IMG/VR virus record: IMGVR_UViG_3300023179_000009
Location: 62,001-126,000 of that record
Reading direction: 5' to 3' (one strand)
DNA length: 64,000 nucleotides
In this document: positions 1 through 64,000 of the stretch, one piece after another
How positions within the stretch are numbered: position 1 is the stretch's first letter
How the letters are laid out: each line of letters starts with the position of its first letter
The notes under the pieces: model-generated
Database searches by the model: none
What the model was told of the DNA's origin: nothing
What the model saw: the letters and a program-made list of their open reading frames with translations, nothing else
Program-made: the position numbers and the translations under genes

Positions 1-2
1 AT

Positions 3-575
3 TATAATGGTTTCCCAAAATCAACATGTATTTCAATAAATGAAACAATTTGTCATGGCATACCTAAAGAAAGTGATATTTTAAAAGAAGGAGATATAGT
101 AAAAATAGACATAGCCGTGATTCTTGATAATTATTTTGGAGATGTTTGCGGCACATTTAAAATTGGAGAAGTTTCGGAAGAGTGTCGCAATCTAGTAGAC
201 GTTACTAAAAATTGTTTAGAAATAGGAATATCACAAGTTAGACCAAATAATGAATTTGGAATGATAGGAAGAGAAATATCAAAATATGCAAAAAATTTAG
301 GATATGGAGTAGTTTATCAATTTGTTGGTCATGGCGTTGGCTTAAAATTTCACGAAGAGCCTATGGTTTGCCATGACGATCAAAAGTATGATCAAACCAA
401 AATGAAGCCCGGAATGATTTTCACCATAGAGCCTATGATTTGCTTGGGAGACCCAAGGGCAGTCATAAGCGAAGAAGATAAGTGGACAGCCAAAACAATA
501 GATGGAAAACTGTCTGCACAATTTGAACATACAGTTCTTGTGACAGATGCTGGTGTTGAGATTTTGACAAGGTAA
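3..575 (+). CDS. map: Methionine aminopeptidase type I (5'-truncated by window)
   Basis: Frame open from nt 3: YNGFPKSTCISINETICHGIP...DIVKIDI...GHGVG..FHEEP...FTIEPM...SAQFEHT metal-binding motifs. Confidence 0.95.
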   Translation, partial: YNGFPKSTCISINETICHGIPKESDILKEGDIVKIDIAVILDNYFGDVCGTFKIGEVSEECRNLVDVTKNCLEIGISQVRPNNEFGMIGREISKYAKNLGYGVVYQFVGHGVGLKFHEEPMVCHDDQKYDQTKMKPGMIFTIEPMICLGDPRAVISEEDKWTAKTIDGKLSAQFEHTVLVTDAGVEILTR

Positions 576-579
576 ACAA

Positions 580-1152
580 ATGATTTTGCTAATGTTTTCT
601 GGTGGGCTTGACTCCACTGGTGTTTTTTGGAAATTAATTCAAGAAAAGGAAAAACTACACGTTCATCATCTCTACCTGTCCAATAAAGAAAATAGAGCAG
701 AAGCTGAGGCGGTTGCTGTAAAAAATATTTTAGAATACATGAAAAAAATAAGAGAGTTCTCATATACCGAAAGTTATCACGAGTATCCCTCTTACAATGG
801 CAACTTTATGTGGGATAGCGATATTTATAATTTTGTTGCTGGTACAATATGCCTCTCTGCAAAAAATATAAAAGAAGTGGCTGTGGGGAGGACAAAATCC
901 GATAGTGGTTTTGAGAGAAGGGCCGAAAGAGGTAACAAAATACTAAATATTTTAGCACCAAATGTCAAAAAAATATATCCGGTCGGAGAGATGACCAAAA
1001 AAGAAATTTATGAAATGTTACCAGAGGATCTAAGACTTTTAACTTGGAGTTGTAGAAAGCCAATTTATAAAAATGACAATATTGAAATGTGCAAAAAATG
1101 CAAAACTTGTTTTGAAATTTTGAACATGAATAAAGGAAAAAATGGAATATAA
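580..1152 (+). CDS. QueC-like PP-loop ATPase
   Basis: N-terminal FSGGLDST PP-loop; C-terminal C-x13-CKKCKTC zinc cluster. Confidence 0.7.
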   Translation: MILLMFSGGLDSTGVFWKLIQEKEKLHVHHLYLSNKENRAEAEAVAVKNILEYMKKIREFSYTESYHEYPSYNGNFMWDSDIYNFVAGTICLSAKNIKEVAVGRTKSDSGFERRAERGNKILNILAPNVKKIYPVGEMTKKEIYEMLPEDLRLLTWSCRKPIYKNDNIEMCKKCKTCFEILNMNKGKNGI

Positions 1153-1843
1153 AGAAATATTCAGACATAGGGGTGAGTCTTATGATCTAGCAATGAAAAA
1201 ATATCCTGATGCTAGAAAAAAAGAATTTGAACAACTATTTTACAAAATTCCTCTAAAAAAAAATGAAACAATATTAGACGTTCCTGCTTTGGGTGGTTAT
1301 TTAAAAAAATATTGTTTACCTGATACGAATGTACTTTTTTTAGATTTTTCTCAATCAATAAATGGCGTAGATGTTGTTTCCCCATATGAAAAATGGGACA
1401 TAGAGCCAGTTGACAGATTGGTGTGTTTAGCTGCTATGCATCATATTGAAAATTTAAATTCTTTTTTACATAACTTGTCTTTACATGTTAAGAAAAATGG
1501 ATTTATTCATATTGCTGATGTTTCTGTGGATAGCAAAATATCAAAATTTTTAGATGATTTTGTTGGACCAAACACCTCAACAGGCGAACACAAGGGTCAT
1601 TATTACGATTGGAAAAAAATAGATTTTCCTAAAAGTTTAAAAGTTATTGATATAGAAGAGCGACATTGTCCTTGGGTCTTTCAATCCGAGTCTGAGATGG
1701 TCGAATATTGCAAATTGTTATTTGATTTAAAATCCGTGAGTCACAGTGAGGTTCTATCTGCTTTAAGCCAATATGTTGGAATTGAAAATAATAACAATAT
1801 TCAAATAAAATGGCATTTGACTTATGTTGATCTAATTAATTAA
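1142..1843 (+). CDS. Class I SAM-dependent methyltransferase
   Basis: ILDVPALGGYL motif I; AAMHHI; LKKNGFIHIAD. Confidence 0.75.
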   Translation: MEYKEIFRHRGESYDLAMKKYPDARKKEFEQLFYKIPLKKNETILDVPALGGYLKKYCLPDTNVLFLDFSQSINGVDVVSPYEKWDIEPVDRLVCLAAMHHIENLNSFLHNLSLHVKKNGFIHIADVSVDSKISKFLDDFVGPNTSTGEHKGHYYDWKKIDFPKSLKVIDIEERHCPWVFQSESEMVEYCKLLFDLKSVSHSEVLSALSQYVGIENNNNIQIKWHLTYVDLIN

Positions 1844-1895
1844 AAATGTTTAACAACAATACATAAATTTAAACATTTTTAATTAAGGAGAATTT

Positions 1896-3413
1896 ATGGG
1901 CTTATATATTGTAGCCAATGTAGACGGTCATGTTATTAGTTCTACAAACGGAACAAACTGGACTGCTCCATTTGATACGGGAATTGAAATTAGAAAAGTT
2001 GCTATAGGCCCAAATAAAATAGTATACGCCGCAGCTAGCGGTGAAGTTGAAGGAGGACCATATAGCCTATATCACACATCTGCTTGGAATCAAACTCCAA
2101 TTTTAGCACAAGAAACTAATCAATACTCCTATAATGAGGTTCATTATTTAGGCGATAAATTTGTTGCAGTGGGGCATCAAATTGGCTCGCCAAAATTTCC
2201 GGCATTTGCCTATAGCAATAACGGTGTTAACTGGACAATAGGACAAGTAGATCCGAGTTATATTATGGTTGGTGGTGGAGAAGGTGACAATATTGAATTT
2301 ACAGATGTAGGCTATAATGGAACGGGTTATTTTATTACATCAAGAGTTTCTGGAGCGGGTTTGGCTGGTGGTTTTTATGTAACCGATCTGTCCCAAGAAT
2401 TAAATGAAACAAATTGGGTGAATCCATCAAATTTTCCAGTGGATGCTAAGCAGTTGGTTTATGCCGAGACTCCCGAAGGCGGAGAAAGCGAATTTAACGG
2501 CTGGTCGGCATTCAGTGATGATGGGAAAACATGGTTTATCACAGCAAACAATGACCCTTCGCAACCTTGGGATTTTTTGGGCAGCGGCGGCGAAGGATGG
2601 GATTTAACACAAGTATTTTTCGACCAAACTGGATTAAACGATCTAAATATAGCAGAGGCAACTATAGGTATTTTAGAAGGTTATGTAACATGGATGGTGA
2701 GTACTACTAATGGACAAATAATATGGTGGCCGCATGTTCCTGCTGGTCCCTTTGTTAGCATACCAAACCCTTACACTGCCGTTGTTAATTCTGTGGGCAA
2801 CTTAAACCCTCTAGAAATTAATCTATCGGGCAACTATTTTCCTTTAAACAATGAAAGAATAAAAATAGAAGGATCAACTGGTCTTGATATAAATGGAACT
2901 TATTTTGTCGAAAGTTTAGGATCAGGCAATTATAGACTGTATTCGGACTCGGCTTTAGGAAATCCAGTAGACGCCAGTTCTTTAACTGGGACATATGATG
3001 CCGGAAGTGCTGATGCTAAGTTGAGTAGAGGAACCTATATAGATGCTCTTGGATATGGGGATGGCAAGTTCTTCGCAGGTAATGATGATGAAGAAGTTTT
3101 TGTTTGTTCTTCTTTAAACATGCAAGACTTAATCTGGACAAAAGTAGATGACAAGAATAACAGTTTCGAGTTTTGGAATGATGTTGATTATGGAGATTTT
3201 GAAGGCAACACGAATGTGGCCCCCATTACGAGTAATAGTTGTGTTCGCAAACTTTTTTGCAATAAAGGACTTGATGCTAATGGGAATAAAATTTTTACAT
3301 GTGCAACATGGCGTAGATTTCGTGTTAACTGTCCAAAAGTTAATTTTCAATGCAGTTCTTTGTCAGAAGCTTGGGTTGCAGCAGTAACAGTCTGTCGCCA
3401 AAGACTTTTTTAG
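1896..3413 (+). CDS. Gly/Asn-rich beta-repeat protein, probable virion/adsorption protein
   Basis: 505 aa, SD AAGGAG; STNGTNW / SNNGVNW repeat-like motifs; Cys-rich C-terminus. Confidence 0.45.
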   Translation: MGLYIVANVDGHVISSTNGTNWTAPFDTGIEIRKVAIGPNKIVYAAASGEVEGGPYSLYHTSAWNQTPILAQETNQYSYNEVHYLGDKFVAVGHQIGSPKFPAFAYSNNGVNWTIGQVDPSYIMVGGGEGDNIEFTDVGYNGTGYFITSRVSGAGLAGGFYVTDLSQELNETNWVNPSNFPVDAKQLVYAETPEGGESEFNGWSAFSDDGKTWFITANNDPSQPWDFLGSGGEGWDLTQVFFDQTGLNDLNIAEATIGILEGYVTWMVSTTNGQIIWWPHVPAGPFVSIPNPYTAVVNSVGNLNPLEINLSGNYFPLNNERIKIEGSTGLDINGTYFVESLGSGNYRLYSDSALGNPVDASSLTGTYDAGSADAKLSRGTYIDALGYGDGKFFAGNDDEEVFVCSSLNMQDLIWTKVDDKNNSFEFWNDVDYGDFEGNTNVAPITSNSCVRKLFCNKGLDANGNKIFTCATWRRFRVNCPKVNFQCSSLSEAWVAAVTVCRQRLF

Positions 3414-3425
3414 ATAGGACGAAAT

Positions 3426-3803
3426 ATGTATTACAACCCAAATGTTCCATCTACTTGGTATCAATATGATTTTCCCTTAAAGGAGATACCAAATTCTCCC
3501 AAGCCCTCTGTGGCTGATTACAAGCCATCGAATGTTGCTTGGATGATAGAAATGTTTGCTTCAATATTTCAAAAAAACCCCGATGAATTAGTTTTTTTAT
3601 ATGAAAACAACACACCAAATGACAAAAGTGACGATATAGAGGTTCGACACCCTATGGATCGTCTTTATCTCGAAGATCGAAGAAAATTAAAAAAGAGTGA
3701 TGAACTTTCCATTTATGAGGAATATGCAAAAAAATCAAAAACTTTAAGATTGTTTGAAGAAAATTCGCCAGCGGGAATAAAATATTTTCAAGAGATCCGA
3801 TGA
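3426..3803 (+). CDS. Hypothetical protein
   Basis: 125-aa ORF abutting the previous gene. Confidence 0.6.
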   Translation: MYYNPNVPSTWYQYDFPLKEIPNSPKPSVADYKPSNVAWMIEMFASIFQKNPDELVFLYENNTPNDKSDDIEVRHPMDRLYLEDRRKLKKSDELSIYEEYAKKSKTLRLFEENSPAGIKYFQEIR

Positions 3804-4358
3804 CTAAAAACCATCGGTATTCCAATTTGTATAATTAAACTCATAAACTTTTTTAACAAAAAAGGGCAATCTTGGATTGTTAGTGTTGAATCTTTCTCTC
3901 CAATTAGGCCCAAATCTATTCTCCATTCTCTCTGACCATAGTTTTTGTTTTTCTTCAAAATTTAATTCAATGTACGTGTTCCTGTCGGGTAAGTCGCCCG
4001 ATATTCCGTAAAGAATTAAAGTTTCTTCCCCAATAACTCCTTTTTCATATAACTTGTTGAGTTTTAGAGCTAATTGGGTTTCTCTTTGTATTCTTCTTGC
4101 GGTTTGTTGTTCTTCACGTATTCTTCTAGTTTTATTTTGAGACCATGTTTGAAATTGTTTAAAAACTATTTTTGCATCATCAATTAATTCATTTTCATTT
4201 ATTCTTCCCAAAATTGCTTCACAAATTGGTTTATTTTCTAAATTTTCTATCTTTGATATCCAATAATCTGCTTCTTCTTTTGGAATAGAAGGATATCTGC
4301 TTAACATTGTTAGGATAGTGGTGTCGTTTGTTGATATCAAAATCCCTCCAAATCCCAA
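3804..4358 (-). CDS. Hypothetical protein (start uncertain)
   Basis: 184-aa ORF filling the gap without conflict. Confidence 0.6.
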   Translation of the reverse strand: MGFGGILISTNDTTILTMLSRYPSIPKEEADYWISKIENLENKPICEAILGRINENELIDDAKIVFKQFQTWSQNKTRRIREEQQTARRIQRETQLALKLNKLYEKGVIGEETLILYGISGDLPDRNTYIELNFEEKQKLWSERMENRFGPNWRERFNTNNPRLPFFVKKVYEFNYTNWNTDGF

Positions 4359-4705
4359 TTTTCTTCGTTTTTTTTATTTAAAATTTCTAAAGTACCAAAA
4401 TTATAAGACACACATAAAAAGTGATTTTTAGGTATTTTATCCCAAAAAAAAGTTATTAAACCTTCACTTAAATTTACATATCCTCTTAAAATATTTGGTG
4501 ATTTTTTATTAATTTTACACACACTAAAGATTTCTGATTCATTCATAAAAGTATGTGTCATCCTGCCATCTATATAAATACAACCGGTTATGTTATTTAT
4601 TGGTAAATTATCGGGTGGTTCGTAGATTATTTTATAATAATTCGATGATTTTATTGTAAAGTGTTCATGTATAAATTCATTTATTGTCGTGTACATGGGA
4701 ACCAT
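4337..4705 (-). CDS. Hypothetical protein
   Basis: 122-aa ORF. Confidence 0.55.
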   Translation of the reverse strand: MVPMYTTINEFIHEHFTIKSSNYYKIIYEPPDNLPINNITGCIYIDGRMTHTFMNESEIFSVCKINKKSPNILRGYVNLSEGLITFFWDKIPKNHFLCVSYNFGTLEILNKKNEENWDLEGF

Positions 4706-4749
4706 GATAGCAGCCAGTGCTTGTTACTGCAAATTATATAAGGTAAAAA

Positions 4750-5676
4750 ATGAGTAATAGAGAAGAAATAGTTGCCTTGAACAAAATTGCTATTATTCAA
4801 GAATTAATAGAAAAAACAAAAAATTGTGTAGTAATATGGAAACAAAAACAAATAAAACAATATGATTCTAATTTTAATGGCTATAAGTTTATTATAACTC
4901 AACCTAACCCCAACTCAGTGGTTTTGGATGTTCTTAAAAATAATAATCTTTATAAAAGTTATAATTCTTTATCTTTACAAAACTTAAAAGAACTATTCAA
5001 CACAATTGAAATAATTTCTATTGGTGCCGACTTAGAAAAGTACAAAAAGATAAATGAATTTTTATATAAAAAAGGATCTTGTAGACAAGAACAAATTGGT
5101 AGTTTAGTTAACATCTATGATAATTTTGTTTTTGGGTTTGGAGCAGAGGTGGGTGGTTCGGCTCCTGTTGAAAAATTTAGAAATGAAGAAATATTTTTAT
5201 TACCAAATAATATTACTTTTGATCCAAATTTAACATTCTTGTGGTCTGGTAACCACACAGATATTGACGATGAACCTGATGTGGAGTTGCATGACGGAGA
5301 TTTAACTTTTATAAGACAACAAATCTCTGGTGTTTCCCCAAGATTGTGGGGATATGCAAATATTAAATTCGATACTATTAGCTTACCAATTTTACCTCCT
5401 TATGGAGCATTTATAAGAATTGTGAGCAGGCGAGAAGAAGAATCTAATGTTTTTTTAAACGTGGAAGTGGTTTCAAACAACACAGTTTTTTTTAATACGC
5501 AAGTGGAACAATTTAATTATTATTCTTTCTGGTCGCAATATGTTTCTTTGGGCAACACAAGCATAAATGATCTAACAGTTAGGCTGAGCATGTTTACTAA
5601 TTCAAGCAATTTACTTCCAAGAGCAATCAGAATCACAGCGGTTGATTTGCGTTTGTTTGGAAAATCAATAGCCTAA
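4750..5676 (+). CDS. Hypothetical protein; N-terminal domain shared with 20961 and 37582 ORFs
   Basis: 308 aa; ELIEKTK...W...VVLDVLKNN.LY...LKELF motif. Confidence 0.7.
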   Translation: MSNREEIVALNKIAIIQELIEKTKNCVVIWKQKQIKQYDSNFNGYKFIITQPNPNSVVLDVLKNNNLYKSYNSLSLQNLKELFNTIEIISIGADLEKYKKINEFLYKKGSCRQEQIGSLVNIYDNFVFGFGAEVGGSAPVEKFRNEEIFLLPNNITFDPNLTFLWSGNHTDIDDEPDVELHDGDLTFIRQQISGVSPRLWGYANIKFDTISLPILPPYGAFIRIVSRREEESNVFLNVEVVSNNTVFFNTQVEQFNYYSFWSQYVSLGNTSINDLTVRLSMFTNSSNLLPRAIRITAVDLRLFGKSIA

Positions 5677-5719
5677 AAAATCAGGCCCTGGCTGAGCGAT
5701 GCAGCCAGGGCCTGATTTT
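5677..5719. terminator. Bidirectional intrinsic terminator
   Basis: 18-bp inverted repeat AAAATCAGGCCCTGGCTG/CAGCCAGGGCCTGATTTT between convergent genes. Confidence 0.9.
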
Positions 5720-5739
5720 AAAAAACAACAAATTTTTGA

Positions 5740-6096
5740 CTAACGATATCTGCGGCAACAATACCATCTACCGCTGTCGTCTTGAGCGTAACCTACGTCC
5801 ACAGTAGTCAACCCACTGTTCGCATAACAGCAGTTGTTGTAAGCCGACTGTTGTGTTGGGCCGCTTCCACAACCCTCGTATCTGGCTGTGTTGCCTCCAA
5901 AATGACCAACCCTTCGGGTTCTAGCCATAATGTTAGCAACTCCTTGTGCGGTGGAGTTTTCTCCATAGCCTACATTATTTGATGTGTAGGAATATGTTTT
6001 GTTTGGAGTTTGATAAACGCCTCTACTTCTCGGCCAAGCAAAAGCATTTGAAGCCAATGCGAAAAAACAAAAGCAAACAAGAAAAATCCTTTTCAT
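5740..6096 (-). CDS. Secreted Cys-containing small protein
   Basis: Signal peptide MKRIFLVCFCFFALASNAFA; GHFGG..YEGCG..NCC..WYCCRRY. Confidence 0.7.
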   Translation of the reverse strand: MKRIFLVCFCFFALASNAFAWPRSRGVYQTPNKTYSYTSNNVGYGENSTAQGVANIMARTRRVGHFGGNTARYEGCGSGPTQQSAYNNCCYANSGLTTVDVGYAQDDSGRWYCCRRYR

Positions 6097-6138
6097 CTTA
6101 AATCTCCTTTTGGGGTCTTTGAATCACGAACCTCTTTA

Positions 6139-6166
6139 ATTTTACAACACAAAAATCAAGAGTAAA
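6139..6166 (-). promoter_or_regulatory. sigma70-type promoter TTTACT-N16-TAAAAT
   Basis: Read on minus strand upstream of 6096 start. Confidence 0.55.
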
Positions 6167-6215
6167 GATTAAAAATTTAATTGTTTATAGTTTCTAAATT
6201 TTCTAAATTAACAAA

Positions 6216-6248
6216 AAAAAGCGTGAACTATTAAAGTTCACGCTTTTT
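6216..6248 (-). terminator. Intrinsic terminator
   Basis: 14-bp inverted repeat AAAAAGCGTGAACT/AGTTCACGCTTTTT with T tract on minus strand. Confidence 0.85.
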
Positions 6249-6287
6249 ACTTGCCAGATTCCGGAGAACTGGGTTGGGTCTATTTGA

Positions 6288-6506
6288 TCAATTGAAAAAC
6301 AATTGAGTCTCGGCCTCGGCTTCAAGCCAAAATTTTTGACTTTCTTCCTCGCTTACTGGAGTTCCCCCAGTTGCTGCTAACCATTTAAAATAAGCAAGTT
6401 CACGAACATCATTGTCTTGTTCAACCTGTGTATTTTGGCACCCGGTTGTGCCTCCACAACATTTGGTTTCAATTGTTTCATTGTTGTTTTTTGAAAAAAA
6501 CCCCAT
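6288..6506 (-). CDS. DUF2934-like small protein
   Basis: VRELAYFKW...FWLEAEAE resembles the IxxRAYxxW...WLxAExE pattern. Confidence 0.6.
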   Translation of the reverse strand: MGFFSKNNNETIETKCCGGTTGCQNTQVEQDNDVRELAYFKWLAATGGTPVSEEESQKFWLEAEAETQLFFN

Positions 6507-6547
6507 AAATCTAACTCCTTTAATTATGAAAACACAAAACTACTATC

Positions 6548-6575
6548 ATTATAATATTTTGATAAAAGTTGTCAA
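6548..6575 (-). promoter_or_regulatory. sigma70-type promoter TTGACA-N16-TATAAT
   Basis: Perfect -35 and -10 hexamers on minus strand. Confidence 0.75.
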
Positions 6576-6603
6576 TATCTAAAAAAAAAACTAAAATACG
6601 GTT

Positions 6604-8046
6604 ATGGAAGAAACAGTTTTAAAAATAAGCAATGTCAACAGTCAGCTTCTAACTTCTGATTCAAAACTAAAGAAATTTTTAGTTGAAAAATTAAGGTTTA
6701 GACCAAAAAATTATTGGCACAGCTCTGCCTATAAAAGAAAAATTTGGGACGGTTATAAGTATTTTTTCAATCCCAAAAATGGATTGTTTCTCACAGGCAT
6801 TCTTCCTGAAGTTCAACTTGTTCTAAATAAATTAAAAAAGAATTATTCCATAGTTGATAATAGGGACAAAATAAATTGGTTGTACGAAAAAATAGATCAA
6901 GATTTTTTAAAAAAATGTCTACCTGCTGGGATGAAGTCTTTTGATCTTCATGACTATCAACCAGATTATGTGAATCAGTGCATGAAATATGGTAGGGGGA
7001 TCATACAATCGCCAACAAGCAGCGGAAAAACTTTTATACTTATTAGTCTTTTAAAATGTTTGCCTCCAAAAACTCCAACACTTTTTCTCACCAAAAATGC
7101 ACAACTTGTTCATCAAAATTACGAAGAGATGAAATTGTGGGGGATAGAAAATTTAGGAAGATGGTACGAAAAATATAAAGAACCAAATTATGTAATGTGT
7201 GTCACCAATCACAAAAACACATTTGGTTCTTTAGAAAAATTATTACCTAAGTTTAAGGTTTTAATTGTAGACGAAGTTCATGATTGCATGAGTGATGTCC
7301 CAACAAGTGCATACAAAAAAATGCATAGTGCTTGTGTTCGAATTGGCATATCAGCAACAGCATTTAAATGGGATAAGAAAAAAATAGATAATGTTCACAA
7401 GTGGCAAATCAAAGGTAATTTTGGACCAATTTTAAAAACAACAACGACATCGACAGGAGTCTTAAATACTAAAGAGTTACAAAATCGAGGAATATTAGCA
7501 AAAAGTAATTGCTATTTTTATCCCGTAAAGAGTCCAAATTTAGATCACGAACCATATCAGGATGCTGTTAAATTAGGAATTGAGCAAAATTTTCACTTCC
7601 ATAAAATGGTCAAGAAATTAGTGGATGGTTGCGAAGGCAGGACTCTAATAGTTGTGGAGAGAATCGAACAAGGGCAATATTTGAATCAAATAATACCTAA
7701 TTCAAACTTCATTCAAGGTAAAAACAAATTAAAAGAAAGAGAACCCATTATAAATTCTTTGAAAAAGGGGGAAAAATCGATTGTGATTGTTATGAGACAA
7801 ATAATAACTGCTGGGATTAATGTTAAAATTCATGATTTAATAAATGCTGCTGGCGGTGAGGGCGCTCATAATGTAATACAATTGATGGGTCGTGGATTGA
7901 GAACAGCAGATGATAAGGATTTTCTAACTTATCATGATTTTAATTTTGTGATAAATGATTATCTTAGAAAGCACTCGGAGTGGCGAATAGAAGTTTTGAA
8001 AAAAGAAGGACACAACGTGTCTGTCTTAGAAGATTTTGATTTGTAA
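6604..8046 (+). CDS. uvsW: UvsW-like SF2 DNA helicase
   Basis: QSPTSSGKT, IVDEVH, GISAT, ITAGINV, QLMGRGLR. Confidence 0.85.
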   Translation: MEETVLKISNVNSQLLTSDSKLKKFLVEKLRFRPKNYWHSSAYKRKIWDGYKYFFNPKNGLFLTGILPEVQLVLNKLKKNYSIVDNRDKINWLYEKIDQDFLKKCLPAGMKSFDLHDYQPDYVNQCMKYGRGIIQSPTSSGKTFILISLLKCLPPKTPTLFLTKNAQLVHQNYEEMKLWGIENLGRWYEKYKEPNYVMCVTNHKNTFGSLEKLLPKFKVLIVDEVHDCMSDVPTSAYKKMHSACVRIGISATAFKWDKKKIDNVHKWQIKGNFGPILKTTTTSTGVLNTKELQNRGILAKSNCYFYPVKSPNLDHEPYQDAVKLGIEQNFHFHKMVKKLVDGCEGRTLIVVERIEQGQYLNQIIPNSNFIQGKNKLKEREPIINSLKKGEKSIVIVMRQIITAGINVKIHDLINAAGGEGAHNVIQLMGRGLRTADDKDFLTYHDFNFVINDYLRKHSEWRIEVLKKEGHNVSVLEDFDL

Positions 8047-9162
8047 TCAAAAATTATTTATTGTATTCTTAATGTGTTCCAAATCTTCTGTTGATAGCCA
8101 CCAACCACAAGGTATACAGCACATGTTTTTTGAAACATAATTTGTATTTTTCAATTTGCTTTTATATTTTTTTAAAAATTTATATTTATCATTCCTAGTA
8201 TGAACTACACTAGATTGTATGCCTTTTAATTTTAAAGCTTCTATAAATTCATCTCTATTTTTAACAAATATTGTCATTATCCAACTAGAAGAAAAACAAT
8301 GTTTGTTTTCTTTAACAACTTTTATTTTTTCATTTTTTAAATTTTTAATTAACCAATTATAATTTTGATTATTTTTTTTAACTATTGAAGAAAGATGTCG
8401 AAAATTTGCAATCCCTATAGTTGCTGCGATATCGTTCATGTGAAATTTAAAACCCCAATCTTTTATCTCCGTTTTCGGTTTGAACTCCCCTGTTCTTTCC
8501 CTCCCGTACCATCTCAATAATCTTGATTGCTCATAAAATTTATTCGACGGAGAGATTAAAACGCCGCCATCCCCACAGGTTATATGTTTTACCGATTGAA
8601 AACTAAAGACACAAAAATTTTCACTATTACCCAAGGGCTTTTGTTTGTAAAAAGACCCCAAGGCGTGAGCACAATCCTCAATTACAAAAAGTTCTTTACC
8701 AAATTTTTTTTTGGTGTATTGTTTTAAACGATTAATTTTTTCTAAATTGCAGGGATTTCCCGCCCAATGCACAACTATAAGTGCCAATGTTTTTGAACTT
8801 ATCTTTCTTTTTACATCATCAAGATCAATATTACAGGTTTTTCTCTCAACATCTGCCCATTTTATTTTTAAATTATTCGCTAATATTGGGAAATTAGTTG
8901 CAACACAAGTCATAGGAGTTGTTATTACTTCATTTCTAGTTTTATCATGATTTTTTATCATGTGTAAAGCAAGATGAATTCCTGAAGTTGCAGAATTTAA
9001 AGTGACTAATTTTTTGGTGCCAAAATAATCCGACAAGATACCTTCAAACTCCTCTACTTTTTTGCCTTGTCCTATAAAGCCCGAGTGTAATGTTTCAGCC
9101 AATTGACAAGCAACATTGTTGTCCATGAAAACTTTAAATAAAGGAATTTTATATTTTTGCAT
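8047..9162 (-). CDS. DegT/DnrJ/EryC1/StrS PLP aminotransferase
   Basis: NSATSGIHLAL, IEDCAHALG, FSFQSVKHITCGDGG; ATG overlaps upstream stop (TAATG). Confidence 0.9.
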   Translation of the reverse strand: MQKYKIPLFKVFMDNNVACQLAETLHSGFIGQGKKVEEFEGILSDYFGTKKLVTLNSATSGIHLALHMIKNHDKTRNEVITTPMTCVATNFPILANNLKIKWADVERKTCNIDLDDVKRKISSKTLALIVVHWAGNPCNLEKINRLKQYTKKKFGKELFVIEDCAHALGSFYKQKPLGNSENFCVFSFQSVKHITCGDGGVLISPSNKFYEQSRLLRWYGRERTGEFKPKTEIKDWGFKFHMNDIAATIGIANFRHLSSIVKKNNQNYNWLIKNLKNEKIKVVKENKHCFSSSWIMTIFVKNRDEFIEALKLKGIQSSVVHTRNDKYKFLKKYKSKLKNTNYVSKNMCCIPCGWWLSTEDLEHIKNTINNF

Positions 9163-9983
9163 TAGATAGCCAACGTAAGACACTTACAAGCACCACCTGA
9201 TTTGAGAAACTCTGTCATCGGGATTTCAATCACGGTGTATCCTAATTTAGAAAGTTTTTCACAAGTTTTTGGGCAGTTACTCGGGATTATTATTGTTTTA
9301 AAAACTTGAACAGCGTTACAGGCAAAATGTATTGCTTCTTCTTCGGGTACAATTATCTCATTTCCTTTTATTTTGCGTATTTTACCAATACTTTCTTTTT
9401 CAAAAGCCTTGGGAAATATCAAATAATCCATATTTTCCAAAGGACAAAAGCAGGTGTCCAGATGATAAAAGCGAGGGTCTATTAAGCGTACTATTTTGAT
9501 TTCTTTTTTTAAGTATTTTTTAATTTCTTGATAAACACGAATGTCCGTTCTGAAGCCGTGTCCACCAACTAGATGTTCTCCTAAAAATAAACAATCACCA
9601 GCACCTTCAAAATCATATTTTGTAAAAACAACCTTGTCTCCCCTATTTTCAAAATAATCAGCAAAGTGTTGGGTTTCTCCTTGTCTTTCTTTGTGTTTAA
9701 ATTTAGAAACCATAAGTGTCTTGGTGTCTTTTAAATACAAACCGGCGTTTGCTGTGAACACCATGTCCGGTAAATTTTTTTGTGGTAAAATTTTATTTAA
9801 TTTTGCCCCCGATTCTTTCAGGCTCTTACATAATAAGCCCCACTGTTTTAAAAATATTTTTTTGGATGTTTTAGAATTTTTACTCATCCAAGGATTGATT
9901 TCATAATCAATACCAAAATAAGTTGGTCTACAAACTAAAATGTTTTTAAAATCTTTTTTGTTTTCACAAAATATATTTTGCAT
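9162..9983 (-). CDS. Amidinotransferase / dimethylargininase family protein
   Basis: LPDMVFTAN, FEGAGD, FYHLDTCF, EFLKSGGACKCLTL. Confidence 0.9.
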   Translation of the reverse strand: MQNIFCENKKDFKNILVCRPTYFGIDYEINPWMSKNSKTSKKIFLKQWGLLCKSLKESGAKLNKILPQKNLPDMVFTANAGLYLKDTKTLMVSKFKHKERQGETQHFADYFENRGDKVVFTKYDFEGAGDCLFLGEHLVGGHGFRTDIRVYQEIKKYLKKEIKIVRLIDPRFYHLDTCFCPLENMDYLIFPKAFEKESIGKIRKIKGNEIIVPEEEAIHFACNAVQVFKTIIIPSNCPKTCEKLSKLGYTVIEIPMTEFLKSGGACKCLTLAI

Positions 9984-10633
9984 TAAAACATTCCCAGTTC
10001 TGCTCCAGCGGGTTTTGGTGGCATGGGGCTTTGAGGATTTTGATTAACGCTGGTTTGTGGTTGTTGCCCCATCATTCCTGCCATGGGCTCAGCCATACCG
10101 CTATCAACCTGAGTATTGTCTGGTTGGTTTTCTGGGCTGTTTTGTTGTTGATTTTGTTGAACTGGATTTTGCTTTGGGGGCATAATTTCTGTTTTGGGTG
10201 TTGGTTTGGGGTCGTCTACCTTTGGAAAATCTGCGTCTATAAATTTTTCGAAAACTTCTTTGCCAAACAATTTTTGAAGAAGCAAACTAACCGTTGTGGA
10301 GGCATTTGCGGTTTGTTCTTGATTTTTTGTGTCTAACCATCTTCTTGTGTCTTCGATGTTTTTTTTCATCTCTGGGTCGTTTAAACCCTCTAAACGAGAA
10401 AAAATTTGGCCATTTTCTAATCTTTTTCTAGTGGCTTGTTTTCCTCTAAAAAAATTATTTGGTTTCTCTGTGTTCCTTTGATTAAAAGTTATTTTGCTTA
10501 AAGATTGTTGAGAGGCATCCTCGTCAGATAAGCCCTCTATTCCCAAAGCTCTAAAGGTATCTGCCCAGATACTTTTTAATTCTTTTACTTTGTCTTTCTC
10601 TGAATTTTCTAGCCAAATTTTAAATTTCACCAT
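9983..10633 (-). CDS. Hypothetical, Gln/Pro-rich tail, capsid-targeting-like N-terminus
   Basis: MVKFKIWLE; TATAAATA 5 nt upstream. Confidence 0.7.
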   Translation of the reverse strand: MVKFKIWLENSEKDKVKELKSIWADTFRALGIEGLSDEDASQQSLSKITFNQRNTEKPNNFFRGKQATRKRLENGQIFSRLEGLNDPEMKKNIEDTRRWLDTKNQEQTANASTTVSLLLQKLFGKEVFEKFIDADFPKVDDPKPTPKTEIMPPKQNPVQQNQQQNSPENQPDNTQVDSGMAEPMAGMMGQQPQTSVNQNPQSPMPPKPAGAELGMF

Positions 10634-10638
10634 AATAA

Positions 10639-10646
10639 TATTTATA
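10639..10646 (-). promoter_or_regulatory. T4-late-like promoter TATAAATA
   Basis: Exact TATAAATA on minus strand; a divergent TAAATA at 10655-10660 precedes the 10666 gene. Confidence 0.5.
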
Positions 10647-10665
10647 TCCCTGCGTAAATAATTTA

Positions 10666-11442
10666 ATGAAATTTAAAAAATACTTTGAATCTGTGGATAT
10701 TTTTGGTTTTGACACCAAACAAGATTCTTTTGATAAAAACGATGTTTTTCTAAGTAATCCTATAAATCAATTTAATATCGAATTGATGATGAGTATTTTG
10801 TCTCAAAAAAAACTAGGATTTCAAGAAGCAAATTGTTCTTTTTCCAATGAAATCAAATGGGGCAATCAACCTGGATCTTTGAAATTAGAAGTGGATACGG
10901 GTTACACATTTTATTTAAAACAATTAGGAATAGACAAACAAGGTAACCCACGATGGGTTACAAAAAAAATGTTTCAATTAAATCGTCAAGGTTATGGCGG
11001 TACCGAAGATGCTGTTGCTCAAGAGATATTTGAGCAAATCGAAAAATTGTCTTATTCCAATATCGAATCTCCAAAAGAAGACAAGTATAATCTCGGTCTT
11101 TTAGTTGACAACATTTACAAAAAAATAATACGAACTGGAAAATCGATATTCGTTCCAGAAGGTATCAAGAAAATGAATGAAAATTCTTATATTATAAAAT
11201 TTGGCCTAAAAGGGGCTGGTTTAGAGGCACCTGACGGGCAGCGAGTGGAACAAAATCAAACTATGATTTCGTATGATGAAAGTTCTGGGACTATACGTGT
11301 TACCAATTATAATATAGAATCTCCAGTTGGGGGCAAGAGTAGTTGGAGATTAAAGCCAAATGATTTGGATTTGTATTTTTTCCCAACGCAAGACCGCAAC
11401 GAAATAAGCGAAACAATTGCCGTCCACATGAAATATTATTAA
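10666..11442 (+). CDS. Hypothetical, capsid-targeting-like N-terminus
   Basis: 258 aa, MKFKKYFE. Confidence 0.7.
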   Translation: MKFKKYFESVDIFGFDTKQDSFDKNDVFLSNPINQFNIELMMSILSQKKLGFQEANCSFSNEIKWGNQPGSLKLEVDTGYTFYLKQLGIDKQGNPRWVTKKMFQLNRQGYGGTEDAVAQEIFEQIEKLSYSNIESPKEDKYNLGLLVDNIYKKIIRTGKSIFVPEGIKKMNENSYIIKFGLKGAGLEAPDGQRVEQNQTMISYDESSGTIRVTNYNIESPVGGKSSWRLKPNDLDLYFFPTQDRNEISETIAVHMKYY

Positions 11443-11443
11443 A

Positions 11444-11803
11444 ATGCGATTCAAAACACTTTTTAAAAATTATTCAATAGATTTATGGCTAGACGATGAA
11501 AGAGATCCAAAAAATCCAATAATTATTCAAAATTTTGGATCAAGACCTAGTATGGTATGGGTAAAAAGTGTTCCCGAGGCCAAAGAATTAATCAGCACTG
11601 GTAGAGTTAATTTTATTAGTTTTGATAATGACCTGGGTTTACCAGAGGAGGGTAAAGATTTGGCAAAATGGATTGAAGAACAAGCCTTTAATAATAATTT
11701 AAAGCCAATCAGATGGCGTGTTCACAGCATGAACTCCACAGGAAGAAAAGAAATTATGGTGGCCATGCAAAATGCTGATCGTTTTTGGTCACTAGGCAAC
11801 TAA
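11444..11803 (+). CDS. Stand-alone receiver-like (cyclic-phosphate processing receiver, cREC-type) protein
   Basis: LWLDDERDP, ISFDNDLG, VHSMNSTG. Confidence 0.7.
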   Translation: MRFKTLFKNYSIDLWLDDERDPKNPIIIQNFGSRPSMVWVKSVPEAKELISTGRVNFISFDNDLGLPEEGKDLAKWIEEQAFNNNLKPIRWRVHSMNSTGRKEIMVAMQNADRFWSLGN

Positions 11804-11823
11804 ATATTTTATTAGAGGTAAAA

Positions 11824-12234
11824 ATGAAAACTTTCAATGAGTGGATTAAAATAAAAGAACAAGGGCAAATGCACATGGGGAGACCAAATGGGCCAATGGG
11901 TCCAGATGGAAAAGTTTATGGGTGGAGCGGTGGCCCAGCATCTCAAGTTCAAGGAACTGGCACTTGGAAATCAGGACAAAGTTCTGTTGCCACCGGTCGC
12001 CAACTAACACCAGCCCCAGTTCCTTCTTTACCAAAAACAAACAACCAACCCGTTAACGACGAAAAAGAGGCCGAAGGTTTATGGAGTGCCAACAATAGCG
12101 TTGTTCGTGGGGGCTACCTATCTGGTGTCAATAATTATCAACAATTAGTAAATAAAAATTGGCAACAATTACCTCCTGAGGTTAAAGAAATAGCCAAAAA
12201 ATCAATGTTCTCTAGATCTCCTTTTGGAAAATAA
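11824..12234 (+). CDS. Hypothetical, capsid-targeting-like N-terminus
   Basis: ATG at 11824 after GAGG; MKTFNEWIKIKE. Confidence 0.7.
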   Translation: MKTFNEWIKIKEQGQMHMGRPNGPMGPDGKVYGWSGGPASQVQGTGTWKSGQSSVATGRQLTPAPVPSLPKTNNQPVNDEKEAEGLWSANNSVVRGGYLSGVNNYQQLVNKNWQQLPPEVKEIAKKSMFSRSPFGK

Positions 12235-12236
12235 TT

Positions 12237-12827
12237 TCACAAAGGTGAACCTAAATAGTCAAATTCGCTAAGAGAAACCAAACCAGTTCTCCAACTTTTA
12301 TCTCGTGTTATTTGTTTACCAAGAGACTTTTGAGCATTCCATATAATTTGTTTACAATATGTTGCAAATTTAGAATCTATGATAATATTATTTTTTATAG
12401 ATGGTCTATTATTTTTGGGGACATATTTTTTAACAAGTTTTTCTAGTATAATTTCCTGAAACTCGCCAAATTTTTGTCTATTTGCACCATGCCTTCGCCT
12501 GTTTTCCCAAAGATTTTTCAATTCTTTGACAATTGCTTTGATAAATTTATCTTTTACGTATTTGTCCAGTGTTTCGAAACTGGACTCTATAAAACACTGT
12601 CTTTTATAGTATGATCCAGCACGTATGAGTGCTATTCTTAATTCTTGTGTATCATCCTCTATATCATTTGTTAGAGAATTTTGAGAATTTTTCTTTTTAA
12701 GTTCCCAGGCAACATAGTGACATAGTTTCCCAAATTTATTATCTAACAAAATATATTCGTCTGATGTTATAGGGTATTTATTTAATATAGTTTCTAGGGT
12801 TTGATTGCTTTGTTTTCTTTTATTCAT
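12237..12827 (-). CDS. Sigma-factor region-2-like protein lacking region 4
   Basis: DIEDDTQELRIALIRA (2.2-like) and SKFATYCKQIIWN (2.3-like). Confidence 0.5.
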   Translation of the reverse strand: MNKRKQSNQTLETILNKYPITSDEYILLDNKFGKLCHYVAWELKKKNSQNSLTNDIEDDTQELRIALIRAGSYYKRQCFIESSFETLDKYVKDKFIKAIVKELKNLWENRRRHGANRQKFGEFQEIILEKLVKKYVPKNNRPSIKNNIIIDSKFATYCKQIIWNAQKSLGKQITRDKSWRTGLVSLSEFDYLGSPL

Positions 12828-12837
12828 TTTCTCCTTT

Positions 12838-14151
12838 TTAATCTTTCCAAAGTGTTTTCATTTCATCTAATTTTGCCCCAAATTTTATTTCTACTTTCAT
12901 TTTTAATCCGGGACAAATAACGGATTCTGCTTCGCATACATTTTTTATTATTTTGTAAATTTCACGAGCATACTTTATTTCGCAAATCAATCCAAATCCA
13001 TCATGAACACTAAATGCCAGATGTGATTTGTTTTTATCGATTGCATTATATAACAAAATTAATTTTTCTTGACAAGCTGTGGCTGCTACTCCTTGTACAA
13101 CAAAGTTTCTAGCCAAATAAGATTTTCCTTCTTCAAAATTACGAGGGCGACCAAAAAAATCTTCTATAATATTTTTTTTAGCCATATCTTGTTTTTCTTG
13201 CATCCAACTCCACGCCGTTGGAAATCTCTTTTTAACTCTTTCGATAATATTGTTCGATAACTCATCTGATATTTTTAAGTTATTTGACAAACCATTAGAG
13301 CCACAACCGTACATTACTGGTAAAAATATTTTTTTTGATATCTTTCTCTTGCTATCTGTGTCACAATCATCTTCTGTGATTATTTTGTAAATTTGTTCAT
13401 GCAAATCTTTTCCTGAATCTAAAATCTCTTTAAGATTTTCATCTTTTGATAACCATTGTAAAACTGTAACCTCACAATGTCTAAAGTCTGAGCAAACGAA
13501 TCTTAAGTCATACCCCTTAGGTTTCAAGGATTTTTTGACATCTGGCCCCATATTGTGGGGCAAATAACTTTTTACATATTTCTTTACACTATTCATTCTT
13601 CCATTAATTTGACCCTCTATTTCGTAGTAGGGGAATTCGCATCTTTTTTTCTCCAAATTCAAAAGAGGACAAGTCTCTATTTCTGGAAGAACTCTCAGGG
13701 CGAGAGGTAGGTGAATGTTTTTAAAAAGATTTTGCCAATTTTTATTTTTTAAAATCTCTTTAATCCTATATATGCACTCGTTGTAGTTTTCTGGGATTGG
13801 TTTTTTGATTCCTAGAAAATTTTCTAATATTTTTATGTCAAATATGTTTGTTGTAGGGTTTAAAAACCTTTTTGAAAAATAAAAAAAATACGAACATAAA
13901 CCTTTTATATTCCAAACAAATAGACGATCAATATTTTCTTTTTGAAATATTGTTGCATCGAATAGAGATATAATTTCAATAATATTATCATCATTAACAT
14001 CTATCTCTAAAGTTTTTGTCTTGCTAATAATTATTATTTTAAAAGGCGCATTAACCGTGAAGTCGGGCGTTTCTGGGATGGTTTTTAAAAAAACAATATC
14101 TTTTTTATTTAATAAATCTACAACCGCATCGACTGAGGATTGGTCAATCAT
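12838..14151 (-). CDS. polA: Compact family A DNA polymerase
   Basis: Motif A SDFRHCEV, motif B RKISKKIFLPVMYG, motif C SVHDG; 437 aa. Confidence 0.85.
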   Translation of the reverse strand: MIDQSSVDAVVDLLNKKDIVFLKTIPETPDFTVNAPFKIIIISKTKTLEIDVNDDNIIEIISLFDATIFQKENIDRLFVWNIKGLCSYFFYFSKRFLNPTTNIFDIKILENFLGIKKPIPENYNECIYRIKEILKNKNWQNLFKNIHLPLALRVLPEIETCPLLNLEKKRCEFPYYEIEGQINGRMNSVKKYVKSYLPHNMGPDVKKSLKPKGYDLRFVCSDFRHCEVTVLQWLSKDENLKEILDSGKDLHEQIYKIITEDDCDTDSKRKISKKIFLPVMYGCGSNGLSNNLKISDELSNNIIERVKKRFPTAWSWMQEKQDMAKKNIIEDFFGRPRNFEEGKSYLARNFVVQGVAATACQEKLILLYNAIDKNKSHLAFSVHDGFGLICEIKYAREIYKIIKNVCEAESVICPGLKMKVEIKFGAKLDEMKTLWKD

Positions 14152-14691
14152 GATTTGTTGATCTTAACAAAAAAAAGTTTTTTGGAAAAATATTTTTTAA
14201 AAAATTTGCATAATCTCTAGTGCGCATACGGGTACTCTTGGTTAATGAGTTGAGAAAAATAAATATATTTCTTTAAGATTTAAGAAAAAATTTATTTTTA
14301 TTTGATATCATTAATTTCATTTTTAATTTTTATAGCATTTATTTTTTGCCTGCTAACCTTTACTTTTGTCCAAACCCTCATCTAGTTTGCATTTAAGCAT
14401 ATTGGACCCAAGAGTCGATGAGTTCAAAGTAAAGGCACACCTCAGCGCAAGAAGAAGGCTTAAGATGCCCGTTAACATCTGCCCGGTTCTGGTAAGATTC
14501 ACCCAGCTTCTATGGTTTTTTATTTTTCTAACTTGGTATGCTTTTAACCTCATTGTGAAAAATATGATTATCTCAAAAAGATAATCTCTATAACATTAGT
14601 TTATTTTATAAATTTTTAATTGTCAATATGCGCATTTTAAAAATACTTGCATTATTGACATTAAATAGGTTAGAATCCAAGAGGTTTGGAG

Positions 14692-15399
14692 ATGAAAAAG
14701 TTGAGTTTACAAACAATTGTTGATTTGAAAATGAGTTCCGAAGAAGCTGAGACTTTTAAGTTGGCTTTAATTTACGAAAATGAGTTTTCTAAAATTTTTA
14801 AAAATATTGATGGTCAAACTTACCGTAGAAATTTTTTACCAAGAAAAAAAGATCCTAGAGACTCATACCTCTTCAGGCAATGTTGGAAGTTAAGAAGAGA
14901 AACAAGAGGTTTACTAGAACCAAGTGAGTATAAAAATTATATTCAATCTAATTTGTTTATTATAAAAACAAATGAAGGACACATCCAGCCAAATTGCATT
15001 AATGGCGATAAAAGTTGGATACGGTACAAAGTTTGGAAAAGAATTTATGATAAAAAATTAGCTGAGAAAAATTCAAAATTAGAAAAAAAAGAAGTAAAAT
15101 TAGATCACAAAAAATTGGCTGAGATAGATAAAACAAAGAAATTTTTGTTTGAAAAATGCGAAGGTATTCCAAAATACGAACAAATACTGGATTTCATTCA
15201 ATCAGGATCTTTCAATCTCTGGATAGCCACAGAAAAAATTTCTCCATTTTATTTAAGTCTTTCTTCTTTCATAGAAAGAACTGGTGTGAAAGATAAATTA
15301 TTTTCTTTTTCCAAAGTAAGTGAAGGTTTGATTAAAGAAAAAATAACAAAAGAAATAATTGATTATTTTGAAAAAGAGTTTAGTTTTGAGAATATTTGA
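14692..15399 (+). CDS. Hypothetical protein
   Basis: Long ORF, SD GAGG, upstream TTGCAT-N18-TAGAAT. Confidence 0.7.
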   Translation: MKKLSLQTIVDLKMSSEEAETFKLALIYENEFSKIFKNIDGQTYRRNFLPRKKDPRDSYLFRQCWKLRRETRGLLEPSEYKNYIQSNLFIIKTNEGHIQPNCINGDKSWIRYKVWKRIYDKKLAEKNSKLEKKEVKLDHKKLAEIDKTKKFLFEKCEGIPKYEQILDFIQSGSFNLWIATEKISPFYLSLSSFIERTGVKDKLFSFSKVSEGLIKEKITKEIIDYFEKEFSFENI

Positions 15400-15672
15400 A
15401 TGATAATACATGTTGAAAAAAGAAGTGATTTATTTAAAAATTTACCAAAATTACAAAGTTTGAGCATAGGAGATTTTTTGTTTAATATTAAAAAAAATAA
15501 AATACAAAGAATATACTTTACGGAGATTGAAGAAAGAAATATTTGTGTTTGTTATCACAATACTAATGATATAGATTATAATTTTCTTGAATACTATTTA
15601 ATTTCAAGAAATGATTTCTTTGAACTACACAATGTTTTAAATGTTAAAACTTGTTGGGAAGAAGGTTTTTGA
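15400..15672 (+). CDS. Hypothetical protein
   Basis: 90-aa ORF coupled to neighbours. Confidence 0.55.
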   Translation: MIIHVEKRSDLFKNLPKLQSLSIGDFLFNIKKNKIQRIYFTEIEERNICVCYHNTNDIDYNFLEYYLISRNDFFELHNVLNVKTCWEEGF

Positions 15673-16256
15673 TGAGTTGCATTGTGGTTATGGGTTGCTT
15701 TAGAAGTGGAACCAGCGCTGTTGCTGGAATTCTACACCATCTTGGTGTTTTTATGGGAAGTGAATTTGATGAATTTACTTCCCATAATAAAAGCGGTTAT
15801 TGGGAAGATTTGGAATTTAAAAATTTTCATAAAAAAATGGAATTATCATCTTTCAATGAAAAAGATAGAGAAAATTATGAAAAATTGATACGAAGTAGAC
15901 AGGTTAATTTTGAATTATGGGGATTAAAGGATCCTTTATTGTGTTTGTTTCTTGATGAATTTTTAAATAATTTACAGGATCAAGTTAAATTAATAGTGTG
16001 TGATAGAAACCAAGAAAAAATTGCTCAAAGTATGTGTAATGTTTTAGGAAACCAAGATAACTATCAAAACTTTTTAAAACTTGCAAACTTTTATGTTAAT
16101 TCTATGAATAAACAAGTTTATAAATGCAAAATACCTTTTTTACGAATTGATCATGAAAAATTAATTCAACAAACAAGCGAAACAATAAAAGAAATTTGTA
16201 ATTTTTTAAATCTAGAATACAAGCAATCAGCTTTTGATTATGTGAAAAACCATTAA
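15672..16256 (+). CDS. Sulfotransferase-family P-loop protein
   Basis: VVMGCFRSGTS, WGLKDP. Confidence 0.75.
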   Translation: MSCIVVMGCFRSGTSAVAGILHHLGVFMGSEFDEFTSHNKSGYWEDLEFKNFHKKMELSSFNEKDRENYEKLIRSRQVNFELWGLKDPLLCLFLDEFLNNLQDQVKLIVCDRNQEKIAQSMCNVLGNQDNYQNFLKLANFYVNSMNKQVYKCKIPFLRIDHEKLIQQTSETIKEICNFLNLEYKQSAFDYVKNH

Positions 16257-16257
16257 T

Positions 16258-16692
16258 ATGATCCTTTCTATATTTGCTTGGAATTATTGGGGATACCAAG
16301 GATTATTTTTAAAAATACATCCTCATAGAATTCCTTTTTTTGTTGTTCCGCTTAATCATTATTCTCAAATTTGGATGTTTTGGAAATACAAAAAAGTTGA
16401 TGTTTTAGAGTTCAAAAATTTTATTGAAACAAGAAATTTTGTTTTTTGGACAACAGTTACCGGCAAAAATATACCTACTTTTAGTCAATTCCTGCTGAGA
16501 CAAAATTTCTCTAATAAGGCGATATGGATATCGGTTTGCTATAGTGGTTTTAACGGCGCATATTCGTATAAGTATTTCAAAATGAATCAAAGTGATTTTT
16601 TTTATTTTTTCAGGCAAAATATTGTTGATTTAGATAATTTTTTATCTTTGGATTTAAGAAAAAAAATTGTTTGGCAAAAGTTCGGTTTTTGA
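16258..16692 (+). CDS. Hypothetical protein
   Basis: 144-aa ORF. Confidence 0.55.
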   Translation: MILSIFAWNYWGYQGLFLKIHPHRIPFFVVPLNHYSQIWMFWKYKKVDVLEFKNFIETRNFVFWTTVTGKNIPTFSQFLLRQNFSNKAIWISVCYSGFNGAYSYKYFKMNQSDFFYFFRQNIVDLDNFLSLDLRKKIVWQKFGF

Positions 16693-16924
16693 TATGATCA
16701 TCACTCCTTTGCAAATTTATTTTGAGTCGTTAGAATAAAAAGGAAAAGATAGTCTTTAAAAATGCTATCTAAAATTAATAGATGAATGATACATTTACCT
16801 CAATAGATTTTTTATTTTTTTTTATTTTTCTTTTTTATTTAAAAATATTAGAAAAATTTCACAATAAAGAAATAAAAGAAACCAAACAACAGGATCAAAA
16901 AACTCTAACAATAATTCGATTCAA

Positions 16925-17185
16925 ATGAAACAAAAATTTGAAAAAGAAATCTTCATTTTAGGTTTGATTTTAATTACCATGTCGCTATTGCAGTATTATG
17001 CTCAAGTTAGAGAAACAATATCTAAACAAAATAGAAAAAATAATCAAACCACAGCATACACAGCATACACAACTAATTTAAATCCAGATCGATATTTGTA
17101 TCCAACAATGCAAAGTAAAAAAATTATTTTAGATTTAAGACCAAAAATATCATTTTCTTATTGTGTAAAAAATGATTATGAATAA
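16925..17185 (+). CDS. Hypothetical membrane-anchored protein
   Basis: N-terminal hydrophobic IFILGLILITMSLL. Confidence 0.5.
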   Translation: MKQKFEKEIFILGLILITMSLLQYYAQVRETISKQNRKNNQTTAYTAYTTNLNPDRYLYPTMQSKKIILDLRPKISFSYCVKNDYE

Positions 17186-17205
17186 ATAATTAACGATTCC
17201 GATAT

Positions 17206-17748
17206 TTGGTTTTTTTTGAAAATTTTGATATAATATTTCGCATGATCAAAGACTCTGTTTTGATATTTTGCGAAAGAAATTTGTTTGACGGAACGTCTGA
17301 AATACTTTTAATTTTAAAAAACAGACCCGAAAACCAAGCGGGTTATTATAATCTTCCTGGGGGCAAACTAGAGGACAATGAGTGTCCCGTTTCTGCTGTT
17401 GCACGAGAACTCAAGGAAGAGACAGGTTATGAACTATCCCAAGAACCCGTTCATGTTGGAACTATAAAAGACGTTTCAAATCATATGGGAATTCATGTTT
17501 TTAAAGGAGACATTAGATTTCCTTTTATTGAATCTAACCCTAGACAAATCGAAACAGAGAAGCCAGAGTGGATGAGTTTTGATAAATTGTGGCACTGTCC
17601 TAGTTTAATACCAAACTTAAGAATAATCATACCTCTTATTCGTGGCGGGGCCTATGATTGGGTAATTGAATCTAGATTAATGCTGGAATATGGACCCAAT
17701 CACGATTTACACATTTGGTTTCCTACATACAAAAAGTTAATCGACTAA
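17206..17748 (+). CDS. NUDIX hydrolase
   Basis: Nudix box GGKLEDNECPVSAVARELKEETG. Confidence 0.9.
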   Translation: MVFFENFDIIFRMIKDSVLIFCERNLFDGTSEILLILKNRPENQAGYYNLPGGKLEDNECPVSAVARELKEETGYELSQEPVHVGTIKDVSNHMGIHVFKGDIRFPFIESNPRQIETEKPEWMSFDKLWHCPSLIPNLRIIIPLIRGGAYDWVIESRLMLEYGPNHDLHIWFPTYKKLID

Positions 17749-17758
17749 AGGGTAAAAA

Positions 17759-19306
17759 TTGGAAGAAAATCAAGAAATAAATGATCCTGATCTTCAAGAT
17801 CCGGATCAAACTACCGACTCCAGATATTCTTGGGATGAGAATTTTCAAAGGCACGTTATGTCTTTGATGATATCGGACAGAATGTTTCTGCTTCAGTCTA
17901 TAGATTTAATCAAACCTTACTATTTCACAAATAAGATACATTCTAAAATTTGCAATATTGTATTTGATTTCTTTAAAAAATATCGTGTTTTGCCAATTAA
18001 AAATTTTATTATTCAGGAATTCAAGAAAGACATAACAGATGTTAAGACACTAGTGTTATACTCCACAGAACTAAATTTACTTTTTGATTATTTTCAACCA
18101 GGGATGGAATCTCGTGATTATTTGCAAGATAAAATAGTTTTTTTTGCAAAAATCCAATCTGTTAAAAAAGCTTTTCACGATTCTTTAAAATTAATAGACA
18201 GAGCGCCGGAATCAGAAGAAACTTGGAGCATGGTTTATGATGAGATGAGAAACGCCATGCAAACTCATCAAAATTTTGATATAGGATTGGATTATTTTAA
18301 AAGCCTATCTGATCGTTATGAGAAAAAAGACGATGATGACGAGAAAAAAGATCGATTTATTTTTGGACTTGATGAGATAGATCGAGAGATTGGAGGGGGC
18401 GGATATAGTCGTGGAGAAATTATATCAATTGTTGCCGGTTCTGGTGTTGGAAAATCGGTTATGCTTGCCTGCGTAACAGCTAACAATCTTTTAAGAAACA
18501 AAAAAGGTTTGTATATATCCTTGGAATTGGCAGAGGATAAGGTTGCTGCCAGAATGGACGCAATACTATCAGGTTTACCTATCCAGAATTTATTTTGTCA
18601 CAAAGAAGAATTATTCGACAGAATAAATAAATTGAATGTTCCCAAGGACGGTGTTGGTCCACTTATCATAAAACAGTTTTCCGCAGGCACGGCAACAGTG
18701 AACACTATTCGTGCGTATGTTTCTCAATTAAGATTCAATGGATTTGAACCAGATTTTATTATCATTGACTATGTTGGAGAAATGGCCTTACACCCAGATC
18801 TTAAAACTCACGAATCTCGTGAAAGAATAGTTCGTGAACTTAGAGCTATGGCTAGTGAGGAAAATGTTTTCGTTGCCACGGCCATGCAACCGAATAGAGA
18901 TGGCAAAAAAGATACTAAAGGTGATTTTGGAAGAATAGATGATGAACACCTTGCTGATTCTTTCGGTCAAATTAGACCTTTAGACGGTTGCATATCTTTA
19001 AATCAAAATGATAATGAGAAATTTTTGGGTATTGGAAGAGCCTATGTAATCAAACAAAGAGATGGAAAAAGTAGATTTACAATATATCTAAAATTCGACA
19101 AAGAAAGCCTCCGAATACAACAAATAAGCAACTCTGAGTATTTGTTTACTTTACAAAAGCATAAAGAAGAGGCATCGGATGAAACTAATATTGATATTGT
19201 AAAACAAAATTGGAAGCCAAAAAAAGATGAAGAAGTAATAGATGGAATCCAAGGAGATTACGAGAGTTACAAAGAAGTTTGCGAACAAAAATGTGAAGAT
19301 AATTGA
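17759..19306 (+). CDS. Replicative helicase, DnaB/T4 gp41-like
   Basis: AGSGVGKS, YISLEL, IIIDYVGEM, TAMQPNR, KQRDG. Confidence 0.9.
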   Translation: MEENQEINDPDLQDPDQTTDSRYSWDENFQRHVMSLMISDRMFLLQSIDLIKPYYFTNKIHSKICNIVFDFFKKYRVLPIKNFIIQEFKKDITDVKTLVLYSTELNLLFDYFQPGMESRDYLQDKIVFFAKIQSVKKAFHDSLKLIDRAPESEETWSMVYDEMRNAMQTHQNFDIGLDYFKSLSDRYEKKDDDDEKKDRFIFGLDEIDREIGGGGYSRGEIISIVAGSGVGKSVMLACVTANNLLRNKKGLYISLELAEDKVAARMDAILSGLPIQNLFCHKEELFDRINKLNVPKDGVGPLIIKQFSAGTATVNTIRAYVSQLRFNGFEPDFIIIDYVGEMALHPDLKTHESRERIVRELRAMASEENVFVATAMQPNRDGKKDTKGDFGRIDDEHLADSFGQIRPLDGCISLNQNDNEKFLGIGRAYVIKQRDGKSRFTIYLKFDKESLRIQQISNSEYLFTLQKHKEEASDETNIDIVKQNWKPKKDEEVIDGIQGDYESYKEVCEQKCEDN

Positions 19307-19347
19307 AATTAAACTAACAACCATAATTAGAATTAAAGGAGACAAAA

Positions 19348-19896
19348 ATGTTGCCAAAAGAAAAATTAAACTTCGATAAATTTGAAGTAATATTAGAAGA
19401 AGAAAATCTTAAATTTAACGAGAATACTTTGAGTAATTATATTCAAAAAGAGGGAGGTTTCTATGATAGTTTTGGTCATTATTTAGCCCTTGCCGAAAAG
19501 AATTTGCAAAATAAAGAAAATCAATATGAAAAAATTTATTGTGAAAGATTCATAGAATCTAAGGAATTAGGATCCAGTGACAAATTAGCAGAGGCCAAGG
19601 CTAAATGCGACCCAGATATTGTTAAAATAAATGAAGAAATAACAGAAGCTAAATATGTTGTAAATCGTTTAAAAAACCACTTGAAGGCTTGGGATAAAAA
19701 TCATGACAATGCCCAAAGCATGGGACACATGCTAAGAAAACAAATGGATAAACTAGATGGTAATATTTATGGAAATCATGGCTATCAACCATCTAACTTA
19801 GACCAAGAGATATCCTCAACAGTGAGTGCTTTTGAAAAAAAAATCAAGAAAGAAACTGGATTTGATTCTTCTTTAGGAATAGAAGGTCTAGTCTGA
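19348..19896 (+). CDS. UvsY-like helical recombination mediator
   Basis: Coiled-coil, AEAKAKCDPD pattern, next to helicase. Confidence 0.45.
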   Translation: MLPKEKLNFDKFEVILEEENLKFNENTLSNYIQKEGGFYDSFGHYLALAEKNLQNKENQYEKIYCERFIESKELGSSDKLAEAKAKCDPDIVKINEEITEAKYVVNRLKNHLKAWDKNHDNAQSMGHMLRKQMDKLDGNIYGNHGYQPSNLDQEISSTVSAFEKKIKKETGFDSSLGIEGLV

Positions 19897-20576
19897 TGGT
19901 CGATCCATCAAATATAACAAAATATAATTGTAGTGATTTTGAACTACAAGAATTGATATTATTTTGGATTTGTGTTGCTGGTAAAAAAGCTAATACAATT
20001 TCTAGAATTTTAGAAAATTTTTTACAAGAAGGTTTTAAAAAATTTGGTTGTTCTAAACCTTTTGATGTAATTTTAAGTTACAAAGATGATTTGCCACAAG
20101 AATTAAAAAAACATGGTATAGGTTGTTATAATAACAAATCTAAAACTATGTTAGAATTAGCAAAATCTAATATCGATCTTAAAAACTGCCATGTGGATGA
20201 TTTGGAATCAATATATGGTATAGGCATGAAAACAAGCCGTTGTTTTCTATTACACTCTAGAGAAAATGCCGAGTACGCCGGTTTAGATACCCATATCCTA
20301 AAATTCATGAAAATTTTAGGATATGATGTTCCTAAATCCACTCCCGTAAAAAATAAATATAAAAAAATAGAAAAAGATTTTTTATATTTGGTTAAAAAAT
20401 CGGGTCTTTCGGCTCAAGATGTTGATCTTTTAATATGGAATTATTTCTCGCAAAGAATAGTTAATGATGAATTTAAAACGCTCTTGGTTTCAATAAATAC
20501 AAAAGAATCTTTGGTTTTTTTGAAACACATTGGGCAGCGAAATGAAAAATTATTGGTTAGAACAGAGCAGGATTAA
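19896..20576 (+). CDS. HhH-GPD superfamily DNA glycosylase-like protein
   Basis: LESIYGIGMKTSRCFL hairpin; AGLDTHIL. Confidence 0.75.
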   Translation: MVDPSNITKYNCSDFELQELILFWICVAGKKANTISRILENFLQEGFKKFGCSKPFDVILSYKDDLPQELKKHGIGCYNNKSKTMLELAKSNIDLKNCHVDDLESIYGIGMKTSRCFLLHSRENAEYAGLDTHILKFMKILGYDVPKSTPVKNKYKKIEKDFLYLVKKSGLSAQDVDLLIWNYFSQRIVNDEFKTLLVSINTKESLVFLKHIGQRNEKLLVRTEQD

Positions 20577-20964
20577 AAATAAAAATTACTATACTATAGA
20601 ATTTATTGATAAAATATATAATTTAACAATATTAAAACCAGAAAAAGCTGGTATTCAAAATAACATATATCAATTTGATCCTATATTATCTAATTTCGGC
20701 AAAAACACAGCCGAATTAGAGGTTATTTTTGAATCTTCTAAAAATCATTCTTTGCTTAATAATTTTTTATCATATTGTAGCAGCAAAATGTGGTCTTGGA
20801 AATGTATTTTAAAAAATTATGTTAAACTTCAACTTATTGAAAATTATGATTTAGATGAGTTAATTTTTGATTCAATAAGTACTTTTCCTAATTTTAGAAA
20901 TAACGACATTAACGTAAAATTAAAATTTTACTATTCAAAAGTAAAATATGAAAAAATTAAATGA
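20542..20964 (+). CDS. Hypothetical protein
   Basis: ~140-aa ORF. Confidence 0.55.
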   Translation: MKNYWLEQSRIKNKNYYTIEFIDKIYNLTILKPEKAGIQNNIYQFDPILSNFGKNTAELEVIFESSKNHSLLNNFLSYCSSKMWSWKCILKNYVKLQLIENYDLDELIFDSISTFPNFRNNDINVKLKFYYSKVKYEKIK

Positions 20965-23288
20965 TATACAACAATAACTTAAATTCTTTAAAAGATATTA
21001 ATAGGCGAATATCCGTTTTGGAGATGATAGAAAAAATAAAAAATGGAGGCATGATTTGGCAGAGAACGGGTAACTTTTCTTGGAAAACAATACAAAGACA
21101 AGATGGCGATATATGGGAAATGGTGATATCAAGACAACAAGATAACTACGCAGGCACATCAGAATTCGCAGAATCAAAAAATCTTACATCTGAGCGAGTT
21201 GTTTTAGATTTTAAAAAAAATAACAATCATTATTTTTCTATAGATTCTTATTTTGATTCAAATATATTCGAACTATACAATGAGTTATCTGGGGATGATG
21301 ATTATTTAAAAGATAAATTATTGTTGTTGGATTTAAATAATCAAAATTTAATAAATGAAATAGGATCCAGAACACCAACCGTATACTCAATTCAAACATC
21401 TGGAGGTTTGGTTTCTTCTAATATTATTTTGAGAATATATGATGAGTTCTCTATTGGTGGAATAAAATTTACCCGAATATCTTCGGATGCACAAATAATA
21501 TATCCTGTTCACAAACTGAATGGCCCTAGAGGCGTTTTAGTTCACAACGATAAGATTTTTATAGCAAATGAAGGCAATCCAGAATGCGTGGTTGTTCAAC
21601 TTCAAGACGAGCAAGGTGCTAATTTAGGATATCAATATAAAGTAGAGGGAAATGGATGGTTAAATGTTATACAAAGAAGTTTTAATTTTGACGCTAATTA
21701 CAACAAAAAAATAGAATTATCACATCCTAGTTTTTCTCTTTGTAGAGTTCCATTAAAGGGAGAGCGTGGAGTTCCAGAATCTTTAAAGAAAAAACTATAC
21801 TCTATAGGTTTTCATAGTCTTAAATTAGATGTAGTAGACACTGAAAAATTAGTTGTAACAAAAACAATAGATTTAGATTTTGGTGCTTGTGCTATAGATT
21901 GCAATATAAACATATATCACTTGTATGTTGCCGAAACAAAATTAGATCTGAATAACAAAAATTGGAGATGGGATCTTTTATTCGGACCAGATTACCCAGA
22001 TAATGGATCTGAATTGGTTGAGCCTATAGTTCCCAAGGTTTTATCAGAGGGACCGCCTTATAGAACCATACAGGATGTTCCAGTTGGTGTTCAAGGCAAA
22101 CCCTCAGTTAGTAAATTAACGGTTATAGACATAAGAACCGAAGAAGAAATTGACTCAGTTGATTTTGAAGAATGTAGTTTTAGTGATATGATAGTCGATT
22201 TAAATACTAATTTTATATATTTGGCAGACGCTGGCAACAATAAAGTTTATGCTTTAGATCCTCTTCGTAATTTTCAAATAATGAATATATTTGAAACAGG
22301 GGAAATGCCAATAAGTCTACAGATAATTAGAAATCAATTATATTGCGTTAATGCTAAATCAAATAATATAGAAATTTTTGAATTGGCAAGTTGGCAAAAA
22401 ATTGGAACAATTAATTCACCTTGGAACCACCCAGTAAAAATAAGAATAAATTCTAAAACAAGTTTGGCTTATTTGGCTCTTTATGGGGAATATGGATTTT
22501 TTGGAAATTCTATAGCTGTTATAGACACATGGGAAGATAAAATAGTAAAATTTATTAATGTTGGATTCGGACCATGGGATATTGACTTGGATGAGTCGGC
22601 TAACGTTCTATATGTTACTAATTACTTATCAAACAATACAACAGCTATTGATTTATCCAACGATAACTTTAATTACTTTGACCCTAGGTTTGAAACTATA
22701 AACATTACACCAGAGTCTTTTGGATTAAAAATATCTGGATCTGCGGATTTGACAACAGGGCGAGAAGACACAAGAGAAATGTCTGGCGGTGCATTGATTA
22801 GGCCAGGAAATTTAAGTTCCAGCGGGAACGTTTACGTTTCCAAAACGCCAGTCATTGTATCTCCCAAAAGATCTGTTGAATTGATTAAATTTTGTAAAGC
22901 ATTATCGCCATCGAATCCAGATATTTTTGTTTTTGATGATAATGATAAAATTAATTGTTATGGAACAATTAATGCCACTACGCCGAAGTACATTAGTTTC
23001 TCCGTGCCTTCAAACAAACAACTAAGTTATATTGATTTAAAGAATCTGTCTGGCGGCGATGGCGTTGCCTTTTTTGCAATTCAATCGGGTTCTTTTTGGT
23101 CGGCTGGCTTAAATACTAACTCTATGCTTGCTTATGGACATATATCCGCCTCCAATTTAAACACTAATTTACTTAACACATTAACAAAACAAGCAACCTT
23201 ACCCCTGTCTAGTGGGTTTTACACTATTTGGATGAATCAGACGGGGTCTCCAATCACTAACTTTAGATTAGTTATTGGCGTGATTTAG
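20961..23288 (+). CDS. YVTN-type beta-propeller protein with shared N-terminal domain; probable virion protein
   Basis: Repeats such as LADAGNNKVYALD, SIAVIDT, VGFGPWDIDLD, LYVTNYLSNN. Confidence 0.75.
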   Translation: MIYNNNLNSLKDINRRISVLEMIEKIKNGGMIWQRTGNFSWKTIQRQDGDIWEMVISRQQDNYAGTSEFAESKNLTSERVVLDFKKNNNHYFSIDSYFDSNIFELYNELSGDDDYLKDKLLLLDLNNQNLINEIGSRTPTVYSIQTSGGLVSSNIILRIYDEFSIGGIKFTRISSDAQIIYPVHKLNGPRGVLVHNDKIFIANEGNPECVVVQLQDEQGANLGYQYKVEGNGWLNVIQRSFNFDANYNKKIELSHPSFSLCRVPLKGERGVPESLKKKLYSIGFHSLKLDVVDTEKLVVTKTIDLDFGACAIDCNINIYHLYVAETKLDLNNKNWRWDLLFGPDYPDNGSELVEPIVPKVLSEGPPYRTIQDVPVGVQGKPSVSKLTVIDIRTEEEIDSVDFEECSFSDMIVDLNTNFIYLADAGNNKVYALDPLRNFQIMNIFETGEMPISLQIIRNQLYCVNAKSNNIEIFELASWQKIGTINSPWNHPVKIRINSKTSLAYLALYGEYGFFGNSIAVIDTWEDKIVKFINVGFGPWDIDLDESANVLYVTNYLSNNTTAIDLSNDNFNYFDPRFETINITPESFGLKISGSADLTTGREDTREMSGGALIRPGNLSSSGNVYVSKTPVIVSPKRSVELIKFCKALSPSNPDIFVFDDNDKINCYGTINATTPKYISFSVPSNKQLSYIDLKNLSGGDGVAFFAIQSGSFWSAGLNTNSMLAYGHISASNLNTNLLNTLTKQATLPLSSGFYTIWMNQTGSPITNFRLVIGVI

Positions 23289-23548
23289 TTGATCTCGGAC
23301 ATGATCCAATTATAAACTTCTTCAACATCATCTTTGCTGGTGGCTATATGGTCCGAAGCCCAATCGTGTCCTTTTTCTAAAAGATTATCTAGTGTTTTTT
23401 GATCAAGCGATAATAACTTGTCCACTCTTTCTTTGATAGTTTTTAAATTAGAAAAAAACATATAGTTTTTTGTTTCCATTCCTTCACTTTTTTCTAAATC
23501 ATCTTGATTCAAAATTCCTGACAAATACAGTGCGTAATTGGGATCCAT
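23285..23548 (-). CDS. Hypothetical protein (HDWAxDHI motif)
   Basis: 87 aa, SD GGAGG. Confidence 0.65.
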   Translation of the reverse strand: MDPNYALYLSGILNQDDLEKSEGMETKNYMFFSNLKTIKERVDKLLSLDQKTLDNLLEKGHDWASDHIATSKDDVEEVYNWIMSEIN

Positions 23549-23653
23549 AACAACCCTCCAAAATATATATCAAAATTACTATATAATTATGTGTGGTCCA
23601 AAAAGACACACTTCTATGGTCATTTCGACATAGAGACAATTTAGGAGGTTTAA

Positions 23654-24130
23654 ATGAATCTTATTAATCCAAATAGGTCTATAGTTCCACTCAAAGATGA
23701 TTTGTTTTTTCCAATAGAACAACACTTTGACAAATTTTTTGATCAATTCTTCAAAAAAGATAACTTACATGCATTAGGAAACAATACCGGTTTTCCAAAA
23801 ATTAATGCGTATGAAAAAGATGGCGAACTAATTTTGTCCATTGCTGTAGCTGGTATGACTTCTAAAGACTTGAAGGTAGAAGTCGATAATGAAAATGTAT
23901 TACTCGTATCTGGTAGAGTTTCGGAAGATTATCACTTGCCGGAAGAAGCTGTGGTTCATCTTAGAGAGTTACGACTTTCTTATTTTGAAAGAAGGCTGCA
24001 ACTTCCTAAAAATATAGAAGGAGATCCAGAGGCTTTAGTTAAAGACGGAATTTTAACTTTAAAGTGGAAATTGAAAGTTGATAAATCTTCTCGTGCAAAA
24101 ACTAGATCTATACCCATTAGATCGCAGTAA
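23654..24130 (+). CDS. Small heat-shock protein (Hsp20)
   Basis: FPKINAYE..., FERRLQLP, ALVKDGILTL; SD AGGAGG. Confidence 0.92.
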   Translation: MNLINPNRSIVPLKDDLFFPIEQHFDKFFDQFFKKDNLHALGNNTGFPKINAYEKDGELILSIAVAGMTSKDLKVEVDNENVLLVSGRVSEDYHLPEEAVVHLRELRLSYFERRLQLPKNIEGDPEALVKDGILTLKWKLKVDKSSRAKTRSIPIRSQ

Positions 24131-24156
24131 AATTAAATAATTTAGATATTGGTTTT

Positions 24157-24186
24157 AGAGCGTTAGAAAAATTTTTCTAACGCTCT
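24157..24186. terminator. Intrinsic terminator (30-bp perfect palindrome)
   Basis: AGAGCGTTAGAAAAA/TTTTTCTAACGCTCT after hsp20. Confidence 0.8.
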
Positions 24187-24199
24187 TTTATACACCTCC

Positions 24200-24352
24200 C
24201 GCCAAAAACCCAGTCCTCTTTAGAGGCTGGGATGAATGGCAGTTAAGTATAGAAAAAATTCAATTCGGCACTATATTAGTATGAGATTCGGGACGGAATC
24301 TTTGTGCTTTGGCATTAGAAGCCGACTCTTTTTAGGGAGTCGGAGCGTTCAC
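24200..24352 (+). mobile_element. Non-autonomous IS200/IS605-like mini-element (left-end hairpin plus omega-RNA-like right end)
   Basis: Hairpin CCCAGTCCTC-TTTA-GAGGCTGGG (24209-24231); AGATTC-GGGACG-GAATCT; GAAG-CCGACTC..GAGTCGG-AGCGTTCAC ending TCAC; no transposase; left boundary approximate. Confidence 0.55.
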
Positions 24353-24355
24353 TTT

Positions 24356-24949
24356 ATGGAAGAATTTTTTCAAAAAATAAAAGATAAATTTGAAAAATCA
24401 AATATTTCTACAATAAACATTATTCCAAAAATTAAATTGGCGAATGTTTCATCCAAACTTTCCCCAGCTTTCAATGACCCAAAATATCTTCCTTTTTATT
24501 ATAAACTGGGATCAGAATTAAGGCCATCAAGTGTTTTGCAAGTAGGATCAAGTTTAGGTTTAATGGCTGCTGTTTTTACAAGATCTTGCACAACTGTTGA
24601 GGAGTGGTCTATTGTTGATAATAAAAAAAGAAATTTAAATATAGTTGATTGTAATTTGAAATTAAATTATAATTTAAAAACAAATTATATTTTTTTAGAT
24701 GATAAAAAATTGGAAGATCAAACTTTTAAAAAGTTCGATCTCATACTAATAACAGAAGATTTCGAAGTCAAAGATTTGAAAAAATTTTTATTTTATTTTT
24801 GGGATTTTTTAAATTTTGACTCTTTTTTAGTTGTAGATTTTCTTTTTAAAGAAGATAAAAAGAACATTTTTTTAGATTTTTGTTCAATCAAAAATAGGTC
24901 CGCATTTTTTTTGGACACAAGATATAAAATTGGTATAATAAAAAAATAA
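24356..24949 (+). CDS. Putative SAM-methyltransferase-fold protein
   Basis: SVLQVGSSLG, FDLILI, FLVVDF; start placed at MEEFF, after the mini-element. Confidence 0.55.
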   Translation: MEEFFQKIKDKFEKSNISTINIIPKIKLANVSSKLSPAFNDPKYLPFYYKLGSELRPSSVLQVGSSLGLMAAVFTRSCTTVEEWSIVDNKKRNLNIVDCNLKLNYNLKTNYIFLDDKKLEDQTFKKFDLILITEDFEVKDLKKFLFYFWDFLNFDSFLVVDFLFKEDKKNIFLDFCSIKNRSAFFLDTRYKIGIIKK

Positions 24950-24959
24950 AGAGAATTTT

Positions 24960-25781
24960 ATGGCCTTTGAAATAAAATATATTTTTCATGATAGAGATGA
25001 AAACGGACAATACAACACAGAAAAATCACAAGAAAAAACCGTAAAATTGGGAAAATTTTTAGAAGACATACCCTTAGAAAAAGTCGCCTCTTCAATAATG
25101 TCGTATTTAGCAAGAAGAGACATATGGGTAACTAAAGTTGAAGTTTTTGAGATAGTAAAAAAAGAGGTTAATTTTAAAGAATCTAAAGATGGAAAAGGAA
25201 TAGTTTTAAAAGGTAAAAAATTTAGTTTCATAGAAGGTTCAAAATTCGATATACAAGAAACAGACGAAACAGAAGAGGAATCAACAAATCAACCAGTTGA
25301 ATTCCAAAAGCAAAATTTGATATCAATTAAACCAACAATATCTAAGGAAAACATTAATAATAATAAAGTTTTATACAGGGTGTTATTTGACCCACCAATA
25401 CAATATTTTAATGAGGTCAAAAGATTGGGATTGAGATTTTCTCAAGATAAAGAATACCCAGTTCACAAGGTGGTACAACACCCAACCGGGAAACTAGAAC
25501 TTCAAAAAATAGCTGTAACAGATGACGTTGGTAGAGTGGTTGTTGTTGATGAAAAATTTTTCACAATAATAGGATCCGGCTTGTTGGCTGATAAAGAACT
25601 TAATTTCTCTGGATCTGCATCTAGAATTCAAAGAAAACCTAAATTATCATTTGAAGACCAAATGATCGCAGAAACGCCAGATCTTAGACCTAAATCTTGC
25701 AGCACAAACATACCCTTAGATGATGGCTCAATTCCAGAACACTTGATGTCAGTTCCGGACATAAGAGCCAAAAAAAATTAA
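24960..25781 (+). CDS. Hypothetical protein
   Basis: 273-aa ORF. Confidence 0.7.
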   Translation: MAFEIKYIFHDRDENGQYNTEKSQEKTVKLGKFLEDIPLEKVASSIMSYLARRDIWVTKVEVFEIVKKEVNFKESKDGKGIVLKGKKFSFIEGSKFDIQETDETEEESTNQPVEFQKQNLISIKPTISKENINNNKVLYRVLFDPPIQYFNEVKRLGLRFSQDKEYPVHKVVQHPTGKLELQKIAVTDDVGRVVVVDEKFFTIIGSGLLADKELNFSGSASRIQRKPKLSFEDQMIAETPDLRPKSCSTNIPLDDGSIPEHLMSVPDIRAKKN

Positions 25782-25793
25782 AGAAAGGAATTT

Positions 25794-26297
25794 ATGGGAA
25801 AACCATCACCGAGAAGATTAAAGAAAAAAAAAGAACGTGAAAAAGAAGCTAAGAAAAAAGTATTGTTAAAAAGAGCGGCAATGAGAGCCCCTCAAGTAGA
25901 AGAAAACAAACAAAAGAAAAAAATGAAAAGAGTTAGTAAATTGCAAAAAGAAATGGGAGAACTCAACATGTGGGCAGATGAGGTTTTGTGCAGGATGAGC
26001 AATGATACTTTAACTCAACTCGAAAAAAACGCCAAAATACTTAAGGCCCTTGAGGCACAGTATGAAAAAGAAAAATCCGAGAAAAGAAACCTTAATCAAA
26101 ATTTAGAACAAAAAGGTTTATCAACTTTAAAGGAAAAGTTGGATTATTTACATAACGAATTGGTTGAACAACAAAAATCTGCTGGGTATGAGGTTTTGAA
26201 AGATGAAATAGAGTTACACAAAATTGCTAATCAAAAAGATATAGCAGAAGTAACAGTCTGCAAAGCACCTGATTTTCAGACTGAACAAGAAAAATAA
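25794..26297 (+). CDS. Hypothetical basic coiled-coil protein
   Basis: 167 aa, SD AAGGA. Confidence 0.65.
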   Translation: MGKPSPRRLKKKKEREKEAKKKVLLKRAAMRAPQVEENKQKKKMKRVSKLQKEMGELNMWADEVLCRMSNDTLTQLEKNAKILKALEAQYEKEKSEKRNLNQNLEQKGLSTLKEKLDYLHNELVEQQKSAGYEVLKDEIELHKIANQKDIAEVTVCKAPDFQTEQEK

Positions 26298-26306
26298 ATT
26301 GATCAG

Positions 26307-26334
26307 TTGACTTATAATTTTAAAAAATTATAAT
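26307..26334 (+). promoter_or_regulatory. sigma70-type promoter TTGACT-N16-TATAAT
   Basis: Upstream of SSB gene. Confidence 0.7.
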
Positions 26335-26390
26335 AAATGAGTTGACTACAAAATTACTTGTATCAAAACTTAGAAATTACGGAGAAAAAC

Positions 26391-27443
26391 ATGCCAACTT
26401 TCGGAACACTCAACTTAGAAGAAATGGTCGGTGAGGATTCTCGTCTCAACAACGAAGGTGGACCTTCCGGTGGAAATTATTTAGAGCAATTTGTCCCTAT
26501 GCCAGACGTAAAGCCAGGACAAACAGGTTCTGTTTCTATAAGAATTTTACCTCCTGTTAGTGGCGGAAAATTGTTCCAATACAACAGAACCCACAAAATA
26601 AACAACAGAAGCATTCATTGTCCAAGACCTTTGGTAAATGGCAAGTGGGATAATAGCATTCCTTGCCCTATTTGTGAATACTATAGTTCGCTATGGAGAC
26701 AGATCGATAAGATCGAAAAGCAGCATGGTAAAGATTGTCCTGAGTCTCAACCATTAAAGGAAGAAGCACGTAATTTAAAACCAATTGAAAGATTCTACTA
26801 CAATGCCGTTGTTAGATCTATGGTTGTTGATGGCAAGGAACTTAAGAACGTTGGTCCAAGAATCCTATCAGTGGGCAAGATTCTTCACACCATGATCATT
26901 CGTGCCATAGTTGGTAATCAAGGTGACCCTGATTCTAAACTGGGCAATATTGCAGATCTAAAGAGTGGCTACGATTTCATCATTAGAAAGACTGTTACTT
27001 TGGGCAGCGAAGGTTTTCCAAAATACGATTCTTCGGGCTTTGCTAGAAATCCTAGTCCCGCTGGTACTCCCGAAGAGGTTGGTCGTTGGGCAGAGAATCT
27101 TCATGATTTAACTAAATTAAGAAACCCACGTGATGTTGATTATCTTGAGAAGGAATTGGCTATTCATCGTGGGCTAGTACAAGACGAAACAGAATCTTTT
27201 GATGCTGATTCTTTTGACGCCAAGTGGAAAGGCAAGAACTCAGACGAAGTTCAAGAAGTTGCCAAGAAGTCAACAACCAAAGTTACAGTCACTGTTCCAG
27301 AAGGTGTCCCATCCTCTAAAAACAAGAAAATTTCAGGGGCCGCAGAGGAGGATTTTGTTGAAAAAGTAACAGAATCAAAGACAGAAGATATGGCTATTGA
27401 GGATGAAGAGTTTTTGAAAGAGTTAGAAAGTATGGAAGGTTGA
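26391..27443 (+). CDS. T4 gp32-like single-stranded DNA-binding protein
   Basis: IRILPP, HCP...CPIC zinc site, GYDFII, YDSSGF, acidic C-tail; SD GGAG. Confidence 0.85.
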   Translation: MPTFGTLNLEEMVGEDSRLNNEGGPSGGNYLEQFVPMPDVKPGQTGSVSIRILPPVSGGKLFQYNRTHKINNRSIHCPRPLVNGKWDNSIPCPICEYYSSLWRQIDKIEKQHGKDCPESQPLKEEARNLKPIERFYYNAVVRSMVVDGKELKNVGPRILSVGKILHTMIIRAIVGNQGDPDSKLGNIADLKSGYDFIIRKTVTLGSEGFPKYDSSGFARNPSPAGTPEEVGRWAENLHDLTKLRNPRDVDYLEKELAIHRGLVQDETESFDADSFDAKWKGKNSDEVQEVAKKSTTKVTVTVPEGVPSSKNKKISGAAEEDFVEKVTESKTEDMAIEDEEFLKELESMEG

Positions 27444-27477
27444 TGGTGTCTAAGCGATAGGTGCCGCTTAGTTTTTC

Positions 27478-27510
27478 GGGGGGCGGCAATAGTGCCGCCC
27501 CCCTTTTTTT
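27478..27510 (+). terminator. Intrinsic terminator
   Basis: GGGGGGCGGCA-ATAG-TGCCGCCCCCC plus T tract. Confidence 0.9.
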
Positions 27511-27547
27511 CAATAAATATTTTAATTTTTAAAAAGAAAGTAATTTA

Positions 27548-28798
27548 ATGGCAAAGAAAAAATCTAATAATAATGAGATTGACATGGATGATATGTTTAG
27601 TAATATCGCAGCAGACACAGGCGGCGATGTACTGTCTGATCTTGAGAGTGTTAAATTTAGAATCGACACGGGTAACTTAGCCGTCAATTATTCCTGTTCT
27701 GGACGTTGTATTGGCGGAGGAATACCAGCGGGTCGCATCACAGAGGCTTTCGGACCAGAGGCATCTGGAAAAAGTCTTATTGGTTCAAATGTGCTTTATG
27801 GGGCACAACGATTAGGTGGATGGGCTATTATTTTGGATTGCGAGAATGCAACCAACGGTGAGTTTATGGAAAAAATTTCTCACTTAAATTTAAAACGTGT
27901 TTTACGTTACACTCCGCCTTCTCTTGAAAAGGCTTTTCGTCAAATTCACGTAACAACAAAGGCAATTCGTGATCGTGAAAAAGAAATGAAGATAGAAAGT
28001 AAGCCTATTGTGGTTGTTTTCGACTCCCTCACTGTTCCTCCTTGTGAGCGTGAATTGCGAGAAAACGAATTGCCGATGGACTACTCAGTAACAGACTGGA
28101 AAAAGGTTGTTGGCAGAATGGAACAACCTGGAGAACGTGCCAAAATTATCTCATCGGAGATGCGTAAATTACAATCAATGGTGGTTGATCAAGACGTAAC
28201 AGTGTATTTGATTAACCAAACCAGAGATAAGATAGGCGTAATGTACGGCAATCCAGAAACCACCCCTGGTGGAAATGCTGTTAAATTTTATGCTTCTCTT
28301 CGCATGAGAACCCAAACAAAGAAAAAGATTGAACACAAAAATCTTGAAAAATTCTCTGGCATAAATATGCAAGTTAAAAATATTAAAAACCGAGGCTTCA
28401 GACCTTTTGTTGTGGCCGACGATGTAAAACTTTATTTCGAACAAGGAATTGACCCTGTGTCTGGTTTGCTCGGCTGTCTGCTTTCTGGTGAAAGAATCAA
28501 AATGAAGAGTGGCGGCAATTATGAGTTGATGCCCGAGTACCTGCCTGAAGGAAAAACTGAATATAAATTTAAAGCCTCCAAGGCCGAAAATCGTATCCCA
28601 CTTCAGGTTCTCCTGGATTGTCCAAAACTTGTAGATGCTGAAAGTTCACAAGAGGTTCAGGACTATTTGGATTGTTGGGGATCAGGATTGGCCGCTTCTG
28701 AAAGTGGAGAGTATGGTGAAAAAGTTGTTGATTTTGATGCTGATGGCAACCCCTTAGAAACAGGCGATTTCACAGATAATCAAGACAGCGAAGATTGA
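27548..28798 (+). CDS. recA: RecA/UvsX recombinase
   Basis: EAFGPEASGKS, VVFDSL, INQTR, TTPGGNAVKFYASLR. Confidence 0.92.
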   Translation: MAKKKSNNNEIDMDDMFSNIAADTGGDVLSDLESVKFRIDTGNLAVNYSCSGRCIGGGIPAGRITEAFGPEASGKSLIGSNVLYGAQRLGGWAIILDCENATNGEFMEKISHLNLKRVLRYTPPSLEKAFRQIHVTTKAIRDREKEMKIESKPIVVVFDSLTVPPCERELRENELPMDYSVTDWKKVVGRMEQPGERAKIISSEMRKLQSMVVDQDVTVYLINQTRDKIGVMYGNPETTPGGNAVKFYASLRMRTQTKKKIEHKNLEKFSGINMQVKNIKNRGFRPFVVADDVKLYFEQGIDPVSGLLGCLLSGERIKMKSGGNYELMPEYLPEGKTEYKFKASKAENRIPLQVLLDCPKLVDAESSQEVQDYLDCWGSGLAASESGEYGEKVVDFDADGNPLETGDFTDNQDSED

Positions 28799-28820
28799 TT
28801 TTTTAAATTAATTTATTTAC

Positions 28821-28850
28821 AAAAGGATAGAGTAAAATCTATCCTTTTTT
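28821..28850 (+). terminator. Intrinsic terminator
   Basis: AAAAGGATAGA/TCTATCCTTTT plus T tract. Confidence 0.75.
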
Positions 28851-28902
28851 TATTTATATGCTCACCGCCAGAAAACACGGTCTCCTTTAAGGACTGACCA
28901 AT

Positions 28903-29502
28903 TCAAAGATAAACACTTAAAGGACACCACAGTCTATTTGTTGCATTTGCTTTTCTAAGACATTGGTTGATCCAATTATTGCAATTAGTGATGCAATTAT
29001 AATTTAATTTAGATTCATAGAATATACCATGTTGGTAATACTCTGGTTTTTTTTCAATTATTTTTTTTTCAAACGAATACAAAATATAATCTTTGATAAT
29101 TTTTAATTGATTTTCATCCACCATCACGTAACCACATTTATCAGGGACACTGCTGGTATAATCGATCCTCAAAACTGTTTTGTTGAGGCCAAAAAAAGCA
29201 AATAAAAAATCTTTTATTTTTAATTGCGACCAAGATTTTGTTTCTAGAAATATCTTTCTATCCCCCCAGCCTATTTTGATATAACGATCAGACTCAGGAA
29301 AAATATTTTTAAATAAATCAGATTCAAATAGAAAGTCTGAGTGTATAAGGTCTTTGCATATGTATATTTTTATATTTCCATCTTTTTGTTTTTTACCAAT
29401 TTTAATTAAAGGTATTGTGAAACAAAAAAATAAATAAATAATAAAAACAGGTATAAAAAATACTAAAATTAAAAAATATATTATTTTTTCAATGTTATAC
29501 AA
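28903..29502 (-). CDS. DUF2459/TIGR02117-like protein
   Basis: N-terminal TM; IHSD, YIKIGWGDR, YNCITNCNNW. Confidence 0.65.
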   Translation of the reverse strand: MYNIEKIIYFLILVFFIPVFIIYLFFCFTIPLIKIGKKQKDGNIKIYICKDLIHSDFLFESDLFKNIFPESDRYIKIGWGDRKIFLETKSWSQLKIKDFLFAFFGLNKTVLRIDYTSSVPDKCGYVMVDENQLKIIKDYILYSFEKKIIEKKPEYYQHGIFYESKLNYNCITNCNNWINQCLRKANATNRLWCPLSVYL

Positions 29503-29957
29503 TATTCACCAACTTTTATTTTTGTAAACTTATAACCTTTTTTTGTTAATTCTTTTTTAACTTTATTTATGTAATAATACAAATTGTTATTTTCTAGTGT
29601 ATTTTTTTTATATTGTTTTTTAATAATATCCAAACTTATAGATTCCCCCGATAATAATTTTTTATTTATAAAATCGGAAATATTTAATTCTTTATTTTTT
29701 GATTTTTCATTTTTAGGATATATTTTTTTAATTATTTTATAATGATTTTCATTTTTGTAATTTTGATTACAAATAGCAGCGGTTAGATCTTTTATTTGTA
29801 AAGATTTTGTTTTTTGTAAAACCGTTATAGAAAAAATTTCGGCGTCGAATGTTTCGACGAATTTCATTAAATATTTAATATTTTTTTGATAAGTAACAAA
29901 TTCTCTACCATCTTTTGTTTTTAGTAATAATCTTTTTTCTTTCATGTTTTTTCCCAA
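29481..29957 (-). CDS. Hypothetical protein
   Basis: 158-aa Lys-rich ORF. Confidence 0.55.
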   Translation of the reverse strand: MGKNMKEKRLLLKTKDGREFVTYQKNIKYLMKFVETFDAEIFSITVLQKTKSLQIKDLTAAICNQNYKNENHYKIIKKIYPKNEKSKNKELNISDFINKKLLSGESISLDIIKKQYKKNTLENNNLYYYINKVKKELTKKGYKFTKIKVGEYCITLKK

Positions 29958-29997
29958 AAATTTGACTTAACTACGATTATATCATAAATTCTTTTTT

Positions 29998-31026
29998 ATG
30001 GACAACATAATAAATTGTAAAAATAATAGACTTTTTGGCGTCGAAATAGAAGTAAACACAGCAGACGGCAGGATAAAAAAATTAAATAAAAATGAAATAC
30101 CACTTGGGGCAGACCGTGTTGCTTTGCTGATAAATAAAGCAATAAAAAAAAGAGTAGAGATACAAGGTTGGGATTATAATTTTCACAATAATTATTGGAT
30201 AGTAAAACCAGACTCTAGTTGCGGAATAGAAATATGCACTCCTGTGATGAGAGGCTGGAAGGATCTAAAAGATCTAATTCAGGTTGCCGAAAATTTATCC
30301 TTCAATAATATCAAGGCAGATCATAGATGTTCTTTGCACGTTCATGTGAACGTAGGAGATTTAGATAAAAATCAAATAGCTTCCATTATATCTTGGTATA
30401 TTAAATGCGAACATGTGATAATGGATGCTTTTCCTTTAATTAGAAAAAAAAATAGATACTGCCAGATGATAGCTGACAATGACTCTTTAAGCGTAAATTC
30501 TCCCTTAAATCCTTTTTTTCTTTTGGAAAAAATATCTAATATTAAATATTACACTTTAAATGCTTATCATTTTCTCAAGGGCGGAGGCTTTGATCTATTC
30601 AACAGTAGAAAAAAAACCTTAGAGTTTAGGTTGGGCGAAAACGAAATGTGTTTAGATGGACTAAGTATAAAAAATTGGGTAAGGTTTTTATTACATTTTG
30701 TAGACTGCACCAAAGACCTTGGACTGCCTAAAAAATATACAAAAAATGACAAACTAAGTGGTCTTTGTTTATTGGACCCAGATGACGTATTTAAAATATT
30801 AAAATTTGACAAACCTTGCTCAAAAGGGTTTGAGCAGATGAAACTTTGGTTTTTTGAAAGAATTTTAAAATTTTCTAGTGAAAATTCTAAACAAGGCGTG
30901 TGGTCAGAGTTGGCTAGAAAAAAATCTAGAAAAGAATCTTTAAATTTTTTTAATAATTTGAAAATTAAAAATAGTCAAAAACAAGACAGAAACATTTTGT
31001 TGTATCACGAAAACTATATCGAATAA
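29998..31026 (+). CDS. Putative amidoligase (COOH-NH2 ligase)
   Basis: FGVEIE, KPDSSCGIEICTP, CSLHVHV, TLEFRL; promoter TTGACT-N17-TAAATT at 29962. Confidence 0.8.
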   Translation: MDNIINCKNNRLFGVEIEVNTADGRIKKLNKNEIPLGADRVALLINKAIKKRVEIQGWDYNFHNNYWIVKPDSSCGIEICTPVMRGWKDLKDLIQVAENLSFNNIKADHRCSLHVHVNVGDLDKNQIASIISWYIKCEHVIMDAFPLIRKKNRYCQMIADNDSLSVNSPLNPFFLLEKISNIKYYTLNAYHFLKGGGFDLFNSRKKTLEFRLGENEMCLDGLSIKNWVRFLLHFVDCTKDLGLPKKYTKNDKLSGLCLLDPDDVFKILKFDKPCSKGFEQMKLWFFERILKFSSENSKQGVWSELARKKSRKESLNFFNNLKIKNSQKQDRNILLYHENYIE

Positions 31027-31042
31027 CAATACATATTGTGTA

Positions 31043-31489
31043 ATGTTAGATAATAATTTTCAAAAAAAAATTAAAGAAATGAAAGGGATGGCAAATATGC
31101 TTACCCCTCATACTTTTCCTAAAGTTTCTTTTAATCAAGAAAAGGAGGTGTTGCCTCTTAAACAAAGAAAAGCCATGGTTGACGGATATGATGTAGTGCT
31201 ATGCTACAGCAAGGCTGACTATAGTGATTATTTTTTAGAGTCTATTCAAGTTCAATCATGTTATGCTCCATTTTTGCCATTTTTTTTAGTTTGTAAAATT
31301 GGTCGAGCATTTCTTGGTCAAGATAATTTGTCTTATATAGAGTTTTTTCGAAACGGAAAAAAAGTTTATTGTTGGACGATTAAATCGAGAGATGGTCGGT
31401 CGCTTTTACCCGGCAGTAGATCAAAGCCGGGTAGTTATGAGGGTTTTACTTATAACATACTTGAGTCAGGATCGATTGATTTATTTTAA
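31043..31489 (+). CDS. Hypothetical protein
   Basis: 148-aa ORF. Confidence 0.65.
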   Translation: MLDNNFQKKIKEMKGMANMLTPHTFPKVSFNQEKEVLPLKQRKAMVDGYDVVLCYSKADYSDYFLESIQVQSCYAPFLPFFLVCKIGRAFLGQDNLSYIEFFRNGKKVYCWTIKSRDGRSLLPGSRSKPGSYEGFTYNILESGSIDLF

Positions 31490-31528
31490 AAAGTAAATTC
31501 TTTTTACAACATTAAAAAGAGGCAAACA

Positions 31529-31834
31529 ATGAGCGCAAAAACCAGGAAATTACAATATTTATTAATCAACCAATTGCTTGAAGAAGGCTCAGTTCAATTG
31601 ATTCTTCCAGATGGCGTCACTTTGGAAATTGATATTCTTCAAGAAGATAAAAACGGAGACATGAAAAAAACTGATAATTATTGCAGTATTGTTGCTTCCA
31701 GACAAGGAAAAAAGGCTATATTGGATTCTTTTAATTTAAGTTTGCAATATGAACAGGATGATGATATTATGGTTTTCGAACATGAGACTTGTGATCTTAA
31801 CGGTCGCATAGTTAAGAGTTTTGATGTTGTTTAA
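31529..31834 (+). CDS. Hypothetical protein
   Basis: 101-aa ORF, SD GAGG. Confidence 0.65.
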   Translation: MSAKTRKLQYLLINQLLEEGSVQLILPDGVTLEIDILQEDKNGDMKKTDNYCSIVASRQGKKAILDSFNLSLQYEQDDDIMVFEHETCDLNGRIVKSFDVV

Positions 31835-32183
31835 GAATTTTAGGTTTAAAAAAAGTTCCAAAAATATTTCTTAAATAAACATCGCCGTTTGAACTAATTA
31901 GATAGATATTTGTGCCAATTACAACGCCATTTTCTTTGGGAACAGAGTATTCTGCCCATAGTTCGAAATTGTAATTGTCAATTTGTTTGTCTAAAATTAA
32001 GAATTTAGTTAAGGTAATCTTAACACACTTAGGAGGTAAATCTTCTTGTTTTATTTCTTTAAATGTGTTATCACGTACATCTTCCATGATCTTTTTCATT
32101 AATCCTAAATGATCTAGAAAAGTGGATGATTGTTTTAAAAAGAGTTCTTCTAGTTTTTCTTTTTCAAATATCTTTTTTTTCAT
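31812..32183 (-). CDS. Hypothetical protein
   Basis: 123-aa ORF. Confidence 0.6.
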   Translation of the reverse strand: MKKKIFEKEKLEELFLKQSSTFLDHLGLMKKIMEDVRDNTFKEIKQEDLPPKCVKITLTKFLILDKQIDNYNFELWAEYSVPKENGVVIGTNIYLISSNGDVYLRNIFGTFFKPKILKQHQNS

Positions 32184-32193
32184 GAGGTTCTAA

Positions 32194-32457
32194 ATGAACA
32201 AAGAGCAAAAGAGTGTAATAATAGAGTATGTTTCTTCACTTTCAAATGAAGATGTTTCTTTTTTATCCACAAGACTCACGGAGAAACTCTCCGGAGATGT
32301 CGCTGGATCCTTGGATTTGATCTCCAAAGATTTAAAAATGGATAAACTTTTTTCAAACACAGACTCAGCAGAGGAGTTGTTTGGTCTTCTCGACTCTGTT
32401 AGAGATGTTGTCAACAAAGAGAATAAAAAAAGAGAAAACACTGCTGTAGCAAACTAA
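32194..32457 (+). CDS. Hypothetical protein
   Basis: 87-aa ORF followed by terminator. Confidence 0.65.
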   Translation: MNKEQKSVIIEYVSSLSNEDVSFLSTRLTEKLSGDVAGSLDLISKDLKMDKLFSNTDSAEELFGLLDSVRDVVNKENKKRENTAVAN

Positions 32458-32479
32458 TTATTTATTTTGGGTGTGGGGG

Positions 32480-32514
32480 AGAGGGGATGGAATTAATTCC
32501 ATCCCCTCTTTTTT
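32480..32514 (+). terminator. Intrinsic terminator
   Basis: 14-bp inverted repeat AGAGGGGATGGAAT/ATTCCATCCCCTCT plus T tract. Confidence 0.8.
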
Positions 32515-32530
32515 CTTAGGAGATAAAAAT

Positions 32531-34585
32531 ATGCCTCAAGTTATAAAAATTTCAGACACAAATGATTTAGTTGAAACAAAAGAATACGAATATGCAAATT
32601 GGTCTTTTGATAAATTTAATCCGGTTCAAAGTAGTTTGTTTAAAATATTTAAACAAAACAGCAACGTGGTGATAGCCGCAGCCACAAGTGCAGGAAAAAC
32701 TATATGTGGAGAAATATTTTTGGCCTATGGAATAAGACAATTAAAAGGCAAAGGAATTTATGTCGGTCCATTAAAGTCTTTGGCCAAAGAAAAAGAAGAA
32801 GACTGGACAAACGAAGATCATCATTTTAGAGATTTGAAAACCTTTATCGCAACAGGCGATTTTGGGTTTTCAAAAAAAAGAATGAATGAGTTAGATGAAT
32901 CCAGTTTGATTGTGATGACCCCTGAAATGTTGGCTTCAAGGTGCAGAAATCATAAAAGTGAAAAAAGCAAATTTTTATATGAAACCAATGTTATTGTTTT
33001 TGATGAAAGTCATCTTCTCACCGTTCCATCTCGTGGCGATCATATTGAAGTTGCTTTAATGAAACTTATGGAAATTAATCCAAACATAAAACTTATACTC
33101 TTATCGGCCACCATGCCAAATGTGGACGAAATATGTGGTTGGCTAAGCAAGATAACAAATAGAGATACTTATTACTTGGAGTCCGATTATAGGCCCTGTC
33201 CTTTAAATGTTCATTATGAAACTTATTATGATGGAGATAAAAATTATGAAGATAAAGAAATTCAGAAAATTGGAACTTCTTGTGCTATAGCCGAGTATTA
33301 CTCAGAGGATAAATTTTTAATTTTTGTTCACACAAAAAGAACAGGTCAGCTAATGGTTGATTCTTTGTTAAAGTATGGAATTAAATCTGAATTTCACAAT
33401 GCGGATTTAGATGCAAAGAAGAGATTTGACTTAGAAAAAAGGTTTAAGAACGATAAAGATTTTCGTGTTTTGGTATCCACTTCGACGCTTGCTTGGGGAA
33501 TGAACTTGCCAGCTAGGCGTGTTATAGTTGCTGGTGTTCATCGTGGTCTCATCGAAGTAGAAAATTATGATATTCAACAAATGATTGGCAGGGCTGGTCG
33601 TCCCAAGTTCGATCCTCGTGGAGATGCTTATATTCTTGTTCCTGAATCAGAGAAGGATCGATGGATTTCAAAATTAAAGAATAAATCAATTATTAAAAGT
33701 ACTTTATTAGATTTTGTTGGAGATTCAAGCAATCCTCATTATAAAACTTTAGCTTTTCATATAGTTTCGGAAATTCACCAGGGAAACGTTAAAACAAAAG
33801 AAGGTTTTAGAGAATGGTTTAAAAATAGTTTTGCTTATTATCAAAATATTAATTTTGATGAAGATATTATTGATAGAACTATTTTTTTATTAGAACAATG
33901 TGGTGCTATTAAAAAAGAAGAAGACGAGTACAGATGTACTGCGGTTGGTAAAATTGCTAGTATTTTGTATTTTTCTCCTTTTGATGTAAGTGATTTAAGA
34001 AGAAATTTCAATAATGTTTTCAAAAACAATTACCAAGAAAACGATCACATGGTATCTTTGGCTTTAGGCAATATTGATTCTTATAGGTGGTCGATTTGCA
34101 ATAAACAAGAAAAAGAATCTATTTTTCAATATAAAATTCAAATAGATAAAATTATTGGCAAAGATAAAGTCCCAGACTCTGTTTGCAAGATAGGCTGCGC
34201 TTATCACAATATGTTAAAAGGAAGAAGAGACAACCCAGTCCTTCAATCATTGTTCGGATCCTTATCTTCGGACCTTGATAGAACTTTTCAAGTTTTAAAT
34301 TATTTGGATAATATGTCTTGCAAGTGGGATAAAGTTAATTATTTTAAAATATTGAATATGAGAATTAGATACGGAGTTGAGTCTCATTTAGTAGATCTTT
34401 GTAGAATACCAAATATAGGGGCAGTTAGGGCCAAAAAATTAAAATTAAAAAATATTAATAAATTAGAAGATTTTATAAAATATGATATAAAAACACTAAG
34501 TAAAATAACTGGATGTAGCGAAAAGATAATACAAGAATCTCTTTCGGCAGCTAAAGAGATACACACCAACGATCAAATAACTTAA
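32531..34585 (+). CDS. Ski2-like (Hel308-type) SF2 helicase with C-terminal HhH
   Basis: AATSAGKT, DESH, LSAT, STLAWGMNLPA, QMIGRAGRP, IPNIGAVRA; SD AGGAG. Confidence 0.88.
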   Translation: MPQVIKISDTNDLVETKEYEYANWSFDKFNPVQSSLFKIFKQNSNVVIAAATSAGKTICGEIFLAYGIRQLKGKGIYVGPLKSLAKEKEEDWTNEDHHFRDLKTFIATGDFGFSKKRMNELDESSLIVMTPEMLASRCRNHKSEKSKFLYETNVIVFDESHLLTVPSRGDHIEVALMKLMEINPNIKLILLSATMPNVDEICGWLSKITNRDTYYLESDYRPCPLNVHYETYYDGDKNYEDKEIQKIGTSCAIAEYYSEDKFLIFVHTKRTGQLMVDSLLKYGIKSEFHNADLDAKKRFDLEKRFKNDKDFRVLVSTSTLAWGMNLPARRVIVAGVHRGLIEVENYDIQQMIGRAGRPKFDPRGDAYILVPESEKDRWISKLKNKSIIKSTLLDFVGDSSNPHYKTLAFHIVSEIHQGNVKTKEGFREWFKNSFAYYQNINFDEDIIDRTIFLLEQCGAIKKEEDEYRCTAVGKIASILYFSPFDVSDLRRNFNNVFKNNYQENDHMVSLALGNIDSYRWSICNKQEKESIFQYKIQIDKIIGKDKVPDSVCKIGCAYHNMLKGRRDNPVLQSLFGSLSSDLDRTFQVLNYLDNMSCKWDKVNYFKILNMRIRYGVESHLVDLCRIPNIGAVRAKKLKLKNINKLEDFIKYDIKTLSKITGCSEKIIQESLSAAKEIHTNDQIT

Positions 34586-34881
34586 TTTTCTTTTCCAAAA
34601 AAACCCTCAGGATATTCCATCTTAACGGTGCCGCTCCCGTTTGTTTTTTCTCCTTTTTCGTTTTCTACCCAAAATTTAACTTCCCGTACCTCCGTTGAAA
34701 ATCTGTCCTTTTGATTTAATATTGGATCAAAAAATTCTTCTTCGAAAAAGCAAAAATCTTCGGCAGATACCGGTAATTTTTTTCTTTCTCCTTCAAATAA
34801 AATTACAATCGAACACTCGTTTTTATTTTCATCAAACAATTTACAATTTCCACAAATTTTTTCTATTTTTTTAGTTTTCAT
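34582..34881 (-). CDS. Hypothetical Cys-containing protein
   Basis: CGNC...C...C. Confidence 0.6.
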   Translation of the reverse strand: MKTKKIEKICGNCKLFDENKNECSIVILFEGERKKLPVSAEDFCFFEEEFFDPILNQKDRFSTEVREVKFWVENEKGEKTNGSGTVKMEYPEGFFGKEN

Positions 34882-34955
34882 AAAAACTTTTTTTTGTTAC
34901 AATCTGTCTGAGATTAGAATAATTTAGTATTTATCAACTCTTTTTGGAATCAGAT

Positions 34956-35618
34956 ATGAAAATCATAGGAATAGCTGGGCAAGCACAAAACGGCAAAGAT
35001 TCGATAGCCGATAGGTTAGCTCTTAAACTAAATTCTTCTCCAAAAAATTGGCAAAGAATGGCATTCGCCTCGGCCGTTAAAAAAGTTTTTTGCGAAACAT
35101 TTAATGTTGATTTAGAATTTATCGAGAAATGGAAAACCATCTCAGAGAACCCTCCCGGTTTCGACTGCACTGTTCGACAAGCTTTGCAATTTATTGGAGA
35201 CGGATTCAGAAAAATTAAATCTAGTGTTTGGCTGGATTTGGCTTTTAGAGATAAGCATGTCTCCACTATTGTATCGGATGTGAGATATGTTAATGAATTT
35301 TCTAGAATAAAAAATGAGGGCGGGTTGAACATATTGGTGGCTAGACCGGATAAAATAAATTATGACTCTAATGACTCCGAGGCTCAAATTCGCCCATACT
35401 CTAATTACCTGTTGTCTAGATTTAGAAATGATAAATCTGGCGTTATTAATTTGAATAACATAGATTGGGCGGAGTCCCGAAAATTAGTTTTTCAACCACC
35501 AGAACACATTGAAATGTTTGATTTGTTTGTTTGCAATTGTGGAACAAAAGATGATCTTTATAATTTAGTGGATCATCACATAGTCCCCTTTTGTGAAAAT
35601 TTCGTTTTTAAAAATTAA
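34956..35618 (+). CDS. Deoxynucleoside monophosphate kinase (T4 gp1-like)
   Basis: IIGIAGQAQNGKDS, RQALQFIG, IVSDVRYVNE. Confidence 0.85.
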   Translation: MKIIGIAGQAQNGKDSIADRLALKLNSSPKNWQRMAFASAVKKVFCETFNVDLEFIEKWKTISENPPGFDCTVRQALQFIGDGFRKIKSSVWLDLAFRDKHVSTIVSDVRYVNEFSRIKNEGGLNILVARPDKINYDSNDSEAQIRPYSNYLLSRFRNDKSGVINLNNIDWAESRKLVFQPPEHIEMFDLFVCNCGTKDDLYNLVDHHIVPFCENFVFKN

Positions 35619-35626
35619 GGAACTTT

Positions 35627-36232
35627 ATGCCATACATTAAACTTAGTGATCGTAATAAATTTGCAAAACCCATCTCAGAAGTTTTAGGAGTATTATCGGA
35701 CAACACCGATAATTTTTATACCAAAGGTGAATATTTTGCGTATTTTGTAAATCGTTGTGTTAAAAGATTCTTGTCCGACCCTGAATATGTTCAAAATTCT
35801 TTCAACTCTGCTTTTTTCAATGAATCCAAGAAAAAATCTTTATCAAATGCCGCTGATAGTATAGCGGCATTGATCAATAGATCTGATCCCATAGCGGGTG
35901 CTGGTGATTTAAATTACGCCATCTCCTCTGTCATGTGGGGGTTTTTAGGTGAAGCCAAAGGCTTTCATAAAATAGGTTATGGGATAAGAGCCTATTTAGA
36001 TGGTATTTTAGAAAAGATCAAAGAGTCTGTTGAGACTGTTAATAATGGTTCCCAAAAAGATTCAACCATGGCTTTTCGTCGTCATTTAGTTATAAAAGGT
36101 ATTTTGAGCCACATAATGAAAGAAACTTATCGACTCAAAACAGTTCCTTATGAGCAAGGAAAAATTGAAGAAAATGGTGACGTTTGGGTTGATGGTAGTT
36201 TGAACATCGACAGCACACCAGTTAGTGAGTGA
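35627..36232 (+). CDS. Hypothetical protein (MPYIK / GDLNY motifs)
   Basis: 201-aa ORF, SD AAGGA. Confidence 0.65.
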   Translation: MPYIKLSDRNKFAKPISEVLGVLSDNTDNFYTKGEYFAYFVNRCVKRFLSDPEYVQNSFNSAFFNESKKKSLSNAADSIAALINRSDPIAGAGDLNYAISSVMWGFLGEAKGFHKIGYGIRAYLDGILEKIKESVETVNNGSQKDSTMAFRRHLVIKGILSHIMKETYRLKTVPYEQGKIEENGDVWVDGSLNIDSTPVSE

Positions 36233-36620
36233 AATTATGTCAGGGATCATAAAGCCTTTAGACATGAAATATGTTCCCAAACGTTGGGGTTGGGAATTAT
36301 GGATATGTAATAATGAAAAATATTGTGGTAAAAAACTTTTCATAAAACAAGGTCATCATCTTAGTTTTCACAAACATGGAGTAAAGGACGAGGTATTATT
36401 TTGTGAATCTGGTCGGATTGTTTTTACCCATAACTTAAATGAAGAAATTGAATCGATTGAAATGACTCCAGGTTACGCTTTTCATGTGCCTCCTGGAGTT
36501 ACACATCAAATGCAAGCACTTGAAGATACAATGTTGATTGAATTTTCAACTCAGCACTTTGACGAAGATAGTTACAGAGACACCACTGATTTAGTTTTAG
36601 GCAAGAAAGTAAATTTGTAA
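36225..36620 (+). CDS. Cupin, sugar-isomerase-like
   Basis: KRWGWE, SFHKH..KDE, HVPPG.THQ. Confidence 0.8.
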   Translation: MSEIMSGIIKPLDMKYVPKRWGWELWICNNEKYCGKKLFIKQGHHLSFHKHGVKDEVLFCESGRIVFTHNLNEEIESIEMTPGYAFHVPPGVTHQMQALEDTMLIEFSTQHFDEDSYRDTTDLVLGKKVNL

Positions 36621-36621
36621 G

Positions 36622-36915
36622 ATGTCTGACACAGAAAAATTAATTAAAGATTCATATTATATTAATTCTAATATGATTGAGTTTTTGATAATAGAAAATC
36701 TTGCTTTAAAATCTTTACTTCACGAAAAAGGAATAGTGGATCCCGAAGAGTACAAGAAACACCAAACACAAGCTGCCCAATTAGTAGAAAGGCGTGTAAG
36801 TGAGCAAATAGAACAATGTAAGAAAAATAACTCAAAAATTTTTGATGTTTTAAATAATTTGGGTGAAAAATCTAATCATCTGATCCATTCAAAAAACGAA
36901 CCTGTTGTTTCTTGA
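36622..36915 (+). CDS. Hypothetical protein
   Basis: 97-aa ORF. Confidence 0.6.
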   Translation: MSDTEKLIKDSYYINSNMIEFLIIENLALKSLLHEKGIVDPEEYKKHQTQAAQLVERRVSEQIEQCKKNNSKIFDVLNNLGEKSNHLIHSKNEPVVS

Positions 36916-37573
36916 TTTTAGTTTTTAATTTACCTAACCCCACCTCGGTCAGCACAACAAAATTCCATCCTAAATTTGTGCAAAAGTTATTTGCTGCAAC
37001 CCATTTGCATTTGTTTTGTTCGTAATTTGTTTGGTTTGCTGGTTTTATTTCCCAAATTTCTATTGAATTGTCAATAAATGTTACTTTTAAATCGGGTATG
37101 TAGTTGTGCCATTTTCCTTTAAAAAAATATGGTATTTTTATATCTTCATATTTAAAGTTAGTCACATCTATGTCCGATTCTAAACACTCAAAAAACTCAC
37201 ACTCCATACCTGATTTATATTCAAAGTCTCTTGAACATTTTTTGGAAGAAAAGGTACCTTGTCTAAATGAAGGTTTCCTTGTTTTTTTTCTTTCTTTTTT
37301 TCCATTCGGCCCAGTTTTAAAATCATGCCACACAGCAACCCTTGTTTGTGTATTTTTTGGCATTACCCTTGATGGGTGTTTTGCTTTATAGTGGGTTTTT
37401 AAACAACGAACTGGTGATTTGCAGTCTGGGCATATGAGGTATTCACGACCTTCATCGTGGTTAGATACAATGTGTTCTTTGTATTCTTCATAATTTTCAT
37501 AATTTTTGCCACAAACAAAACATTGATATCTTCTTGTTTTTGGTTGTCCAGCGTCTTCAAATAGCAAGGGCAT
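36872..37573 (-). CDS. C2H2 zinc-finger plus TnsA-N-like PD-(D/E)xK endonuclease
   Basis: CFVC..H..H and CPDC..H...H; YKSGME, YIPD, WEIKP. Confidence 0.75.
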   Translation of the reverse strand: MPLLFEDAGQPKTRRYQCFVCGKNYENYEEYKEHIVSNHDEGREYLICPDCKSPVRCLKTHYKAKHPSRVMPKNTQTRVAVWHDFKTGPNGKKERKKTRKPSFRQGTFSSKKCSRDFEYKSGMECEFFECLESDIDVTNFKYEDIKIPYFFKGKWHNYIPDLKVTFIDNSIEIWEIKPANQTNYEQNKCKWVAANNFCTNLGWNFVVLTEVGLGKLKTKIKKQQVRFLNGSDD

Positions 37574-37581
37574 CCTCTCTC

Positions 37582-37974
37582 CTAGGTTCTGCAATCCGTA
37601 ATTTTTTGCACAAACTGTATTGTTTCTTTGAGTTTTTTGTCCATTTCTAGAACTAAAATTTCTACTATTTCATAAAGTTCTTTTACTACGCTTTCTCGAT
37701 TTGTGTGGGTAAGAGGTCCGTCGTTTATCATTATATAAGAAACTGAGTCTTTTTTAATGTCTAATGTATATTTGTAAGTTAAATTTCCCACTTGTATCTT
37801 TGTTATAAATAAATCCCATGTCACATTGGGACTTACCGAAACATCAAGTTCGGTAGATTTGAATTGCGTTCCTCCAAGGTGGCTCCAAGCTAAACCACAA
37901 CTTTTTGTTTTTTCTACTATTTCTCTTACTAAAGCTTCGTTGTAGAGATCCTGTAATTCTAAAATCGATGGCAT
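37582..37974 (-). CDS. Stand-alone copy of the shared N-terminal domain
   Basis: EIVEKTKSCGLAW...YTLDIKKD..Y...VKELY. Confidence 0.65.
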   Translation of the reverse strand: MPSILELQDLYNEALVREIVEKTKSCGLAWSHLGGTQFKSTELDVSVSPNVTWDLFITKIQVGNLTYKYTLDIKKDSVSYIMINDGPLTHTNRESVVKELYEIVEILVLEMDKKLKETIQFVQKITDCRT

Positions 37975-37983
37975 AGTTTTCTC

Positions 37984-38439
37984 CTAATCCTCGTCGGTAC
38001 GGTTAAGGCTTGTTTTTTTATCTTTGTTTTTATTGCTCAATATTTCAATGTTGTTTTTTTCTTTTTCTTTGTTAAAAAAATTATCTTTTAAATTTTCTAT
38101 TAGTTCTTCTTCTTCTACAACTTTTATTTTTTTAATGTCTTTTTTCCCTAGTATGTTTTTGCTTGGTTCTCCCTTCACCATCCGGCTCAGATTACAAACA
38201 GTGAATGTGGCTTCTTCGTCCCAACCTTTTGGTAAATCTTCATCGTTATTTTTAATTTTTGCAAATATAATTCTTCCTTCTTCGTTTGTACCAAAATATT
38301 CCTGATCTTTTTTAAAAAACAAAATTAAACCATTGTCGTTTATTATCTGTTTAATTCTGTTTTCTTCTTCTTGCTCCAATAAGCACAGATCCCAAATATC
38401 CATTAAACTTCTGAATTTAGAAAAACCAATTGATTCCAA
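37984..38439 (-). CDS. Hypothetical protein
   Basis: 151-aa ORF. Confidence 0.6.
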   Translation of the reverse strand: MESIGFSKFRSLMDIWDLCLLEQEEENRIKQIINDNGLILFFKKDQEYFGTNEEGRIIFAKIKNNDEDLPKGWDEEATFTVCNLSRMVKGEPSKNILGKKDIKKIKVVEEEELIENLKDNFFNKEKEKNNIEILSNKNKDKKTSLNRTDED

Positions 38440-38480
38440 TTTTGCCTCTATTATAAGTATCCTGATACTATATAGACTAT

Positions 38481-38966
38481 ATGTTGCGTAGTTTTAAAGA
38501 ATTTGTGTTGTCTCAAAAAAATGCTCAATTCAAAGAGCAAGATGCCGCTCCATCAATTGGAGCCGCTCCGGAAACTCCTTTAAATCCCAAAAACTCCACA
38601 ACAAATAAGCATTTTTTTTCTTCGTTAAAAAGACAAATGGGTATGGATAATGATGGTTTGCGTGCTACTTTGGAAGGAGATGCCGTTACAATTTTTCAAG
38701 TTCCCGATTATTCTAAAAAATGGGGATTTTTGGTGGCTGGTCCATGTCCAGCGGTTTTATCTCAAAGAAAAGACGGAAATTATGACATTACTTATTTGTT
38801 AACTCAAAAACAATTATTAAACCCAGAATCTTTTATTTTGTCCTACAAAGCAGGTGACGACATAAACACCTACACTGGAAAAATTGAAGATAAAACAGAG
38901 ATAATAGACTCTGAAAGTTTACAAGACATACTTACAAAACCTTTTTCTTCTTTATCGCCAACATGA
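38481..38966 (+). CDS. Hypothetical, capsid-targeting-like N-terminus
   Basis: MLRSFKEFV. Confidence 0.7.
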   Translation: MLRSFKEFVLSQKNAQFKEQDAAPSIGAAPETPLNPKNSTTNKHFFSSLKRQMGMDNDGLRATLEGDAVTIFQVPDYSKKWGFLVAGPCPAVLSQRKDGNYDITYLLTQKQLLNPESFILSYKAGDDINTYTGKIEDKTEIIDSESLQDILTKPFSSLSPT

Positions 38967-39121
38967 AATTCAAAAAATGGCTAGAAATGACTGACACATC
39001 AAGTGTTGCTGGTTTTTCCAGAAGAGTGGGCTTTGGAAGGCGATGGTGGGTTTCCGATTGGGAACAAAAATTACTAAATTCTCAAAAAAATCAAAAATCA
39101 AAAATTAACAAATCTAAATAA
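38963..39121 (+). CDS. 52-aa protein, capsid-targeting-like N-terminus (not in ORF track)
   Basis: MKFKKWLEMTDTSSVAGFSRRVGFG...; ATGA overlap with upstream stop. Confidence 0.6.
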   Translation: MKFKKWLEMTDTSSVAGFSRRVGFGRRWWVSDWEQKLLNSQKNQKSKINKSK

Positions 39122-39147
39122 AGTTCGACTCTAAAGCTGGAGGCTTT

Positions 39148-39369
39148 ATGAACGCTTTCTTAGAAGGATTAAATTTAAATCAACTAAAAGGTTTTTTAGT
39201 TGGCAAAGAAATACTTATTGATAGTGAATATTTGAATTTTTTAGTCGATAACCAGACCGACGACTGTTCTCGCATTTGGGCAAACAGCATTTTGATAATT
39301 CTGTTGAAAGAAAAACAAAATATTCTTAAGATCAATTATGTCAAACCAGATCTTGATTTTGGATCATGA
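39148..39369 (+). CDS. Hypothetical protein
   Basis: 73 aa, SD GGAGG. Confidence 0.55.
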   Translation: MNAFLEGLNLNQLKGFLVGKEILIDSEYLNFLVDNQTDDCSRIWANSILIILLKEKQNILKINYVKPDLDFGS

Positions 39370-39701
39370 ATTCCCTCTCCTAAATTTAAATCTTTTTCTA
39401 CATTGTTTTTACCATATGGATTTGATCCCATGTGTGACAAGGCTTCGGCCATTTCTCTCTCTTTTTTAACTTTTGGTATATTGTGTTTAAATCGATAATC
39501 ATGACCAGTAGACGAACTATTCCACCGATCTGTTCCCACTGGATTAGAAAAACTAAAATTACTACTAGTGGCTAATTTTAGTTTTTCTTTAGATCCGCAA
39601 AAAGGACACTCAACAGACGGGTATATGTTTTCTTCGTCGTAATTACTTAATTCATCAAATTCTTTTTTGCATTTTTTGCATTCAAATTTATAAATTGGCA
39701 T
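39336..39701 (-). CDS. FmdB-family zinc-ribbon protein
   Basis: MPIYKFECKKC...CPFCGS. Confidence 0.85.
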   Translation of the reverse strand: MPIYKFECKKCKKEFDELSNYDEENIYPSVECPFCGSKEKLKLATSSNFSFSNPVGTDRWNSSSTGHDYRFKHNIPKVKKEREMAEALSHMGSNPYGKNNVEKDLNLGEGIHDPKSRSGLT

Positions 39702-39702
39702 T

Positions 39703-40050
39703 TTATTCTTCTTTCTTGTTTTCTTTTTCGTAGTCGTCGCCTTCTTCTTTATGCTTTTCGGTTATTTCCATTAATTTAAAGAATATTTTTTCGATAATTT
39801 TTAGTTTATCATCAATATTTTTGAAATTCCAAAGCCAACTACTTTTTGCAACACTTATTGATTTTTCTAAAATACCTTGATTGATTTTGCTTTGATCTAT
39901 ATCCATGTGCATAACGTCAAGGATGCCTTGTTGATCCATGTAGCCAACAATTTCTTCTTCTTCGTTCTCTTCTTCATAGTATTGATTTTCTTCATTGAAA
40001 AATGATTCCTTTTCATCATTTTGATCGTCATCATCATAAAATCTTTCCAT
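39703..40050 (-). CDS. Hypothetical acidic protein
   Basis: Start re-placed at MERFY with SD GAGG. Confidence 0.55.
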   Translation of the reverse strand: MERFYDDDDQNDEKESFFNEENQYYEEENEEEEIVGYMDQQGILDVMHMDIDQSKINQGILEKSISVAKSSWLWNFKNIDDKLKIIEKIFFKLMEITEKHKEEGDDYEKENKKEE

Positions 40051-40058
40051 TTTTAACC

Positions 40059-40730
40059 TCATTTTATTACTTGATAAAGCGGAACCATTTTTCTCCATAA
40101 ATTTATTATTCTTGTTTCGTTCGCTGTCATCTCGGAGGTAACCAATCCACCAGCGTTTGAAAAAGGACATCCTTTCGCTGTATTTATCCATCTACCACAC
40201 CCTTTCTTGTAACTTACTAGGGGGTTAATTGTTTGTGTTTCTTTTGCTTCAAAACAAATATTGTTTGAATTTATTTCTATTTTTTTTTCTTCTAAAAAGT
40301 ATTCATTTATTTTTTCTTTTATATCAATATTGTGAACAAAACAAACATTTTCTTCTATTAAAAATTTTGATTTATTCATGATATCTAAAATATTTTCATT
40401 TAAACAATCAATTGCCAAAACAAATGGATTTATGATCAAAAAAGGATCTTTTAAGATATTGTTATTTTGGATTACGTTTAATGCGTGAAACCAATTTAAA
40501 AAAAATGGACCTTCCGCAGAAAAAGGATTAGATTTTAAACACGGAATTTTAAGTCTTTTGGCCCACTGGAAGTAGGAAAATGGAACCTCTTTATTTCTTT
40601 GACAATAAATTATCACATTCGATTCAGGCATGTTTACGTAAAAAGAGTACCAACAGGCAAAACTCTGCCAGTCGTCTCCGCTCTCCGTCATTATTAAAAT
40701 ATTTAAATTTTTGCCTGTTTTTGAAATCAT
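40059..40730 (-). CDS. Hypothetical protein
   Basis: 223-aa ORF. Confidence 0.65.
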   Translation of the reverse strand: MISKTGKNLNILIMTESGDDWQSFACWYSFYVNMPESNVIIYCQRNKEVPFSYFQWAKRLKIPCLKSNPFSAEGPFFLNWFHALNVIQNNNILKDPFLIINPFVLAIDCLNENILDIMNKSKFLIEENVCFVHNIDIKEKINEYFLEEKKIEINSNNICFEAKETQTINPLVSYKKGCGRWINTAKGCPFSNAGGLVTSEMTANETRIINLWRKMVPLYQVIK

Positions 40731-40752
40731 AAAATATTATAGAAAGAAATCG

Positions 40753-40781
40753 TTGACAATTAAAAGGTTTTGTTATAAATT
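40753..40781 (+). promoter_or_regulatory. sigma70-type promoter TTGACA-N17-TAAATT
   Basis: About 210 nt upstream of thyA. Confidence 0.6.
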
Positions 40782-40995
40782 TTAGGTATGATCAATTCAA
40801 AATTAACTTGCGTTGATTGAACTTGTTTTGATCATAACAACTAGGATAACTCAACAAAAAAATGTTGGCGGTGACAGGGAGCCGATCTTGGTAATTAATT
40901 TATGGATATTTACAAAAACGTTAACTTATGCACATTTTTATAATTTTAGTTTAATTACCATAATGAATCCCTATTTTTAATTTTTTAAAAAAACT

Positions 40996-41898
40996 ATGTA
41001 CTTACTAAAAACATACGATGAATCTTTAAATCAAATAATTAATAATGGAACTTATAGAACAAACAAAAGAACCAAAATTAGAACACGATCTATTTTTGGT
41101 CTGATCAACAGATATAGACTGGATACCGATTATTTTCCTATTGTTACTCGCCGCAAAGTTTACCCCAAGTCAGTTTTTGCTGAATTATTGTGGTTCCTAT
41201 CTGGGTCAACAAACAATAAAGATCTTCAATCTTTAGGTTGTAATTTTTGGTCGCCTTGGGTTGACTCGGATTTTGAAACAAAGAATGGATTTGCTGAGAA
41301 TCTATTTGGTCCAGTGTATGGCTTCCAACTACGACACTTTGGCGGGGAATACGGAAACGGAATAGGCGGAAAATCTTTTACAAATCAAGATAATGTTTTA
41401 GGTCAAAATTGCTATGGTAAAGATGGGTTTGATCAATTAAAGTGGGTCATTGATAGAATTAAAAGTGATCATTCTTGTAGAAGGACTCTTTGGACTTTGT
41501 GGAATCCAAAAGATTTAGAAAGATCAAGATTGCCTCCTTGTCACATGATGTATCAGGTCTTAGTAGACGACGATAGAAGATTGACGGGCATCATGTATCA
41601 AAGATCTTGCGATTTTCCAATAGGTGTTCCTGCAAATATTCAATTCTATAGCGCATTAACGGTGATGATTGCCCAACAAACTGATTGTTTGCCTTATGAA
41701 TTTGTTCATTTCACAGGTGACTCTCATGTTTATGACGATCAAATTGAAGGTGTTAAAAAATATTTAGAACTACCTATAATCAATAGCCCTAAATTAAAAA
41801 TAAATAAGGCCAAAGATATTTTTAGTTATAGACCAGAAGATTTTGAAATAATTGATTTCGTGTCTGGTCCTAAAATAGAAATTCCAGTGGCGGTGTGA
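40996..41898 (+). CDS. thyA: Thymidylate synthase
   Basis: ELLWFLSG, GPVYGFQLR, RLPPCH, YQRSCD, GVPANI, GDSHVY. Confidence 0.97.
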   Translation: MYLLKTYDESLNQIINNGTYRTNKRTKIRTRSIFGLINRYRLDTDYFPIVTRRKVYPKSVFAELLWFLSGSTNNKDLQSLGCNFWSPWVDSDFETKNGFAENLFGPVYGFQLRHFGGEYGNGIGGKSFTNQDNVLGQNCYGKDGFDQLKWVIDRIKSDHSCRRTLWTLWNPKDLERSRLPPCHMMYQVLVDDDRRLTGIMYQRSCDFPIGVPANIQFYSALTVMIAQQTDCLPYEFVHFTGDSHVYDDQIEGVKKYLELPIINSPKLKINKAKDIFSYRPEDFEIIDFVSGPKIEIPVAV

Positions 41899-42414
<516 letters not shown>

Positions 42415-42417
42415 TTA

Positions 42418-42846
42418 GTGCAAAATTTTAAATTTAAATATTTTTTTGAACAAATGTATTCTTCAATCGGCGTTGTTGAATATGGACCCGGTTTGAAGGT
42501 TGTTGCTATTATAGATCAAGGAATTGTTGACTTTTATAGGAATTTGATACCAAAATATTATAATGTTAATCCTCAAAAACACAAAGCCCATATAACAATT
42601 GTTCGTGAAAATAAAGAAAGCCCCAAAAATATGGAATTTTGGGGCAAATACCAAAATAAAAAAATAGATTTTTTTTATGATAACAATGTACAAACAGATG
42701 GTGTTTATTTTTGGCTTGACGCATTAAGTGAAGATATCGGAAAAATAAGAGAAGAATTGGGTCTTTCAAAATTTAGAGATGATAGAGAATTTGGGGGCAA
42801 ACTTAGATCTGCATACCACATTACAATTGCGAACACAAAAACATGA
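42418..42846 (+). CDS. 2H phosphoesterase
   Basis: Two HxT motifs: AHITIV and YHITIA. Confidence 0.75.
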   Translation: MQNFKFKYFFEQMYSSIGVVEYGPGLKVVAIIDQGIVDFYRNLIPKYYNVNPQKHKAHITIVRENKESPKNMEFWGKYQNKKIDFFYDNNVQTDGVYFWLDALSEDIGKIREELGLSKFRDDREFGGKLRSAYHITIANTKT

Positions 42847-43001
42847 AAAAAAATAAAAAAGATTTTTTGGATGCAGCAACAATATTTTATATTGGTAGAA
42901 TTACATTTATTGCAATTTTTCAAGCTGTTGTGGGCAGATTTTTTGTAAAAACTTTTGAGCCTTATTGGATCAAATTTAAAGATTGGTATTCAAAAAAATG
43001 A
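42843..43001 (+). CDS. 52-aa hypothetical protein (not in ORF track)
   Basis: ATGA overlaps at both ends. Confidence 0.5.
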   Translation: MKKNKKDFLDAATIFYIGRITFIAIFQAVVGRFFVKTFEPYWIKFKDWYSKK

Positions 43002-44392
43002 ATGTGGATGTTGTCGATAAATTTTTAAAAAATAATAGAAACAAAAAAATTAAAATTCATTGCATTGGCGATGCAATTATAGATGAATACTACAATGTAA
43101 AAGTAGACAGAATCAGTCCCGAACACCCTGTCCCTGTTATGTCTTGTCAAAACGAACATGTCTCCAGACCTGGGGGCGTAGCTAATGTTGCCTATCAATT
43201 AAAGCATCTTAATGTTGATTCAATTCTTACGTGTTTTCCTGATGAGAATGCTTTAAATTTGTTTCAAAATCATAAAATTAAAATAAAATGCAAAGAACTA
43301 CCTGTAAAACCTATAATTCCAGTAAAAAGAAGATATTTAGACGACGACATTCAGGTTGCCCCAAGACATGATTTTGAATTTCCTTTTTGCAATTTAAAAG
43401 CCAAAGATATTGATGATTATTGCTTGTTTGTCAAACAAGCAATAATCGAAGAAAAACCAGACGTTGTAATTCTGTCGGACTACGATAAAGGTTTTTTTTC
43501 AAGTGAAAATTATAAGATAATAGATTTTTGTAAAGGTATAAAAACTATAGTCGATCCAAAAAAAGCACCTTTAGAAAAGTGGAAAGGATGCACAGTTTTT
43601 AAACCCAATTCAAAAGAATCCAATGAACTGACAGGTAAAAAACACTGGCGTGATCAGGCAAAATTTTTATATGATTTCCTTGAGTGCGAATCTGTTGTGA
43701 TTACTTTTGGTGGAGAAAAAGTAGTTGGAATTTACAAGGAAGAGTTTTTTGAATTTTATCCTAAAAATAAAGTATCCAATGTTCAAAGTGTTATAGGTGC
43801 CGGTGATTGTTTTATGGCCTTTTTTGCAACGGCTGTAGGTCACGGATTTAACCCGATAGAATCCTCAGAGATTGCTTGGACAGCAGGGTCTGTTTATGTT
43901 CAACATAAAAAAAATCGTCCAGTTGTCCCGGCAGAACTTTGTGCCAGCAAAATAGTTTTTCCAGAGGATTTAAGATCAAGAGATTTTAAATTGGTCTTTA
44001 CTAACGGTTGTTTTGACATTTTGCATAAAGGCCACATTGAGACACTTAAATTTGCCAAAAGCAAAGGCGACAAACTGGTTGTTGCTTTAAACTCGGATGA
44101 TAGTATTAAAATTATAAAAGGACCGAACAGGCCCGTTGTCTCTCTTGAGCAGCGTATGTCGGTTATGGAATCTATTCAATATGTAGATTTTGTTGTTTTT
44201 TTTGACGAAGACAATCCTTTGAGTTTGATTAAAAAAATACAACCTGATGTTGTTGTTAAAGGCTCAGAATATAATTTGGATTCTATTGTTGGTCACGATA
44301 TTGTTAAAGAAGTTTATCAAGCACCTATGGTGCCAAATATTAGCACTAGCATTATTCTTAAAAATTATTTCTCTGAGCAAACGCAATCTTGA
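42998..44392 (+). CDS. hldE: Bifunctional ADP-heptose synthase HldE/RfaE-like
   Basis: PfkB kinase (PGGVANV, LSDYDKG, VIGAGD) fused to nucleotidyltransferase (FTNGCFDILHKGH, VVKGSEY). Confidence 0.88.
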   Translation: MNVDVVDKFLKNNRNKKIKIHCIGDAIIDEYYNVKVDRISPEHPVPVMSCQNEHVSRPGGVANVAYQLKHLNVDSILTCFPDENALNLFQNHKIKIKCKELPVKPIIPVKRRYLDDDIQVAPRHDFEFPFCNLKAKDIDDYCLFVKQAIIEEKPDVVILSDYDKGFFSSENYKIIDFCKGIKTIVDPKKAPLEKWKGCTVFKPNSKESNELTGKKHWRDQAKFLYDFLECESVVITFGGEKVVGIYKEEFFEFYPKNKVSNVQSVIGAGDCFMAFFATAVGHGFNPIESSEIAWTAGSVYVQHKKNRPVVPAELCASKIVFPEDLRSRDFKLVFTNGCFDILHKGHIETLKFAKSKGDKLVVALNSDDSIKIIKGPNRPVVSLEQRMSVMESIQYVDFVVFFDEDNPLSLIKKIQPDVVVKGSEYNLDSIVGHDIVKEVYQAPMVPNISTSIILKNYFSEQTQS

Positions 44393-44532
44393 CAAAGGCA
44401 TTCCATACTACAATTGTTGTTGCAACAACATATTTTTCTGCCAGAATTGCACTTGCAACCATTGCATTTTTTTGTTTGACAACCCGAGATGCAGACCAAA
44501 GTAAAAATTAAAAATAATTTGATGAAAATCAT
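44365..44532 (-). CDS. 55-aa Cys-rich putative lipoprotein (not in ORF track)
   Basis: MIFIKLFLIFTLVCISG-CQTKKCNGCKCNSGRKICCCNNNCSMECLCQDCVCSEK; SD GAGG. Confidence 0.65.
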   Translation of the reverse strand: MIFIKLFLIFTLVCISGCQTKKCNGCKCNSGRKICCCNNNCSMECLCQDCVCSEK

Positions 44533-44539
44533 TTTTTAA

Positions 44540-44559
44540 ACCTCTAAATATTTAGAGGT
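44540..44559. promoter_or_regulatory. 20-bp palindrome giving TAAATA plus GAGG on both strands
   Basis: ACCTCTAAATATTTAGAGGT between divergent starts 44532 and 44564. Confidence 0.6.
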
Positions 44560-44563
44560 ATTT

Positions 44564-45388
44564 ATGGATAATAAAATTGGTTTTTGTTTCACCGGAGAGG
44601 GTGCCAGAGGATCCATACAGTCTGGAATTGCTTTAGGGCTTCACAAGCAAGGGATTGATGCTGATTTTACTATCGGAATATCATCCGGTTCCATATGTGC
44701 TGCATCTTATGCTTATTTGGGACCACAAGGTGTTGCTGATATGTGGTCCGATATAAAAAATATTTTTGATGTTTTTGGTTTTAATTATAACTTTTTTTGG
44801 AAGTCTGGGTTACTTAACCAAAAACCCATGGAGAAAATTGTAAGAAAAGCTGTTCAAAATCAACCTATATGCGAAAGCGTTGTTGTAAGAATGAATATTG
44901 AAAATGGTTATATGGACTATGTTTCAAACACATCAGTTGATAAAGAGCAATTCGTTGAGGCTGTTTTGGGGAGCGTGGCTATCACCGCTCTTGTTGAAGA
45001 CAGGGATGGCTGGGTAGACGCAGGAAGCAGGCAATTGGCTCCTTTAGAGCAGTGCATATCGGCTGGCTGCAATAAAATTTATGTTATTATGGGTAGAAGA
45101 TTTGATATTGACGAATGGAAAAAACCAAAAGGCTTCTTATCTGCTACAAGAATGGCTTATCGTGCATTGGACATAAGTCTTAACGAAATAATGATGAGAG
45201 ACATAAATTTTTGTTTGAAAAATGAGGATAATCCGGGTTATCGAGGTGTTGAGATACATCTGGTGCAACCAAAAGAAACACTGTTTGAGTCTGTTAGTTT
45301 TAATCGTTGTAAGGACGGCGTAAAATATGGCGAATCTAATTTTGAAATTGCCGATAGGAAAGGATTGATAAAATATTTCTCTTTGTGA
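44564..45388 (+). CDS. Patatin-like phospholipase
   Basis: GEGARG, GISSG nucleophile, WVDAG. Confidence 0.85.
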   Translation: MDNKIGFCFTGEGARGSIQSGIALGLHKQGIDADFTIGISSGSICAASYAYLGPQGVADMWSDIKNIFDVFGFNYNFFWKSGLLNQKPMEKIVRKAVQNQPICESVVVRMNIENGYMDYVSNTSVDKEQFVEAVLGSVAITALVEDRDGWVDAGSRQLAPLEQCISAGCNKIYVIMGRRFDIDEWKKPKGFLSATRMAYRALDISLNEIMMRDINFCLKNEDNPGYRGVEIHLVQPKETLFESVSFNRCKDGVKYGESNFEIADRKGLIKYFSL

Positions 45389-45398
45389 TATATATTTT

Positions 45399-45713
45399 AT
45401 GAGTTTATCTTTTAAAAATTGGCTGAAATCAGAGTCGCAAGCTATAGGATCCACTGGTAAAAGTGATTTACCAACAGGAGTCGCCAAGGCTGCTGGAAAA
45501 GTTGCTCAAAGTTTTTTAGCTCAAGACGCAAACGCATCCGATGTTGCAAAAATTGTTGGCAAAACCAATAACACTTCAAATCTAATCAAATTAGGAGCAC
45601 AAGCCGTCGAAACCGCCCCGAACTCTGATGCCAAGGGGACAAATGCCTTGCAGGTTGCTAGTGCCATTCAAAAAACTGCCGCACAAACAAAACTTAAAAT
45701 GAACAAAAAATGA
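45399..45713 (+). CDS. Ala-rich hypothetical, capsid-targeting-like N-terminus
   Basis: MSLSFKNWLKSE. Confidence 0.7.
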   Translation: MSLSFKNWLKSESQAIGSTGKSDLPTGVAKAAGKVAQSFLAQDANASDVAKIVGKTNNTSNLIKLGAQAVETAPNSDAKGTNALQVASAIQKTAAQTKLKMNKK

Positions 45714-46246
45714 AATTTAAAGATTATTGTGTCGATTGTGATTTTTTAAATTCTAAATTTTTTGAACAAAACTTTTTTACTTTTAAGGATTTTAAAAAAA
45801 ATTTAAATAGTTCAATAAATTTGAAAGGCCCAACCTCCGTCAAGCGATCTTTGGCTGCTGGAAAAGTTAGAAGTCCTTCAAGGCCGGTTGTGTTTTCTTC
45901 TTTAAATAAGCCTTCCGTCATCCCGTCTGTTTTGGAAAATAAAGGCATAAATTCGTGTTTACAAAAAAATGTTGATTTTGTTGTAAACAAAATCAAGGAT
46001 CATCACGAAAGACTTTCAAAAAAATACAACTCCACCTTAGCAACAATGATCATATCTGCTGCTTTGGTTGGTTCATTGTTTCCCATTCCTGGTGCTACGA
46101 TTTTTTCTTGTCTTCCTTTTTTGGGTTTAGCGGAAATGATAAACTTTTTGAAAAAAAATCCCAAAATACTTAAAAAAATAGACATGTTCTACTCCGCTGA
46201 TAAGCATGATGTTGAAAAAGACGCAATTCAAATTGATGTCTTGTAA
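45710..46246 (+). CDS. Hypothetical protein with C-terminal hydrophobic segment
   Basis: MKFKDY start; LATMIISAALVGSLFPIPG. Confidence 0.6.
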   Translation: MKFKDYCVDCDFLNSKFFEQNFFTFKDFKKNLNSSINLKGPTSVKRSLAAGKVRSPSRPVVFSSLNKPSVIPSVLENKGINSCLQKNVDFVVNKIKDHHERLSKKYNSTLATMIISAALVGSLFPIPGATIFSCLPFLGLAEMINFLKKNPKILKKIDMFYSADKHDVEKDAIQIDVL

Positions 46247-46305
46247 TTAATTTAAAAACACGTTATAATTAATTGAACACACTTGATTAAAAGCAAGGAA
46301 CACTA

Positions 46306-48393
46306 ATGTCTGACAAATCATCGACCCTTAAAAAATATTCTGATTTTTATGATCGTAAAGAATTTTTGTCTTTAAATGAAGAAATGTCTTTTGGTGAATA
46401 TTTGGATCTATGTCGAGAAAACCCAAAACTAGCCAGAAATGCTTTTCAATATGTTTACGACATGATAGTTGAAAAAGGTACCAGCACCTTTGAAAGATAC
46501 AGAAAAACTTATACTAAGTATCATTTTTTTGATGATAATGAGATACCAGTTTTTGGATTAGAAGAAACGTTGTCAAGTTTTGTTGATTTTATTCACGGGG
46601 CAGCAGGCGGTTACGGTACCGAACACCGTGTTCTATTATTACATGGCCCAGTCGGTTCTTCAAAATCAACAATTTGCCGCAGGCTTAAACGTGGTTTGGA
46701 ACAATATTCAAAAACGCAGGACGGTGCTTGGTATACATTTAAATGGGTAAATTTGCCAGTTGTTGCGGATGATAAAGGACCGGCTGTTTTTGTAAACAAA
46801 GAAGATGTTTGTCCAATGAACGAAAATCCAATCAAACTCATGCCCGGATCAATGAGAAAAGAATTTTTGAAAGATTTAAATGAAAAACTAAAAGACTCCT
46901 CATCAGAAGTCGAGCGAGAAACTCTTTATGTGCTTGATAGTGAGGGCGATTTAAATCCAAGATGTAAACTTTTTATGTCGATGCTTTTAAAGAGATACGA
47001 TGGTGATTGGGCTGCGGTTGTTGAAAACCACGTTAGAGTAATTCGTCGCACCCACTCCGAAACGGACAGGGTTGGAATTGGAACCTTTCAACCTAAAGAT
47101 GAAAAAAACCAAGACTCCACAGAGTTAACTGGCGATATGAATTTTAGCAAGATAGGTCAATTCGGCTCGGACTCTGATCCTCGTGCTTTTAATTTTGATG
47201 GCGAATTTGAAATTGCCAATCGTGGTGTTTGTGAATTTATTGAAATGCTTAAACTTGATAATGCTTTTCTTTATGACCTTTTAGGAGCAACCCAAGAACA
47301 TTCTATTAAACCAAAGAAATTTTCTCAGGTTAATATAGATGAGGTCATTGTTGCTCACACTAATAACCCAGAATTTGAGAAGTTAAAGAATAATCAATTT
47401 ATGGAAGCACTAAGAGATAGAACAGTTAAGGTGGATGTTCCTTATCTCTTACGTTGGAGTGATGAAATTAAAGTTTACGAACACACTTACGGCCCAGGCA
47501 AAGTTCGTCAACACATAATGCCTCACACTCTTGAGATAGCTGCTTTATTTGCTGTGCTAACTCGATTGGAAGATGATGGTAATGGCAAACTTGATTTGCG
47601 GGATAAGGCTAAACTTTATGATGGAAAGCAACTCCCAGGCTGGACAGAAGACACTGTCAAGGAATTGCGTGATAAATTCCCAGATGAGGGCTTTCACGGT
47701 CTTTCGGCAAGATATGTTCAAGATAAGATTGCAAATCGTCTTGCTCGTCACAAAGATTATGTGAATGTTTTTCATGTTTTGAGCGAACTTAAAGATGGTT
47801 TAAGTCAATCTTCTTTGATAACTAAGGTAGAAGACATTAAGAGATATGAATTTTGTGCAGAGTTGGCAATTAAAGAATTGGATGAAATTTTGAAAAATGA
47901 AGTTCAACGTGCCTTAGTTTCAGATGAGAAGGCTATAGAGCGTATGTGTTCTAAGTATGTTGATAACGTAATAGCTTATGTTAATGATGAAAAAATGATT
48001 CATCCAATCACGGGATCTAAAATGGACCCTGATGAGCGATTGATGCGTTCTATTGAAGAAAAGGCAGGCATACCAGAGCAAGGTTGTGATGATTTTAGAA
48101 GAAGTTTGGCAGCTTTTATAGGCACACTTGCTACTCGTCAAAAACAATTCAAGTGGGATAGCAACCCTGAGTTGAAGCGTGCTTTGGAGTCTAAAGTTTT
48201 TGAAGATGTTAAGGACACTATTAAATTATCTTCTTTAACAAAAGAAGCTTCTCAACTAGATCCTGATCTTCAAGAAAAAATAGACGCCATCAAAACAAGG
48301 TTGATAAAGCAGTACGGATACAATCAACAATCAGCAACCGATGTTTTAGAATATTGTAGTTCTATTTTTGCAAGAGGAGACATTCAAAGATAA
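46306..48393 (+). CDS. prkA: PrkA/YeaG family AAA+ serine kinase-like protein
   Basis: LLHGPVGSSKST, QDSTELTG, ANRGVCEFIE, AHTNNPE, EALRDR. Confidence 0.93.
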   Translation: MSDKSSTLKKYSDFYDRKEFLSLNEEMSFGEYLDLCRENPKLARNAFQYVYDMIVEKGTSTFERYRKTYTKYHFFDDNEIPVFGLEETLSSFVDFIHGAAGGYGTEHRVLLLHGPVGSSKSTICRRLKRGLEQYSKTQDGAWYTFKWVNLPVVADDKGPAVFVNKEDVCPMNENPIKLMPGSMRKEFLKDLNEKLKDSSSEVERETLYVLDSEGDLNPRCKLFMSMLLKRYDGDWAAVVENHVRVIRRTHSETDRVGIGTFQPKDEKNQDSTELTGDMNFSKIGQFGSDSDPRAFNFDGEFEIANRGVCEFIEMLKLDNAFLYDLLGATQEHSIKPKKFSQVNIDEVIVAHTNNPEFEKLKNNQFMEALRDRTVKVDVPYLLRWSDEIKVYEHTYGPGKVRQHIMPHTLEIAALFAVLTRLEDDGNGKLDLRDKAKLYDGKQLPGWTEDTVKELRDKFPDEGFHGLSARYVQDKIANRLARHKDYVNVFHVLSELKDGLSQSSLITKVEDIKRYEFCAELAIKELDEILKNEVQRALVSDEKAIERMCSKYVDNVIAYVNDEKMIHPITGSKMDPDERLMRSIEEKAGIPEQGCDDFRRSLAAFIGTLATRQKQFKWDSNPELKRALESKVFEDVKDTIKLSSLTKEASQLDPDLQEKIDAIKTRLIKQYGYNQQSATDVLEYCSSIFARGDIQR

Positions 48394-48442
48394 TCAATAA
48401 TTATATTTAATATTGTAAACATTATTGAGAGCGAGGTGTGCT

Positions 48443-49621
48443 ATCCCTAAAAGAATTCAAGAAGATCACAAAAGATTCAGGGACGTAGTTTCCGGAAGAA
48501 CAAGAAGGGAACTCAAGCGTCTAATCAAATCAGGTGCGATAGTTCGGCAAAGGCCAAAAGGTGGCAAGGTTACTATTTCCATTCCACAAATTGACATTCC
48601 ACACTTTGTTCATGGTGACTCAGGTGAAGGGATTGGTCGGGGTCCGGGGAAAGAAGGTGATACTATTGGCCGTGACCCACAGCCCGGTAATGGCAATCAA
48701 GCTGGAGATCAAGAAGGTGAGGGCATTCACATTCAAATCGACATGGAGGATGTTCTTGCTTTTATGGAAGAAGAGTTAAAACTTCCATTTATGAAACCTA
48801 AGCCGAACGAAACATTTGAAGAAGTTAAGATCAAGTATAATGATATTTCAAAAGTTGGTCTTAACTCATTGCGGCACACACGCCGTACAATGAAAGAAGC
48901 ATTGAAGCGTCTGGCGATGGGAGGCAAGTTGGACCAAGTTCAACTTGTCCCCGGAGCCAGCGTTCCAATGAAAGTTATAACACCTATTAAACAAGATTTT
49001 CGTTATAGGCAATATCGTGAAATAAAAATACCAGCATCCAATGCTGTGATATTTTTCGCCAGAGATTGCTCTGGATCGATGGATGATTATAAGTGCGACA
49101 TAGTTTCGGATATGGCTTGGTGGATAGACCGTTGGATAAAAAGATTTTATAAAAGGGTAGATCATTGTTATTATGTTCATGACACACGTGCTCAAGAAGT
49201 TAATGAGCAAGAATTTTATACTTATAGATACGGGGGAGGAACCCAATGCTCCTCGGCATTTGAATCAATATCCCAGCAATTTGAAAACAGATATCCTCCT
49301 CAAAAATTTAACATTTATGTTTTTTATTTCACCGATGGCGATAATTGGGATAATGATAATGAAAAAGTAGTAAAAATAATTCAAGAAAAATTTCCTCAAG
49401 GAGTTGTAAATTTCGTAGGAATAACTCAAATTTGTTCATATTCAAATGAAAATAGTGTAAAAGAATTTATTGATAGAAAAATAAAATCAAATGAACTTGA
49501 CGCAGAACACATCAGAACTGCCGAAGTTGGATCAAATCTAAGAAATGGCAAAATGAGTGAAGATGATCGGAACAGTCAGATTCTGGATGCCATTAAAAAA
49601 CTCTTATCTGTAGAAGCATGA
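48443..49621 (+). CDS. yeaH: YeaH/YhbH (DUF444) vWA protein
   Basis: MIDAS DCSGS, GGGTQCSS, YFTDGDNW; probable ATC start after GAGGTG. Confidence 0.9.
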   Translation: MPKRIQEDHKRFRDVVSGRTRRELKRLIKSGAIVRQRPKGGKVTISIPQIDIPHFVHGDSGEGIGRGPGKEGDTIGRDPQPGNGNQAGDQEGEGIHIQIDMEDVLAFMEEELKLPFMKPKPNETFEEVKIKYNDISKVGLNSLRHTRRTMKEALKRLAMGGKLDQVQLVPGASVPMKVITPIKQDFRYRQYREIKIPASNAVIFFARDCSGSMDDYKCDIVSDMAWWIDRWIKRFYKRVDHCYYVHDTRAQEVNEQEFYTYRYGGGTQCSSAFESISQQFENRYPPQKFNIYVFYFTDGDNWDNDNEKVVKIIQEKFPQGVVNFVGITQICSYSNENSVKEFIDRKIKSNELDAEHIRTAEVGSNLRNGKMSEDDRNSQILDAIKKLLSVEA

Positions 49622-50613
49622 GTGATAAAAAGTTTAAAGAATTTGTTGACCAAGGTGTTGCGGCAGCAAATAATTATTTTTATACTGGTAGATATGTTAA
49701 CGCTTTAGAAATACTGTCAGCAGTTAAACAGGTTGATCCGAATAATGATATTGTTGAGTTGCTTATTCAGAAAATTTGTTGTGAACAATTTAATATCAAG
49801 TCTCCCGATTTAAATTATTATTTTGGAGAACATTGGCTTGGTCAATCGCTAGAAAATAAAAGTATAGAAATTTTTTGTGACCAAGGAATGGGAGACACAA
49901 TAAATTTACTTCGTTATGTAAAACAATTAAAGAAAGAATATCCCAATTGTAAAATTGTTTTGAATTATTATGCTTTTTTTAATCAATTTGAAAGGTTAAT
50001 GCAAAATCAATCTTATATTGATTTATTTACTCCTTTTCACACTAAGTGTGATTATCATACAAATATAATGAGCTTACCTTGTATTCTTAATGGGATACAA
50101 CTTGATATTTATTACCCGGTTCATTTTGATAAAATCTTAGACTTGCCTCCGCCGCCTCAAATTTATTTTGAAGAATTTGAATCTTTAAATTTAAGTGATA
50201 AAAATAAAATAGGTGTAGTTTGGCAAACAAATATAGATAATCCATTATCTAAACAAAAATCAATAAATGTTGAACTTTTTGATATTTTTAAAGATTTAGA
50301 TTTTGAATTTTATTGTTTACAACCACAGGTCAAAACCCCAGATTGGATCGATTGTTTGCCAATCGAAGACCTACACGACACAGCCAGATTCATAACACAA
50401 TGTGATTTTATTATATCTGTTGATACTGTCACACTGCATCTTGCTGGAGTTTTAGGTAAAAAAACTTTTGGATTAATTCCTTTTGATCACGATCCCAGAT
50501 GGGGCGAAGGCTCCAATAACATTTGGTACCCATCAGTGGAGTTGTTTAGACAAAACAATGATCAAGATTGGTCTATTGCTCTAAATCAAATAAAAGATAA
50601 AATAAAAATTTAA
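49618..50613 (+). CDS. TPR plus GT9-like (heptosyltransferase-type) glycosyltransferase
   Basis: DQGMGDTI, IGVVW, IISVDTVTLHLAG, PRWG. Confidence 0.75.
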   Translation: MSDKKFKEFVDQGVAAANNYFYTGRYVNALEILSAVKQVDPNNDIVELLIQKICCEQFNIKSPDLNYYFGEHWLGQSLENKSIEIFCDQGMGDTINLLRYVKQLKKEYPNCKIVLNYYAFFNQFERLMQNQSYIDLFTPFHTKCDYHTNIMSLPCILNGIQLDIYYPVHFDKILDLPPPPQIYFEEFESLNLSDKNKIGVVWQTNIDNPLSKQKSINVELFDIFKDLDFEFYCLQPQVKTPDWIDCLPIEDLHDTARFITQCDFIISVDTVTLHLAGVLGKKTFGLIPFDHDPRWGEGSNNIWYPSVELFRQNNDQDWSIALNQIKDKIKI

Positions 50614-50623
50614 AGGACAAAAA

Positions 50624-52228
50624 ATGAACAAGTCTAAAATGATGAGCGGATCTCCTATCTTAACGGGAGATAATAATATTCCAGGATTAAAGATTCACAA
50701 AGAAGTCTTAAAAGTCCTTCCACAAATAGAAGAATCTTGTCACAAGATGGGCTTAGATTATTTTCCCATTATTGTTGAGTTTGTAAGATATGACGAAATG
50801 GCTGAACTAGCCAGCTACGGAGGGTTTCCTGTTCGCTATCCTCATTGGCGATTTGGCATGGAATATGAAGAGATGGCTCGTGGTTATGAACACGGTCAAT
50901 ATCGTATATCAGAAATGGTGATCAACGCCTGCCCCTGTTACATATATTGCATGGATTCAAATACTTTAGTTGATAATGTTGATGTTATTGCACACGCTAT
51001 TGGTCATAATGATTTTTTTAAGAATAACATCTTTTTTGAGCCAACAGACGAGAATATGATGAACAAGTTGGCAAATCACGGCACAAGGATTAGAAAATAC
51101 ATGGCTCGTTGGGGACACGAAGTCGTAACAGAATTTATAGATCATTGTTTAAGGCTAGATACTTTAATCGATCCTCACCGGGCTTGGCAAAAAAAGAAGA
51201 TCAAACAATCGGTTGTTCGTGATGAAAGAAAATATCAACATCCCAAGCGGCTAAAATCACAAAATAACTATATGGACGAATGGGTCAACAGCAAAGATTA
51301 TATTGATCAACAAAATGAAGATATTAAAAAACAAGAAACGGCCCACTTTCTTGATATTTTTGAGGGATCTTGCAAGGACATTCTTGGTTACTTAAAGGAC
51401 AACGCTCCTTTAAAACCTTGGCAACAAGATATTATTTCTATGCTTTACGATGAAGCAATGTATTTTAGCCCACAACGTGCAACTAAAATGATCAATGAAG
51501 GTTGGGCTAGTTTTGTAGATTACCACATCCTATGTAGGATGGGATTGGCATCATTAGGTCAACCTAGCGAAGATGCCGGTATTTGGCACTACGCAGAACA
51601 CAAAATGAGAGTTCTTGGCGGAAAATATAGTCAAAATCCTTATAAACTTGGTTTTGAATTATTTTTAGACATAGAAGATCGATGGAATAAAGGAAAATTT
51701 GGCGATGATTGGGAAAATTGCAATAACATGCACGAAAAAGAAAATTGGGATAAAAAATTAGGTTTGGGGATGGATAAAATTTTTGAGGTAAGAAAAAATT
51801 ATAATGACTTTCTTATGATTCAAGAATTCTTTACACCCGAATTTTGTGAAAAGAAACAATTTTTTGAATGGAAACATTTTCCTAATGGCGAATATAAAAT
51901 TGTAAATCGTGACTTTAAAAGTATTAAAAAGAAATTATTACAAAAATACTTAAACGCAGGTCTTCCCGATATACGTCTTTTAGACCCCAATCATTTGGGC
52001 AAAGGTTGGTTTTATATGGAACACCAATCAGACGGTAGAACTCTTTATGATAGTTACGCTCGTGAAACTATCACATCTATACAAAAAATTTGGAAAAATG
52101 TTGTGGTTTTGTCCACTAAAAATAAAGATGGAGTCGAGTGCGTTTATGTTTGTGACGGGTCTCAACAAGATAAAAATGTTCATTATATGACTAGAGAAGA
52201 ATATGAAAAAGAATTCCTAAATAATTGA
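50624..52228 (+). CDS. spoVR: SpoVR/YcgB family protein
   Basis: YPHWRFG, EMVIN.CPC, AHAIGHNDFF, TKMINEGWAS, NPYKLG. Confidence 0.93.
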   Translation: MNKSKMMSGSPILTGDNNIPGLKIHKEVLKVLPQIEESCHKMGLDYFPIIVEFVRYDEMAELASYGGFPVRYPHWRFGMEYEEMARGYEHGQYRISEMVINACPCYIYCMDSNTLVDNVDVIAHAIGHNDFFKNNIFFEPTDENMMNKLANHGTRIRKYMARWGHEVVTEFIDHCLRLDTLIDPHRAWQKKKIKQSVVRDERKYQHPKRLKSQNNYMDEWVNSKDYIDQQNEDIKKQETAHFLDIFEGSCKDILGYLKDNAPLKPWQQDIISMLYDEAMYFSPQRATKMINEGWASFVDYHILCRMGLASLGQPSEDAGIWHYAEHKMRVLGGKYSQNPYKLGFELFLDIEDRWNKGKFGDDWENCNNMHEKENWDKKLGLGMDKIFEVRKNYNDFLMIQEFFTPEFCEKKQFFEWKHFPNGEYKIVNRDFKSIKKKLLQKYLNAGLPDIRLLDPNHLGKGWFYMEHQSDGRTLYDSYARETITSIQKIWKNVVVLSTKNKDGVECVYVCDGSQQDKNVHYMTREEYEKEFLNN

Positions 52229-52229
52229 T

Positions 52230-53003
52230 ATGGAAAACATACCTCAAATTAGAACTCTTTTCATATCGGATGTTCATTTAGGAAGCAGGCATTCTTCAAC
52301 TAAAAATTTATTAGAGTTTTTAAATTACATAAAAGAAAATCATAAAATAGAAAAATTGTATATAGTTGGAGATTTTATAGACGGTTGGAAATTAAAGAGA
52401 AATTGGTATTGGAACGATGAAGCCAGTTTAGTTCTTAGAAAAATATTAAGCTTTTTAAGAAGAGAAACAGAAATTTATTATATCGCTGGAAATCATGACG
52501 AATTCATCAGGATATTTATAGAAGATTTTCATATAGGAGACTTTGGATCCATTCACATAGGTAATGAGTTTATTCATAAAACTATAGATGGTAAAAATTT
52601 ATTAGTCGTTCATGGTGATATTTTTGATTTTGCAACAAAGTATGCAAAATGGTTATGTTTTTTAGGAGATATAGGTTATAGTTTACTTTTAAGATTAAAT
52701 AAACTGGTGTCTTTTGTAAGATCTAAATTTAAATTAAAAAATTGGTCTCTAAGTAAGGCTATTAAACACAATGTTAAACACGCAGTCAACTTTATAAGTG
52801 ATTTTGAAAATTGTTTAATTTCTTATACAAAAGAAAAAAAATGTGACGGCTGTATATGCGGTCACATTCACACGCCCGATCTAAAACAGTTATCAGATGG
52901 TTTTATTTACGCCAATACTGGTGATTGGGTAGAATCATGCACCGCAATTTATGAAGATTTTGATGGCAAAATTTTTTTGTTAAATTATAATGTCCCTAGT
53001 TAG
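52230..53003 (+). CDS. LpxH-like metallophosphoesterase
   Basis: FISDVHLG, VGDFID, AGNHD, VHGD, CGHIH. Confidence 0.85.
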   Translation: MENIPQIRTLFISDVHLGSRHSSTKNLLEFLNYIKENHKIEKLYIVGDFIDGWKLKRNWYWNDEASLVLRKILSFLRRETEIYYIAGNHDEFIRIFIEDFHIGDFGSIHIGNEFIHKTIDGKNLLVVHGDIFDFATKYAKWLCFLGDIGYSLLLRLNKLVSFVRSKFKLKNWSLSKAIKHNVKHAVNFISDFENCLISYTKEKKCDGCICGHIHTPDLKQLSDGFIYANTGDWVESCTAIYEDFDGKIFLLNYNVPS

Positions 53004-53323
53004 ATATCCACCGCCTCACTAAATGCCCTATCTATATCATTTTCGGTTAATCCAAGGCTTTGCGTAAGTGGGACCAACATAGGATGACTACGCTCAATAT
53101 ATGGAGCGTATTCCCATTCGACAGATACGCTATCTCGCAAAACTGGATCTTCAATAGTACTAATAGCATCATATGTTTCTAACAACCCATCGGGCGTAAT
53201 TAAATTTAAAATTGAAGATATTGTCAGTTTTTCTGTTGTGTTTCCAGCAGAATTAGTTGCTGGAATAATATAATTTGCATCTGGTATACCTAAAGGCAGT
53301 TCACTAATTTTTATATTTGCCAT
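53000..53323 (-). CDS. Tail-fibre-associated-like small protein
   Basis: MANIKISELP start; WEYA..IER.HP...LGLT..ID..F. Confidence 0.5.
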   Translation of the reverse strand: MANIKISELPLGIPDANYIIPATNSAGNTTEKLTISSILNLITPDGLLETYDAISTIEDPVLRDSVSVEWEYAPYIERSHPMLVPLTQSLGLTENDIDRAFSEAVDI

Positions 53324-53434
53324 ATTTTATCTAATTTTTTAGACTTTTTGGTTCTAAATTGATTTCTAAAAATTACATATCTATGTATAATGTAGAATAT
53401 GGTTTCTTGTTAATAACCAGAAAGGGCAAAAAAT

Positions 53435-54103
53435 ATGCCTCAAGCCAAACAACAAACTCTTTATGATTTGCACACACATTGCATCAATCCGAACACCAGA
53501 GATATTTACTTGCACTCTCACTACACCGAGGACACCGAAGGATCAGAACCTGGGGTTGAATATCGGCAAGCAACAACTTTTATAAAAAATCTTCAATTTT
53601 TAGATCAACCTCAATACAAACCCATACTAGTTCATATCCATTCTCAAGGAGGAAATTGGGACGATGGAATGGCAATGTTTAATTCAGTTCAAGCTTGTCA
53701 ATCGTATGTGACGATGCTTGCTTATTCTCAGGCATCGTCAATGAGCGGTATTATCCTTCAATCGGCACACTTAAGAATAATGATGCCAGATTGTCATTTT
53801 TTAATGCATCACGGATGGAGCGGCGGAGGTCTAATTCATCCTTTTGGTTTAAAAAATGAAGCAGAGTTTCAAATAAGGGCAACAAAAAGAATGTTGCAGA
53901 TATTTGCCGAACGTGCTATTGTAGGGCCTTACTTCAAGAATAAAAAATCGACTAACAAACATTCGATTTATAATTTCTTTGATAAAAAACTTAAAACAGA
54001 GGTTGATTGGTATCTTAATGCGGAAGAATCCGTTTTTTATGGGTTGGCTGATTATATTTTAGGTTGTGAAACATATCCTAATGTTCAATCCTTAAGAGAA
54101 TAA
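53435..54103 (+). CDS. clpP: ClpP-like protease
   Basis: IHSQGG, ASSMSG (Ser), LMHH (His), AEESVFYGLAD. Confidence 0.85.
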   Translation: MPQAKQQTLYDLHTHCINPNTRDIYLHSHYTEDTEGSEPGVEYRQATTFIKNLQFLDQPQYKPILVHIHSQGGNWDDGMAMFNSVQACQSYVTMLAYSQASSMSGIILQSAHLRIMMPDCHFLMHHGWSGGGLIHPFGLKNEAEFQIRATKRMLQIFAERAIVGPYFKNKKSTNKHSIYNFFDKKLKTEVDWYLNAEESVFYGLADYILGCETYPNVQSLRE

Positions 54104-54137
54104 GATAACATTTTTAACCTCTCAAAGGAGTGAGAGA

Positions 54138-54674
54138 GTGAAAAATAAAAGATTTAGTCATAGTCTTAAACAAAAGTACGATTTGCTCGGTAAAAAATTA
54201 GCCGCTGAAATAATGCAAGACATTGTTAAGGCAAAGTTAATCACAGATAATCTTAAAGAAGATTCTGGCGACTTCACAGACGGTTTTTGGGACCAAAAAT
54301 ATCGTCTTCCCAGTGGCAAAGAATTAAAAGTTGAGCCAGAGATGAAAGATGAAAAGTGGTGGGGAAATCAATGGTCTTCTTCAAGGCCATTTCGATATGA
54401 AGACATGGATATTCCCTTTAGAAAAGCAAAAAATCAAGCACACCTTCACATCGTTATCAGTACTTGTGAGAATTTTGCTTTTTTACTTACTAGAGATGCC
54501 ATGAATGAAGCTCTTGAAGAATCTGGCGGAATGCCTAAGATTAAGAAAACAATTTATGAACCTAACGGTGCGGCCTACTTTAGCACCCCAGTAAATAAAG
54601 GTTATTTTGTTTACAGGAAAAAAGATGGTCGTTGGGCTAAGTGGAAAAAATTAGCAAAGGAATTAGTTAAATGA
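54138..54674 (+). CDS. Hypothetical protein
   Basis: 178 aa, SD AAGGAG. Confidence 0.65.
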   Translation: MKNKRFSHSLKQKYDLLGKKLAAEIMQDIVKAKLITDNLKEDSGDFTDGFWDQKYRLPSGKELKVEPEMKDEKWWGNQWSSSRPFRYEDMDIPFRKAKNQAHLHIVISTCENFAFLLTRDAMNEALEESGGMPKIKKTIYEPNGAAYFSTPVNKGYFVYRKKDGRWAKWKKLAKELVK

Positions 54675-55753
54675 GGATACAAAATGAGATTTGTTTAGAC
54701 TATTCAGATGTTTTGATTTGTCCAAAAAGAAGCGAGTCTCCGAGTAGAAAAAATGTAATTTTAAAAAGAAAATTTACATTTTTGAACTCAAAACAAACTT
54801 GGGAAGGTGTTCCTTTGGTGGCAGCAAACATGTCAACCATAGGCACGTTTGCGATGGCTAAAGTGTTTAATAAACATGGCATGAAGGTTTGTTTACACAA
54901 ACACTACACAGTTGAGCAATTAGTTGATTTTTTTAAAGACAATCAAGCTTTTTACACACTTGGCATTAAAGATTTTGATTTTGAAAAATTAAATCATTTT
55001 GTAAATCAGCATGGTCAGCCTCCTAAGTATATTTGCTTAGATGTTGCAAACGGTTATACAAAGTTTTTTGTTGAAAAATGCAGACAAATCAGAGATAATT
55101 TTCCAGAATCGGTTTTGATGGCCGGAAATGTTTGCACTCCAGAAATGGTTCAAGAACTTCTTCTTTCTGGTGGCGTGGATATTGTTAAAATTGGTATTGG
55201 CGGCGGGTCTGCATGCACCACAAGATTGGTAGCCGGTGTGGGAGTACCCCAATTCACGGCTGTGACAGAATGTGCGGATGCCGCACATGGATTAAGAGGT
55301 CACATTGTGGCCGATGGTGGTTGCGTAACATCTGGTGATGTGGCGAAGGCATTTGGTGGTGGTGCTGATTTTGTGATGCTTGGCGGCATGTTAAGCGGAC
55401 ACGAAGAGTGCGAAGGAGATTGGGAATACGAGTGGAAAACACAATCGGGTTTTTTTCAACCAATAGATCCTGGGTACCCTACCGAAAAGAAAAAGAAGAC
55501 TTTGCTTTTTTATGGCATGAGCAGCAAAGAAGCCATGGAAAAGTTTAATGGAGGTCAATCTGGCTATCGAGCTAGTGAAGGAAGATCAGTTCGTGTACCC
55601 TATAGAGGATTTGTGGAAGATACTCTTCTTGAAATAATGGGTGGAGTTCGAAGTGCTTGCACTTATGTCGGGACAGAGAGTTTGAAAGATTTTAGTAAGT
55701 GTTGTACATTTGTTCGAGTCAACAACACCCACAACAAGGTTTTTGAAAAATGA
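54671..55753 (+). CDS. guaC: GMP reductase
   Basis: LDYSDVLI, DVANGY, KIGIGGGSACTTR, ADGG, RSACTYVG; no CBS domains. Confidence 0.93.
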   Translation: MRIQNEICLDYSDVLICPKRSESPSRKNVILKRKFTFLNSKQTWEGVPLVAANMSTIGTFAMAKVFNKHGMKVCLHKHYTVEQLVDFFKDNQAFYTLGIKDFDFEKLNHFVNQHGQPPKYICLDVANGYTKFFVEKCRQIRDNFPESVLMAGNVCTPEMVQELLLSGGVDIVKIGIGGGSACTTRLVAGVGVPQFTAVTECADAAHGLRGHIVADGGCVTSGDVAKAFGGGADFVMLGGMLSGHEECEGDWEYEWKTQSGFFQPIDPGYPTEKKKKTLLFYGMSSKEAMEKFNGGQSGYRASEGRSVRVPYRGFVEDTLLEIMGGVRSACTYVGTESLKDFSKCCTFVRVNNTHNKVFEK

Positions 55754-56121
55754 GACATGTAACTTTAAAAGATTTTTTTCAAAGCGTTAGTTACAAAATA
55801 AACGACTCCTCAGAATACATGTGGGAGTGTTATGGCAAAAATGCTTTTTCTTTGGATGTGGACAAAAAACGGGGAAAAGAATTTACTTTCTCCACTGGAA
55901 TTATTTTTGATACAAAAACTTCTAAAGTTTATCAGATGGATTCTTGGGATTATAAAAAAAGAATTATATATCGGTGGATTAATCCTAGTTATGTTAAAAA
56001 ATACTTAAAAGAATCTAAAAAAAGAGGCATTGATCCTTTTAAGGATGAAGAGCAATTTAAAATAATGGATGTTTCGGCAACTAAGATTCTTAGAGAAACT
56101 AAAATTGCCATGTCAAAATAG
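55750..56121 (+). CDS. Hypothetical protein
   Basis: 123-aa ORF. Confidence 0.65.
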   Translation: MRHVTLKDFFQSVSYKINDSSEYMWECYGKNAFSLDVDKKRGKEFTFSTGIIFDTKTSKVYQMDSWDYKKRIIYRWINPSYVKKYLKESKKRGIDPFKDEEQFKIMDVSATKILRETKIAMSK

Positions 56122-56215
56122 TTTTCCTTGACACTCAACAAGATTTGTGCAAAGATCAATACGGTGTAAGCGATGGTTCTTGCGTTTCGGAATTAAATGA
56201 TTTTAGGAGATAAAA

Positions 56216-59043
56216 TTGGAAACTACAGGATACGAAAACCTTCATAGACATAGCGATTTTAGCCTCAAAATTTAGGGGCCTTAATGACGAAAGTCATTAA
56301 GCAAACTGGATGAATTCGGGGAAGCCCTAACGTAAAGACGAGGGTAATCCCGAGCCAAGCATGTAATGCATTACATGAAGGTGTAGAGACTACTGGCGAG
56401 GTTTAGCCCTCTTAATTACCAGCAAGAGCGTCCAGCACCCCTAGGGGTGATGATATAGTCCACTCCACAAGAAACTGTGGGCAAAAGTGCTTAGACGGGT
56501 TTGCAAAAGTATCTGAATATGCCGAGTATCAAAAGCAAATAAATCAAAAGTATTTGTGTATCACCGATCATGGTGTGATGGGGGCTATTCCACAACAAGT
56601 TGCAGAATCTGAAAAACATAATTTATATCCTTTGTTTGGATGTGAACTTTATGTTAATCCGATGCAACCAAAAGTTTCTTCACGATCAGAGTCGGCGGAG
56701 TTTCGTAAATCTTTAGAAGATGAAGCAACGCAAAAAAAGTTTGATAAATCTTATCATTTATTGGCCATAGCCTACAATGATGAGGGTTATTCTAATCTTG
56801 TTCGTTTAACTTCTTGGGGCTGGATACACGGCTTCTATAGAAAGCCTAGGGTAAATCATGAAGCACTCATGAAATATAAAGAAGGAATTGTGTTCACCTC
56901 CGCCTGTGCCAACTCAGAAATAGCAAGAGCTTTTTTTGATGGTGGCGACGAGGCTGGCTTCGCCATGTTGGAAAAATATATGGCTATGTTTGGTGAGCAT
57001 TTTTATCTTGAACTTATGATGCTCGATTTTAAAGATCAAAAGCCTTATGATGCTTTTTTAATTCGTGCTCATGATAAGTATCATGTTCCGCTGACAATGA
57101 GCACCGATTGTTTTGTTAAAGGCACTTTGGTTCTAACTAATTTTGGTTTCAAAAATATCGAAGAAATTAAAGTTGGCGATAAGGTTTTTACTCATAAAAA
57201 CAGGTGGAGGTTAGTTGAACATGTTGGATCACGTTCACTAAGATCAAATGAAAAAATTTACCGTGTATCAACTAGTGCTGGTACATTTGCTTATGAAGCT
57301 ACGGGCAATCACGAAGTATATGTGGCCACTTATGAAAAAAATAAATGGAACTTTGATTGGGTAAGAACAGACGGATTGAAATCAAAAGAACACCACCTCA
57401 CAGTTCCTAAGATAAGTGAATCTAAAGTTTTCTCCGAAAAGGATTTAAGCGAAATAGATATTTTGTCCTTCTTGAAAAAAGAAGATTTTCAAGAAGGAAC
57501 AGACTACAAATCATCCAGAAAAGGCAACATGGGTTGCCGCCTTCAGTTCAACAGGGACACTCAAGAATTTTGGTCTTATCGTGGTTGGGATAGAAAATTT
57601 AGAACCACTATTCCCAGAATGTTAAAGGTAGATGATGATTTTGTTAAAATGTTGGGATGGTATATCGCTGAAGGTTGGAGTGAAAAAAATAGCAATCAGG
57701 TGGGTTTTGCTTTTCACATAGAAGAAAAACATGTAGCTGAGTGGTTAATTTCTTATTTTTCACGTTTTGATATTATTGCAAAGATTTATAAGGTCTCTGA
57801 GAACGGTATAGCAATTCGTTTTTCTTCAGTTGTCTTTAATCGTCTTTTGGGTCAAATGTGTGGTTTTGGTGCTAAAAACAAACATCTACCGAAGCCCAAC
57901 AATCAAGTTTGGCTAAAGATGTGGTCGAAAAGACAACTTTCTATGATTATTCGTGAGTATTGGCGTGGCGATGGGGGCAACGCTGCAAATAATGATGGTT
58001 TTATTTTCACATCCACATCTAAAATTTTAATACAAGAGATCGCTTTTGTTTTTAATTCTTGTGGTGTTTTTTCTTTACCTTGTGAAGAAAAAAATAGAAA
58101 AGATACATGGAATACCAAAAAATATATATCCTACACGGGAGGAAGAGGCGATCAAGTGTTGTCTTTTTTAACGAATGGAGATTGTAAGCCTTTTTTGCAC
58201 AAGGAAGTAATTGAATTTAAAGATTATTATTTGGTGCCAATCAAAGAAATCACTGCTCTTAAACACCAAGAACAAGAAGTTCACTGTTTTCAGGTAAAGG
58301 ACGATCATTCGTTCACTGCTAATCTTTACGCTGTGAGTAACTGCCACTACTGTCTTAAAGAGCAAAGTCATAATCAACGTCTTATGCTCATGCAGCAAAA
58401 CAAAAGAACGCTTGCTGAGATGGAGGCACTTGTAGAATCCGGCCAAGCAGAGGATCTATTTGAACTACAAGACACAAATCTATGGCTGAAGAGTGAGGAT
58501 GAACTAAATGAAATGTGGGAAGAAAAATTTCAAGATGTTATCGATTATGAACTTTTCAAACAATCCAAAGCAAACACAGTCAAGATTGCAGAGTTTGCCA
58601 AAGGCGTACAAATCAATAAAGAAATAAAACTTCCTAAAATAAATGACGCAGATGCACTTTTGTGGGAAGAAATCAAAAAAGGTTTTATGAAGCGTGGTTG
58701 TCCTAGAACTCCTGTTTATATAAAGCGAATCCGTGAAGAATACGATCTAATTTCAGAGAAGGGCTTTTCTAGTTACTTTTTAATTCAAAAAATGATGGTG
58801 GATGAAGCTCGAAGGAAGAGTCCAGAGATATTAGGTTTTGGAGACGGATCAGAAGCCGTTGGTCCTGGTAGAGGTTCGGTTGCTGGCTCTTTGGTTGCCT
58901 ATTGTCTTCGTCTTCATGATGTGGAGCCAATATTCCACGATTTGAGATTTAGTCGTTTTCTAAGTCCAGCACGTGGTGGCAAGCAAATGAAAATTCGCCA
59001 CACAATAGACCCAATATCTCATGAATCAATCAATTTGGATTAA
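56216..59043 (+). CDS. dnaE: DNA polymerase III alpha, N-terminal part only (PHP plus start of palm); exons 56216-56265 and 56490-59043; contains intein
   Basis: TTG start after AGGAGA; spliced HRHSDFSLLDG, TDHG, GCE, STD|CHY, GPGRGSVAGSLVAY, RFSRFLSPAR then stop. Confidence 0.9.
56266..56489 (+). ncRNA. Group I intron (224 nt, no ORF) in dnaE
   Basis: P GAATTCGGGGAA, Q AATCCCGAGC, R GTAGAGACTA (56383), S GATATAGTCC (56452); U.G in P1, terminal G; removal restores the frame. Confidence 0.92.
57109..58341 (+). mobile_element. Intein with LAGLIDADG endonuclease (411 aa) in DnaE PHP domain
   Basis: CFVKGTLVLT...VGDKV, ATGNHEV, MLGWYIAEG, REYWRGDG, ...AVSN|C. Confidence 0.93.
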
Positions 59044-59936
59044 TATCTGTTCATCATTCTTCGCATATATGATTTCATCAATGCTTTTTGCAAATTGTGA
59101 ACAGCGGGATGATCTTTAAACATTTCGGGATTCATTTCGGGCATTTGGTCATCTTTTTCCATTGAGGCTTCCATGTCCTCATCTTCCATGCCTTCCATGT
59201 CCTCATCTTCCATGCCTTCCATGTCCTCATCTCCCATGCCTTCCATGTCCTCATCTTCCATGCCTTCCATGTCCTCATCTTCCATGCCTTCCATGTCCTC
59301 ATCTTCCATGCCTTCCATGTCCTCATCTCCCATGCCTTCCATGTCCTCATCTTCCATGCCTTCCATGTCCTCATCTTCTTCATCGTGATCAACTTGGTCA
59401 TCATCATGATCTTCTTGGCTTAGTTGATTGTGAAAAGGAGCGGCAACTTCTTCGTTCATGGCTCTTGCCAACTTGTTACACATGTCTGGTCCGTATGATT
59501 CGTGGGCCATAACCTCAGAGATGTGTTTGTAGGTTTCACGGTGATTCAAACACTCTGCCACAAGACAGCCTAGTAAACCACTCTGTTTTAGGTTTCTTAC
59601 TAAAGTTTCAATAATAACAGGGTTTTTAGAAGAGGCTTTTGTTACTTTTGATAAAAGAGCAGACTCCTCAACAGTAGGCAATTTGACAGATTTTTTTTCA
59701 TTATTTGCTTCTTGAGTTTTTGGCTCATAAACCAACTCGTCATCGCCTTCGCCTGCTAATCCTTTTGATGAATTTTTTTTACCCTTGGTTGTTTTAGCAA
59801 CATAAGGAGATTTGCCACCTTCTGGGCGATCAGGTGAGGTTGATGGGTCCACATTATCTCCATCGTTGCATACCTTGGGCTTGTCTTGTAATTTTCCTTT
59901 AGAATCCAAGTATTCATCAAATTTCATAAAAGCCAT
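59040..59936 (-). CDS. Acidic repeat protein, capsid-targeting-like N-terminus
   Basis: MAFMKFDEYLD; EDEDMEGM repeats; SD GAGG. Confidence 0.75.
   Translation of the reverse strand: MAFMKFDEYLDSKGKLQDKPKVCNDGDNVDPSTSPDRPEGGKSPYVAKTTKGKKNSSKGLAGEGDDELVYEPKTQEANNEKKSVKLPTVEESALLSKVTKASSKNPVIIETLVRNLKQSGLLGCLVAECLNHRETYKHISEVMAHESYGPDMCNKLARAMNEEVAAPFHNQLSQEDHDDDQVDHDEEDEDMEGMEDEDMEGMGDEDMEGMEDEDMEGMEDEDMEGMEDEDMEGMGDEDMEGMEDEDMEGMEDEDMEASMEKDDQMPEMNPEMFKDHPAVHNLQKALMKSYMRRMMNRY
59169..59378 (-). repeat. 24-bp coding tandem repeat, 8.75 units
   Basis: EDEDMEGM units; GDEDMEGM variant at units 3 and 7. Confidence 0.95.
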
Positions 59937-59943
59937 TTTTTCC

Positions 59944-60117
59944 TCACTCTACTGGCATGATAATTGCCAAAACTAAATAAATTATTATTGGTAATCCGAA
60001 ACCCAAAAGTGTACTTGCTGCAAAAATTAATCTTACTATAGAGGCGTCTAAACCAAGATAATTACCCAGCCCAGAACAAACTCCAAAAATTAGTTTATTT
60101 TTAAGATCTCTTTTCAT
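59944..60117 (-). CDS. pspC: PspC-domain membrane protein, 57 aa (not in ORF track)
   Basis: MKRDLKNKLIFGVCSGLGNYLGLDASIVRLIF...GLPIIIYLVLAIIMPVE; SD AGGTG. Confidence 0.85.
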   Translation of the reverse strand: MKRDLKNKLIFGVCSGLGNYLGLDASIVRLIFAASTLLGFGLPIIIYLVLAIIMPVE

Positions 60118-60174
60118 AAAACACCTTTTGTGTTATTATTTAGTAGTTTAATTGTTTTTTTGAGGAGAATATTT

Positions 60175-60786
60175 TTGGATCAAAAAAAAGATTTAAATTG
60201 GGAAACTGCTTCTTTGGATATGGAGCAAAAAAATTACCGAGGAGAAACTGGCAAATCTCGTAATAGAAGATTAAAAGAAAACTGGTTTGAAAAGTTTGCT
60301 CCTGAAAACCAAACAGGTATTGATATTGGTTGTAACGATGATCCTTTAAATGAAACTTTTCGACGTTATGATGTGATTTTCGGAGATGGAGATGCCACTA
60401 ATATGGTGGGTGTTCCAGACAACGTCTTTCATACCGTGTATGCAAGTCATGTTTTGGAACATCTTCAATTTCCCCAAAAAGCAATACGCAGGTGGTATCA
60501 AATTTTAAAACCTGGAGGCCACTTGATAATCGTTGTTCCCCACCGTGATTTGTATGAAAAAAAACGATTTCCTCCAAGCAATTGGAATCCAGAACACAAA
60601 TATTTTTGGCTACCAGAAGACGAAGACCCGCCAGCAACAAAAAATTTGAAAAAAGAAGTTCTTTTGGCAATACCAAATGCTAACATAGTCCAGTTTAGGG
60701 TTTTAGATGACGGTTATGATTATTCTCTTGAAAACAACGAACACGCTATAGGAGAATTTTCGATAGAGTGTATTGTAAAAAAATAA
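60175..60786 (+). CDS. Class I SAM-dependent methyltransferase
   Basis: GIDIGC, GDAT, YASHVLEH, LKPGGHL; TTG start after GAGGAG. Confidence 0.85.
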   Translation: MDQKKDLNWETASLDMEQKNYRGETGKSRNRRLKENWFEKFAPENQTGIDIGCNDDPLNETFRRYDVIFGDGDATNMVGVPDNVFHTVYASHVLEHLQFPQKAIRRWYQILKPGGHLIIVVPHRDLYEKKRFPPSNWNPEHKYFWLPEDEDPPATKNLKKEVLLAIPNANIVQFRVLDDGYDYSLENNEHAIGEFSIECIVKK

Positions 60787-60788
60787 TT

Positions 60789-60816
60789 TTTACTTTCTGC
60801 CTTTTAGGTGTATAAT
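60789..60816 (+). promoter_or_regulatory. tmRNA promoter TTTACT-N16-TATAAT
   Basis: -10 box ends 9 nt before tmRNA G1. Confidence 0.65.
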
Positions 60817-60825
60817 TACTGAGTT

Positions 60826-61417
60826 GGGGTCGTAAAGGTATCGATTGGATAACGAGAGACTCAATGGCAAGTCGAGGTTGGTCAATGGCCTCGTTAAAAA
60901 TTGACCAAAGCCTTAACTGGCAAAAATAGTTACGCAATGGCTGCTTGATAAAAAGAGCAACCACGGACTGCGAATGCGAGCGGGTAGCATTCAAAAGTTC
61001 GTTGTCAAATCCCGCTGGACTAGTGCGGTCAACTTGCGTCTAGTCGAGAAAATAGGTTGAAAAGTCCGTCAGGAATCCTGTTCGTTGGAGTCTCGGCGGT
61101 CTGATAAAAAACGAAACAAACTTGTAGAGGTTGTTTTTCAAATTATCGCAAGACAGGGGTTCAGGTCGAGCCGTCAATAAATGAAAGTTTATTGATTATG
61201 ATTGGATGAATTCGGTGAAACCTTAACGAGTAAAGTCGAAGGCAATACCGAGCCAAGCCCAAGATACATCTTGGGAAGGTGTAGAGACTACTAGAGGAAT
61301 AAAGTTTCCTTAATAACTAGCATGAGCGTCCAACGCCTAAAACCGCAAGGTTATGGTGAACATATAGTCCATTAACTAAGAAATTAGTTGGGGAAATATC
61401 GACTCCCCTCGACTCCA
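60826..61417 (+). ncRNA. ssrA: tmRNA, intron-containing; tag (A)GKNSYAMAA
   Basis: Acceptor stem GGGGUCG/CGACUCC-A with G3.U70; TTAACT then ORF 60919-60948 and tandem stops; spliced T-arm AGGGG-UUCGACU-CCCCU. Confidence 0.93.
61161..61398 (+). ncRNA. Group I intron (238 nt, no ORF) in tmRNA T-loop
   Basis: P GAATTCGGTGAA, Q AATACCGAGC, R GTAGAGACTA (61281), S CATATAGTCC (61361); guide GGUCGA-GCC pairs both exons. Confidence 0.9.
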
Positions 61418-61420
61418 CTA

Positions 61421-61452
61421 AAAAGAGAGGAAGAAATTCCTCTCTTTTTTTT
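61421..61452. terminator. Bidirectional terminator after tmRNA
   Basis: AAAAGAGAGGAA-GAAA-TTCCTCTCTTTT. Confidence 0.85.
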
Positions 61453-61454
61453 GT

Positions 61455-61907
61455 CTAAAGTTTTCTTCTTTGTAGAGGAGAAGGAAGCACAAATCCTTTT
61501 CCATCAAGATCTGCCGAACCCGGCAATGCTACAATTGAATCTTGTTGGAACCAATTGGCCAAATACAACAAAACTGGAGTTAGTACTTCTTGCCATGTGA
61601 ATATTGGCGATTTCACCAACCAAATCCTATAAGCCTTCACAGATAATTCACAGACACCTGATATGTTAAATATGCCCGTAATGAATGGGTGTTTTGTTAA
61701 ACTTGTTTCGTAGTCTTCTTTATCTATTGCTGTTTGGTAAATTGGGGGTATTTGTCGTATGTGAATGTAAGCCGCACTATCCGATCTTGTGTTTTCATCT
61801 TGGTTAAATTCGATTCGATAACGCAAAGGGTATTGGTTGTAAGACGGCGACTCGCCACCAATTTGAACACCAAATCCAACTAAAATTTCTTCGTTAAATG
61901 TTGCCAT
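61455..61907 (-). CDS. Hypothetical, Nfu/NifU N-terminal-like segment
   Basis: IFNISGVCELSV...LVK...WQEV pattern. Confidence 0.45.
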   Translation of the reverse strand: MATFNEEILVGFGVQIGGESPSYNQYPLRYRIEFNQDENTRSDSAAYIHIRQIPPIYQTAIDKEDYETSLTKHPFITGIFNISGVCELSVKAYRIWLVKSPIFTWQEVLTPVLLYLANWFQQDSIVALPGSADLDGKGFVLPSPLQRRKL

Positions 61908-61974
61908 TGTGCTTTCTTAAGATTTTGATTATAAACTATTTAGAATCTAAAAAATAAAATCTCAAGGAATTCTC

Positions 61975-64000
61975 ATGTCGAAGCCAGCGAAAACATTGCT
62001 GAACAATTATTTTAAAATAAAAACAGAATACAATAAAATGCCAAAAACTTTACAGGGAATTGATGATTTAGGAGATTATGATAATACTTCTATTTCAACA
62101 TATGTACATTGGACAACAGATGATTATAGGGTTTTTGTTCCTGCTGCGCCCACTATTAAAAGTTTAATACCGGGCGTTTATGAAATGCACAAGAGCGATA
62201 ACATTGGTTTATATTTTGAAAAAATACCAGTACGTTCAGAAGGTCTCCTAAGATTCCCTGACACCAATTCAGAGCGTGTTGTAAAAGAGATTCAAAAATT
62301 TTGGGAAAGAGAAGATGTTTTTGAATCGTATAGTTTAACGTATAAGCGGGGAATCCTGCTATACGGCCCCCCAGGTTGCCATGCCAAGGGAACGAAAATT
62401 TTGATGTACAACGGCGATCTTAAAAAAGTTGAAGACATAGTTGTCGGTGACGAGGTTATGGGACCAGACAGTCGGCCTAGGCGTGTTTTGGAACTTATAA
62501 GAGGCCAAGATCAAATGTATAAAATTACTCCAAATCGTGGCGAACCTTTTGTTGTGAACGGTCATCACATTTTGAGTTTACAAAGAAGCAGCAAAAGAGA
62601 CTGCGCAACGCCAGAAATATTAAATATTTCTTTAAATAATTACAAAAAATTATCTAAGCCATCTCAAGTCAAATATAAATTACGTCGTTGTGCTGTAGAT
62701 TTTTCGAATCTATCAAATGAAGTAATCGTAGATCCTTATTTTTTAGGTGTTTGGTTAGGAGACGGCTCAGAGAATAAAACCGAAATCAACACCGCTGATA
62801 AAGAGATAAAAGATTATTTATATCAAATAGCAAGTAGTTATAATCTACACGTAACAGAGAGAAGGAAAACGGATTCTATTTGTTGCAGTTATACACTCTC
62901 TAGTAATGGAGGCATTGGCGAAAATGGCTTGCGTAATGATTTGAAAAAAATCGGGGTATTTAATTCAAAACACATTCCAAATGAATATTTTGTGGCTTCA
63001 AGAGAAGTCCGCTTGCAACTTCTAGCAGGGATAATTGACACAGACGGTGGTTATTCAACGGCTTCTTGGAGGAAGAATCAAAAATTTAAAAATAAAGGCT
63101 ATAAAGGTTATTTTGAAATAATTCAAAAGAGGGTCGATCTATCCAATCAAATTGTAAAATTGGCAAGAAGTCTTGGATTTGGAGTTACTATTCGTAGTTG
63201 TAAAAAAACAATTAAAAAAACCGGGTTTGTAGGAGAATATCAAAGAATTAGTATTTTTGGAGACATTTCCATTATTCCTACAAAAATTCTTAGAAAGAAT
63301 GCTCTTAAAGGTCGTGCAAATAAAGACCCACTTCGCACGGGAATATCTTTAATAGAATCTTTGGGCTTTGGTGATTTTTATGGCTTCACGCTGTCGGGAG
63401 ATCATCTATACCTCACAGATGATTTTATTGTTCACCACAACTCTGGTAAATCGTGTACAATTCAATTAATTATGGAAGATGTGGTGAACAGAGAAGGAAT
63501 TGTCATAAAGTTCACAGATCCTTTTTTGTTTACCCAAGGCATGCGAGTTCTTAGACAGATACAAGAAGATACACCTGTGGTTGTCATAATTGAAGATATA
63601 GATTCTTTTTTAGAAATTTATAACGAATCTGAGATACTAAATGTTTTAGACGGAGTAAACGAAGTCAATAAAGTTGTTTTTTTGGCTACCACTAATTACC
63701 CAGAAAAACTCGGAGCAAGAATAGTAAACAGACCCAGTCGTTTCGATAAAAGGTTTAGAATAGGTTACCCTTCAAAGACTTCAAGAAGAATGTATTTCGA
63801 ACACTTGATTGGCGAAGGAGATGAAAATAAACTTAAACAAAAAATATCAGATTTAAATTTGGATTTGGATCGCTGGGTCGAAGACACAGACGAGATGTCG
63901 GTTGCCCATCTCAAGGAGTTGTTTATACAAGTTGTTATTATAGGTGACACTTATGAAGAATCAATAGAAACTTTAAAAAGTATGAAAGAAAACCTTGAAG
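61975..64000 (+). CDS. AAA+ ATPase with intein (3'-truncated; not in ORF track)
   Basis: GILLYGPPG|SGKS, IIEDID, LNVLDG, ATTNYPE, NRPSRFD; frame open to window end. Confidence 0.9.
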   Translation, partial: MSKPAKTLLNNYFKIKTEYNKMPKTLQGIDDLGDYDNTSISTYVHWTTDDYRVFVPAAPTIKSLIPGVYEMHKSDNIGLYFEKIPVRSEGLLRFPDTNSERVVKEIQKFWEREDVFESYSLTYKRGILLYGPPGCHAKGTKILMYNGDLKKVEDIVVGDEVMGPDSRPRRVLELIRGQDQMYKITPNRGEPFVVNGHHILSLQRSSKRDCATPEILNISLNNYKKLSKPSQVKYKLRRCAVDFSNLSNEVIVDPYFLGVWLGDGSENKTEINTADKEIKDYLYQIASSYNLHVTERRKTDSICCSYTLSSNGGIGENGLRNDLKKIGVFNSKHIPNEYFVASREVRLQLLAGIIDTDGGYSTASWRKNQKFKNKGYKGYFEIIQKRVDLSNQIVKLARSLGFGVTIRSCKKTIKKTGFVGEYQRISIFGDISIIPTKILRKNALKGRANKDPLRTGISLIESLGFGDFYGFTLSGDHLYLTDDFIVHHNSGKSCTIQLIMEDVVNREGIVIKFTDPFLFTQGMRVLRQIQEDTPVVVIIEDIDSFLEIYNESEILNVLDGVNEVNKVVFLATTNYPEKLGARIVNRPSRFDKRFRIGYPSKTSRRMYFEHLIGEGDENKLKQKISDLNLDLDRWVEDTDEMSVAHLKELFIQVVIIGDTYEESIETLKSMKENLE
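62377..63441 (+). mobile_element. Intein with LAGLIDADG endonuclease (355 aa) in Walker A
   Basis: CHAKGTKILM, VVNGHH, YFLGVWLGDG, LLAGIIDTDG, ...IVHHN|S. Confidence 0.95.

What the first reader, a model, noticed from the sequence alone, without database searches (positions are those of the whole stretch)
9983..59936. About nine unrelated proteins share a T4 capsid-targeting-like N-terminus
Seen: MVKFKIWLE (10633-), MKFKKYFE (10666), MKTFNEWIKIKE (11824), MLRSFKEFV (38481), MKFKKWLE (38963), MQNFKFKYFFE (42418), MSLSFKNWLKSE (45399), MKFKDY (45710), MAFMKFDEYL (59936-); weaker MRFKTLF (11444). Established: T4 internal proteins use a ~10-aa leader (MKTYQEFIAE type) for prohead packaging, cleaved after Glu. 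Inference: a dispersed set of head-packaged proteins injected at infection, i.e. candidate early anti-defence or takeover effectors.
Basis: partly seen in the sequence, partly recalled or inferred. Interest (0 to 1): 0.65.

Follow-up and report, generated by a model that had tools for sequence, protein, structure and literature searches.

The report
Capsid-targeting leaders on many phage proteins
A 459-kb freshwater phage with a T4-type head puts one ~10-residue N-terminal tag, almost the same as phage T4's capsid-targeting sequence, on about 35 unrelated proteins (7 in this window), which most likely marks them for loading into the head and delivery into the host with the DNA.

Summary
The window is part of a 458,813-bp uncultured freshwater phage. 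A motif F-x-x-[W/F/Y]-[L/I/V/F/M] starts at residues 2-7 in 46 of 640 called genes, against 5.9 expected (p 6e-26). About 35 are hydrophilic proteins with no detectable similarity beyond the leader. Sites 42418 and 45710, and the 'weaker' 11444, do not.

The genome has a T4-type head module: Peptidase_S77 prohead protease, Gp23 capsid protein, portal and terminase. The invariant leader columns match residues 4, 7, 8 and 10 of T4 IPIII, the residues experiments tie to targeting and processing. A Glu follows the motif in 24 of 35 carriers.

The motif recurs in a relative with 53% GC but not in phage G. It is conserved in orthologues while neighbouring residues and codons vary.

Carriers are also preceded by a TAnATA box about 5 nt before ATG. 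This resembles a T4 late promoter placed to give leaderless mRNA.

The best reading is a T4-like capsid-targeting propeptide system expanded about tenfold. Packaging, cleavage and injection are inferred, not shown. The anti-defence role is speculative.

The parts
9983..10633 (-). Carrier gene, 216 aa, no Pfam/PHROG match. Leader MVKFKIWLE is encoded at 10607-10633.
   Evidence: PWM 19.5. Orthologues in 10 relatives all keep F-x-x-W-[LIF] while neighbouring residues vary.
10639..10644 (-). TAAATA box (part of TATAAATA) 5 nt upstream of the ATG of the 9983-10633 gene. Late-promoter-like; the spacing predicts a leaderless mRNA.
   Evidence: A box is also present upstream of the orthologues.
10655..10660 (+). 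TAAATA box 5 nt upstream of the ATG at 10666. The 32-nt divergent intergenic region 10634-10665 holds both boxes.
   Evidence: A GTAAATA-type box is conserved upstream of orthologues in relatives.
10666..11442 (+). Carrier gene, 258 aa, a clade-wide conserved family. Leader MKFKKYFE is followed by the conserved ATDIFG-type start of the mature part.
   Evidence: 179 homologues on contigs up to 693 kb. 104 of 120 N-termini fit M-x(0-4)-F-[KR]-x-[FYW]-[FLIV]-E. In the AlphaFold2 model, residues 1-4 and 6-33 have pLDDT below 50, and blocks from about residue 41 are mostly above 85. No clear fold match.
11824..12234 (+). Carrier gene, 136 aa, with a Gly/Pro-rich region after the leader MKTFNEWIKIKE.
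   Evidence: PWM 16.5. A homologue in IMG/VR locus L233 keeps MKTFNEWLEE. One 153-nt contig from a metatranscriptome library matches 11852-12004 exactly, which is weak evidence.
38469..38474 (+). TATATA box 6 nt upstream of the ATG at 38481.
38481..38966 (+). Carrier gene, 161 aa, ORFan. Leader MLRSFKEFV.
   Evidence: PWM 15.7. No homologues in the loci fetched.
38963..39121 (+). Carrier gene, 52 aa, basic, overlapping the stop of the preceding carrier gene by 4 nt. Leader MKFKKWLE.
   Evidence: PWM 20.4.
45389..45394 (+). TATATA box 4 nt upstream of the ATG at 45399.
45399..45713 (+). Carrier gene, 104 aa, basic, Ala/Lys-rich. Leader MSLSFKNWLKSE.
   Evidence: PWM 21.1.
59040..59936 (-). Carrier gene, 298 aa, net charge about -50, with a run of acidic 8-residue repeats. 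Leader MAFMKFDEYLD.
   Evidence: (PWM 12.8). A homologue in a 572-kb phage (L182) starts MKSLKEYLDE, so Y-L-D-E is kept and F is replaced by L.
49618..50613 (+). Doubtful member: 331 aa, glycosyltransferase-9-like C-terminus. MSDKKFKEFV fits the regex.
   Evidence: PWM 13.7; weak GT9 match. Its G001 homologue aligns only from residue 270 of a 566-aa protein and has no leader.
42418..42846 (+). The leader-like VQNFKFKYFFE exists only if a GTG start is used; the likely start is the ATG at 42454.
   Evidence: Seven distinct homologues in other phages begin at the position equivalent to 42454. The PHROG match starts at residue 28.
45710..46246 (+). MKFKDYC has Cys at the aliphatic position.
   Evidence: Fails the regex and the PWM. 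No homologues found to test it.
11444..11803 (+). It is a cREC_REC (PF20274) domain protein sitting inside the carrier cluster.
   Evidence: E 5.6e-21. MRFKTLF lacks the second aromatic residue.

Best explanation
The shared N-terminus is a capsid-targeting propeptide of the T4 kind.

The phage builds its head the T4 way: portal, then a protein core with a gp21-type protease, then a Gp23 shell. I infer the following steps:
1. About 35 otherwise unrelated proteins carry a short amphipathic leader, M-x(0-4)-F-x-x-[W/F/Y]-[L/I/V/F]-x(0-3)-E.
2. The leader's hydrophobic face (positions i, i+3, i+4) docks them onto the assembling prohead core.
3. The prohead protease removes the leader after the nearby Glu.
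4. The mature proteins stay inside the head and leave it with the DNA at infection.

Many carriers are stand-alone genes with a TAnATA box about 5 nt before the ATG. This is the geometry of a T4 late promoter that would start transcription at the A of the ATG, so they would be made late, when proheads assemble, from leaderless mRNAs.

Shown here:
- the motif, its enrichment and its selection at the peptide level
- the T4-type head genes
- the match to functionally mapped T4 residues
- the enrichment of Glu after the motif
- the promoter-like box

Inferred, not shown: docking, cleavage, packaging, injection and timing.
For: 1. Enrichment. 46 of 640 genes match against 5.9 expected (p 6e-26); 8 of 81 in the window against 0.75.

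2. It is not a composition effect. A 532,729-bp relative with 52.7% GC (capsid protein 82% identical) shows 27 matches against 5.4 expected (p 2e-11). Phage G (30% GC, no Peptidase_S77) shows 3 against 4.4. Synonymous codons vary freely: all six Leu codons are used, and TTT/TTC follow each genome's GC content.

3. The carriers share nothing beyond the leader. The leader lies outside folded domains. FMN_red starts at residue 20 and DUF5662 at residue 22. In the AlphaFold2 model of the 10666 family, residues 1-4 and 6-33 have pLDDT below 50.

4. T4-type head module. Peptidase_S77 scores 88.5 bits and Gp23 288.7 bits. Portal, terminase, sheath and tube are also found. The capsid protein aligns an L-M-N-E|A site with T4's F-L-T-E|A maturation site.

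5. Match to T4. T4 IPI, IPII and IPIII begin MKTF/YxEF. Mutagenesis places targeting at residues 4 and 7 and processing at 8 and 10 (PMC9026906). These are the invariant columns here.

6. Glu lies 5-8 residues after the first Phe in 24 of 35 carriers, against 26% expected (p 1.6e-7). In the family next to the portal gene, M1 and E15 are invariant and F4 and W7 are at least 90% conserved, with an [LIYM]-x-E|G site.

7. Orthologues keep the leader at 26-47% body identity.

8. Wider distribution. The DNA pattern for M-K-T-F-x-E-W-[L/F] occurs in 115 IMG/VR stretches, against 6 for a codon-permuted control. In 64 of 88 cases it is the first ATG after a stop. Eight of the 10 longest such contigs encode Gp23.

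9. The TAnATA box lies 3-8 nt before the ATG in 14 of 35 carriers against 27 of 605 other genes here (p 2e-9). In the GC-rich relative the figures are 20 of 26 against 24 of 754 (p 1.5e-22). The modal spacing of 5 nt equals the T4 box-to-start distance (PMC2988020). Non-carriers with the box include the terminase gene in G000, and in G001 a 2048-aa protein and a gene whose N-termini resemble G000 genes near its tail and baseplate genes.
Against: - There is no direct evidence of packaging or cleavage.
- No homologue of the T4 scaffold gp22 was found (PF25623, phrog_237, hhalign). The docking partner is only inferred from a syntenic, acidic, helical 298-aa protein.
- No gp55 or gp33 homologue was found, so the factor that reads the box is unknown. 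The genome is an estimated 91% complete.
- The Glu is at varying distances, at the T4-like +6 position in only 9 of 35.
- Some cargo looks like ordinary cytoplasmic enzymes: a CCA-adding/HD enzyme and an FMN reductase.
- T4 gp61.1 also has the motif; to my knowledge it is not reported as a head protein, so the motif alone may not prove packaging.
- The complex prediction of scaffold with leader gave no answer.
Confidence: 0.68

Rival explanations
1. The leader is a recognition tag for something other than the prohead. Candidates are a phage chaperone, a protease-activated propeptide that keeps the proteins inactive until late, a degradation tag, or targeting to another assembly such as the tail, baseplate or membrane. 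The resemblance to the T4 sequence would then be convergent: any amphipathic aromatic helix.
For: No gp22-type scaffold homologue was found. The complex prediction gave no answer. Cargo includes enzymes not obviously useful inside a capsid. T4 gp61.1 carries the motif and, to my knowledge, is not reported as a head protein.
Against: The invariant columns coincide with the four functionally mapped T4 residues. The motif tracks phages with Gp23 capsids and is absent from phage G. One conserved carrier family sits between the portal and protease genes and has an invariant [LIYM]-x-E site of the gp21 type. The carriers have late-promoter-like boxes.
Confidence: 0.17
2. The motif is a by-product of translation or transcription start constraints: leaderless mRNAs or AT-rich starts favour certain first codons, with no function for the peptide.
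For: Carriers are short of Shine-Dalgarno-like sequences (17% against 46%). They have a promoter-like box abutting the ATG.
Against: The same peptide motif appears in a 53% GC relative with different codons. Trp (TGG) occupies +3 in 18 of 35 carriers. In G001, 24 genes with the same box, including a 2048-aa protein, lack the peptide motif. Shuffling within the N-termini gives 11 matches against 46 observed. AT-rich phage G shows no excess.
Confidence: 0.04
3. The carriers are prohead core or scaffold components themselves, like T4 gp67 and gp68. They would be degraded and expelled during maturation rather than delivered to the host.
For: The g438146 family lies between the portal and protease genes, as gp67/gp68 do in T4. 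The 10666 family is conserved across the whole clade.
Against: Most carriers are fast-evolving ORFans: only 5 of 35 have a homologue in the 533-kb relative. Some are enzymes. This fits cargo better than structural core. The reading may still hold for a few members and is compatible with the targeting mechanism.
Confidence: 0.11

Closest known systems
Capsid-targeting sequence (CTS) of phage T4 internal proteins IPI, IPII and IPIII
   Same: A 10-19-residue N-terminal leader on unrelated proteins. Aromatic residues at positions 4 and 7, an aliphatic at 8 and Glu near 10 (MKTYQEFIAE or MKTFKEF.. against MKTFQEWLNE-type here). The phage has a gp21-type protease and a Gp23 shell.
   Different: About 35 carriers instead of 3-4. 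Trp is preferred at position 7. The offset from Met1 varies (0-4 residues) and so does the distance to Glu. The mature parts are not homologous to the T4 internal proteins and are not uniformly basic. No gp22 homologue was found. Carrier genes have a promoter-like box abutting the ATG, whereas the T4 ip genes have ordinary leaders with ribosome-binding sites.
Propeptides of ejection and inner-body proteins in phiKZ-like giant phages (SPN3US, phiKZ)
   Same: Many head-internal proteins are processed by a gp21-related prohead protease after Glu, and the propeptides are thought to target them to the prohead (PMC5694885).
   Different: Those propeptides are mostly 80-130 residues long and not a shared decapeptide. 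Those phages lack a Gp23-family capsid module of the kind found here.
T4 late promoters (8-bp TATAAATA box read by gp55/gp33/gp45)
   Same: An AT-rich TA-A/T-ATA box with no -35 element. The 5-nt spacing to the ATG equals the box-to-start distance in T4 (PMC2988020). The box is also found before the terminase gene.
   Different: Here the box abuts the start codon, predicting leaderless mRNA. The third position of the six-base core is degenerate (TAAATA, TATATA, TACATA, TAGATA). No gp55 or gp33 homologue was detected.
Phage P1 Dar system and P22 ejection proteins
   Same: Proteins are packaged in the head and delivered with the DNA, and some protect against host restriction.
   Different: Their incorporation depends on specific protein-protein hierarchies, not on a common short N-terminal tag. 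No sequence relation was seen.

Membership tests
T4-type capsid-targeting sequence (CTS) propeptide | Located at the extreme N-terminus of otherwise unrelated proteins | tested here: met
   The motif starts at residues 2-7. The positional profile peaks at residue 4 (24 genes) and falls to background beyond about residue 10. There is no similarity among the 35 carriers beyond the leader.
T4-type capsid-targeting sequence (CTS) propeptide | Aromatic residues at the positions of IPIII residues 4 and 7 (targeting determinants) | tested here: met
   Phe is at position 0 by definition, with W/F/Y (18/13/4) three residues later. F4 and W7 are at least 90% conserved in the g438146 family. The T4 sequences come from record AF158101 and the mutagenesis summary from PMC9026906.
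T4-type capsid-targeting sequence (CTS) propeptide | An aliphatic residue followed by Glu, giving a gp21-type cleavage site (IPIII residues 8 and 10) | tested here: inconclusive
   Glu lies at +5 to +8 in 24 of 35 carriers against 26% expected (p 1.6e-7), but exactly at +6 in only 9. E15 is invariant in family A2. F/L/I/V-E|A is conserved in the 10666 family. Actual cleavage was not observable.
T4-type capsid-targeting sequence (CTS) propeptide | The phage encodes a gp21-type prohead protease and a Gp23-type shell | tested here: met
   PF03420 scores 88.5 bits at genome position 440573-441007. PF07068 scores 288.7 bits at 442316-443521. Portal and terminase were found by phmmer.
T4-type capsid-targeting sequence (CTS) propeptide | A gp22-type scaffolding core to which the leader binds | tested here: not met
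   No match to PF25623 or phrog_237. hhalign of the syntenic 298-aa protein family against T4 gp22 gives probability 0.5%. An acidic, helical protein does lie between the protease and capsid genes, so a functional analogue is likely but homology is not shown.
T4-type capsid-targeting sequence (CTS) propeptide | The leader is separable from the folded cargo | tested here: met
   Pfam domains begin at residue 20 (FMN_red) and 22 (DUF5662). In the AlphaFold2 model, residues 1-4 and 6-33 have pLDDT below 50 and the rest is mostly above 85. The T4 IPI Pfam domain likewise starts at residue 20.
T4-type capsid-targeting sequence (CTS) propeptide | Carriers are physically packaged in proheads, the leader is removed, and the leader suffices to package a foreign protein | not testable with these tools
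   The phage is uncultured and no virion proteome exists. The complex prediction gave no verdict.
T4 internal proteins IPI/IPII/IPIII (as protein families) | Sequence homology of the mature part | tested here: not met
   No IPI_T4 or other internal-protein family was found in any carrier. They are not homologues of the T4 internal proteins; only the leader is shared.
T4 late promoter | AT-rich TATA-type box about 10 bp upstream of the start site, with no -35 element | tested here: inconclusive
   The box is present at a fixed 4-6 nt from the ATG and strongly enriched at carriers. Transcription starts were not mapped: only contig-level RNA data are available.
T4 late promoter | gp55 late sigma factor and gp33 co-activator are encoded | tested here: not met
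   phmmer with T4 gp55 and gp33 finds nothing. phrog_234 has no match. PF16805 gives only 14.9 bits, below its cut-off.

The most novel reading that the evidence does not exclude
A whole clade of freshwater huge phages (at least 390 IMG/VR contigs, genomes up to about 690 kb) uses the ancient T4 capsid-targeting code to load dozens of fast-evolving, mostly unknown proteins into the head. These amount to about 5% of the gene content and include a tRNA-repair-type nucleotidyltransferase and an extremely acidic repeat protein. They are expressed as a dedicated regulon of leaderless late mRNAs. If so, the injected proteome of uncultured T4-superfamily phages can be read directly from sequence, and these phages deliver a protein arsenal about ten times larger than T4's.
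Probability: 0.45. Interest if true: 0.78.

Novelty: new member of a known kind. Interest (0 to 1): 0.62.

Why it matters
Which phage proteins enter the host with the DNA is normally learned only from virion proteomics of cultured phages. If the T4 targeting code is conserved this deeply, packaged cargo could be predicted from sequence alone in uncultured T4-superfamily phages. T4 and this clade share only about 29-36% capsid-protein identity.

The list of about 35 carriers, seven of them in this window, would then be a ready set of candidate first-minute effectors, such as anti-restriction, tRNA repair and host takeover functions. It would also supply natural leader variants for protein-delivery engineering in T4.

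The coupling to a promoter box that abuts the start codon points to a leaderless late regulon. In the papers searched I found no description of either feature for huge phages, and the T4 ip genes do not have this arrangement.

Tried and rejected
- Complex prediction. The syntenic scaffold-like protein (alignment A1) with the first 45 residues of the g438146 family (A2) scored 0.00, no verdict. This is not evidence either way.
- Homology of the 298-aa protein between protease and capsid genes to T4 gp22. None was found by Pfam, PHROG or hhalign.
- Search for the T4 late-transcription factors gp55 and gp33. None was found.
- Fold of the conserved 10666 family. Foldseek found no hit at E<=1e-3. 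The best VIA Z of 8.3 covers only half the model, within the range the tool describes as common. The fold is left unassigned.
- Pfam and PHROG scans of 33 carriers (all but the 331-aa GT9-like ORF in PHROGs, and two not scanned at all). Most are ORFans.
- First promoter test with the strict TATAAATA within 45 nt. Only 5 of 39 against 8 of 601, and structural genes lacked it. It was replaced by the position-specific TAnATA test.
- RNA evidence. No run holding the locus is an RNA run. A metatranscriptome from the same study yields one 153-nt contig inside 11824-12234. Contigs cannot show starts or strand.
- Composition or codon artefact, recent duplication, and signal peptides were considered and rejected. 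Seven regex hits are hydrophobic signal or transmembrane N-termini and were excluded.
- The PWM statistics (37 against 0.28) are fitted to the data, so I do not rely on them. The regex test is the fair one.
- Whether this clade is the 'moraphage' lineage of PMC12619734 could not be decided.
Full report
WHAT THE WINDOW IS. The 64-kb window is bases 62,001-126,000 of a single 458,813-bp viral contig (34.9% GC, CheckV completeness 91%). Near-identical DNA occurs in lake and freshwater metagenomes from several independent studies. The only DNA relative among deposited phages is an unannotated 595-kb uncultured phage. The capsid protein is 78% identical to that phage's and only about 29-32% identical to those of cultured phages (Stenotrophomonas RAS14/CM1, Listeria LIS04, cyanomyoviruses). 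At least 390 IMG/VR stretches encode a relative of the capsid protein (tblastn E<=1e-3). The 80 best are 81-98% identical and lie on contigs up to 533 kb.

CHECK OF THE OBSERVATION. I called genes over the whole genome with a simple codon-usage caller (640 genes).
- It hits 46 genes, against 5.9 expected from the rate at internal positions (p 6e-26).
- Shuffling residues 2-12 within each protein gives 11.2 +/- 3.1 hits.
- Windows after internal Met match at 1.1%.
- The start position peaks sharply at residue 4.
- Within the window, 8 of 81 genes match against 0.75 expected. Outside the window, where the motif was not defined, 38 of 559 match.

Seven hits are hydrophobic signal or membrane N-termini. 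About 35 are hydrophilic proteins of 52-720 aa. With the leader removed, no pair of the 35 gives a BLASTP hit at E<=1e-3, so 'unrelated proteins' is correct.

Seven are good: 9983-10633(-), 10666-11442, 11824-12234, 38481-38966, 38963-39121, 45399-45713 and 59040-59936(-). Three are not:
- 42418 depends on a GTG start. Seven distinct homologues in other phages all begin at the residue equivalent to the ATG at 42454.
- 45710 has Cys at the aliphatic position and has no homologues to test it.
- 11444 lacks the second aromatic residue and is a cREC_REC domain protein.

One further regex hit, 49618-50613, is a glycosyltransferase-like protein. Its homologue in a relative has no leader, so I count it as doubtful.

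IT IS A PEPTIDE-LEVEL SIGNAL, NOT COMPOSITION. I fetched a complete 532,729-bp relative (G001; capsid protein 82% identical). Its GC content is 52.7%. The same test gives 27 hits against 5.4 expected (p 2e-11), with leaders such as MKTFYEWLHE and MKSFSEWMNE. Phage G has 30% GC, is 498 kb long and has no T4-type protease. It gives 3 hits against 4.4 expected. At the conserved columns all six Leu codons are used, and Phe codons follow each genome's GC content. Trp fills the second aromatic position in 18 of 35 carriers.

CONSERVATION IN ORTHOLOGUES.
- The 10666 family has 179 homologues, on contigs up to 693 kb. 104 of 120 N-termini read M-x(0-4)-F-[KR]-x-[FYW]-[FLIV]-E followed by a conserved start of the mature part. 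The residues before the Phe vary in number and kind.
- Orthologues of 9983-10633 in ten relatives all keep F-x-x-W-[LIF].
- A 115-aa family lies between the portal and protease genes. It has M1 and E15 invariant and F4 and W7 at least 90% conserved, with an [LIYM]-x-E|G site.
- Only 5 of the 35 carriers have any homologue in G001, against 151 of 640 genes overall. In four of those five the leader is recognisably kept, even at 26-47% identity of the body.

The carriers are therefore a fast-turning-over set that shares a constrained tag.

THE LEADER IS A SEPARATE MODULE. Where the cargo has a known domain, the domain begins after the leader: FMN_red at residue 20 and DUF5662 at residue 22. An AlphaFold2 model of the 10666 family has mean pLDDT 81. 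Residues 1-4 and 6-33 are below 50, and blocks from about residue 41 onward are mostly 85-94. The T4 IPI Pfam domain likewise starts at residue 20.

COMPARISON WITH T4, DONE ON THE T4 RECORD. From AF158101, IPI begins MKTFKEFTS and IPII and IPIII begin MKTYQEFIAE. A review of the Black laboratory's work states the following (PMC9026906):
- The first 10 residues of IPIII suffice for packaging.
- Targeting depends mainly on residues 4 and 7, and processing on residues 8 and 10.
- The leaders are 10-19 residues long.

The four constrained columns here fall on exactly those residues: Phe, the aromatic three residues later, the aliphatic next to it, and a following Glu. Glu occurs 5-8 residues after the Phe in 24 of 35 carriers, against 26% expected (p 1.6e-7), though at the exact T4 spacing in only 9.

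THE MACHINERY IS PRESENT. The genome encodes the following, clustered at about 431-444 kb:
- a Peptidase_S77 (gp21-type) prohead protease, 88.5 bits
- a Gp23-family capsid protein, 288.7 bits
- T4-like portal and large terminase, plus sheath, tube, gp4, gp13, gp15 and gp25

The capsid protein aligns an L-M-N-E|A site with T4's F-L-T-E|A maturation cleavage site. Three consecutive MKTF-type genes lie 4-7 kb downstream of the capsid gene, and another lies between the portal and protease genes.

A 298-aa acidic, helical protein sits between the protease and capsid genes, where T4 has its scaffold gp22. It shows no detectable homology to gp22. This is a defining feature tested and not met at the level of homology.

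DISTRIBUTION. The degenerate DNA pattern for M-K-T-F-x-E-W-[L/F] occurs in 115 stretches of IMG/VR. A control with the same codons in permuted order occurs in 6. In 64 of 88 matches examined, the ATG is the first after an in-frame stop. Several contigs carry two or three such genes in tandem. Of the ten longest contigs with a match, eight encode a Gp23-family capsid protein. T4 itself has four such N-termini: the three internal proteins plus gp61.1. The T4-like jumbo phage RAS14 has two plausible ones.

A SECOND, REGULATORY SIGNATURE. Carriers are often stand-alone units. 49% are on the minus strand against 24% of other genes (p 0.0016). 51% have a divergent upstream neighbour against 23%. Fewer have Shine-Dalgarno-like sequences.

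A TAnATA box lies 3-8 nt before the ATG as follows:
- in this genome, 14 of 35 carriers against 27 of 605 other genes (p 2e-9)
- TAAATA alone in this genome, 8 of 35 against 9 of 605 (p 6e-7)
- in the GC-rich relative, 20 of 26 against 24 of 754 (p 1.5e-22), with none at a control distance

The modal spacing is 5 nt. T4 late promoters are an 8-bp TATA box spanning -13 to -6 (PMC2988020). The same geometry here would start transcription at the A of the ATG, giving leaderless mRNA. The box is conserved upstream of orthologues. It also precedes many of the IMG/VR hits, typically as 'ctagatagggc' directly before the ATG.

Non-carrier genes with the box include the terminase gene here. In G001 they include a 2048-aa protein and a gene whose N-termini resemble G000 genes that lie near its tail and baseplate genes. 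This fits a late class and shows that the box does not by itself impose the peptide motif.

Two cautions apply. No gp55 or gp33 homologue was found. No transcription starts could be mapped. The T4 ip genes do not have this arrangement.

MECHANISM PROPOSED. The leader is a T4-type capsid-targeting propeptide.
- Shown: the motif, its selection and modularity, the T4-type head genes, the match to the mapped T4 residues, the Glu enrichment and the promoter-like box.
- Inferred: the leader's hydrophobic face docks the proteins on the prohead core. The protease removes the leader after the Glu. The mature proteins remain in the head and exit with the DNA. The genes are transcribed late.

I put this at about 0.68. 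The main rival (about 0.17) is a tag for another partner or process. A start-codon-context artefact is largely excluded. Some members, such as the family next to the portal gene and the clade-wide 10666 family, may be core or internal structural proteins rather than effectors.

WHAT THE CARGO IS. Most carriers are ORFans. The exceptions are:
- a 720-aa HD plus tRNA nucleotidyltransferase protein
- an FMN-reductase-like flavoprotein
- a DUF5662 protein
- a 54-aa SHOCT-motif peptide

In the window, 59040-59936 has net charge about -50 and a run of acidic repeats. 38963 and 45399 are small basic proteins. 11824 has a Gly/Pro-rich linker. An anti-defence role is plausible by analogy with T4 IPI and IPIII (PMC3012670, PMC9391042) but is not supported by any direct evidence here.

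NOVELTY. The T4 capsid-targeting sequence is textbook knowledge, and CTS-like leaders in close T-even relatives are known. I found no paper in the searched library linking capsid targeting to huge or metagenomic phages. I therefore file this as a new member of a known kind. Its notable features are an expansion of about tenfold, deep conservation of the code, and a leaderless late-promoter-like arrangement.

Noticed in passing
window 10634-10665, 38469-38474, 45389-45394; genome-wide: A TAnATA box about 5 nt before the ATG marks carriers, the terminase gene and a few other genes. The spacing predicts leaderless mRNAs from T4-late-like promoters, yet no gp55 or gp33 homologue is detectable.
   Followed up: yes
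window 59040-59936 (-): A 298-aa protein with net charge about -50 and roughly nine tandem acidic 8-residue repeats (Glu/Asp/Met/Gly). It could be a DNA mimic, but this was not tested.
   Followed up: no
window 11444-11803 (+): A cREC_REC (cyclic-phosphate processing receiver, PF20274, E 5.6e-21) protein sits inside the carrier cluster at 9983-12234. In relatives this slot holds different small leader-bearing genes, so it behaves like a hypervariable locus.
   Followed up: partly
window 36872-37573 (-): A weak homologue of the T4 gp4 head completion protein (phmmer E 1.2e-5) on the minus strand, a few hundred bases from the 38481/38963 carrier pair.
   Followed up: no
genome 209332-211494 (-), outside the window: An HD-domain plus tRNA nucleotidyltransferase (CCA-adding type) protein of 720 aa carries the leader. 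Orthologues in relatives keep it. A tRNA-repair enzyme as possible head cargo would be unusual.
   Followed up: partly
genome 183496 (-), outside the window: The gene called at 182006-183112 probably starts upstream at a TTG preceded by AAGGTGG. That start gives an N-terminus MKSFKEWFELNEE, one more carrier missed by ATG-first gene calling.
   Followed up: partly
T4 record AF158101, 18966-19130 (-) (L003): T4 gp61.1 is a 54-aa hypothetical protein. It starts MKTFKEFIKE followed by a Gly-rich stretch, like the small carriers here. To my knowledge it has not been described as a head protein.
   Followed up: no
IMG/VR loci L188, L229, L230, L243, L253: Two or three genes with the exact MKTFxEWL start lie in tandem within a few kb, reminiscent of the hypervariable internal-protein loci of T-even phages.
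   Followed up: partly
G001 (L107-L133) against the window's genome: Two phages whose capsid proteins are 82% identical differ by 18 points in GC content (52.7% against 34.9%). They share homologues for only 151 of 640 genes.
   Followed up: no
window 8501-13500: The locus is found nearly intact in freshwater and lake metagenomes of at least six studies between 2011 and 2025. One metatranscriptome contig of 153 nt matches 11852-12004 exactly.
   Followed up: partly

What the first reader, a model, noticed from the sequence alone, without database searches (positions are those of the whole stretch)
24200..24375. ~150-bp IS200/IS605-like mini-element that may express an orphan omega-RNA guide
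Seen: left-end-type hairpin with TTTA loop, a possible promoter (TAGAAA-N16-TATATT, 24250-24277), hairpin AGATTC/GAATCT, then GAAG-hairpin-AGCGTTCAC, ending 3 nt before the next ATG. No tnpA or tnpB. Established: IS200/605 right ends encode the TnpB omega-RNA scaffold and the 3' flank is the guide. Inference: a ~70-nt scaffold plus guide TTTATGGAAGAATTTTTTC could load a TnpB or dCas-like TldR in trans, targeting the empty allele or this gene's start.
Basis: inference. Interest (0 to 1): 0.6.

Follow-up and report, generated by a model that had tools for sequence, protein, structure and literature searches.

The report
Gene-less IS605 mini-transposon with guide-RNA module
A 161-base insertion in front of a gene of a 459-kb phage genome is a gene-less miniature copy of an IS200/IS605-type transposon that still carries the folded RNA module used by TnpB nucleases as a guide RNA; this kind of element is already known, so it is a well-documented new example and not a new principle.

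Summary
Window 24192-24352 (161 nt, + strand) is a discrete insertion. Relatives of this phage have an empty site, with the hsp20 terminator's T-tract running straight into the downstream ATG.

The element sits directly after TTTAT and ends in GTTCAC, 3 nt before the ATG at 24356. Both ends match full-length TnpB-carrying insertion sequences, two of which lie in the same 458,813-bp phage contig outside the window. At least 24 distinct insertions of this IS family follow TTTAT (one TTTAAT).

Eight further copies of the same mini-element lie at other sites in other viral or metagenome contigs.

The last 72 nt (24281-24352) fold into three hairpins plus a pseudoknot between the first hairpin's loop and the last bases of the element. 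This matches the published ISDra2 TnpB omega-RNA layout, and compensatory changes support it.

Not shown:
- transcription (the proposed promoter is no better than chance);
- loading by a TnpB in trans;
- which TnpA moves the element (none found).

Verdict: a PATE/MITE-like IS605-family derivative that most likely supplies an orphan omega-RNA. It is a new member of a known kind, of moderate interest.

The parts
24187..24191 (+). TTTAT target / transposon-adjacent motif (TAM), formed by the end of the hsp20 terminator T-tract
   Evidence: 24 of 24 distinct left flanks of family members end in TTTAT (one TTTAAT). The empty site in L017 reads CTCTTTTAT|TTTATGG.
24192..24352 (+). Whole 161-nt non-autonomous IS200/IS605-family mini-element (PATE/MITE-like)
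   Evidence: Homology with 8 other mini copies starts just after TTTAT and stops at GTTCAC, and the flanks are unrelated. The element is absent from relatives. It holds no gene of its own. The only ORF crossing it (from 24236) is an unconserved extension of the downstream gene.
24192..24245 (+). Left end (LE): 17-nt leader, imperfect hairpin 24209-24231 with TTTA loop, then GATGAATGGC
   Evidence: 43-47 of 54 positions identical to the other complete minis (L025, L045, L070, L071, L072). Near-identical to the LE of TnpB-bearing elements L018, L032, L065, L057 and others.
24246..24280 (+). A-rich linker carrying the promoter-like TAGAAA-N16-TATATT (24250-24277); probable internal-deletion junction
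   Evidence: The most variable segment among minis: 17-28 of 35 positions identical. The promoter match scores 9/12 and is not above chance. The stretch GAAAAAATTCAATTCGGCACTATATTAG is shared with mini L028, which has a different right end.
24281..24352 (+). Right-end (RE) module = compact omega-RNA-like scaffold. Stem 1: 24283-24289 / 24296-24302, loop 24290-24295. Stem 3: 24304-24307 / 24312-24315. GAAG: 24318-24321. Stem 4 (RE hairpin, TTTA loop): 24322-24330 / 24335-24343. Tail: 24344-24352. Pseudoknot: 24291-24294 with 24347-24350.
   Evidence: CM R1 hit of 93 bits. The MFE fold gives the three hairpins. Covariation count: 98.6% of cells paired and 10 pairs changed on both sides, including the pseudoknot pair C-G/U-A. 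The layout matches the ISDra2 omega-RNA.
24353..24372 (+). Flank that would serve as the guide (TTTATGGAAGAATTTTTTCA); includes the start codon at 24356 of the downstream gene
   Evidence: By position it is the 3' flank of the RE (established TnpB biology). It is identical in relative L002, which lacks the element. No other site in the window matches it with 1 mismatch or fewer.
24157..24190 (+). Intrinsic terminator of hsp20 (17-nt arms, T-tract) that supplied the target site
   Evidence: Perfect palindrome I1. The homologous terminator abuts the ATG in L008, L009 and L017.
23654..24130 (+). hsp20 gene (upstream neighbour, not part of the element)
   Evidence: Pfam HSP20 2e-11 and PHROG 432.
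24356..24949 (+). Downstream 197-aa gene of unknown function (neighbour; its first bases are the putative guide)
   Evidence: Homologues of 197-199 aa start at this ATG. No Pfam or PHROG hit.

Best explanation
Window 24192-24352 is a non-autonomous, gene-less deletion derivative (PATE/MITE-like) of an IS200/IS605-family insertion sequence of the TnpB-bearing (IS605/IS1341-like) kind. It inserted, without target duplication, directly 3' of the pentanucleotide TTTAT at the end of the hsp20 terminator, 3 nt before the start codon of the next gene.

It keeps three things:
- the left-end hairpin;
- the right-end hairpin;
- a complete compact copy, in its last ~70 nt, of the RNA scaffold that TnpB nucleases use as omega-RNA (stem 1 with a pseudoknot-forming loop, a short stem 3, the right-end hairpin as stem 4, and the 3' pseudoknot strand GUUC).

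Most likely mechanism (inferred, not shown):
1. The module is transcribed together with the adjacent flank.
2. The RNA is bound in trans by a TnpB encoded by a full-length sister element elsewhere in the same phage genome. The best candidate is the 387-aa TnpB at contig position ~25.8-27.0 kb.
3. The complex recognises TTTAT followed by TTTATGGAAGAA..., a combination that exists only where the element is absent. That means after scarless excision, or in a co-infecting relative.
4. Cutting there, followed by recombinational repair from a copy that carries the element, restores or spreads it.

Movement itself would need a Y1 TnpA supplied in trans, which was not found.
For: Insertion and empty site:
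- Collinear relative L002 matches the window up to 23555 and again from 24353.
- L002 keeps the right arm of the terminator and then runs straight into the ATG.
- The distant relatives L008, L009 and L017 have hsp20, the terminator and the ATG with no element. L017 reads CTCTTTTAT|TTTATGG.

Family ends:
- LE and RE match TnpB-encoding elements in L018, L032, L065, L057, L062, L063, L068 and L031.
- 24 of 24 distinct insertions follow TTTAT. All end in (G/A)TTCAC or GTCAC.

Multiple copies: 8 further minis with unrelated flanks (L025, L045, L069, L070, L071, L072, L074, L075).

RNA module:
- The same three-hairpin fold is predicted for the mini and for the TnpB elements L076, L080 and L081.
- On 13 modules, 98.6% of cells pair. 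10 pairs change on both sides. The covariation score is 0.409, against 0.200 for shuffles (0 of 500 reach it) and at most 0.095 for slid controls.
- The pseudoknot pair covaries: C-G in 7 sequences, U-A in 5. L081 adds a further A-U to C-G change.
- The layout and the terminal G-U-N-C-A motif match the ISDra2 omega-RNA described in PMC10097598.

Trans partner:
- Two TnpB genes lie on the same contig.
- The L032 TnpB is a close homologue of ISDra2 TnpB (E 7e-48) with its D, E and D motifs present.
- The right-end module of the L032 element is the closest full-length match to the mini's module.

Retention of the module:
- L069 and L074 lost the left end but kept the right-end module.
- Other deletion derivatives of 251, 293 and 411 nt also keep the RNA region.

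Literature: PATEs that encode omega-RNAs acted on in trans by TnpB are described in PMC10055086.
Against: - There is no expression data. The promoter-like site is not above chance, its -35 is not conserved, and two copies have G at the key second position of the -10.
- The hsp20 terminator lies just upstream, so read-through transcription would be limited.
- No TnpB was found whose own right end carries the mini-type stem 1, in IMG/VR or in JGI metagenomes. Compatibility with the genome's TnpBs is therefore assumed, not shown.
- The right-end hairpin, GAAG and the tail are also needed at the DNA level by TnpA, so part of the conservation has another explanation.
- Most covariation separates two clades (minis versus type-3 elements). 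It therefore represents few independent events and mainly reflects selection in TnpB-bearing ancestors.
- Stem 1 identity among the minis is partly by construction, because it was the search pattern.
- No Rfam family matches.
- No Y1 TnpA was found in the window or in the elements inspected.
- The scaffold is 70 nt, against 116 nt (98 nt when trimmed) for ISDra2. Whether it is sufficient is untested.
Confidence: 0.55

Rival explanations
1. An inert selfish relic. It is a mini-transposon (or a decaying one) that persists only because TnpA can still move it or because it is young. The folded right-end module is a leftover of the tnpB 3' region and the RNA has no present function.
For: - No evidence of transcription, and the promoter match is at chance level.
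- The right-end hairpin, GAAG and the tail are needed by TnpA as DNA.
- Copies are similar enough (63-67 of 72 positions in the module for the copies with both ends, 60/72 for L069) that recent spread could explain the conservation.
- No cognate TnpB with the same stem 1 was found.
- Deletion derivatives of many sizes exist, as expected from random decay.
Against: - The module is better conserved than the linker in the same copies (63-67 of 72 against 17-28 of 35).
- Stem 3, which TnpA is not known to need, shows a compensatory change within the mini family (GUGC/GCAU against GUAC/GUAC).
- Two copies that lost the left end, and so cannot transpose, still keep the whole module.
- Every deletion derivative seen retains at least the predicted scaffold of its type.
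Confidence: 0.33
2. The element acts in cis on the downstream gene. It brings a promoter, a GGAG ribosome-binding site (24341-24344) or a structured 5' leader to the 197-aa gene. Alternatively it creates a 40-codon N-terminal extension from the ATG at 24236.
For: - It lies 3 nt from the start codon.
- Relatives without it have no Shine-Dalgarno sequence before this ATG.
- Several other copies also sit just upstream of gene starts (L069, L070, L072).
- ORF 24236-24949 is open through the element, with GAGG 9 nt upstream.
Against: - The flanks of the different copies are unrelated genes, so any such effect is incidental.
- Homologues of the gene start at the 24356 ATG and the extension is not conserved.
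- AT-rich intergenic DNA is simply where TTTAT targets occur and where insertions are tolerated.
- The promoter match is not above chance.
Confidence: 0.08
3. It is the guide for a nuclease-dead TnpB derivative (TldR-like) that represses the downstream gene or a host gene.
For: The guide would cover the start of the downstream gene. TldR systems are known, some of them in prophages (paper listed).
Against: - The one TnpB of this phage examined for them (L032) keeps its RuvC D/E/D motifs; the second TnpB on the contig (L065) was not checked for these motifs.
- No short or inactivated TnpB was seen next to the element or anywhere in the window.
- On the phage's own DNA the TAM is separated from the target by the element itself.
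- No second target was found in the window.
Confidence: 0.03

Closest known systems
PATEs (palindrome-associated transposable elements): protein-less IS200/IS605 derivatives, for example those noted in Geobacillus stearothermophilus by Meers et al. 2023 (PMC10055086)
   Same: - No gene; both subterminal hairpin ends retained.
- Same ends as TnpB-bearing sister elements in the same genome.
- Carries the omega-RNA region, which would have to be used in trans by a TnpB.
   Different: - Found in a ~459-kb phage genome and other viral contigs, not in a bacterial chromosome.
- The target is TTTAT.
- The scaffold is only ~70 nt.
- No TnpA for the family was identified.
- The left-end motif was absent from 185,579 reference bacterial and archaeal genomes.
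ISDra2 (Deinococcus radiodurans) TnpB and its omega-RNA (PDB 8H1J, 8EXA; PMC10097598)
   Same: - The TnpB of the sister element is a clear homologue (E 7e-48, aligned over nearly the full length).
- The RNA has stem 1 with the pseudoknot strand in its loop, a right-end hairpin with a UUUA loop about 20 nt from the end, and a 3' terminus G-U-N-C-A that pairs with G-G-N-A-U/C.
- The tnpB stop codon lies inside the RNA region.
   Different: - The scaffold is 70 nt, against 116 nt.
- The stem 1 loop is 6 nt, not 19 nt. Stem 3 is a 4-bp hairpin.
- A separate stem 2 is not evident in the compact type.
- The TAM is TTTAT, not TTGAT.
- The RNA here stands alone without tnpB.
IS608 / IS200-IS605 'peel-and-paste' transposition by Y1 TnpA
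   Same: - Insertion 3' of a fixed short motif without duplication.
- Imperfect hairpins set back from both ends (17 nt at the left, 9 nt at the right here).
- Left and right hairpins resemble each other.
- A seamless empty site.
   Different: No TnpA gene was found in any element of this family or in the window. The DNA-guide pairing rules were not tested.
Homing endonuclease genes and mobile introns of T4-like and jumbo phages
   Same: The proposed outcome is the same: cutting the allele that lacks the element during co-infection and copying the element in. The same window also holds two group I introns and an intein.
   Different: Recognition would be RNA-guided through TnpB and split between two loci. 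Nothing of this was tested here.

Membership tests
IS200/IS605 family (element level) | Subterminal imperfect hairpins at both ends, and no terminal inverted repeats | tested here: met
   LE hairpin at 24209-24231 and RE hairpin at 24322-24343. They resemble each other and those of all family members.
IS200/IS605 family (element level) | Insertion directly 3' of a fixed tetra- or pentanucleotide, without target-site duplication | tested here: met
   TTTAT precedes 24 of 24 distinct insertions (one TTTAAT). The empty site CTCTTTTAT|TTTATGG in L017 shows no duplication.
IS200/IS605 family (element level) | Full-length elements with the same ends encode TnpB (OrfB_IS605) and/or Y1 TnpA | tested here: met
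   TnpB of 387-388 aa with OrfB_IS605, Cas12f1-like_TNB and HTH_OrfB_IS605 lies between the same ends in L018, L032 and L065. The 1.3-kb L057, L062, L063 and L068 elements carry the same ends and show TnpB-like coding sequence at both ends, read by eye without a domain search.
IS200/IS605 family (element level) | Mobilised by a Y1 (HUH) TnpA transposase | tested here: inconclusive
   No Y1_Tnp hit in any ORF of the inspected elements or among 36 mid-size ORFs of the window. Most of the 459-kb contig, and the host, could not be searched.
IS200/IS605 family (element level) | Presence/absence polymorphism with a seamless empty site, and copies at unrelated loci | tested here: met
   Empty sites in L002, L008, L009 and L017. 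9 mini copies have unrelated flanks.
PATE / MITE-like non-autonomous derivative | Both ends kept, no protein-coding gene, much shorter than the parent | tested here: met
   161 nt, against 1304-1927 nt for TnpB-bearing relatives. It has no ORF of its own.
TnpB omega-RNA | Scaffold ends exactly at the right end of the element, and the guide is the adjacent flank | tested here: met
   The module 24281-24352 ends at the element boundary defined by the empty sites. This is positional evidence only.
TnpB omega-RNA | Conserved secondary structure with a pseudoknot next to the guide, supported by covariation | tested here: met
   Counts, folds, comparison with the ISDra2 description. Caveats: few independent events, and the alignment was fitted to the hairpins (though not to the pseudoknot).
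TnpB omega-RNA | Match to a curated RNA family | tested here: not met
   No Rfam 15 hit in 24191-24356 at E up to 10, nor in sister elements L032, L068 and L028 at E up to 1. Rfam may hold no model for this subtype.
TnpB omega-RNA | A catalytically intact TnpB available in the same genome | tested here: met
   L032 and L065 lie on the same contig as the window. They have TnpB domains. L032 keeps the D/E/D motifs. Both are outside the 64-kb window.
TnpB omega-RNA | The RNA is expressed, bound by TnpB and directs TAM-dependent cleavage | not testable with these tools
   This needs RNA sequencing and biochemical or interference assays.
TldR (nuclease-dead TnpB regulators) | An inactivated TnpB homologue encoded next to, or together with, the guide RNA | tested here: not met
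   No TnpB-like sequence in the window. The family TnpB examined has intact catalytic motifs.

The most novel reading that the evidence does not exclude
The mini-element may be one half of a split RNA-guided homing, or competitor-exclusion, device of a jumbo phage. Its naturally minimal ~70-nt omega-RNA would be loaded by a TnpB encoded about 58 kb away. The complex would cut co-infecting relatives that lack the insertion (target identical in the L002-type phages, TAM TTTGT/TTTAT), so that the element and its neighbours, such as hsp20, are copied in or the rival genome is destroyed.

The IS family also appears to be confined to viral and metagenome contigs. Its left-end motif was absent from 185,579 reference prokaryote genomes.
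Probability: 0.2. Interest if true: 0.7.

Novelty: new member of a known kind. Interest (0 to 1): 0.45.

Why it matters
- **A clean natural example.** It shows how TnpB guide RNAs can become separated from their nuclease gene. The empty site, sister elements, target motif and RNA structure were all recovered from sequence alone.
- **A testable mechanism in phages.** If the RNA is used in trans, large phages would have an RNA-guided way to keep or spread small DNA insertions, and perhaps to damage related phages during co-infection. That would stand beside the protein-guided homing endonucleases already known in phages.
- **A very small scaffold.** At 70 nt it is much smaller than the 116-nt ISDra2 scaffold. 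If it is active with its TnpB it would interest people who build compact genome editors.
- **An annotation point.** The 40-codon upstream extension of ORF 24236-24949 comes from the insertion. The gene starts at 24356.

Tried and rejected
- **Rfam.** Nothing in the element at E up to 10, and nothing relevant in sister elements.
- **Other copies in the window.** None found by BLAST or by the covariance model. The only related thing is a solo LE-like end at 28852-28896.
- **DNA similarity to cultured phages.** None for the locus or for the element.
- **Reference bacterial and archaeal genomes.** No exact match to the stem-1 21-mer or to the left-end hairpin motif. No host clue, and no TnpA-bearing copy.
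- **Search for a TnpA.** None among the cargo ORFs of L018, L019, L021, L024, L032, L064 and L065, none among 36 window ORFs, and none beside the TnpB of Thermus phage phiLo. I did not look further.
- **The parent TnpB element carrying the mini-type stem 1.** Not found in IMG/VR or in JGI metagenomes.
- **Riboswitch or native phage sRNA.** Rejected, because the sequence is an insertion missing from relatives and repeated at unrelated loci.
- **N-terminal extension of the downstream protein (ORF from 24236).** Rejected as the native start, because homologues begin at the 24356 ATG.
- **hsp20 and the element as one mobile unit.** This was suggested by the single 797-bp gap against L002. I rejected it because distant relatives keep hsp20 without the element, and because L002 keeps the right arm of the terminator. 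The gap is therefore two separate events.
- **Stem 2 as CUUU/GAAG.** It is possible, but the bases are invariant and overlap stem 1, and L081 lacks it. I left it open.
- **The first MAFFT alignment of the modules.** It misaligned L081 and stem 3. It was replaced by a model-based alignment.
Full report
**Setting**

The window is positions 62001-126000 of IMG/VR contig IMGVR_UViG_3300023179_000009 (458,813 bp; the same sequence as Ga0214923_10000003). It has about 33% G+C and phage replication genes:
- a DnaB-like helicase at 17759-19306;
- an SSB at 26358-27443;
- a UvsX/RecA-like recombinase at 27548-28798.

No cultured phage is close at the DNA level. The finding lies between hsp20 (23654-24130; Pfam HSP20) and a 197-aa gene of unknown function (24356-24949).

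**Check of the observation**

- a perfect terminator palindrome at 24157-24190;
- a hairpin with a TTTA loop at 24209-24231;
- AGATTC/GAATCT at 24284-24301;
- GAAG at 24318-24321;
- the hairpin CCGACTC/GAGTCGG at 24322-24343;
- the tail AGCGTTCAC ending at 24352, 3 nt before the ATG.

The promoter-like TAGAAA-N16-TATATT exists but scores 9 of 12. The scan found 7 such sites in the 1.7 kb around it, against 8.5 expected by chance. The region folds better than shuffled sequence on both strands (z -2.9 and -3.7). Rfam finds nothing there. There is no second copy in the window.

**It is an insertion with an empty site in relatives**

A relative with about 87% nucleotide identity (L002) is collinear with the window up to 23555 and again from 24353. 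L002 still has the right arm and T-tract of the terminator, followed at once by the ATG.

More distant relatives were found through the 42-48% identical homologues of the downstream protein. They keep hsp20 and the terminator, which abuts the ATG, and they have no element. L017 reads CTCTTTTAT then TTTATGG. The window reads CTCTTTTAT, then 161 nt, then TTTATGG.

So two separate events distinguish the genomes:
- hsp20 was lost by deletion in the L002/L006/L018 group;
- independently, 24192-24352 was inserted precisely, without target duplication, in the window's lineage. Seamless excision elsewhere cannot be excluded, because IS200/IS605 excision leaves no scar.

**The ends are those of a TnpB-carrying IS family**

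In relatives L018, L019 and L021, a 1.9-kb insertion follows the recombinase gene and is absent from L020. It encodes a 388-aa TnpB (OrfB_IS605 4.5e-31, Cas12f1-like_TNB, HTH_OrfB_IS605).

Read in its own orientation, it begins after TTTAT with a left end that is nearly the same as window 24192-24245. It ends with GAAGCC, a hairpin and GTTCAC, like window 24318-24352.

A 16-mer from the left end recovered 24 true left ends in IMG/VR. The elements they belong to range from 154 to 1927 nt. All distinct insertion sites are preceded by TTTAT, with one TTTAAT.

Two full-length members lie on the window's own contig but outside the window:
- L032 at about 25.5-28.9 kb, with a 387-aa TnpB and an Arr-ms-like cargo ORF;
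- L065 at about 455 kb, with a 388-aa TnpB and an unknown ORF.

The window itself has no TnpB.

**The mini-element is a family of its own**

Searches with the left-end motif and with a 21-mer from the first right-end hairpin found eight more copies:
- L025 and L045, on one G+C-rich viral contig;
- L070, L071 and L072, which are complete;
- L075, which has an internal insertion;
- L069 and L074, which lack the left-end hairpin.

Homology starts just after TTTAT and stops at GTTCAC, and the flanks are unrelated. Two of the copies come from the same metagenome as the window.

Identity of the other copies that keep both ends to the window copy, by segment:

| Segment | Identical positions |
|---|---|
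| Left end | 41-47 of 54 |
| Linker | 17-28 of 35 |
| Right-end module | 63-67 of 72 |

Part of the module's identity is by construction, because the 21-mer was the search pattern. However, L025 and L045 were found independently through the left end.

Other internal-deletion derivatives of 251, 293 and 411 nt (L028, L029, L047) also keep the 3' region.

**The right-end module has the layout of a TnpB omega-RNA**

The TnpB of L032 is a clear homologue of ISDra2 TnpB (8H1J, E 7e-48). The three RuvC motifs are present, as GIDVG, CVEKL and SRDLNAA. Their catalytic role is established knowledge for ISDra2.

For ISDra2, the published structure describes a 116-nt scaffold (PMC10097598):
- stem 1, whose loop supplies one pseudoknot strand (-106 to -102);
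- stems 2 and 3;
- stem 4, with a UUUA loop at -20 to -17;
- a 3' strand (-6 to -2, G-U-N-C-A) that forms the pseudoknot next to the guide.

The window module maps onto this:
- stem 1: 24283-24289 / 24296-24302, with loop GGGACG;
- a short stem 3: 24304-24307 / 24312-24315;
- GAAG at -35 to -32;
- stem 4: 24322-24330 / 24335-24343, with a TTTA loop;
- the terminus GUUCAC.

Loop bases 24291-24294 (GGAC) can pair with 24347-24350 (GUUC).

RNAfold gives the same three hairpins for the mini and for the TnpB elements L076 (the same element as L032), L080 and L081. I built a covariance model from 12 modules, used it to align 13 modules, and counted pairs with the pseudoknot added. The pseudoknot was not part of the model. 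Results:
- 98.6% of cells form standard pairs;
- 10 pairs change on both sides;
- the covariation score is 0.409, against 0.200 for shuffles (0 of 500 reach it) and at most 0.095 when partners are slid.

The pseudoknot pair between loop position 5 and position -6 is C-G in seven sequences and U-A in five. L081, whose TnpB is only 45% identical, has loop GGACUA and tail AGUCAC, which gives another compensated pair. The larger right ends of the other two TnpB types contain GGAAC at a hairpin apex and end in GUUCAC.

Caveats:
- most changes separate two clades, so they represent few independent events;
- stem 4, GAAG and the tail are also needed as DNA by TnpA;
- the CUUU/GAAG 'stem 2' is invariant and uncertain.

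**How it most likely works**

Shown:
- the insertion, the target motif, the family relationship and the conserved fold;
- intact TnpB genes in the same genome.

Inferred:
- the module plus flank is transcribed. This could be from the weak internal promoter-like site, whose -10-like box is kept in most copies but whose -35 is not. It could also be by read-through;
- a TnpB binds it in trans;
- the complex targets TTTAT followed by TTTATGGAAGAA...

That target is interrupted by the element on the phage's own DNA. It is restored by excision, and it is present in relatives. The L002 flank is identical for more than 40 nt, but its motif is TTTGT. L017 has TTTAT, but its flank diverges after 9 nt. 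No other site in the window matches the guide.

[quoted passage not shown] The literature already notes that PATEs often encode omega-RNAs that must be used in trans (PMC10055086).

**What is missing**

- There is no expression evidence.
- No TnpB has the same stem 1 as the minis.
- No TnpA was found anywhere I could look.
- The left-end motif and the stem-1 motif are absent from 185,579 reference prokaryote genomes. So the host and the mobilising enzyme remain unknown.

**Comparison and novelty**

TnpB genes are common in cultured phages: 632 records are hit by tblastn. PATEs with orphan omega-RNAs are described for bacteria. This is therefore a new member of a known kind. It is notable for its phage setting, its very compact scaffold and the clean empty-site evidence.

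I put the identification at about 0.95. I put the omega-RNA-in-trans function at about 0.45-0.55.

Noticed in passing
window 28852-28896 (+): A second, solitary left-end-like sequence. It matches the family LE consensus at 38 of 45 positions, is preceded by TTTAT, and has a degraded hairpin. It lies between the UvsX terminator and the DUF2459 gene. No right-end module follows it. The same spacer holds a full TnpB element, on the other strand, in relatives L018, L019 and L021.
   Followed up: partly
window 60827-61430 (+): A phage-encoded tmRNA (Rfam 82.7 bits). Its acceptor strands are GGGGUCG and CGACUCC with a G3-U pair, and its tag reads roughly GKNSYAMAA. It is interrupted near the T-loop by a group I intron (61151-61390, 65.5 bits). 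ARAGORN does not call it.
   Followed up: partly
window 55750-59043 (+): A group I intron (56256-56481, 98.4 bits) lies just upstream of an ORF that has PHP and DNA_pol3_alpha domains and also contains an intein with a LAGLIDADG domain. The polymerase gene appears to be invaded by both an intron and an intein.
   Followed up: partly
window 23556-24170 versus L002 2946-2997: hsp20 is missing from the closest relatives (L002, L006, L007, L018-L022). The deletion of roughly 615 bp left the right arm of the hsp20 terminator in place. More distant relatives (L008-L012) keep hsp20.
   Followed up: yes
L032 1498-1920 (-); L024 41-472; L065 9821-10408; L018 12534-13043 (-); L054: Full-length TnpB elements of this family carry a variable 'cargo' ORF where tnpA would normally sit. 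All cargo ORFs begin with the same seven codons (MKSFNEW) and then diverge. Two of them have an Arr-ms (rifampin ADP-ribosyltransferase-like) domain. This looks like cassette exchange behind a shared promoter and start.
   Followed up: partly
L054 (IMGVR_UViG_3300032233_002826), element 3' end: This element has a tandemly duplicated right end: two copies of the last ~70 nt, the first ending in GTTCAA.
   Followed up: no
window 24236-24949 (+): The mechanical ORF list extends the downstream gene by 40 codons through the mini-element. Homologues show that the true start is the ATG at 24356.
   Followed up: yes
L029 2221-2513 and L066: A 293-nt deletion derivative of the type-3 element. It joins the left end directly to the last ~200 nt of tnpB plus the right end. 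It may be an intermediate between full-length elements and the 161-nt minis.
   Followed up: partly

What the first reader, a model, noticed from the sequence alone, without database searches (positions are those of the whole stretch)
42418..42846. 2H phosphoesterase carrying the putative packaging leader
Seen: two HITI motifs, FKYFFE leader, TAAATA 4 nt before the start. Established: the T4 anti-CBASS protein Acb1 is a 2H phosphodiesterase that degrades cyclic oligonucleotides; other 2H enzymes process RNA 2',3'-cyclic ends. Inference: a signal-degrading or RNA-repair enzyme possibly pre-loaded in the virion.
Basis: partly seen in the sequence, partly recalled or inferred. Interest (0 to 1): 0.6.

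Follow-up and report, generated by a model that had tools for sequence, protein, structure and literature searches.

The report
Leader-tagged 2H phosphoesterase in huge phage
A 459-kb freshwater phage encodes a small two-histidine (2H) phosphoesterase from an uncharacterised viral family, closer to RNA-repair 2H domains than to the anti-CBASS enzyme Acb1, and it is preceded by a weak copy of a T4-like capsid-targeting leader that at least 40 other genes of the phage carry.

Summary

It is not an Acb1-family member. No family member hits Pfam Acb1, a profile comparison with T4 Acb1 fails, and the same genome has a true Acb1-family gene elsewhere. The nearest family is 2H-SAK, the 2H domain of multi-enzyme RNA-repair proteins. 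RNA 2',3'-cyclic-phosphate end healing is therefore the favoured activity. It is untested.

The leader class is real. At least 40 genes start M-K-x-F-x-E-W-L-x-E, which resembles the T4 capsid targeting sequence MKTYQEFIAE. They are linked to a TAAATA box 4-6 nt upstream, and the genome has a T4-type head module with a gp21-like protease. This gene's copy is degenerate and starts with GTG, and most homologues lack a leader. Packaging of this enzyme is plausible (about 0.3) but unproven.

The parts
42408..42413 (+). TAAATA box, 4 nt before the GTG start. It overlaps the last codons and TAA stop of DHFR.
   Evidence: Sequence. Boxes at this spacing are enriched about 10-fold genome-wide and are linked to leader genes, Fisher p = 4e-6. 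The box is conserved in L002/L003. It is absent in L004, which also lacks the leader.
42418..42453 (+). 12-codon N-terminal leader MQNFKFKYFFEQ from a GTG start. It is a degenerate copy of the genome-wide M-K-x-F-x-E-W-L-x-E leader and ends in F-F-E, a possible protease site after Glu11.
   Evidence: The frame and GTG are kept in L002/L003 and in a 97.6%-identical variant. L004 lacks exactly these 33 nt, in frame.
42433..42450 (+). FKYFFE core of the leader (residues 6-11).
   Evidence: Compare MKFKKYFES at window 10666 and other leaders.
42435..42440 (+). Second TAAATA, inside the leader and 13 nt before ATG 42454. It could be an alternative promoter for the short form.
   Evidence: Sequence. 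It is not conserved in L002 or in the X6 variant, which has T42439C.
42454..42846 (+). 130-aa 2H phosphoesterase core. ATG 42454 is an alternative start.
   Evidence: Most of the 90 homologues begin here. The model has pLDDT 92.5. The top 19 hits of an exhaustive PDB comparison are all 2H enzymes.
42589..42606 (+). Motif 1, H58-I-T-I-V-R63, on a beta strand.
   Evidence: H58 and R63 are invariant in 91 sequences. Strand 58-62 in the model.
42748..42750 (+). Arg111, invariant, in helix 105-113 (IREELGL).
42817..42840 (+). Motif 2, H134-I-T-I-A-N139-T-K141, on a beta strand.
   Evidence: H134 is invariant; N139 and K141 are at least 90% conserved. Strand 133-139 in the model.
42843..43001 (+). 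52-aa hydrophobic small ORF. Its ATG overlaps the 2H stop (ATGA) and its stop overlaps the next gene's ATG.
   Evidence: A small ORF is kept at this position in L002, L003, L004 and L008.
40996..42414 (+). Upstream genes of the same tightly spaced cluster: thymidylate synthase (40996-41898) and DHFR (41902-42414).
   Evidence: Pfam E = 8e-81 and 2e-37.
42998..44392 (+). Downstream HldE-like bifunctional heptose-7-P kinase / heptose-1-P adenylyltransferase.
   Evidence: Pfam PfkB + CTP_transf_like. NCBIfam HldE E = 1e-79, below its equivalog cut-off.

Best explanation
The gene encodes a minimal stand-alone 2H phosphoesterase of about 130 aa. Catalytic His58 and His134 sit in two HxT motifs on facing strands, with invariant Arg63 and Arg111. 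It belongs to a large, biochemically uncharacterised family of phages and giant viruses whose nearest described relative is the 2H-SAK domain of multi-enzyme RNA-repair proteins.

Most likely activity (inferred): it opens 2',3'-cyclic phosphate ends on cleaved RNA or tRNA. The phage's own RNA ligases and CCA-adding enzymes could then finish the repair after host anticodon- or tRNA-nuclease attack.

In this phage lineage the core is preceded by a 12-codon, degenerate copy of an N-terminal leader that at least 40 other genes of the genome carry, and by the TAAATA box that goes with that leader class. By analogy with the T4 capsid targeting sequence, the leader would bring the protein into the prohead core. 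The gp21-type protease would clip it after Glu11. The enzyme would then be delivered with the DNA.

What is shown: the motifs, their conservation, the 2H fold, the leader class and its link to TAAATA, and the T4-type head module. What is inferred: the substrate, translation from GTG, cleavage, and packaging.

My separate odds: 2H enzyme 0.9. RNA-end healing as the main activity 0.5. The canonical leader class is a prohead-targeting propeptide 0.6. This particular protein is packaged 0.3.
For: Fold and family:
- H58, H134, R63 and R111 are invariant in 91 homologues.
- The model has pLDDT 92.5 with both HxT motifs on strands.
- 63 of 91 family members hit Pfam 2H-SAK at E <= 0.01. Four hit LigT_PEase, four hit 2_5_RNA_ligase2 and none hits Acb1.
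- In the ESM Atlas, apart from the family's own viral clusters, the best annotated structural match by TM-score is a group of 857-aa fungal proteins with RNA_ligase + PTP-SAK + AAA_33 kinase domains (TM 0.61, rmsd 2.8). This beats the LigT clusters (TM 0.50-0.52).
- BFVD hits include long giant-virus proteins named as a dual-specificity phosphatase and an endonuclease/exonuclease/phosphatase family protein.

Repair context:
- A tRNA nucleotidyltransferase lies within about 1.5-3.5 kb of the homologue in K64-1, L009 and L041.
- The genome encodes Rnl2-type RNA ligases and two PolyA_pol-family enzymes. One of these, 720 aa with HD + PolyA_pol domains, itself carries a canonical leader.
- Iyer et al. 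2021 (PMC7824862) predict jumbo-phage 2H enzymes to clear 2',3'-cyclic ends.

Leader:
- The class is found at 20 N-termini against 1.7 expected, and in at least 40 genes under a looser pattern.
- The T4 capsid targeting sequence is MKTYQEFIAE (PMC8442874), and T4 IPI starts MKTFKEF.
- A gp21-like protease is present (PF03420, E = 9e-26). It sits between a portal and a major-head-protein gene, and three leader genes lie 4 kb downstream of that module.
- At least 12 of 179 family members carry a canonical leader ending ...E-[NQMS] exactly at the core junction.
- L002 keeps the GTG and an open frame, and its leader version scores 4.5. L004 lacks the 33 nt in frame and also lacks TAAATA.
- The link between TAAATA and leaders has Fisher p = 4e-6.
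- A sister phage (L008) has a leader-tagged Acb1/LigT-like 2H protein.
Against: - There is no biochemical, transcript or proteome evidence. No RNA run holds the locus.
- The window protein itself is below the Pfam 2H-SAK gathering score (17.7 against 27 bits).
- The gene lies in a ThyA-DHFR-HldE cluster, far from the phage's RNA ligases and CCA enzymes. The tRNA-nucleotidyltransferase neighbourhood is absent here and in LR756511.
- The leader is a weak match (score -0.17, below every canonical leader). It is the only leader here that starts with GTG.
- The leader evolves faster than the core: 3 changes in 36 nt against 7 in 393 nt.
- About 92% of homologues lack a leader.
- AT-rich non-coding DNA readily translates into F/K/Y/N-rich peptides.
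Confidence: 0.45

Rival explanations
1. Acb1-like counter-defence enzyme. The protein hydrolyses cyclic di- or oligonucleotide immune signals (CBASS, type III CRISPR and the like) rather than RNA ends.
Against: None of 91 family members hits Pfam Acb1 PF23474. A profile comparison with T4 Acb1 gives probability 0.4%. The genome already has a PF23474 member at 35 bits, above the cut-off, at G000 434387-434908. The nearest family (2H-SAK) and the nearest annotated structure cluster are RNA-repair proteins.
Confidence: 0.2
2. The leader is a relic or is not translated. The protein starts at ATG 42454 and works in the cytoplasm as the 130-aa form seen in most phages. The 36 nt upstream are a decaying remnant or spacer, and TAAATA there is just the end of the DHFR gene. 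This rival concerns only the packaging part, so it can be true together with either activity.
For: Most homologues are about 130 aa and begin at the equivalent Met. The leader matrix score is marginal. It has a GTG start, whereas the other leaders start with ATG. The leader diverges faster than the core. L004 has lost it cleanly. TAAATA overlaps the DHFR codons S-K-stop. A second TAAATA lies 13 nt before the ATG.
Against: GTG and an open 12-codon frame are kept in four variants, with no stop and no frameshift. The replacements move towards the consensus: Q2K gives MKNF. The indel in L004 is exactly 11 codons. Canonical leaders stand at the same junction in at least 12 family members. The GTG lies 3 nt after the DHFR stop, matching the tight coupling of this cluster. 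TAAATA at spacing 4 is the leader-class signature.
Confidence: 0.4
3. Metabolic role tied to the neighbouring genes. The enzyme acts on a small-molecule phosphodiester or cyclic phosphate, for example ADP-ribose 1'',2''-cyclic phosphate or 2',3'-cNMP salvage, within the nucleotide and nucleotide-sugar cluster ThyA-DHFR-2H-HldE.
For: The order ThyA-DHFR-2H-small ORF-HldE is kept in relatives down to 56% identity, and the stop/start overlaps suggest translational coupling. Another homologue lies among LicD, IspD and glycosyltransferase genes. Macro-domain genes lie within about 5 kb in K64-1 and phage G.
Against: The synteny is confined to one clade of closely related phages, and other contexts differ. 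This genome has no macro domain. No known step of ADP-heptose or folate/thymidylate metabolism needs a 2H enzyme (established pathway knowledge).
Confidence: 0.1

Closest known systems
2H-SAK domain (Pfam PF22547) of 'Swiss Army Knife' RNA-repair proteins, including fungal RNA-ligase / kinase / PTP / 2H multi-enzyme proteins
   Same: It is the nearest Pfam family: 63 of 91 family members hit it at E <= 0.01. Apart from the family's own viral clusters, it is the best annotated structure cluster by TM-score (0.61, rmsd 2.8). It has the same two HxT motifs.
   Different: This protein is a stand-alone 130-aa protein with no fused ligase, kinase or phosphatase. It falls below the Pfam gathering score (17.7 against 27 bits). 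The family is almost wholly viral. I could not retrieve the paper that defines SAK.
Acb1, the anti-CBASS 2H nuclease (T4 gp57B; phage FBB1, PDB 7T26/7T27; Pfam PF23474)
   Different: There is no sequence or profile relationship. The motif context differs: HITIVR / HITIAN here against HSTICYS / HITLSYN in T4. The genome encodes a separate true Acb1-family protein.
LigT/ThpR and archaeal 2'-5' RNA ligase-like 2',3'-cyclic phosphodiesterases (PF02834, PF13563)
   Different: Those proteins are about 50 residues longer. Only 4 of 91 family members hit each model. The arginine follows motif 1 here (HITIVR).
[quoted passage not shown]
   Same: Both are short N-terminal peptides of the form M-K-T-[FY]-x-E-[FW]-[IL]-x-E, ending in hydrophobic-x-Glu, in a phage with a gp21-family prohead protease and a portal-protease-major capsid protein module.
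   Different: The leader is far more numerous here (at least 40 genes) and is attached to enzymes as well as to orphan proteins. It comes with a TAAATA box only 4-6 nt from the start. Neither cleavage nor packaging has been shown. The copy on this gene is degenerate and starts with GTG.

Membership tests
2H phosphoesterase superfamily | Two H-x-T/S-x motifs with hydrophobic x, conserved across the family | tested here: met
   HITI at residues 58-61 and 134-137. H58 and H134 are invariant, and T60 and T136 are at least 90% conserved in 91 sequences.
2H phosphoesterase superfamily | Two-lobed alpha+beta fold with the HxT motifs on strands lining a cleft | tested here: met
2H phosphoesterase superfamily | His-dependent hydrolysis of a cyclic phosphate or phosphodiester | not testable with these tools
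   Needs an enzyme assay.
2H-SAK (PF22547) | Score at or above the Pfam gathering threshold (27 bits) | tested here: inconclusive
   The window protein scores 17.7 bits, E = 0.004. 63 of 91 relatives match at E <= 0.01, best 5e-7. Some relatives carry precomputed PF22547 hits. A six-frame scan of the genome found nothing.
Acb1 (PF23474) | Sequence or profile membership | tested here: not met
   0 of 91 members hit PF23474. hhalign against T4 gp57B gives probability 0.4%. The only PF23474 match in the genome is a different gene, at 434.4-434.9 kb.
Acb1 (PF23474) | Cleavage of CBASS cyclic oligonucleotides | not testable with these tools
   Needs an assay.
LigT/ThpR (PF02834, PF13563, TIGR02258) | Sequence or profile membership | tested here: not met
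   The window protein has no hit. Only 4 of 91 relatives hit each model weakly.
T4-type capsid targeting sequence | N-terminal 10-20 aa peptide matching M-K-T-[FY]-x-E-[FW]-[IL]-x-E | tested here: inconclusive
   MQNFKFKYFFEQ has the F-x-x-aromatic-hydrophobic-E core. It scores -0.17 against a minimum of 3.4 for canonical leaders of this genome. The orthologue in L002 scores 4.5.
T4-type capsid targeting sequence | Phage has a gp21-family prohead protease and a T4-like head module | tested here: met
   PF03420 E = 9e-26. Portal, protease and major head protein are in T4 order.
T4-type capsid targeting sequence | Leader removed after Glu and mature protein present in virions | not testable with these tools
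   The phage is uncultured and no proteome is available.

The most novel reading that the evidence does not exclude
A clade of huge freshwater phages uses a T4-like capsid targeting leader, coupled to a start-proximal TAAATA box (possibly giving leaderless late mRNAs), to load dozens of cargo proteins into the head. The cargo would include RNA-repair or anti-signal enzymes such as this 2H phosphoesterase and an HD + CCA-adding enzyme. This gene's two in-frame starts (GTG 42418 and ATG 42454) would yield both a packaged, injected isoform and a cytoplasmic isoform of the same enzyme.
Probability: 0.2. Interest if true: 0.75.

Novelty: new variant of a known kind. Interest (0 to 1): 0.45.

Why it matters
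If the leader works as in T4, this phage group injects a pre-made enzyme kit, not only DNA. A virion-borne 2H phosphoesterase could neutralise tRNA-cleaving or nucleotide-signalling defences before any phage gene is expressed. The leader would also give a simple sequence rule for predicting the injected proteome of uncultured huge phages. Separately, the family has more than 1,100 clusters at 50% identity and is almost entirely viral. It is a large 2H clade with no assayed member, so one enzyme assay would annotate many genomes.

Tried and rejected
- Sequence and profile searches of the PDB gave only chance hits.
- The weak Pfam hits DUF806 and Nuclease_act (T4 Stp) on the window protein are below their cut-offs, and at most 3 of 91 relatives share them. 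I treat them as noise.
- NCBIfam gave no hit.
- The Appr>p / macro-domain pathway idea was set aside: this genome has no macro domain.
- T4 gp55 late sigma was not found by protein search. This is uninformative, so the 'late promoter' reading of TAAATA stays an analogy.
- The definition of SAK could not be read.
- Expression could not be checked: no RNA run holds the locus. Read laying gave contigs only, so it shows no transcript ends.
It was rerun without it.

Full report
**Where the window lies.** The window is bases 62001-126000 of a 458,813-bp IMG/VR phage record (35% GC, CheckV completeness 91%). Near-identical DNA occurs in lake and freshwater metagenomes from several independent studies. 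It is a huge phage. PHROG hits cover DNA polymerase, helicase and many orphan families. The only related records in the phage collection are jumbo phages of 346-595 kb: LR756511, K64-1, phage G, Phosso, CBB, GAP32 and others.

**Observation.**
- The ORF at 42418-42846 (+) is open from GTG to TGA and is 142 aa long.
- HITI occurs at residues 58-61 and 134-137.
- FKYFFE is residues 6-11.
- TAAATA lies at 42408-42413, 4 nt before the GTG, and overlaps the last codons and stop of DHFR.
- An in-frame ATG at 42454 (Met13) would give a 130-aa product.

**The protein family.**
- The word-indexed search found 90 homologues (E down to 1e-79), nearly all 120-145 aa and almost none with a name.
- A full profile search found 1,174 clusters at 50% identity (652 at E <= 1e-10). 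The best 150 are all single-domain proteins of about 115-200 aa.
- His58, His134, Arg63, Arg111, Leu43, Pro45 and Tyr87 are invariant.
- Thr60, Thr136, Asn139, Lys141 and several aromatic residues are at least 90% conserved.
- ESM Atlas clusters for the family are 85-98% viral.

**Fold.**
- An AlphaFold2 model built from the 91-sequence alignment is confident: pLDDT 92.5, pTM 0.84. Only residues 1-11 are low (about 57), and they are modelled as a lone helix. Both HxT motifs lie on beta strands.
- Foldseek gave only weak E-values, but its best-probability rows were 2H enzymes.

**Which 2H family.**
- Pfam scanning of every family member gave 2H-SAK (PF22547) in 63 of 91 (best E = 5e-7), LigT_PEase in 4, 2_5_RNA_ligase2 in 4 and Acb1 (PF23474) in none.
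- The window protein itself is below threshold for 2H-SAK (17.7 against 27 bits).
- A profile comparison with T4 Acb1 (gene 57B, taken from NC_000866) failed, with probability 0.4%.
- The same genome has a separate gene that passes the Acb1 model (35 bits, also PF13563). It lies at G000 434387-434908, is 173 aa long, has motifs HVTILYG and HVTIAYV, and has no leader.
- In the ESM Atlas structure search, the family's own viral clusters rank first. Among the annotated clusters below them, the highest TM-score goes to a set of 857-aa fungal proteins with RNA_ligase, PTP-SAK and AAA_33 kinase domains (TM 0.61, rmsd 2.8), ahead of the LigT clusters at 0.50-0.52.
- BFVD hits include long giant-virus proteins named as a dual-specificity phosphatase and an endonuclease/exonuclease/phosphatase family protein.
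- The nearest relatives of this 2H core are thus the cyclic-phosphodiesterase modules of RNA end-healing and sealing enzymes.
- Iyer et al. 2021 had already noted 2H enzymes in jumbo phages and predicted that they clear 2',3'-cyclic ends (PMC7824862).

**Gene context.**
- Here the gene sits in a tightly spaced cluster. Thymidylate synthase and DHFR come first. The 2H gene starts 3 nt after the DHFR stop if GTG is used. A 52-aa hydrophobic ORF follows with an ATGA overlap, and then an HldE-like heptose kinase/adenylyltransferase with another ATGA overlap. Patatin, PrkA and YhbH follow.
- This order is kept in relatives of 88%, 76% and 56% identity, which form one clade.
- Elsewhere the contexts differ. 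A tRNA nucleotidyltransferase lies within 1.5-3.5 kb in K64-1, L009 and L041, which fits tRNA 3'-end repair. There is no such link in this genome or in LR756511.
- The genome does encode Rnl2-type RNA ligases and two PolyA_pol-family enzymes, far from this gene.

**The leader class.**
- A pattern search of all candidate N-termini of the genome showed a striking recurrent peptide: MKTFQEWLNEN, MKNFNEWLNES, MKSFNEWLVES, MKFKDWLLKEN, MRFKEFLFLEA, MSKFKQFLIKEE and many more.
- With a strict pattern, 20 genes carry it at the N-terminus against 1.7 expected from its internal frequency. A looser pattern finds about 40.
- Synonymous codons vary between copies, so the constraint is on the peptide.
- It closely resembles the T4 capsid targeting sequence MKTYQEFIAE (PMC8442874) and the start of T4 IPI, MKTFKEF. 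It ends in hydrophobic-x-Glu, the kind of site that T4 gp21 cuts (PMC5694885).
- The genome has a gp21-family protease (PF03420, E = 9e-26). It lies between a portal gene and a major-head-protein gene, and three consecutive leader genes lie 4 kb further on.
- Most leader-bearing proteins have no Pfam hit. A few are enzymes: a 720-aa HD + PolyA_pol protein, an FMN reductase, DUF5662 and an M36-like peptidase.
- The same leaders occur in related contigs and in LR756511.

**The TAAATA box.** TAAATA ending 4-6 nt before an ATG is found at 14 genes (about 1.4 expected). Seven of these are leader genes (7 of 40 against 7 of 632, Fisher p = 4e-6). The box often reads TATAAATA, the T4 late-promoter consensus (my own knowledge). 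At that spacing the transcripts would be nearly leaderless. I found no gp55 homologue by sequence, so this remains an analogy.

**Does this gene really carry the leader?**

*For:*
- TAAATA at spacing 4 from the GTG.
- GTG and an open 12-codon frame are kept in L002/L003 (there MKNFRFKNFFEQ, matrix score 4.5), in P0001, and in a 97.6%-identical population variant (Q2K, Y8H, one synonymous change).
- The relative L004 lacks exactly these 33 nt in frame, and also lacks TAAATA.
- At least 12 other family members carry a canonical leader that ends ...E-[NQMS] exactly where the core begins, for example MKLFNEWLNEQ, MKFRDWLLQEM and MQFKNWLINEM.
- On a FastTree tree of the cores, the 13 carriers need at least 11 changes of state, so the leader behaves as a mobile module. 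Support on so short a protein is limited.
- A sister phage tags a different, Acb1/LigT-like 2H protein with the leader.

*Against:*
- The window's own leader scores -0.17, below every canonical copy and only at about the 95th percentile of the null sets.
- It is the only one that starts with GTG.
- It changes faster than the core.
- AT-rich spacers translate into similar peptides.
- About 92% of homologues have no leader.
- A second, unconserved TAAATA lies 13 nt before the internal ATG.

**Verdict.**
- The gene is a genuine 2H phosphoesterase of a large, uncharacterised, mainly viral family close to 2H-SAK.
- It is not an Acb1-family member, although it could still work like one.
- I favour RNA 2',3'-cyclic-phosphate end healing (0.5) over cyclic-oligonucleotide degradation (0.2) or a metabolic role (0.1).
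- The leader class is real and is best explained as a T4-type prohead-targeting propeptide (0.6).
- Whether this enzyme is itself loaded into virions is open (about 0.3).

Noticed in passing
Window 9983-10633(-), 10666-11442(+), 11824-12234(+), 38481-38966(+), 38963-39121(+), 45399-45713(+), 49618-50613(+), 59040-59936(-); genome-wide in G000: At least 40 genes begin with a leader similar to the T4 capsid targeting sequence (M-K-x-F-x-E-W-L-x-E): 20 strict matches against 1.7 expected. The same leaders occur in related metagenomic contigs and in the 595-kb phage LR756511.
   Followed up: partly
Genome-wide in G000, for example upstream of window 10633(-), 10666(+) and 11824(+): A TAAATA / TATAAATA box ends 4-6 nt before the ATG at 14 genes (about 1.4 expected). 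Half of them are leader genes. This suggests nearly leaderless late transcripts. No T4 gp55 homologue was found by sequence.
   Followed up: partly
G000:C1:434387-434908 (+), outside the window (L010:1360-1881): A second 2H gene of 173 aa passes the Pfam Acb1 model (35 bits) and the 2_5_RNA_ligase2 model. It has no leader and lies just upstream of the head module.
   Followed up: partly
L008:2054-2737 (+) (sister phage contig): A 227-aa Acb1/2_5_RNA_ligase2-like 2H protein begins with a canonical leader, MKFKQWLQNE. A different 2H enzyme is therefore leader-tagged in a relative.
   Followed up: no
G000:C1:209332-211494 (-) (L031): A 720-aa HD + PolyA_pol (CCA-adding-enzyme-like) protein starts with the leader MKSFNEWLVES. 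It may be another RNA-repair enzyme cargo.
   Followed up: partly
L006:3592-4411 (-) (phage T4, NC_000866 73591-74410): T4 Acb1 (gene 57B) lies directly beside ipI. It begins MMEFKDFS, reminiscent of the IPI leader MKTFKEF. I know of no report that Acb1 is packaged.
   Followed up: no
G000:C1:436108-450213 (L046): The head module contains portal, a 607-aa ORF, a gp21-like protease, a 298-aa acidic helical protein (scaffold-like) and the major head protein. Three consecutive leader-bearing orphan genes follow at 447547-450213.
   Followed up: partly
Window 46306-48393 and 48425-49621: A PrkA-family protein kinase and a YhbH/DUF444 protein, a pair usually found together in bacteria, lie side by side in the phage. 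Both are below the NCBIfam equivalog cut-offs. The next ORF (49618-50613) starts with a leader-like MSDKKFKEFVDQ.
   Followed up: no
Window 42843-43001 and 42998-44392: A 52-aa hydrophobic ORF and an HldE-like ADP-heptose synthesis enzyme are joined to the 2H gene by ATGA stop/start overlaps. A patatin-like phospholipase follows at 44564-45388.
   Followed up: no
Window 41900-43000: A population variant (run X6, labelled seawater metagenome) is 97.6% identical over this stretch. The phage is seen in freshwater and lake metagenomes from several studies.
   Followed up: partly
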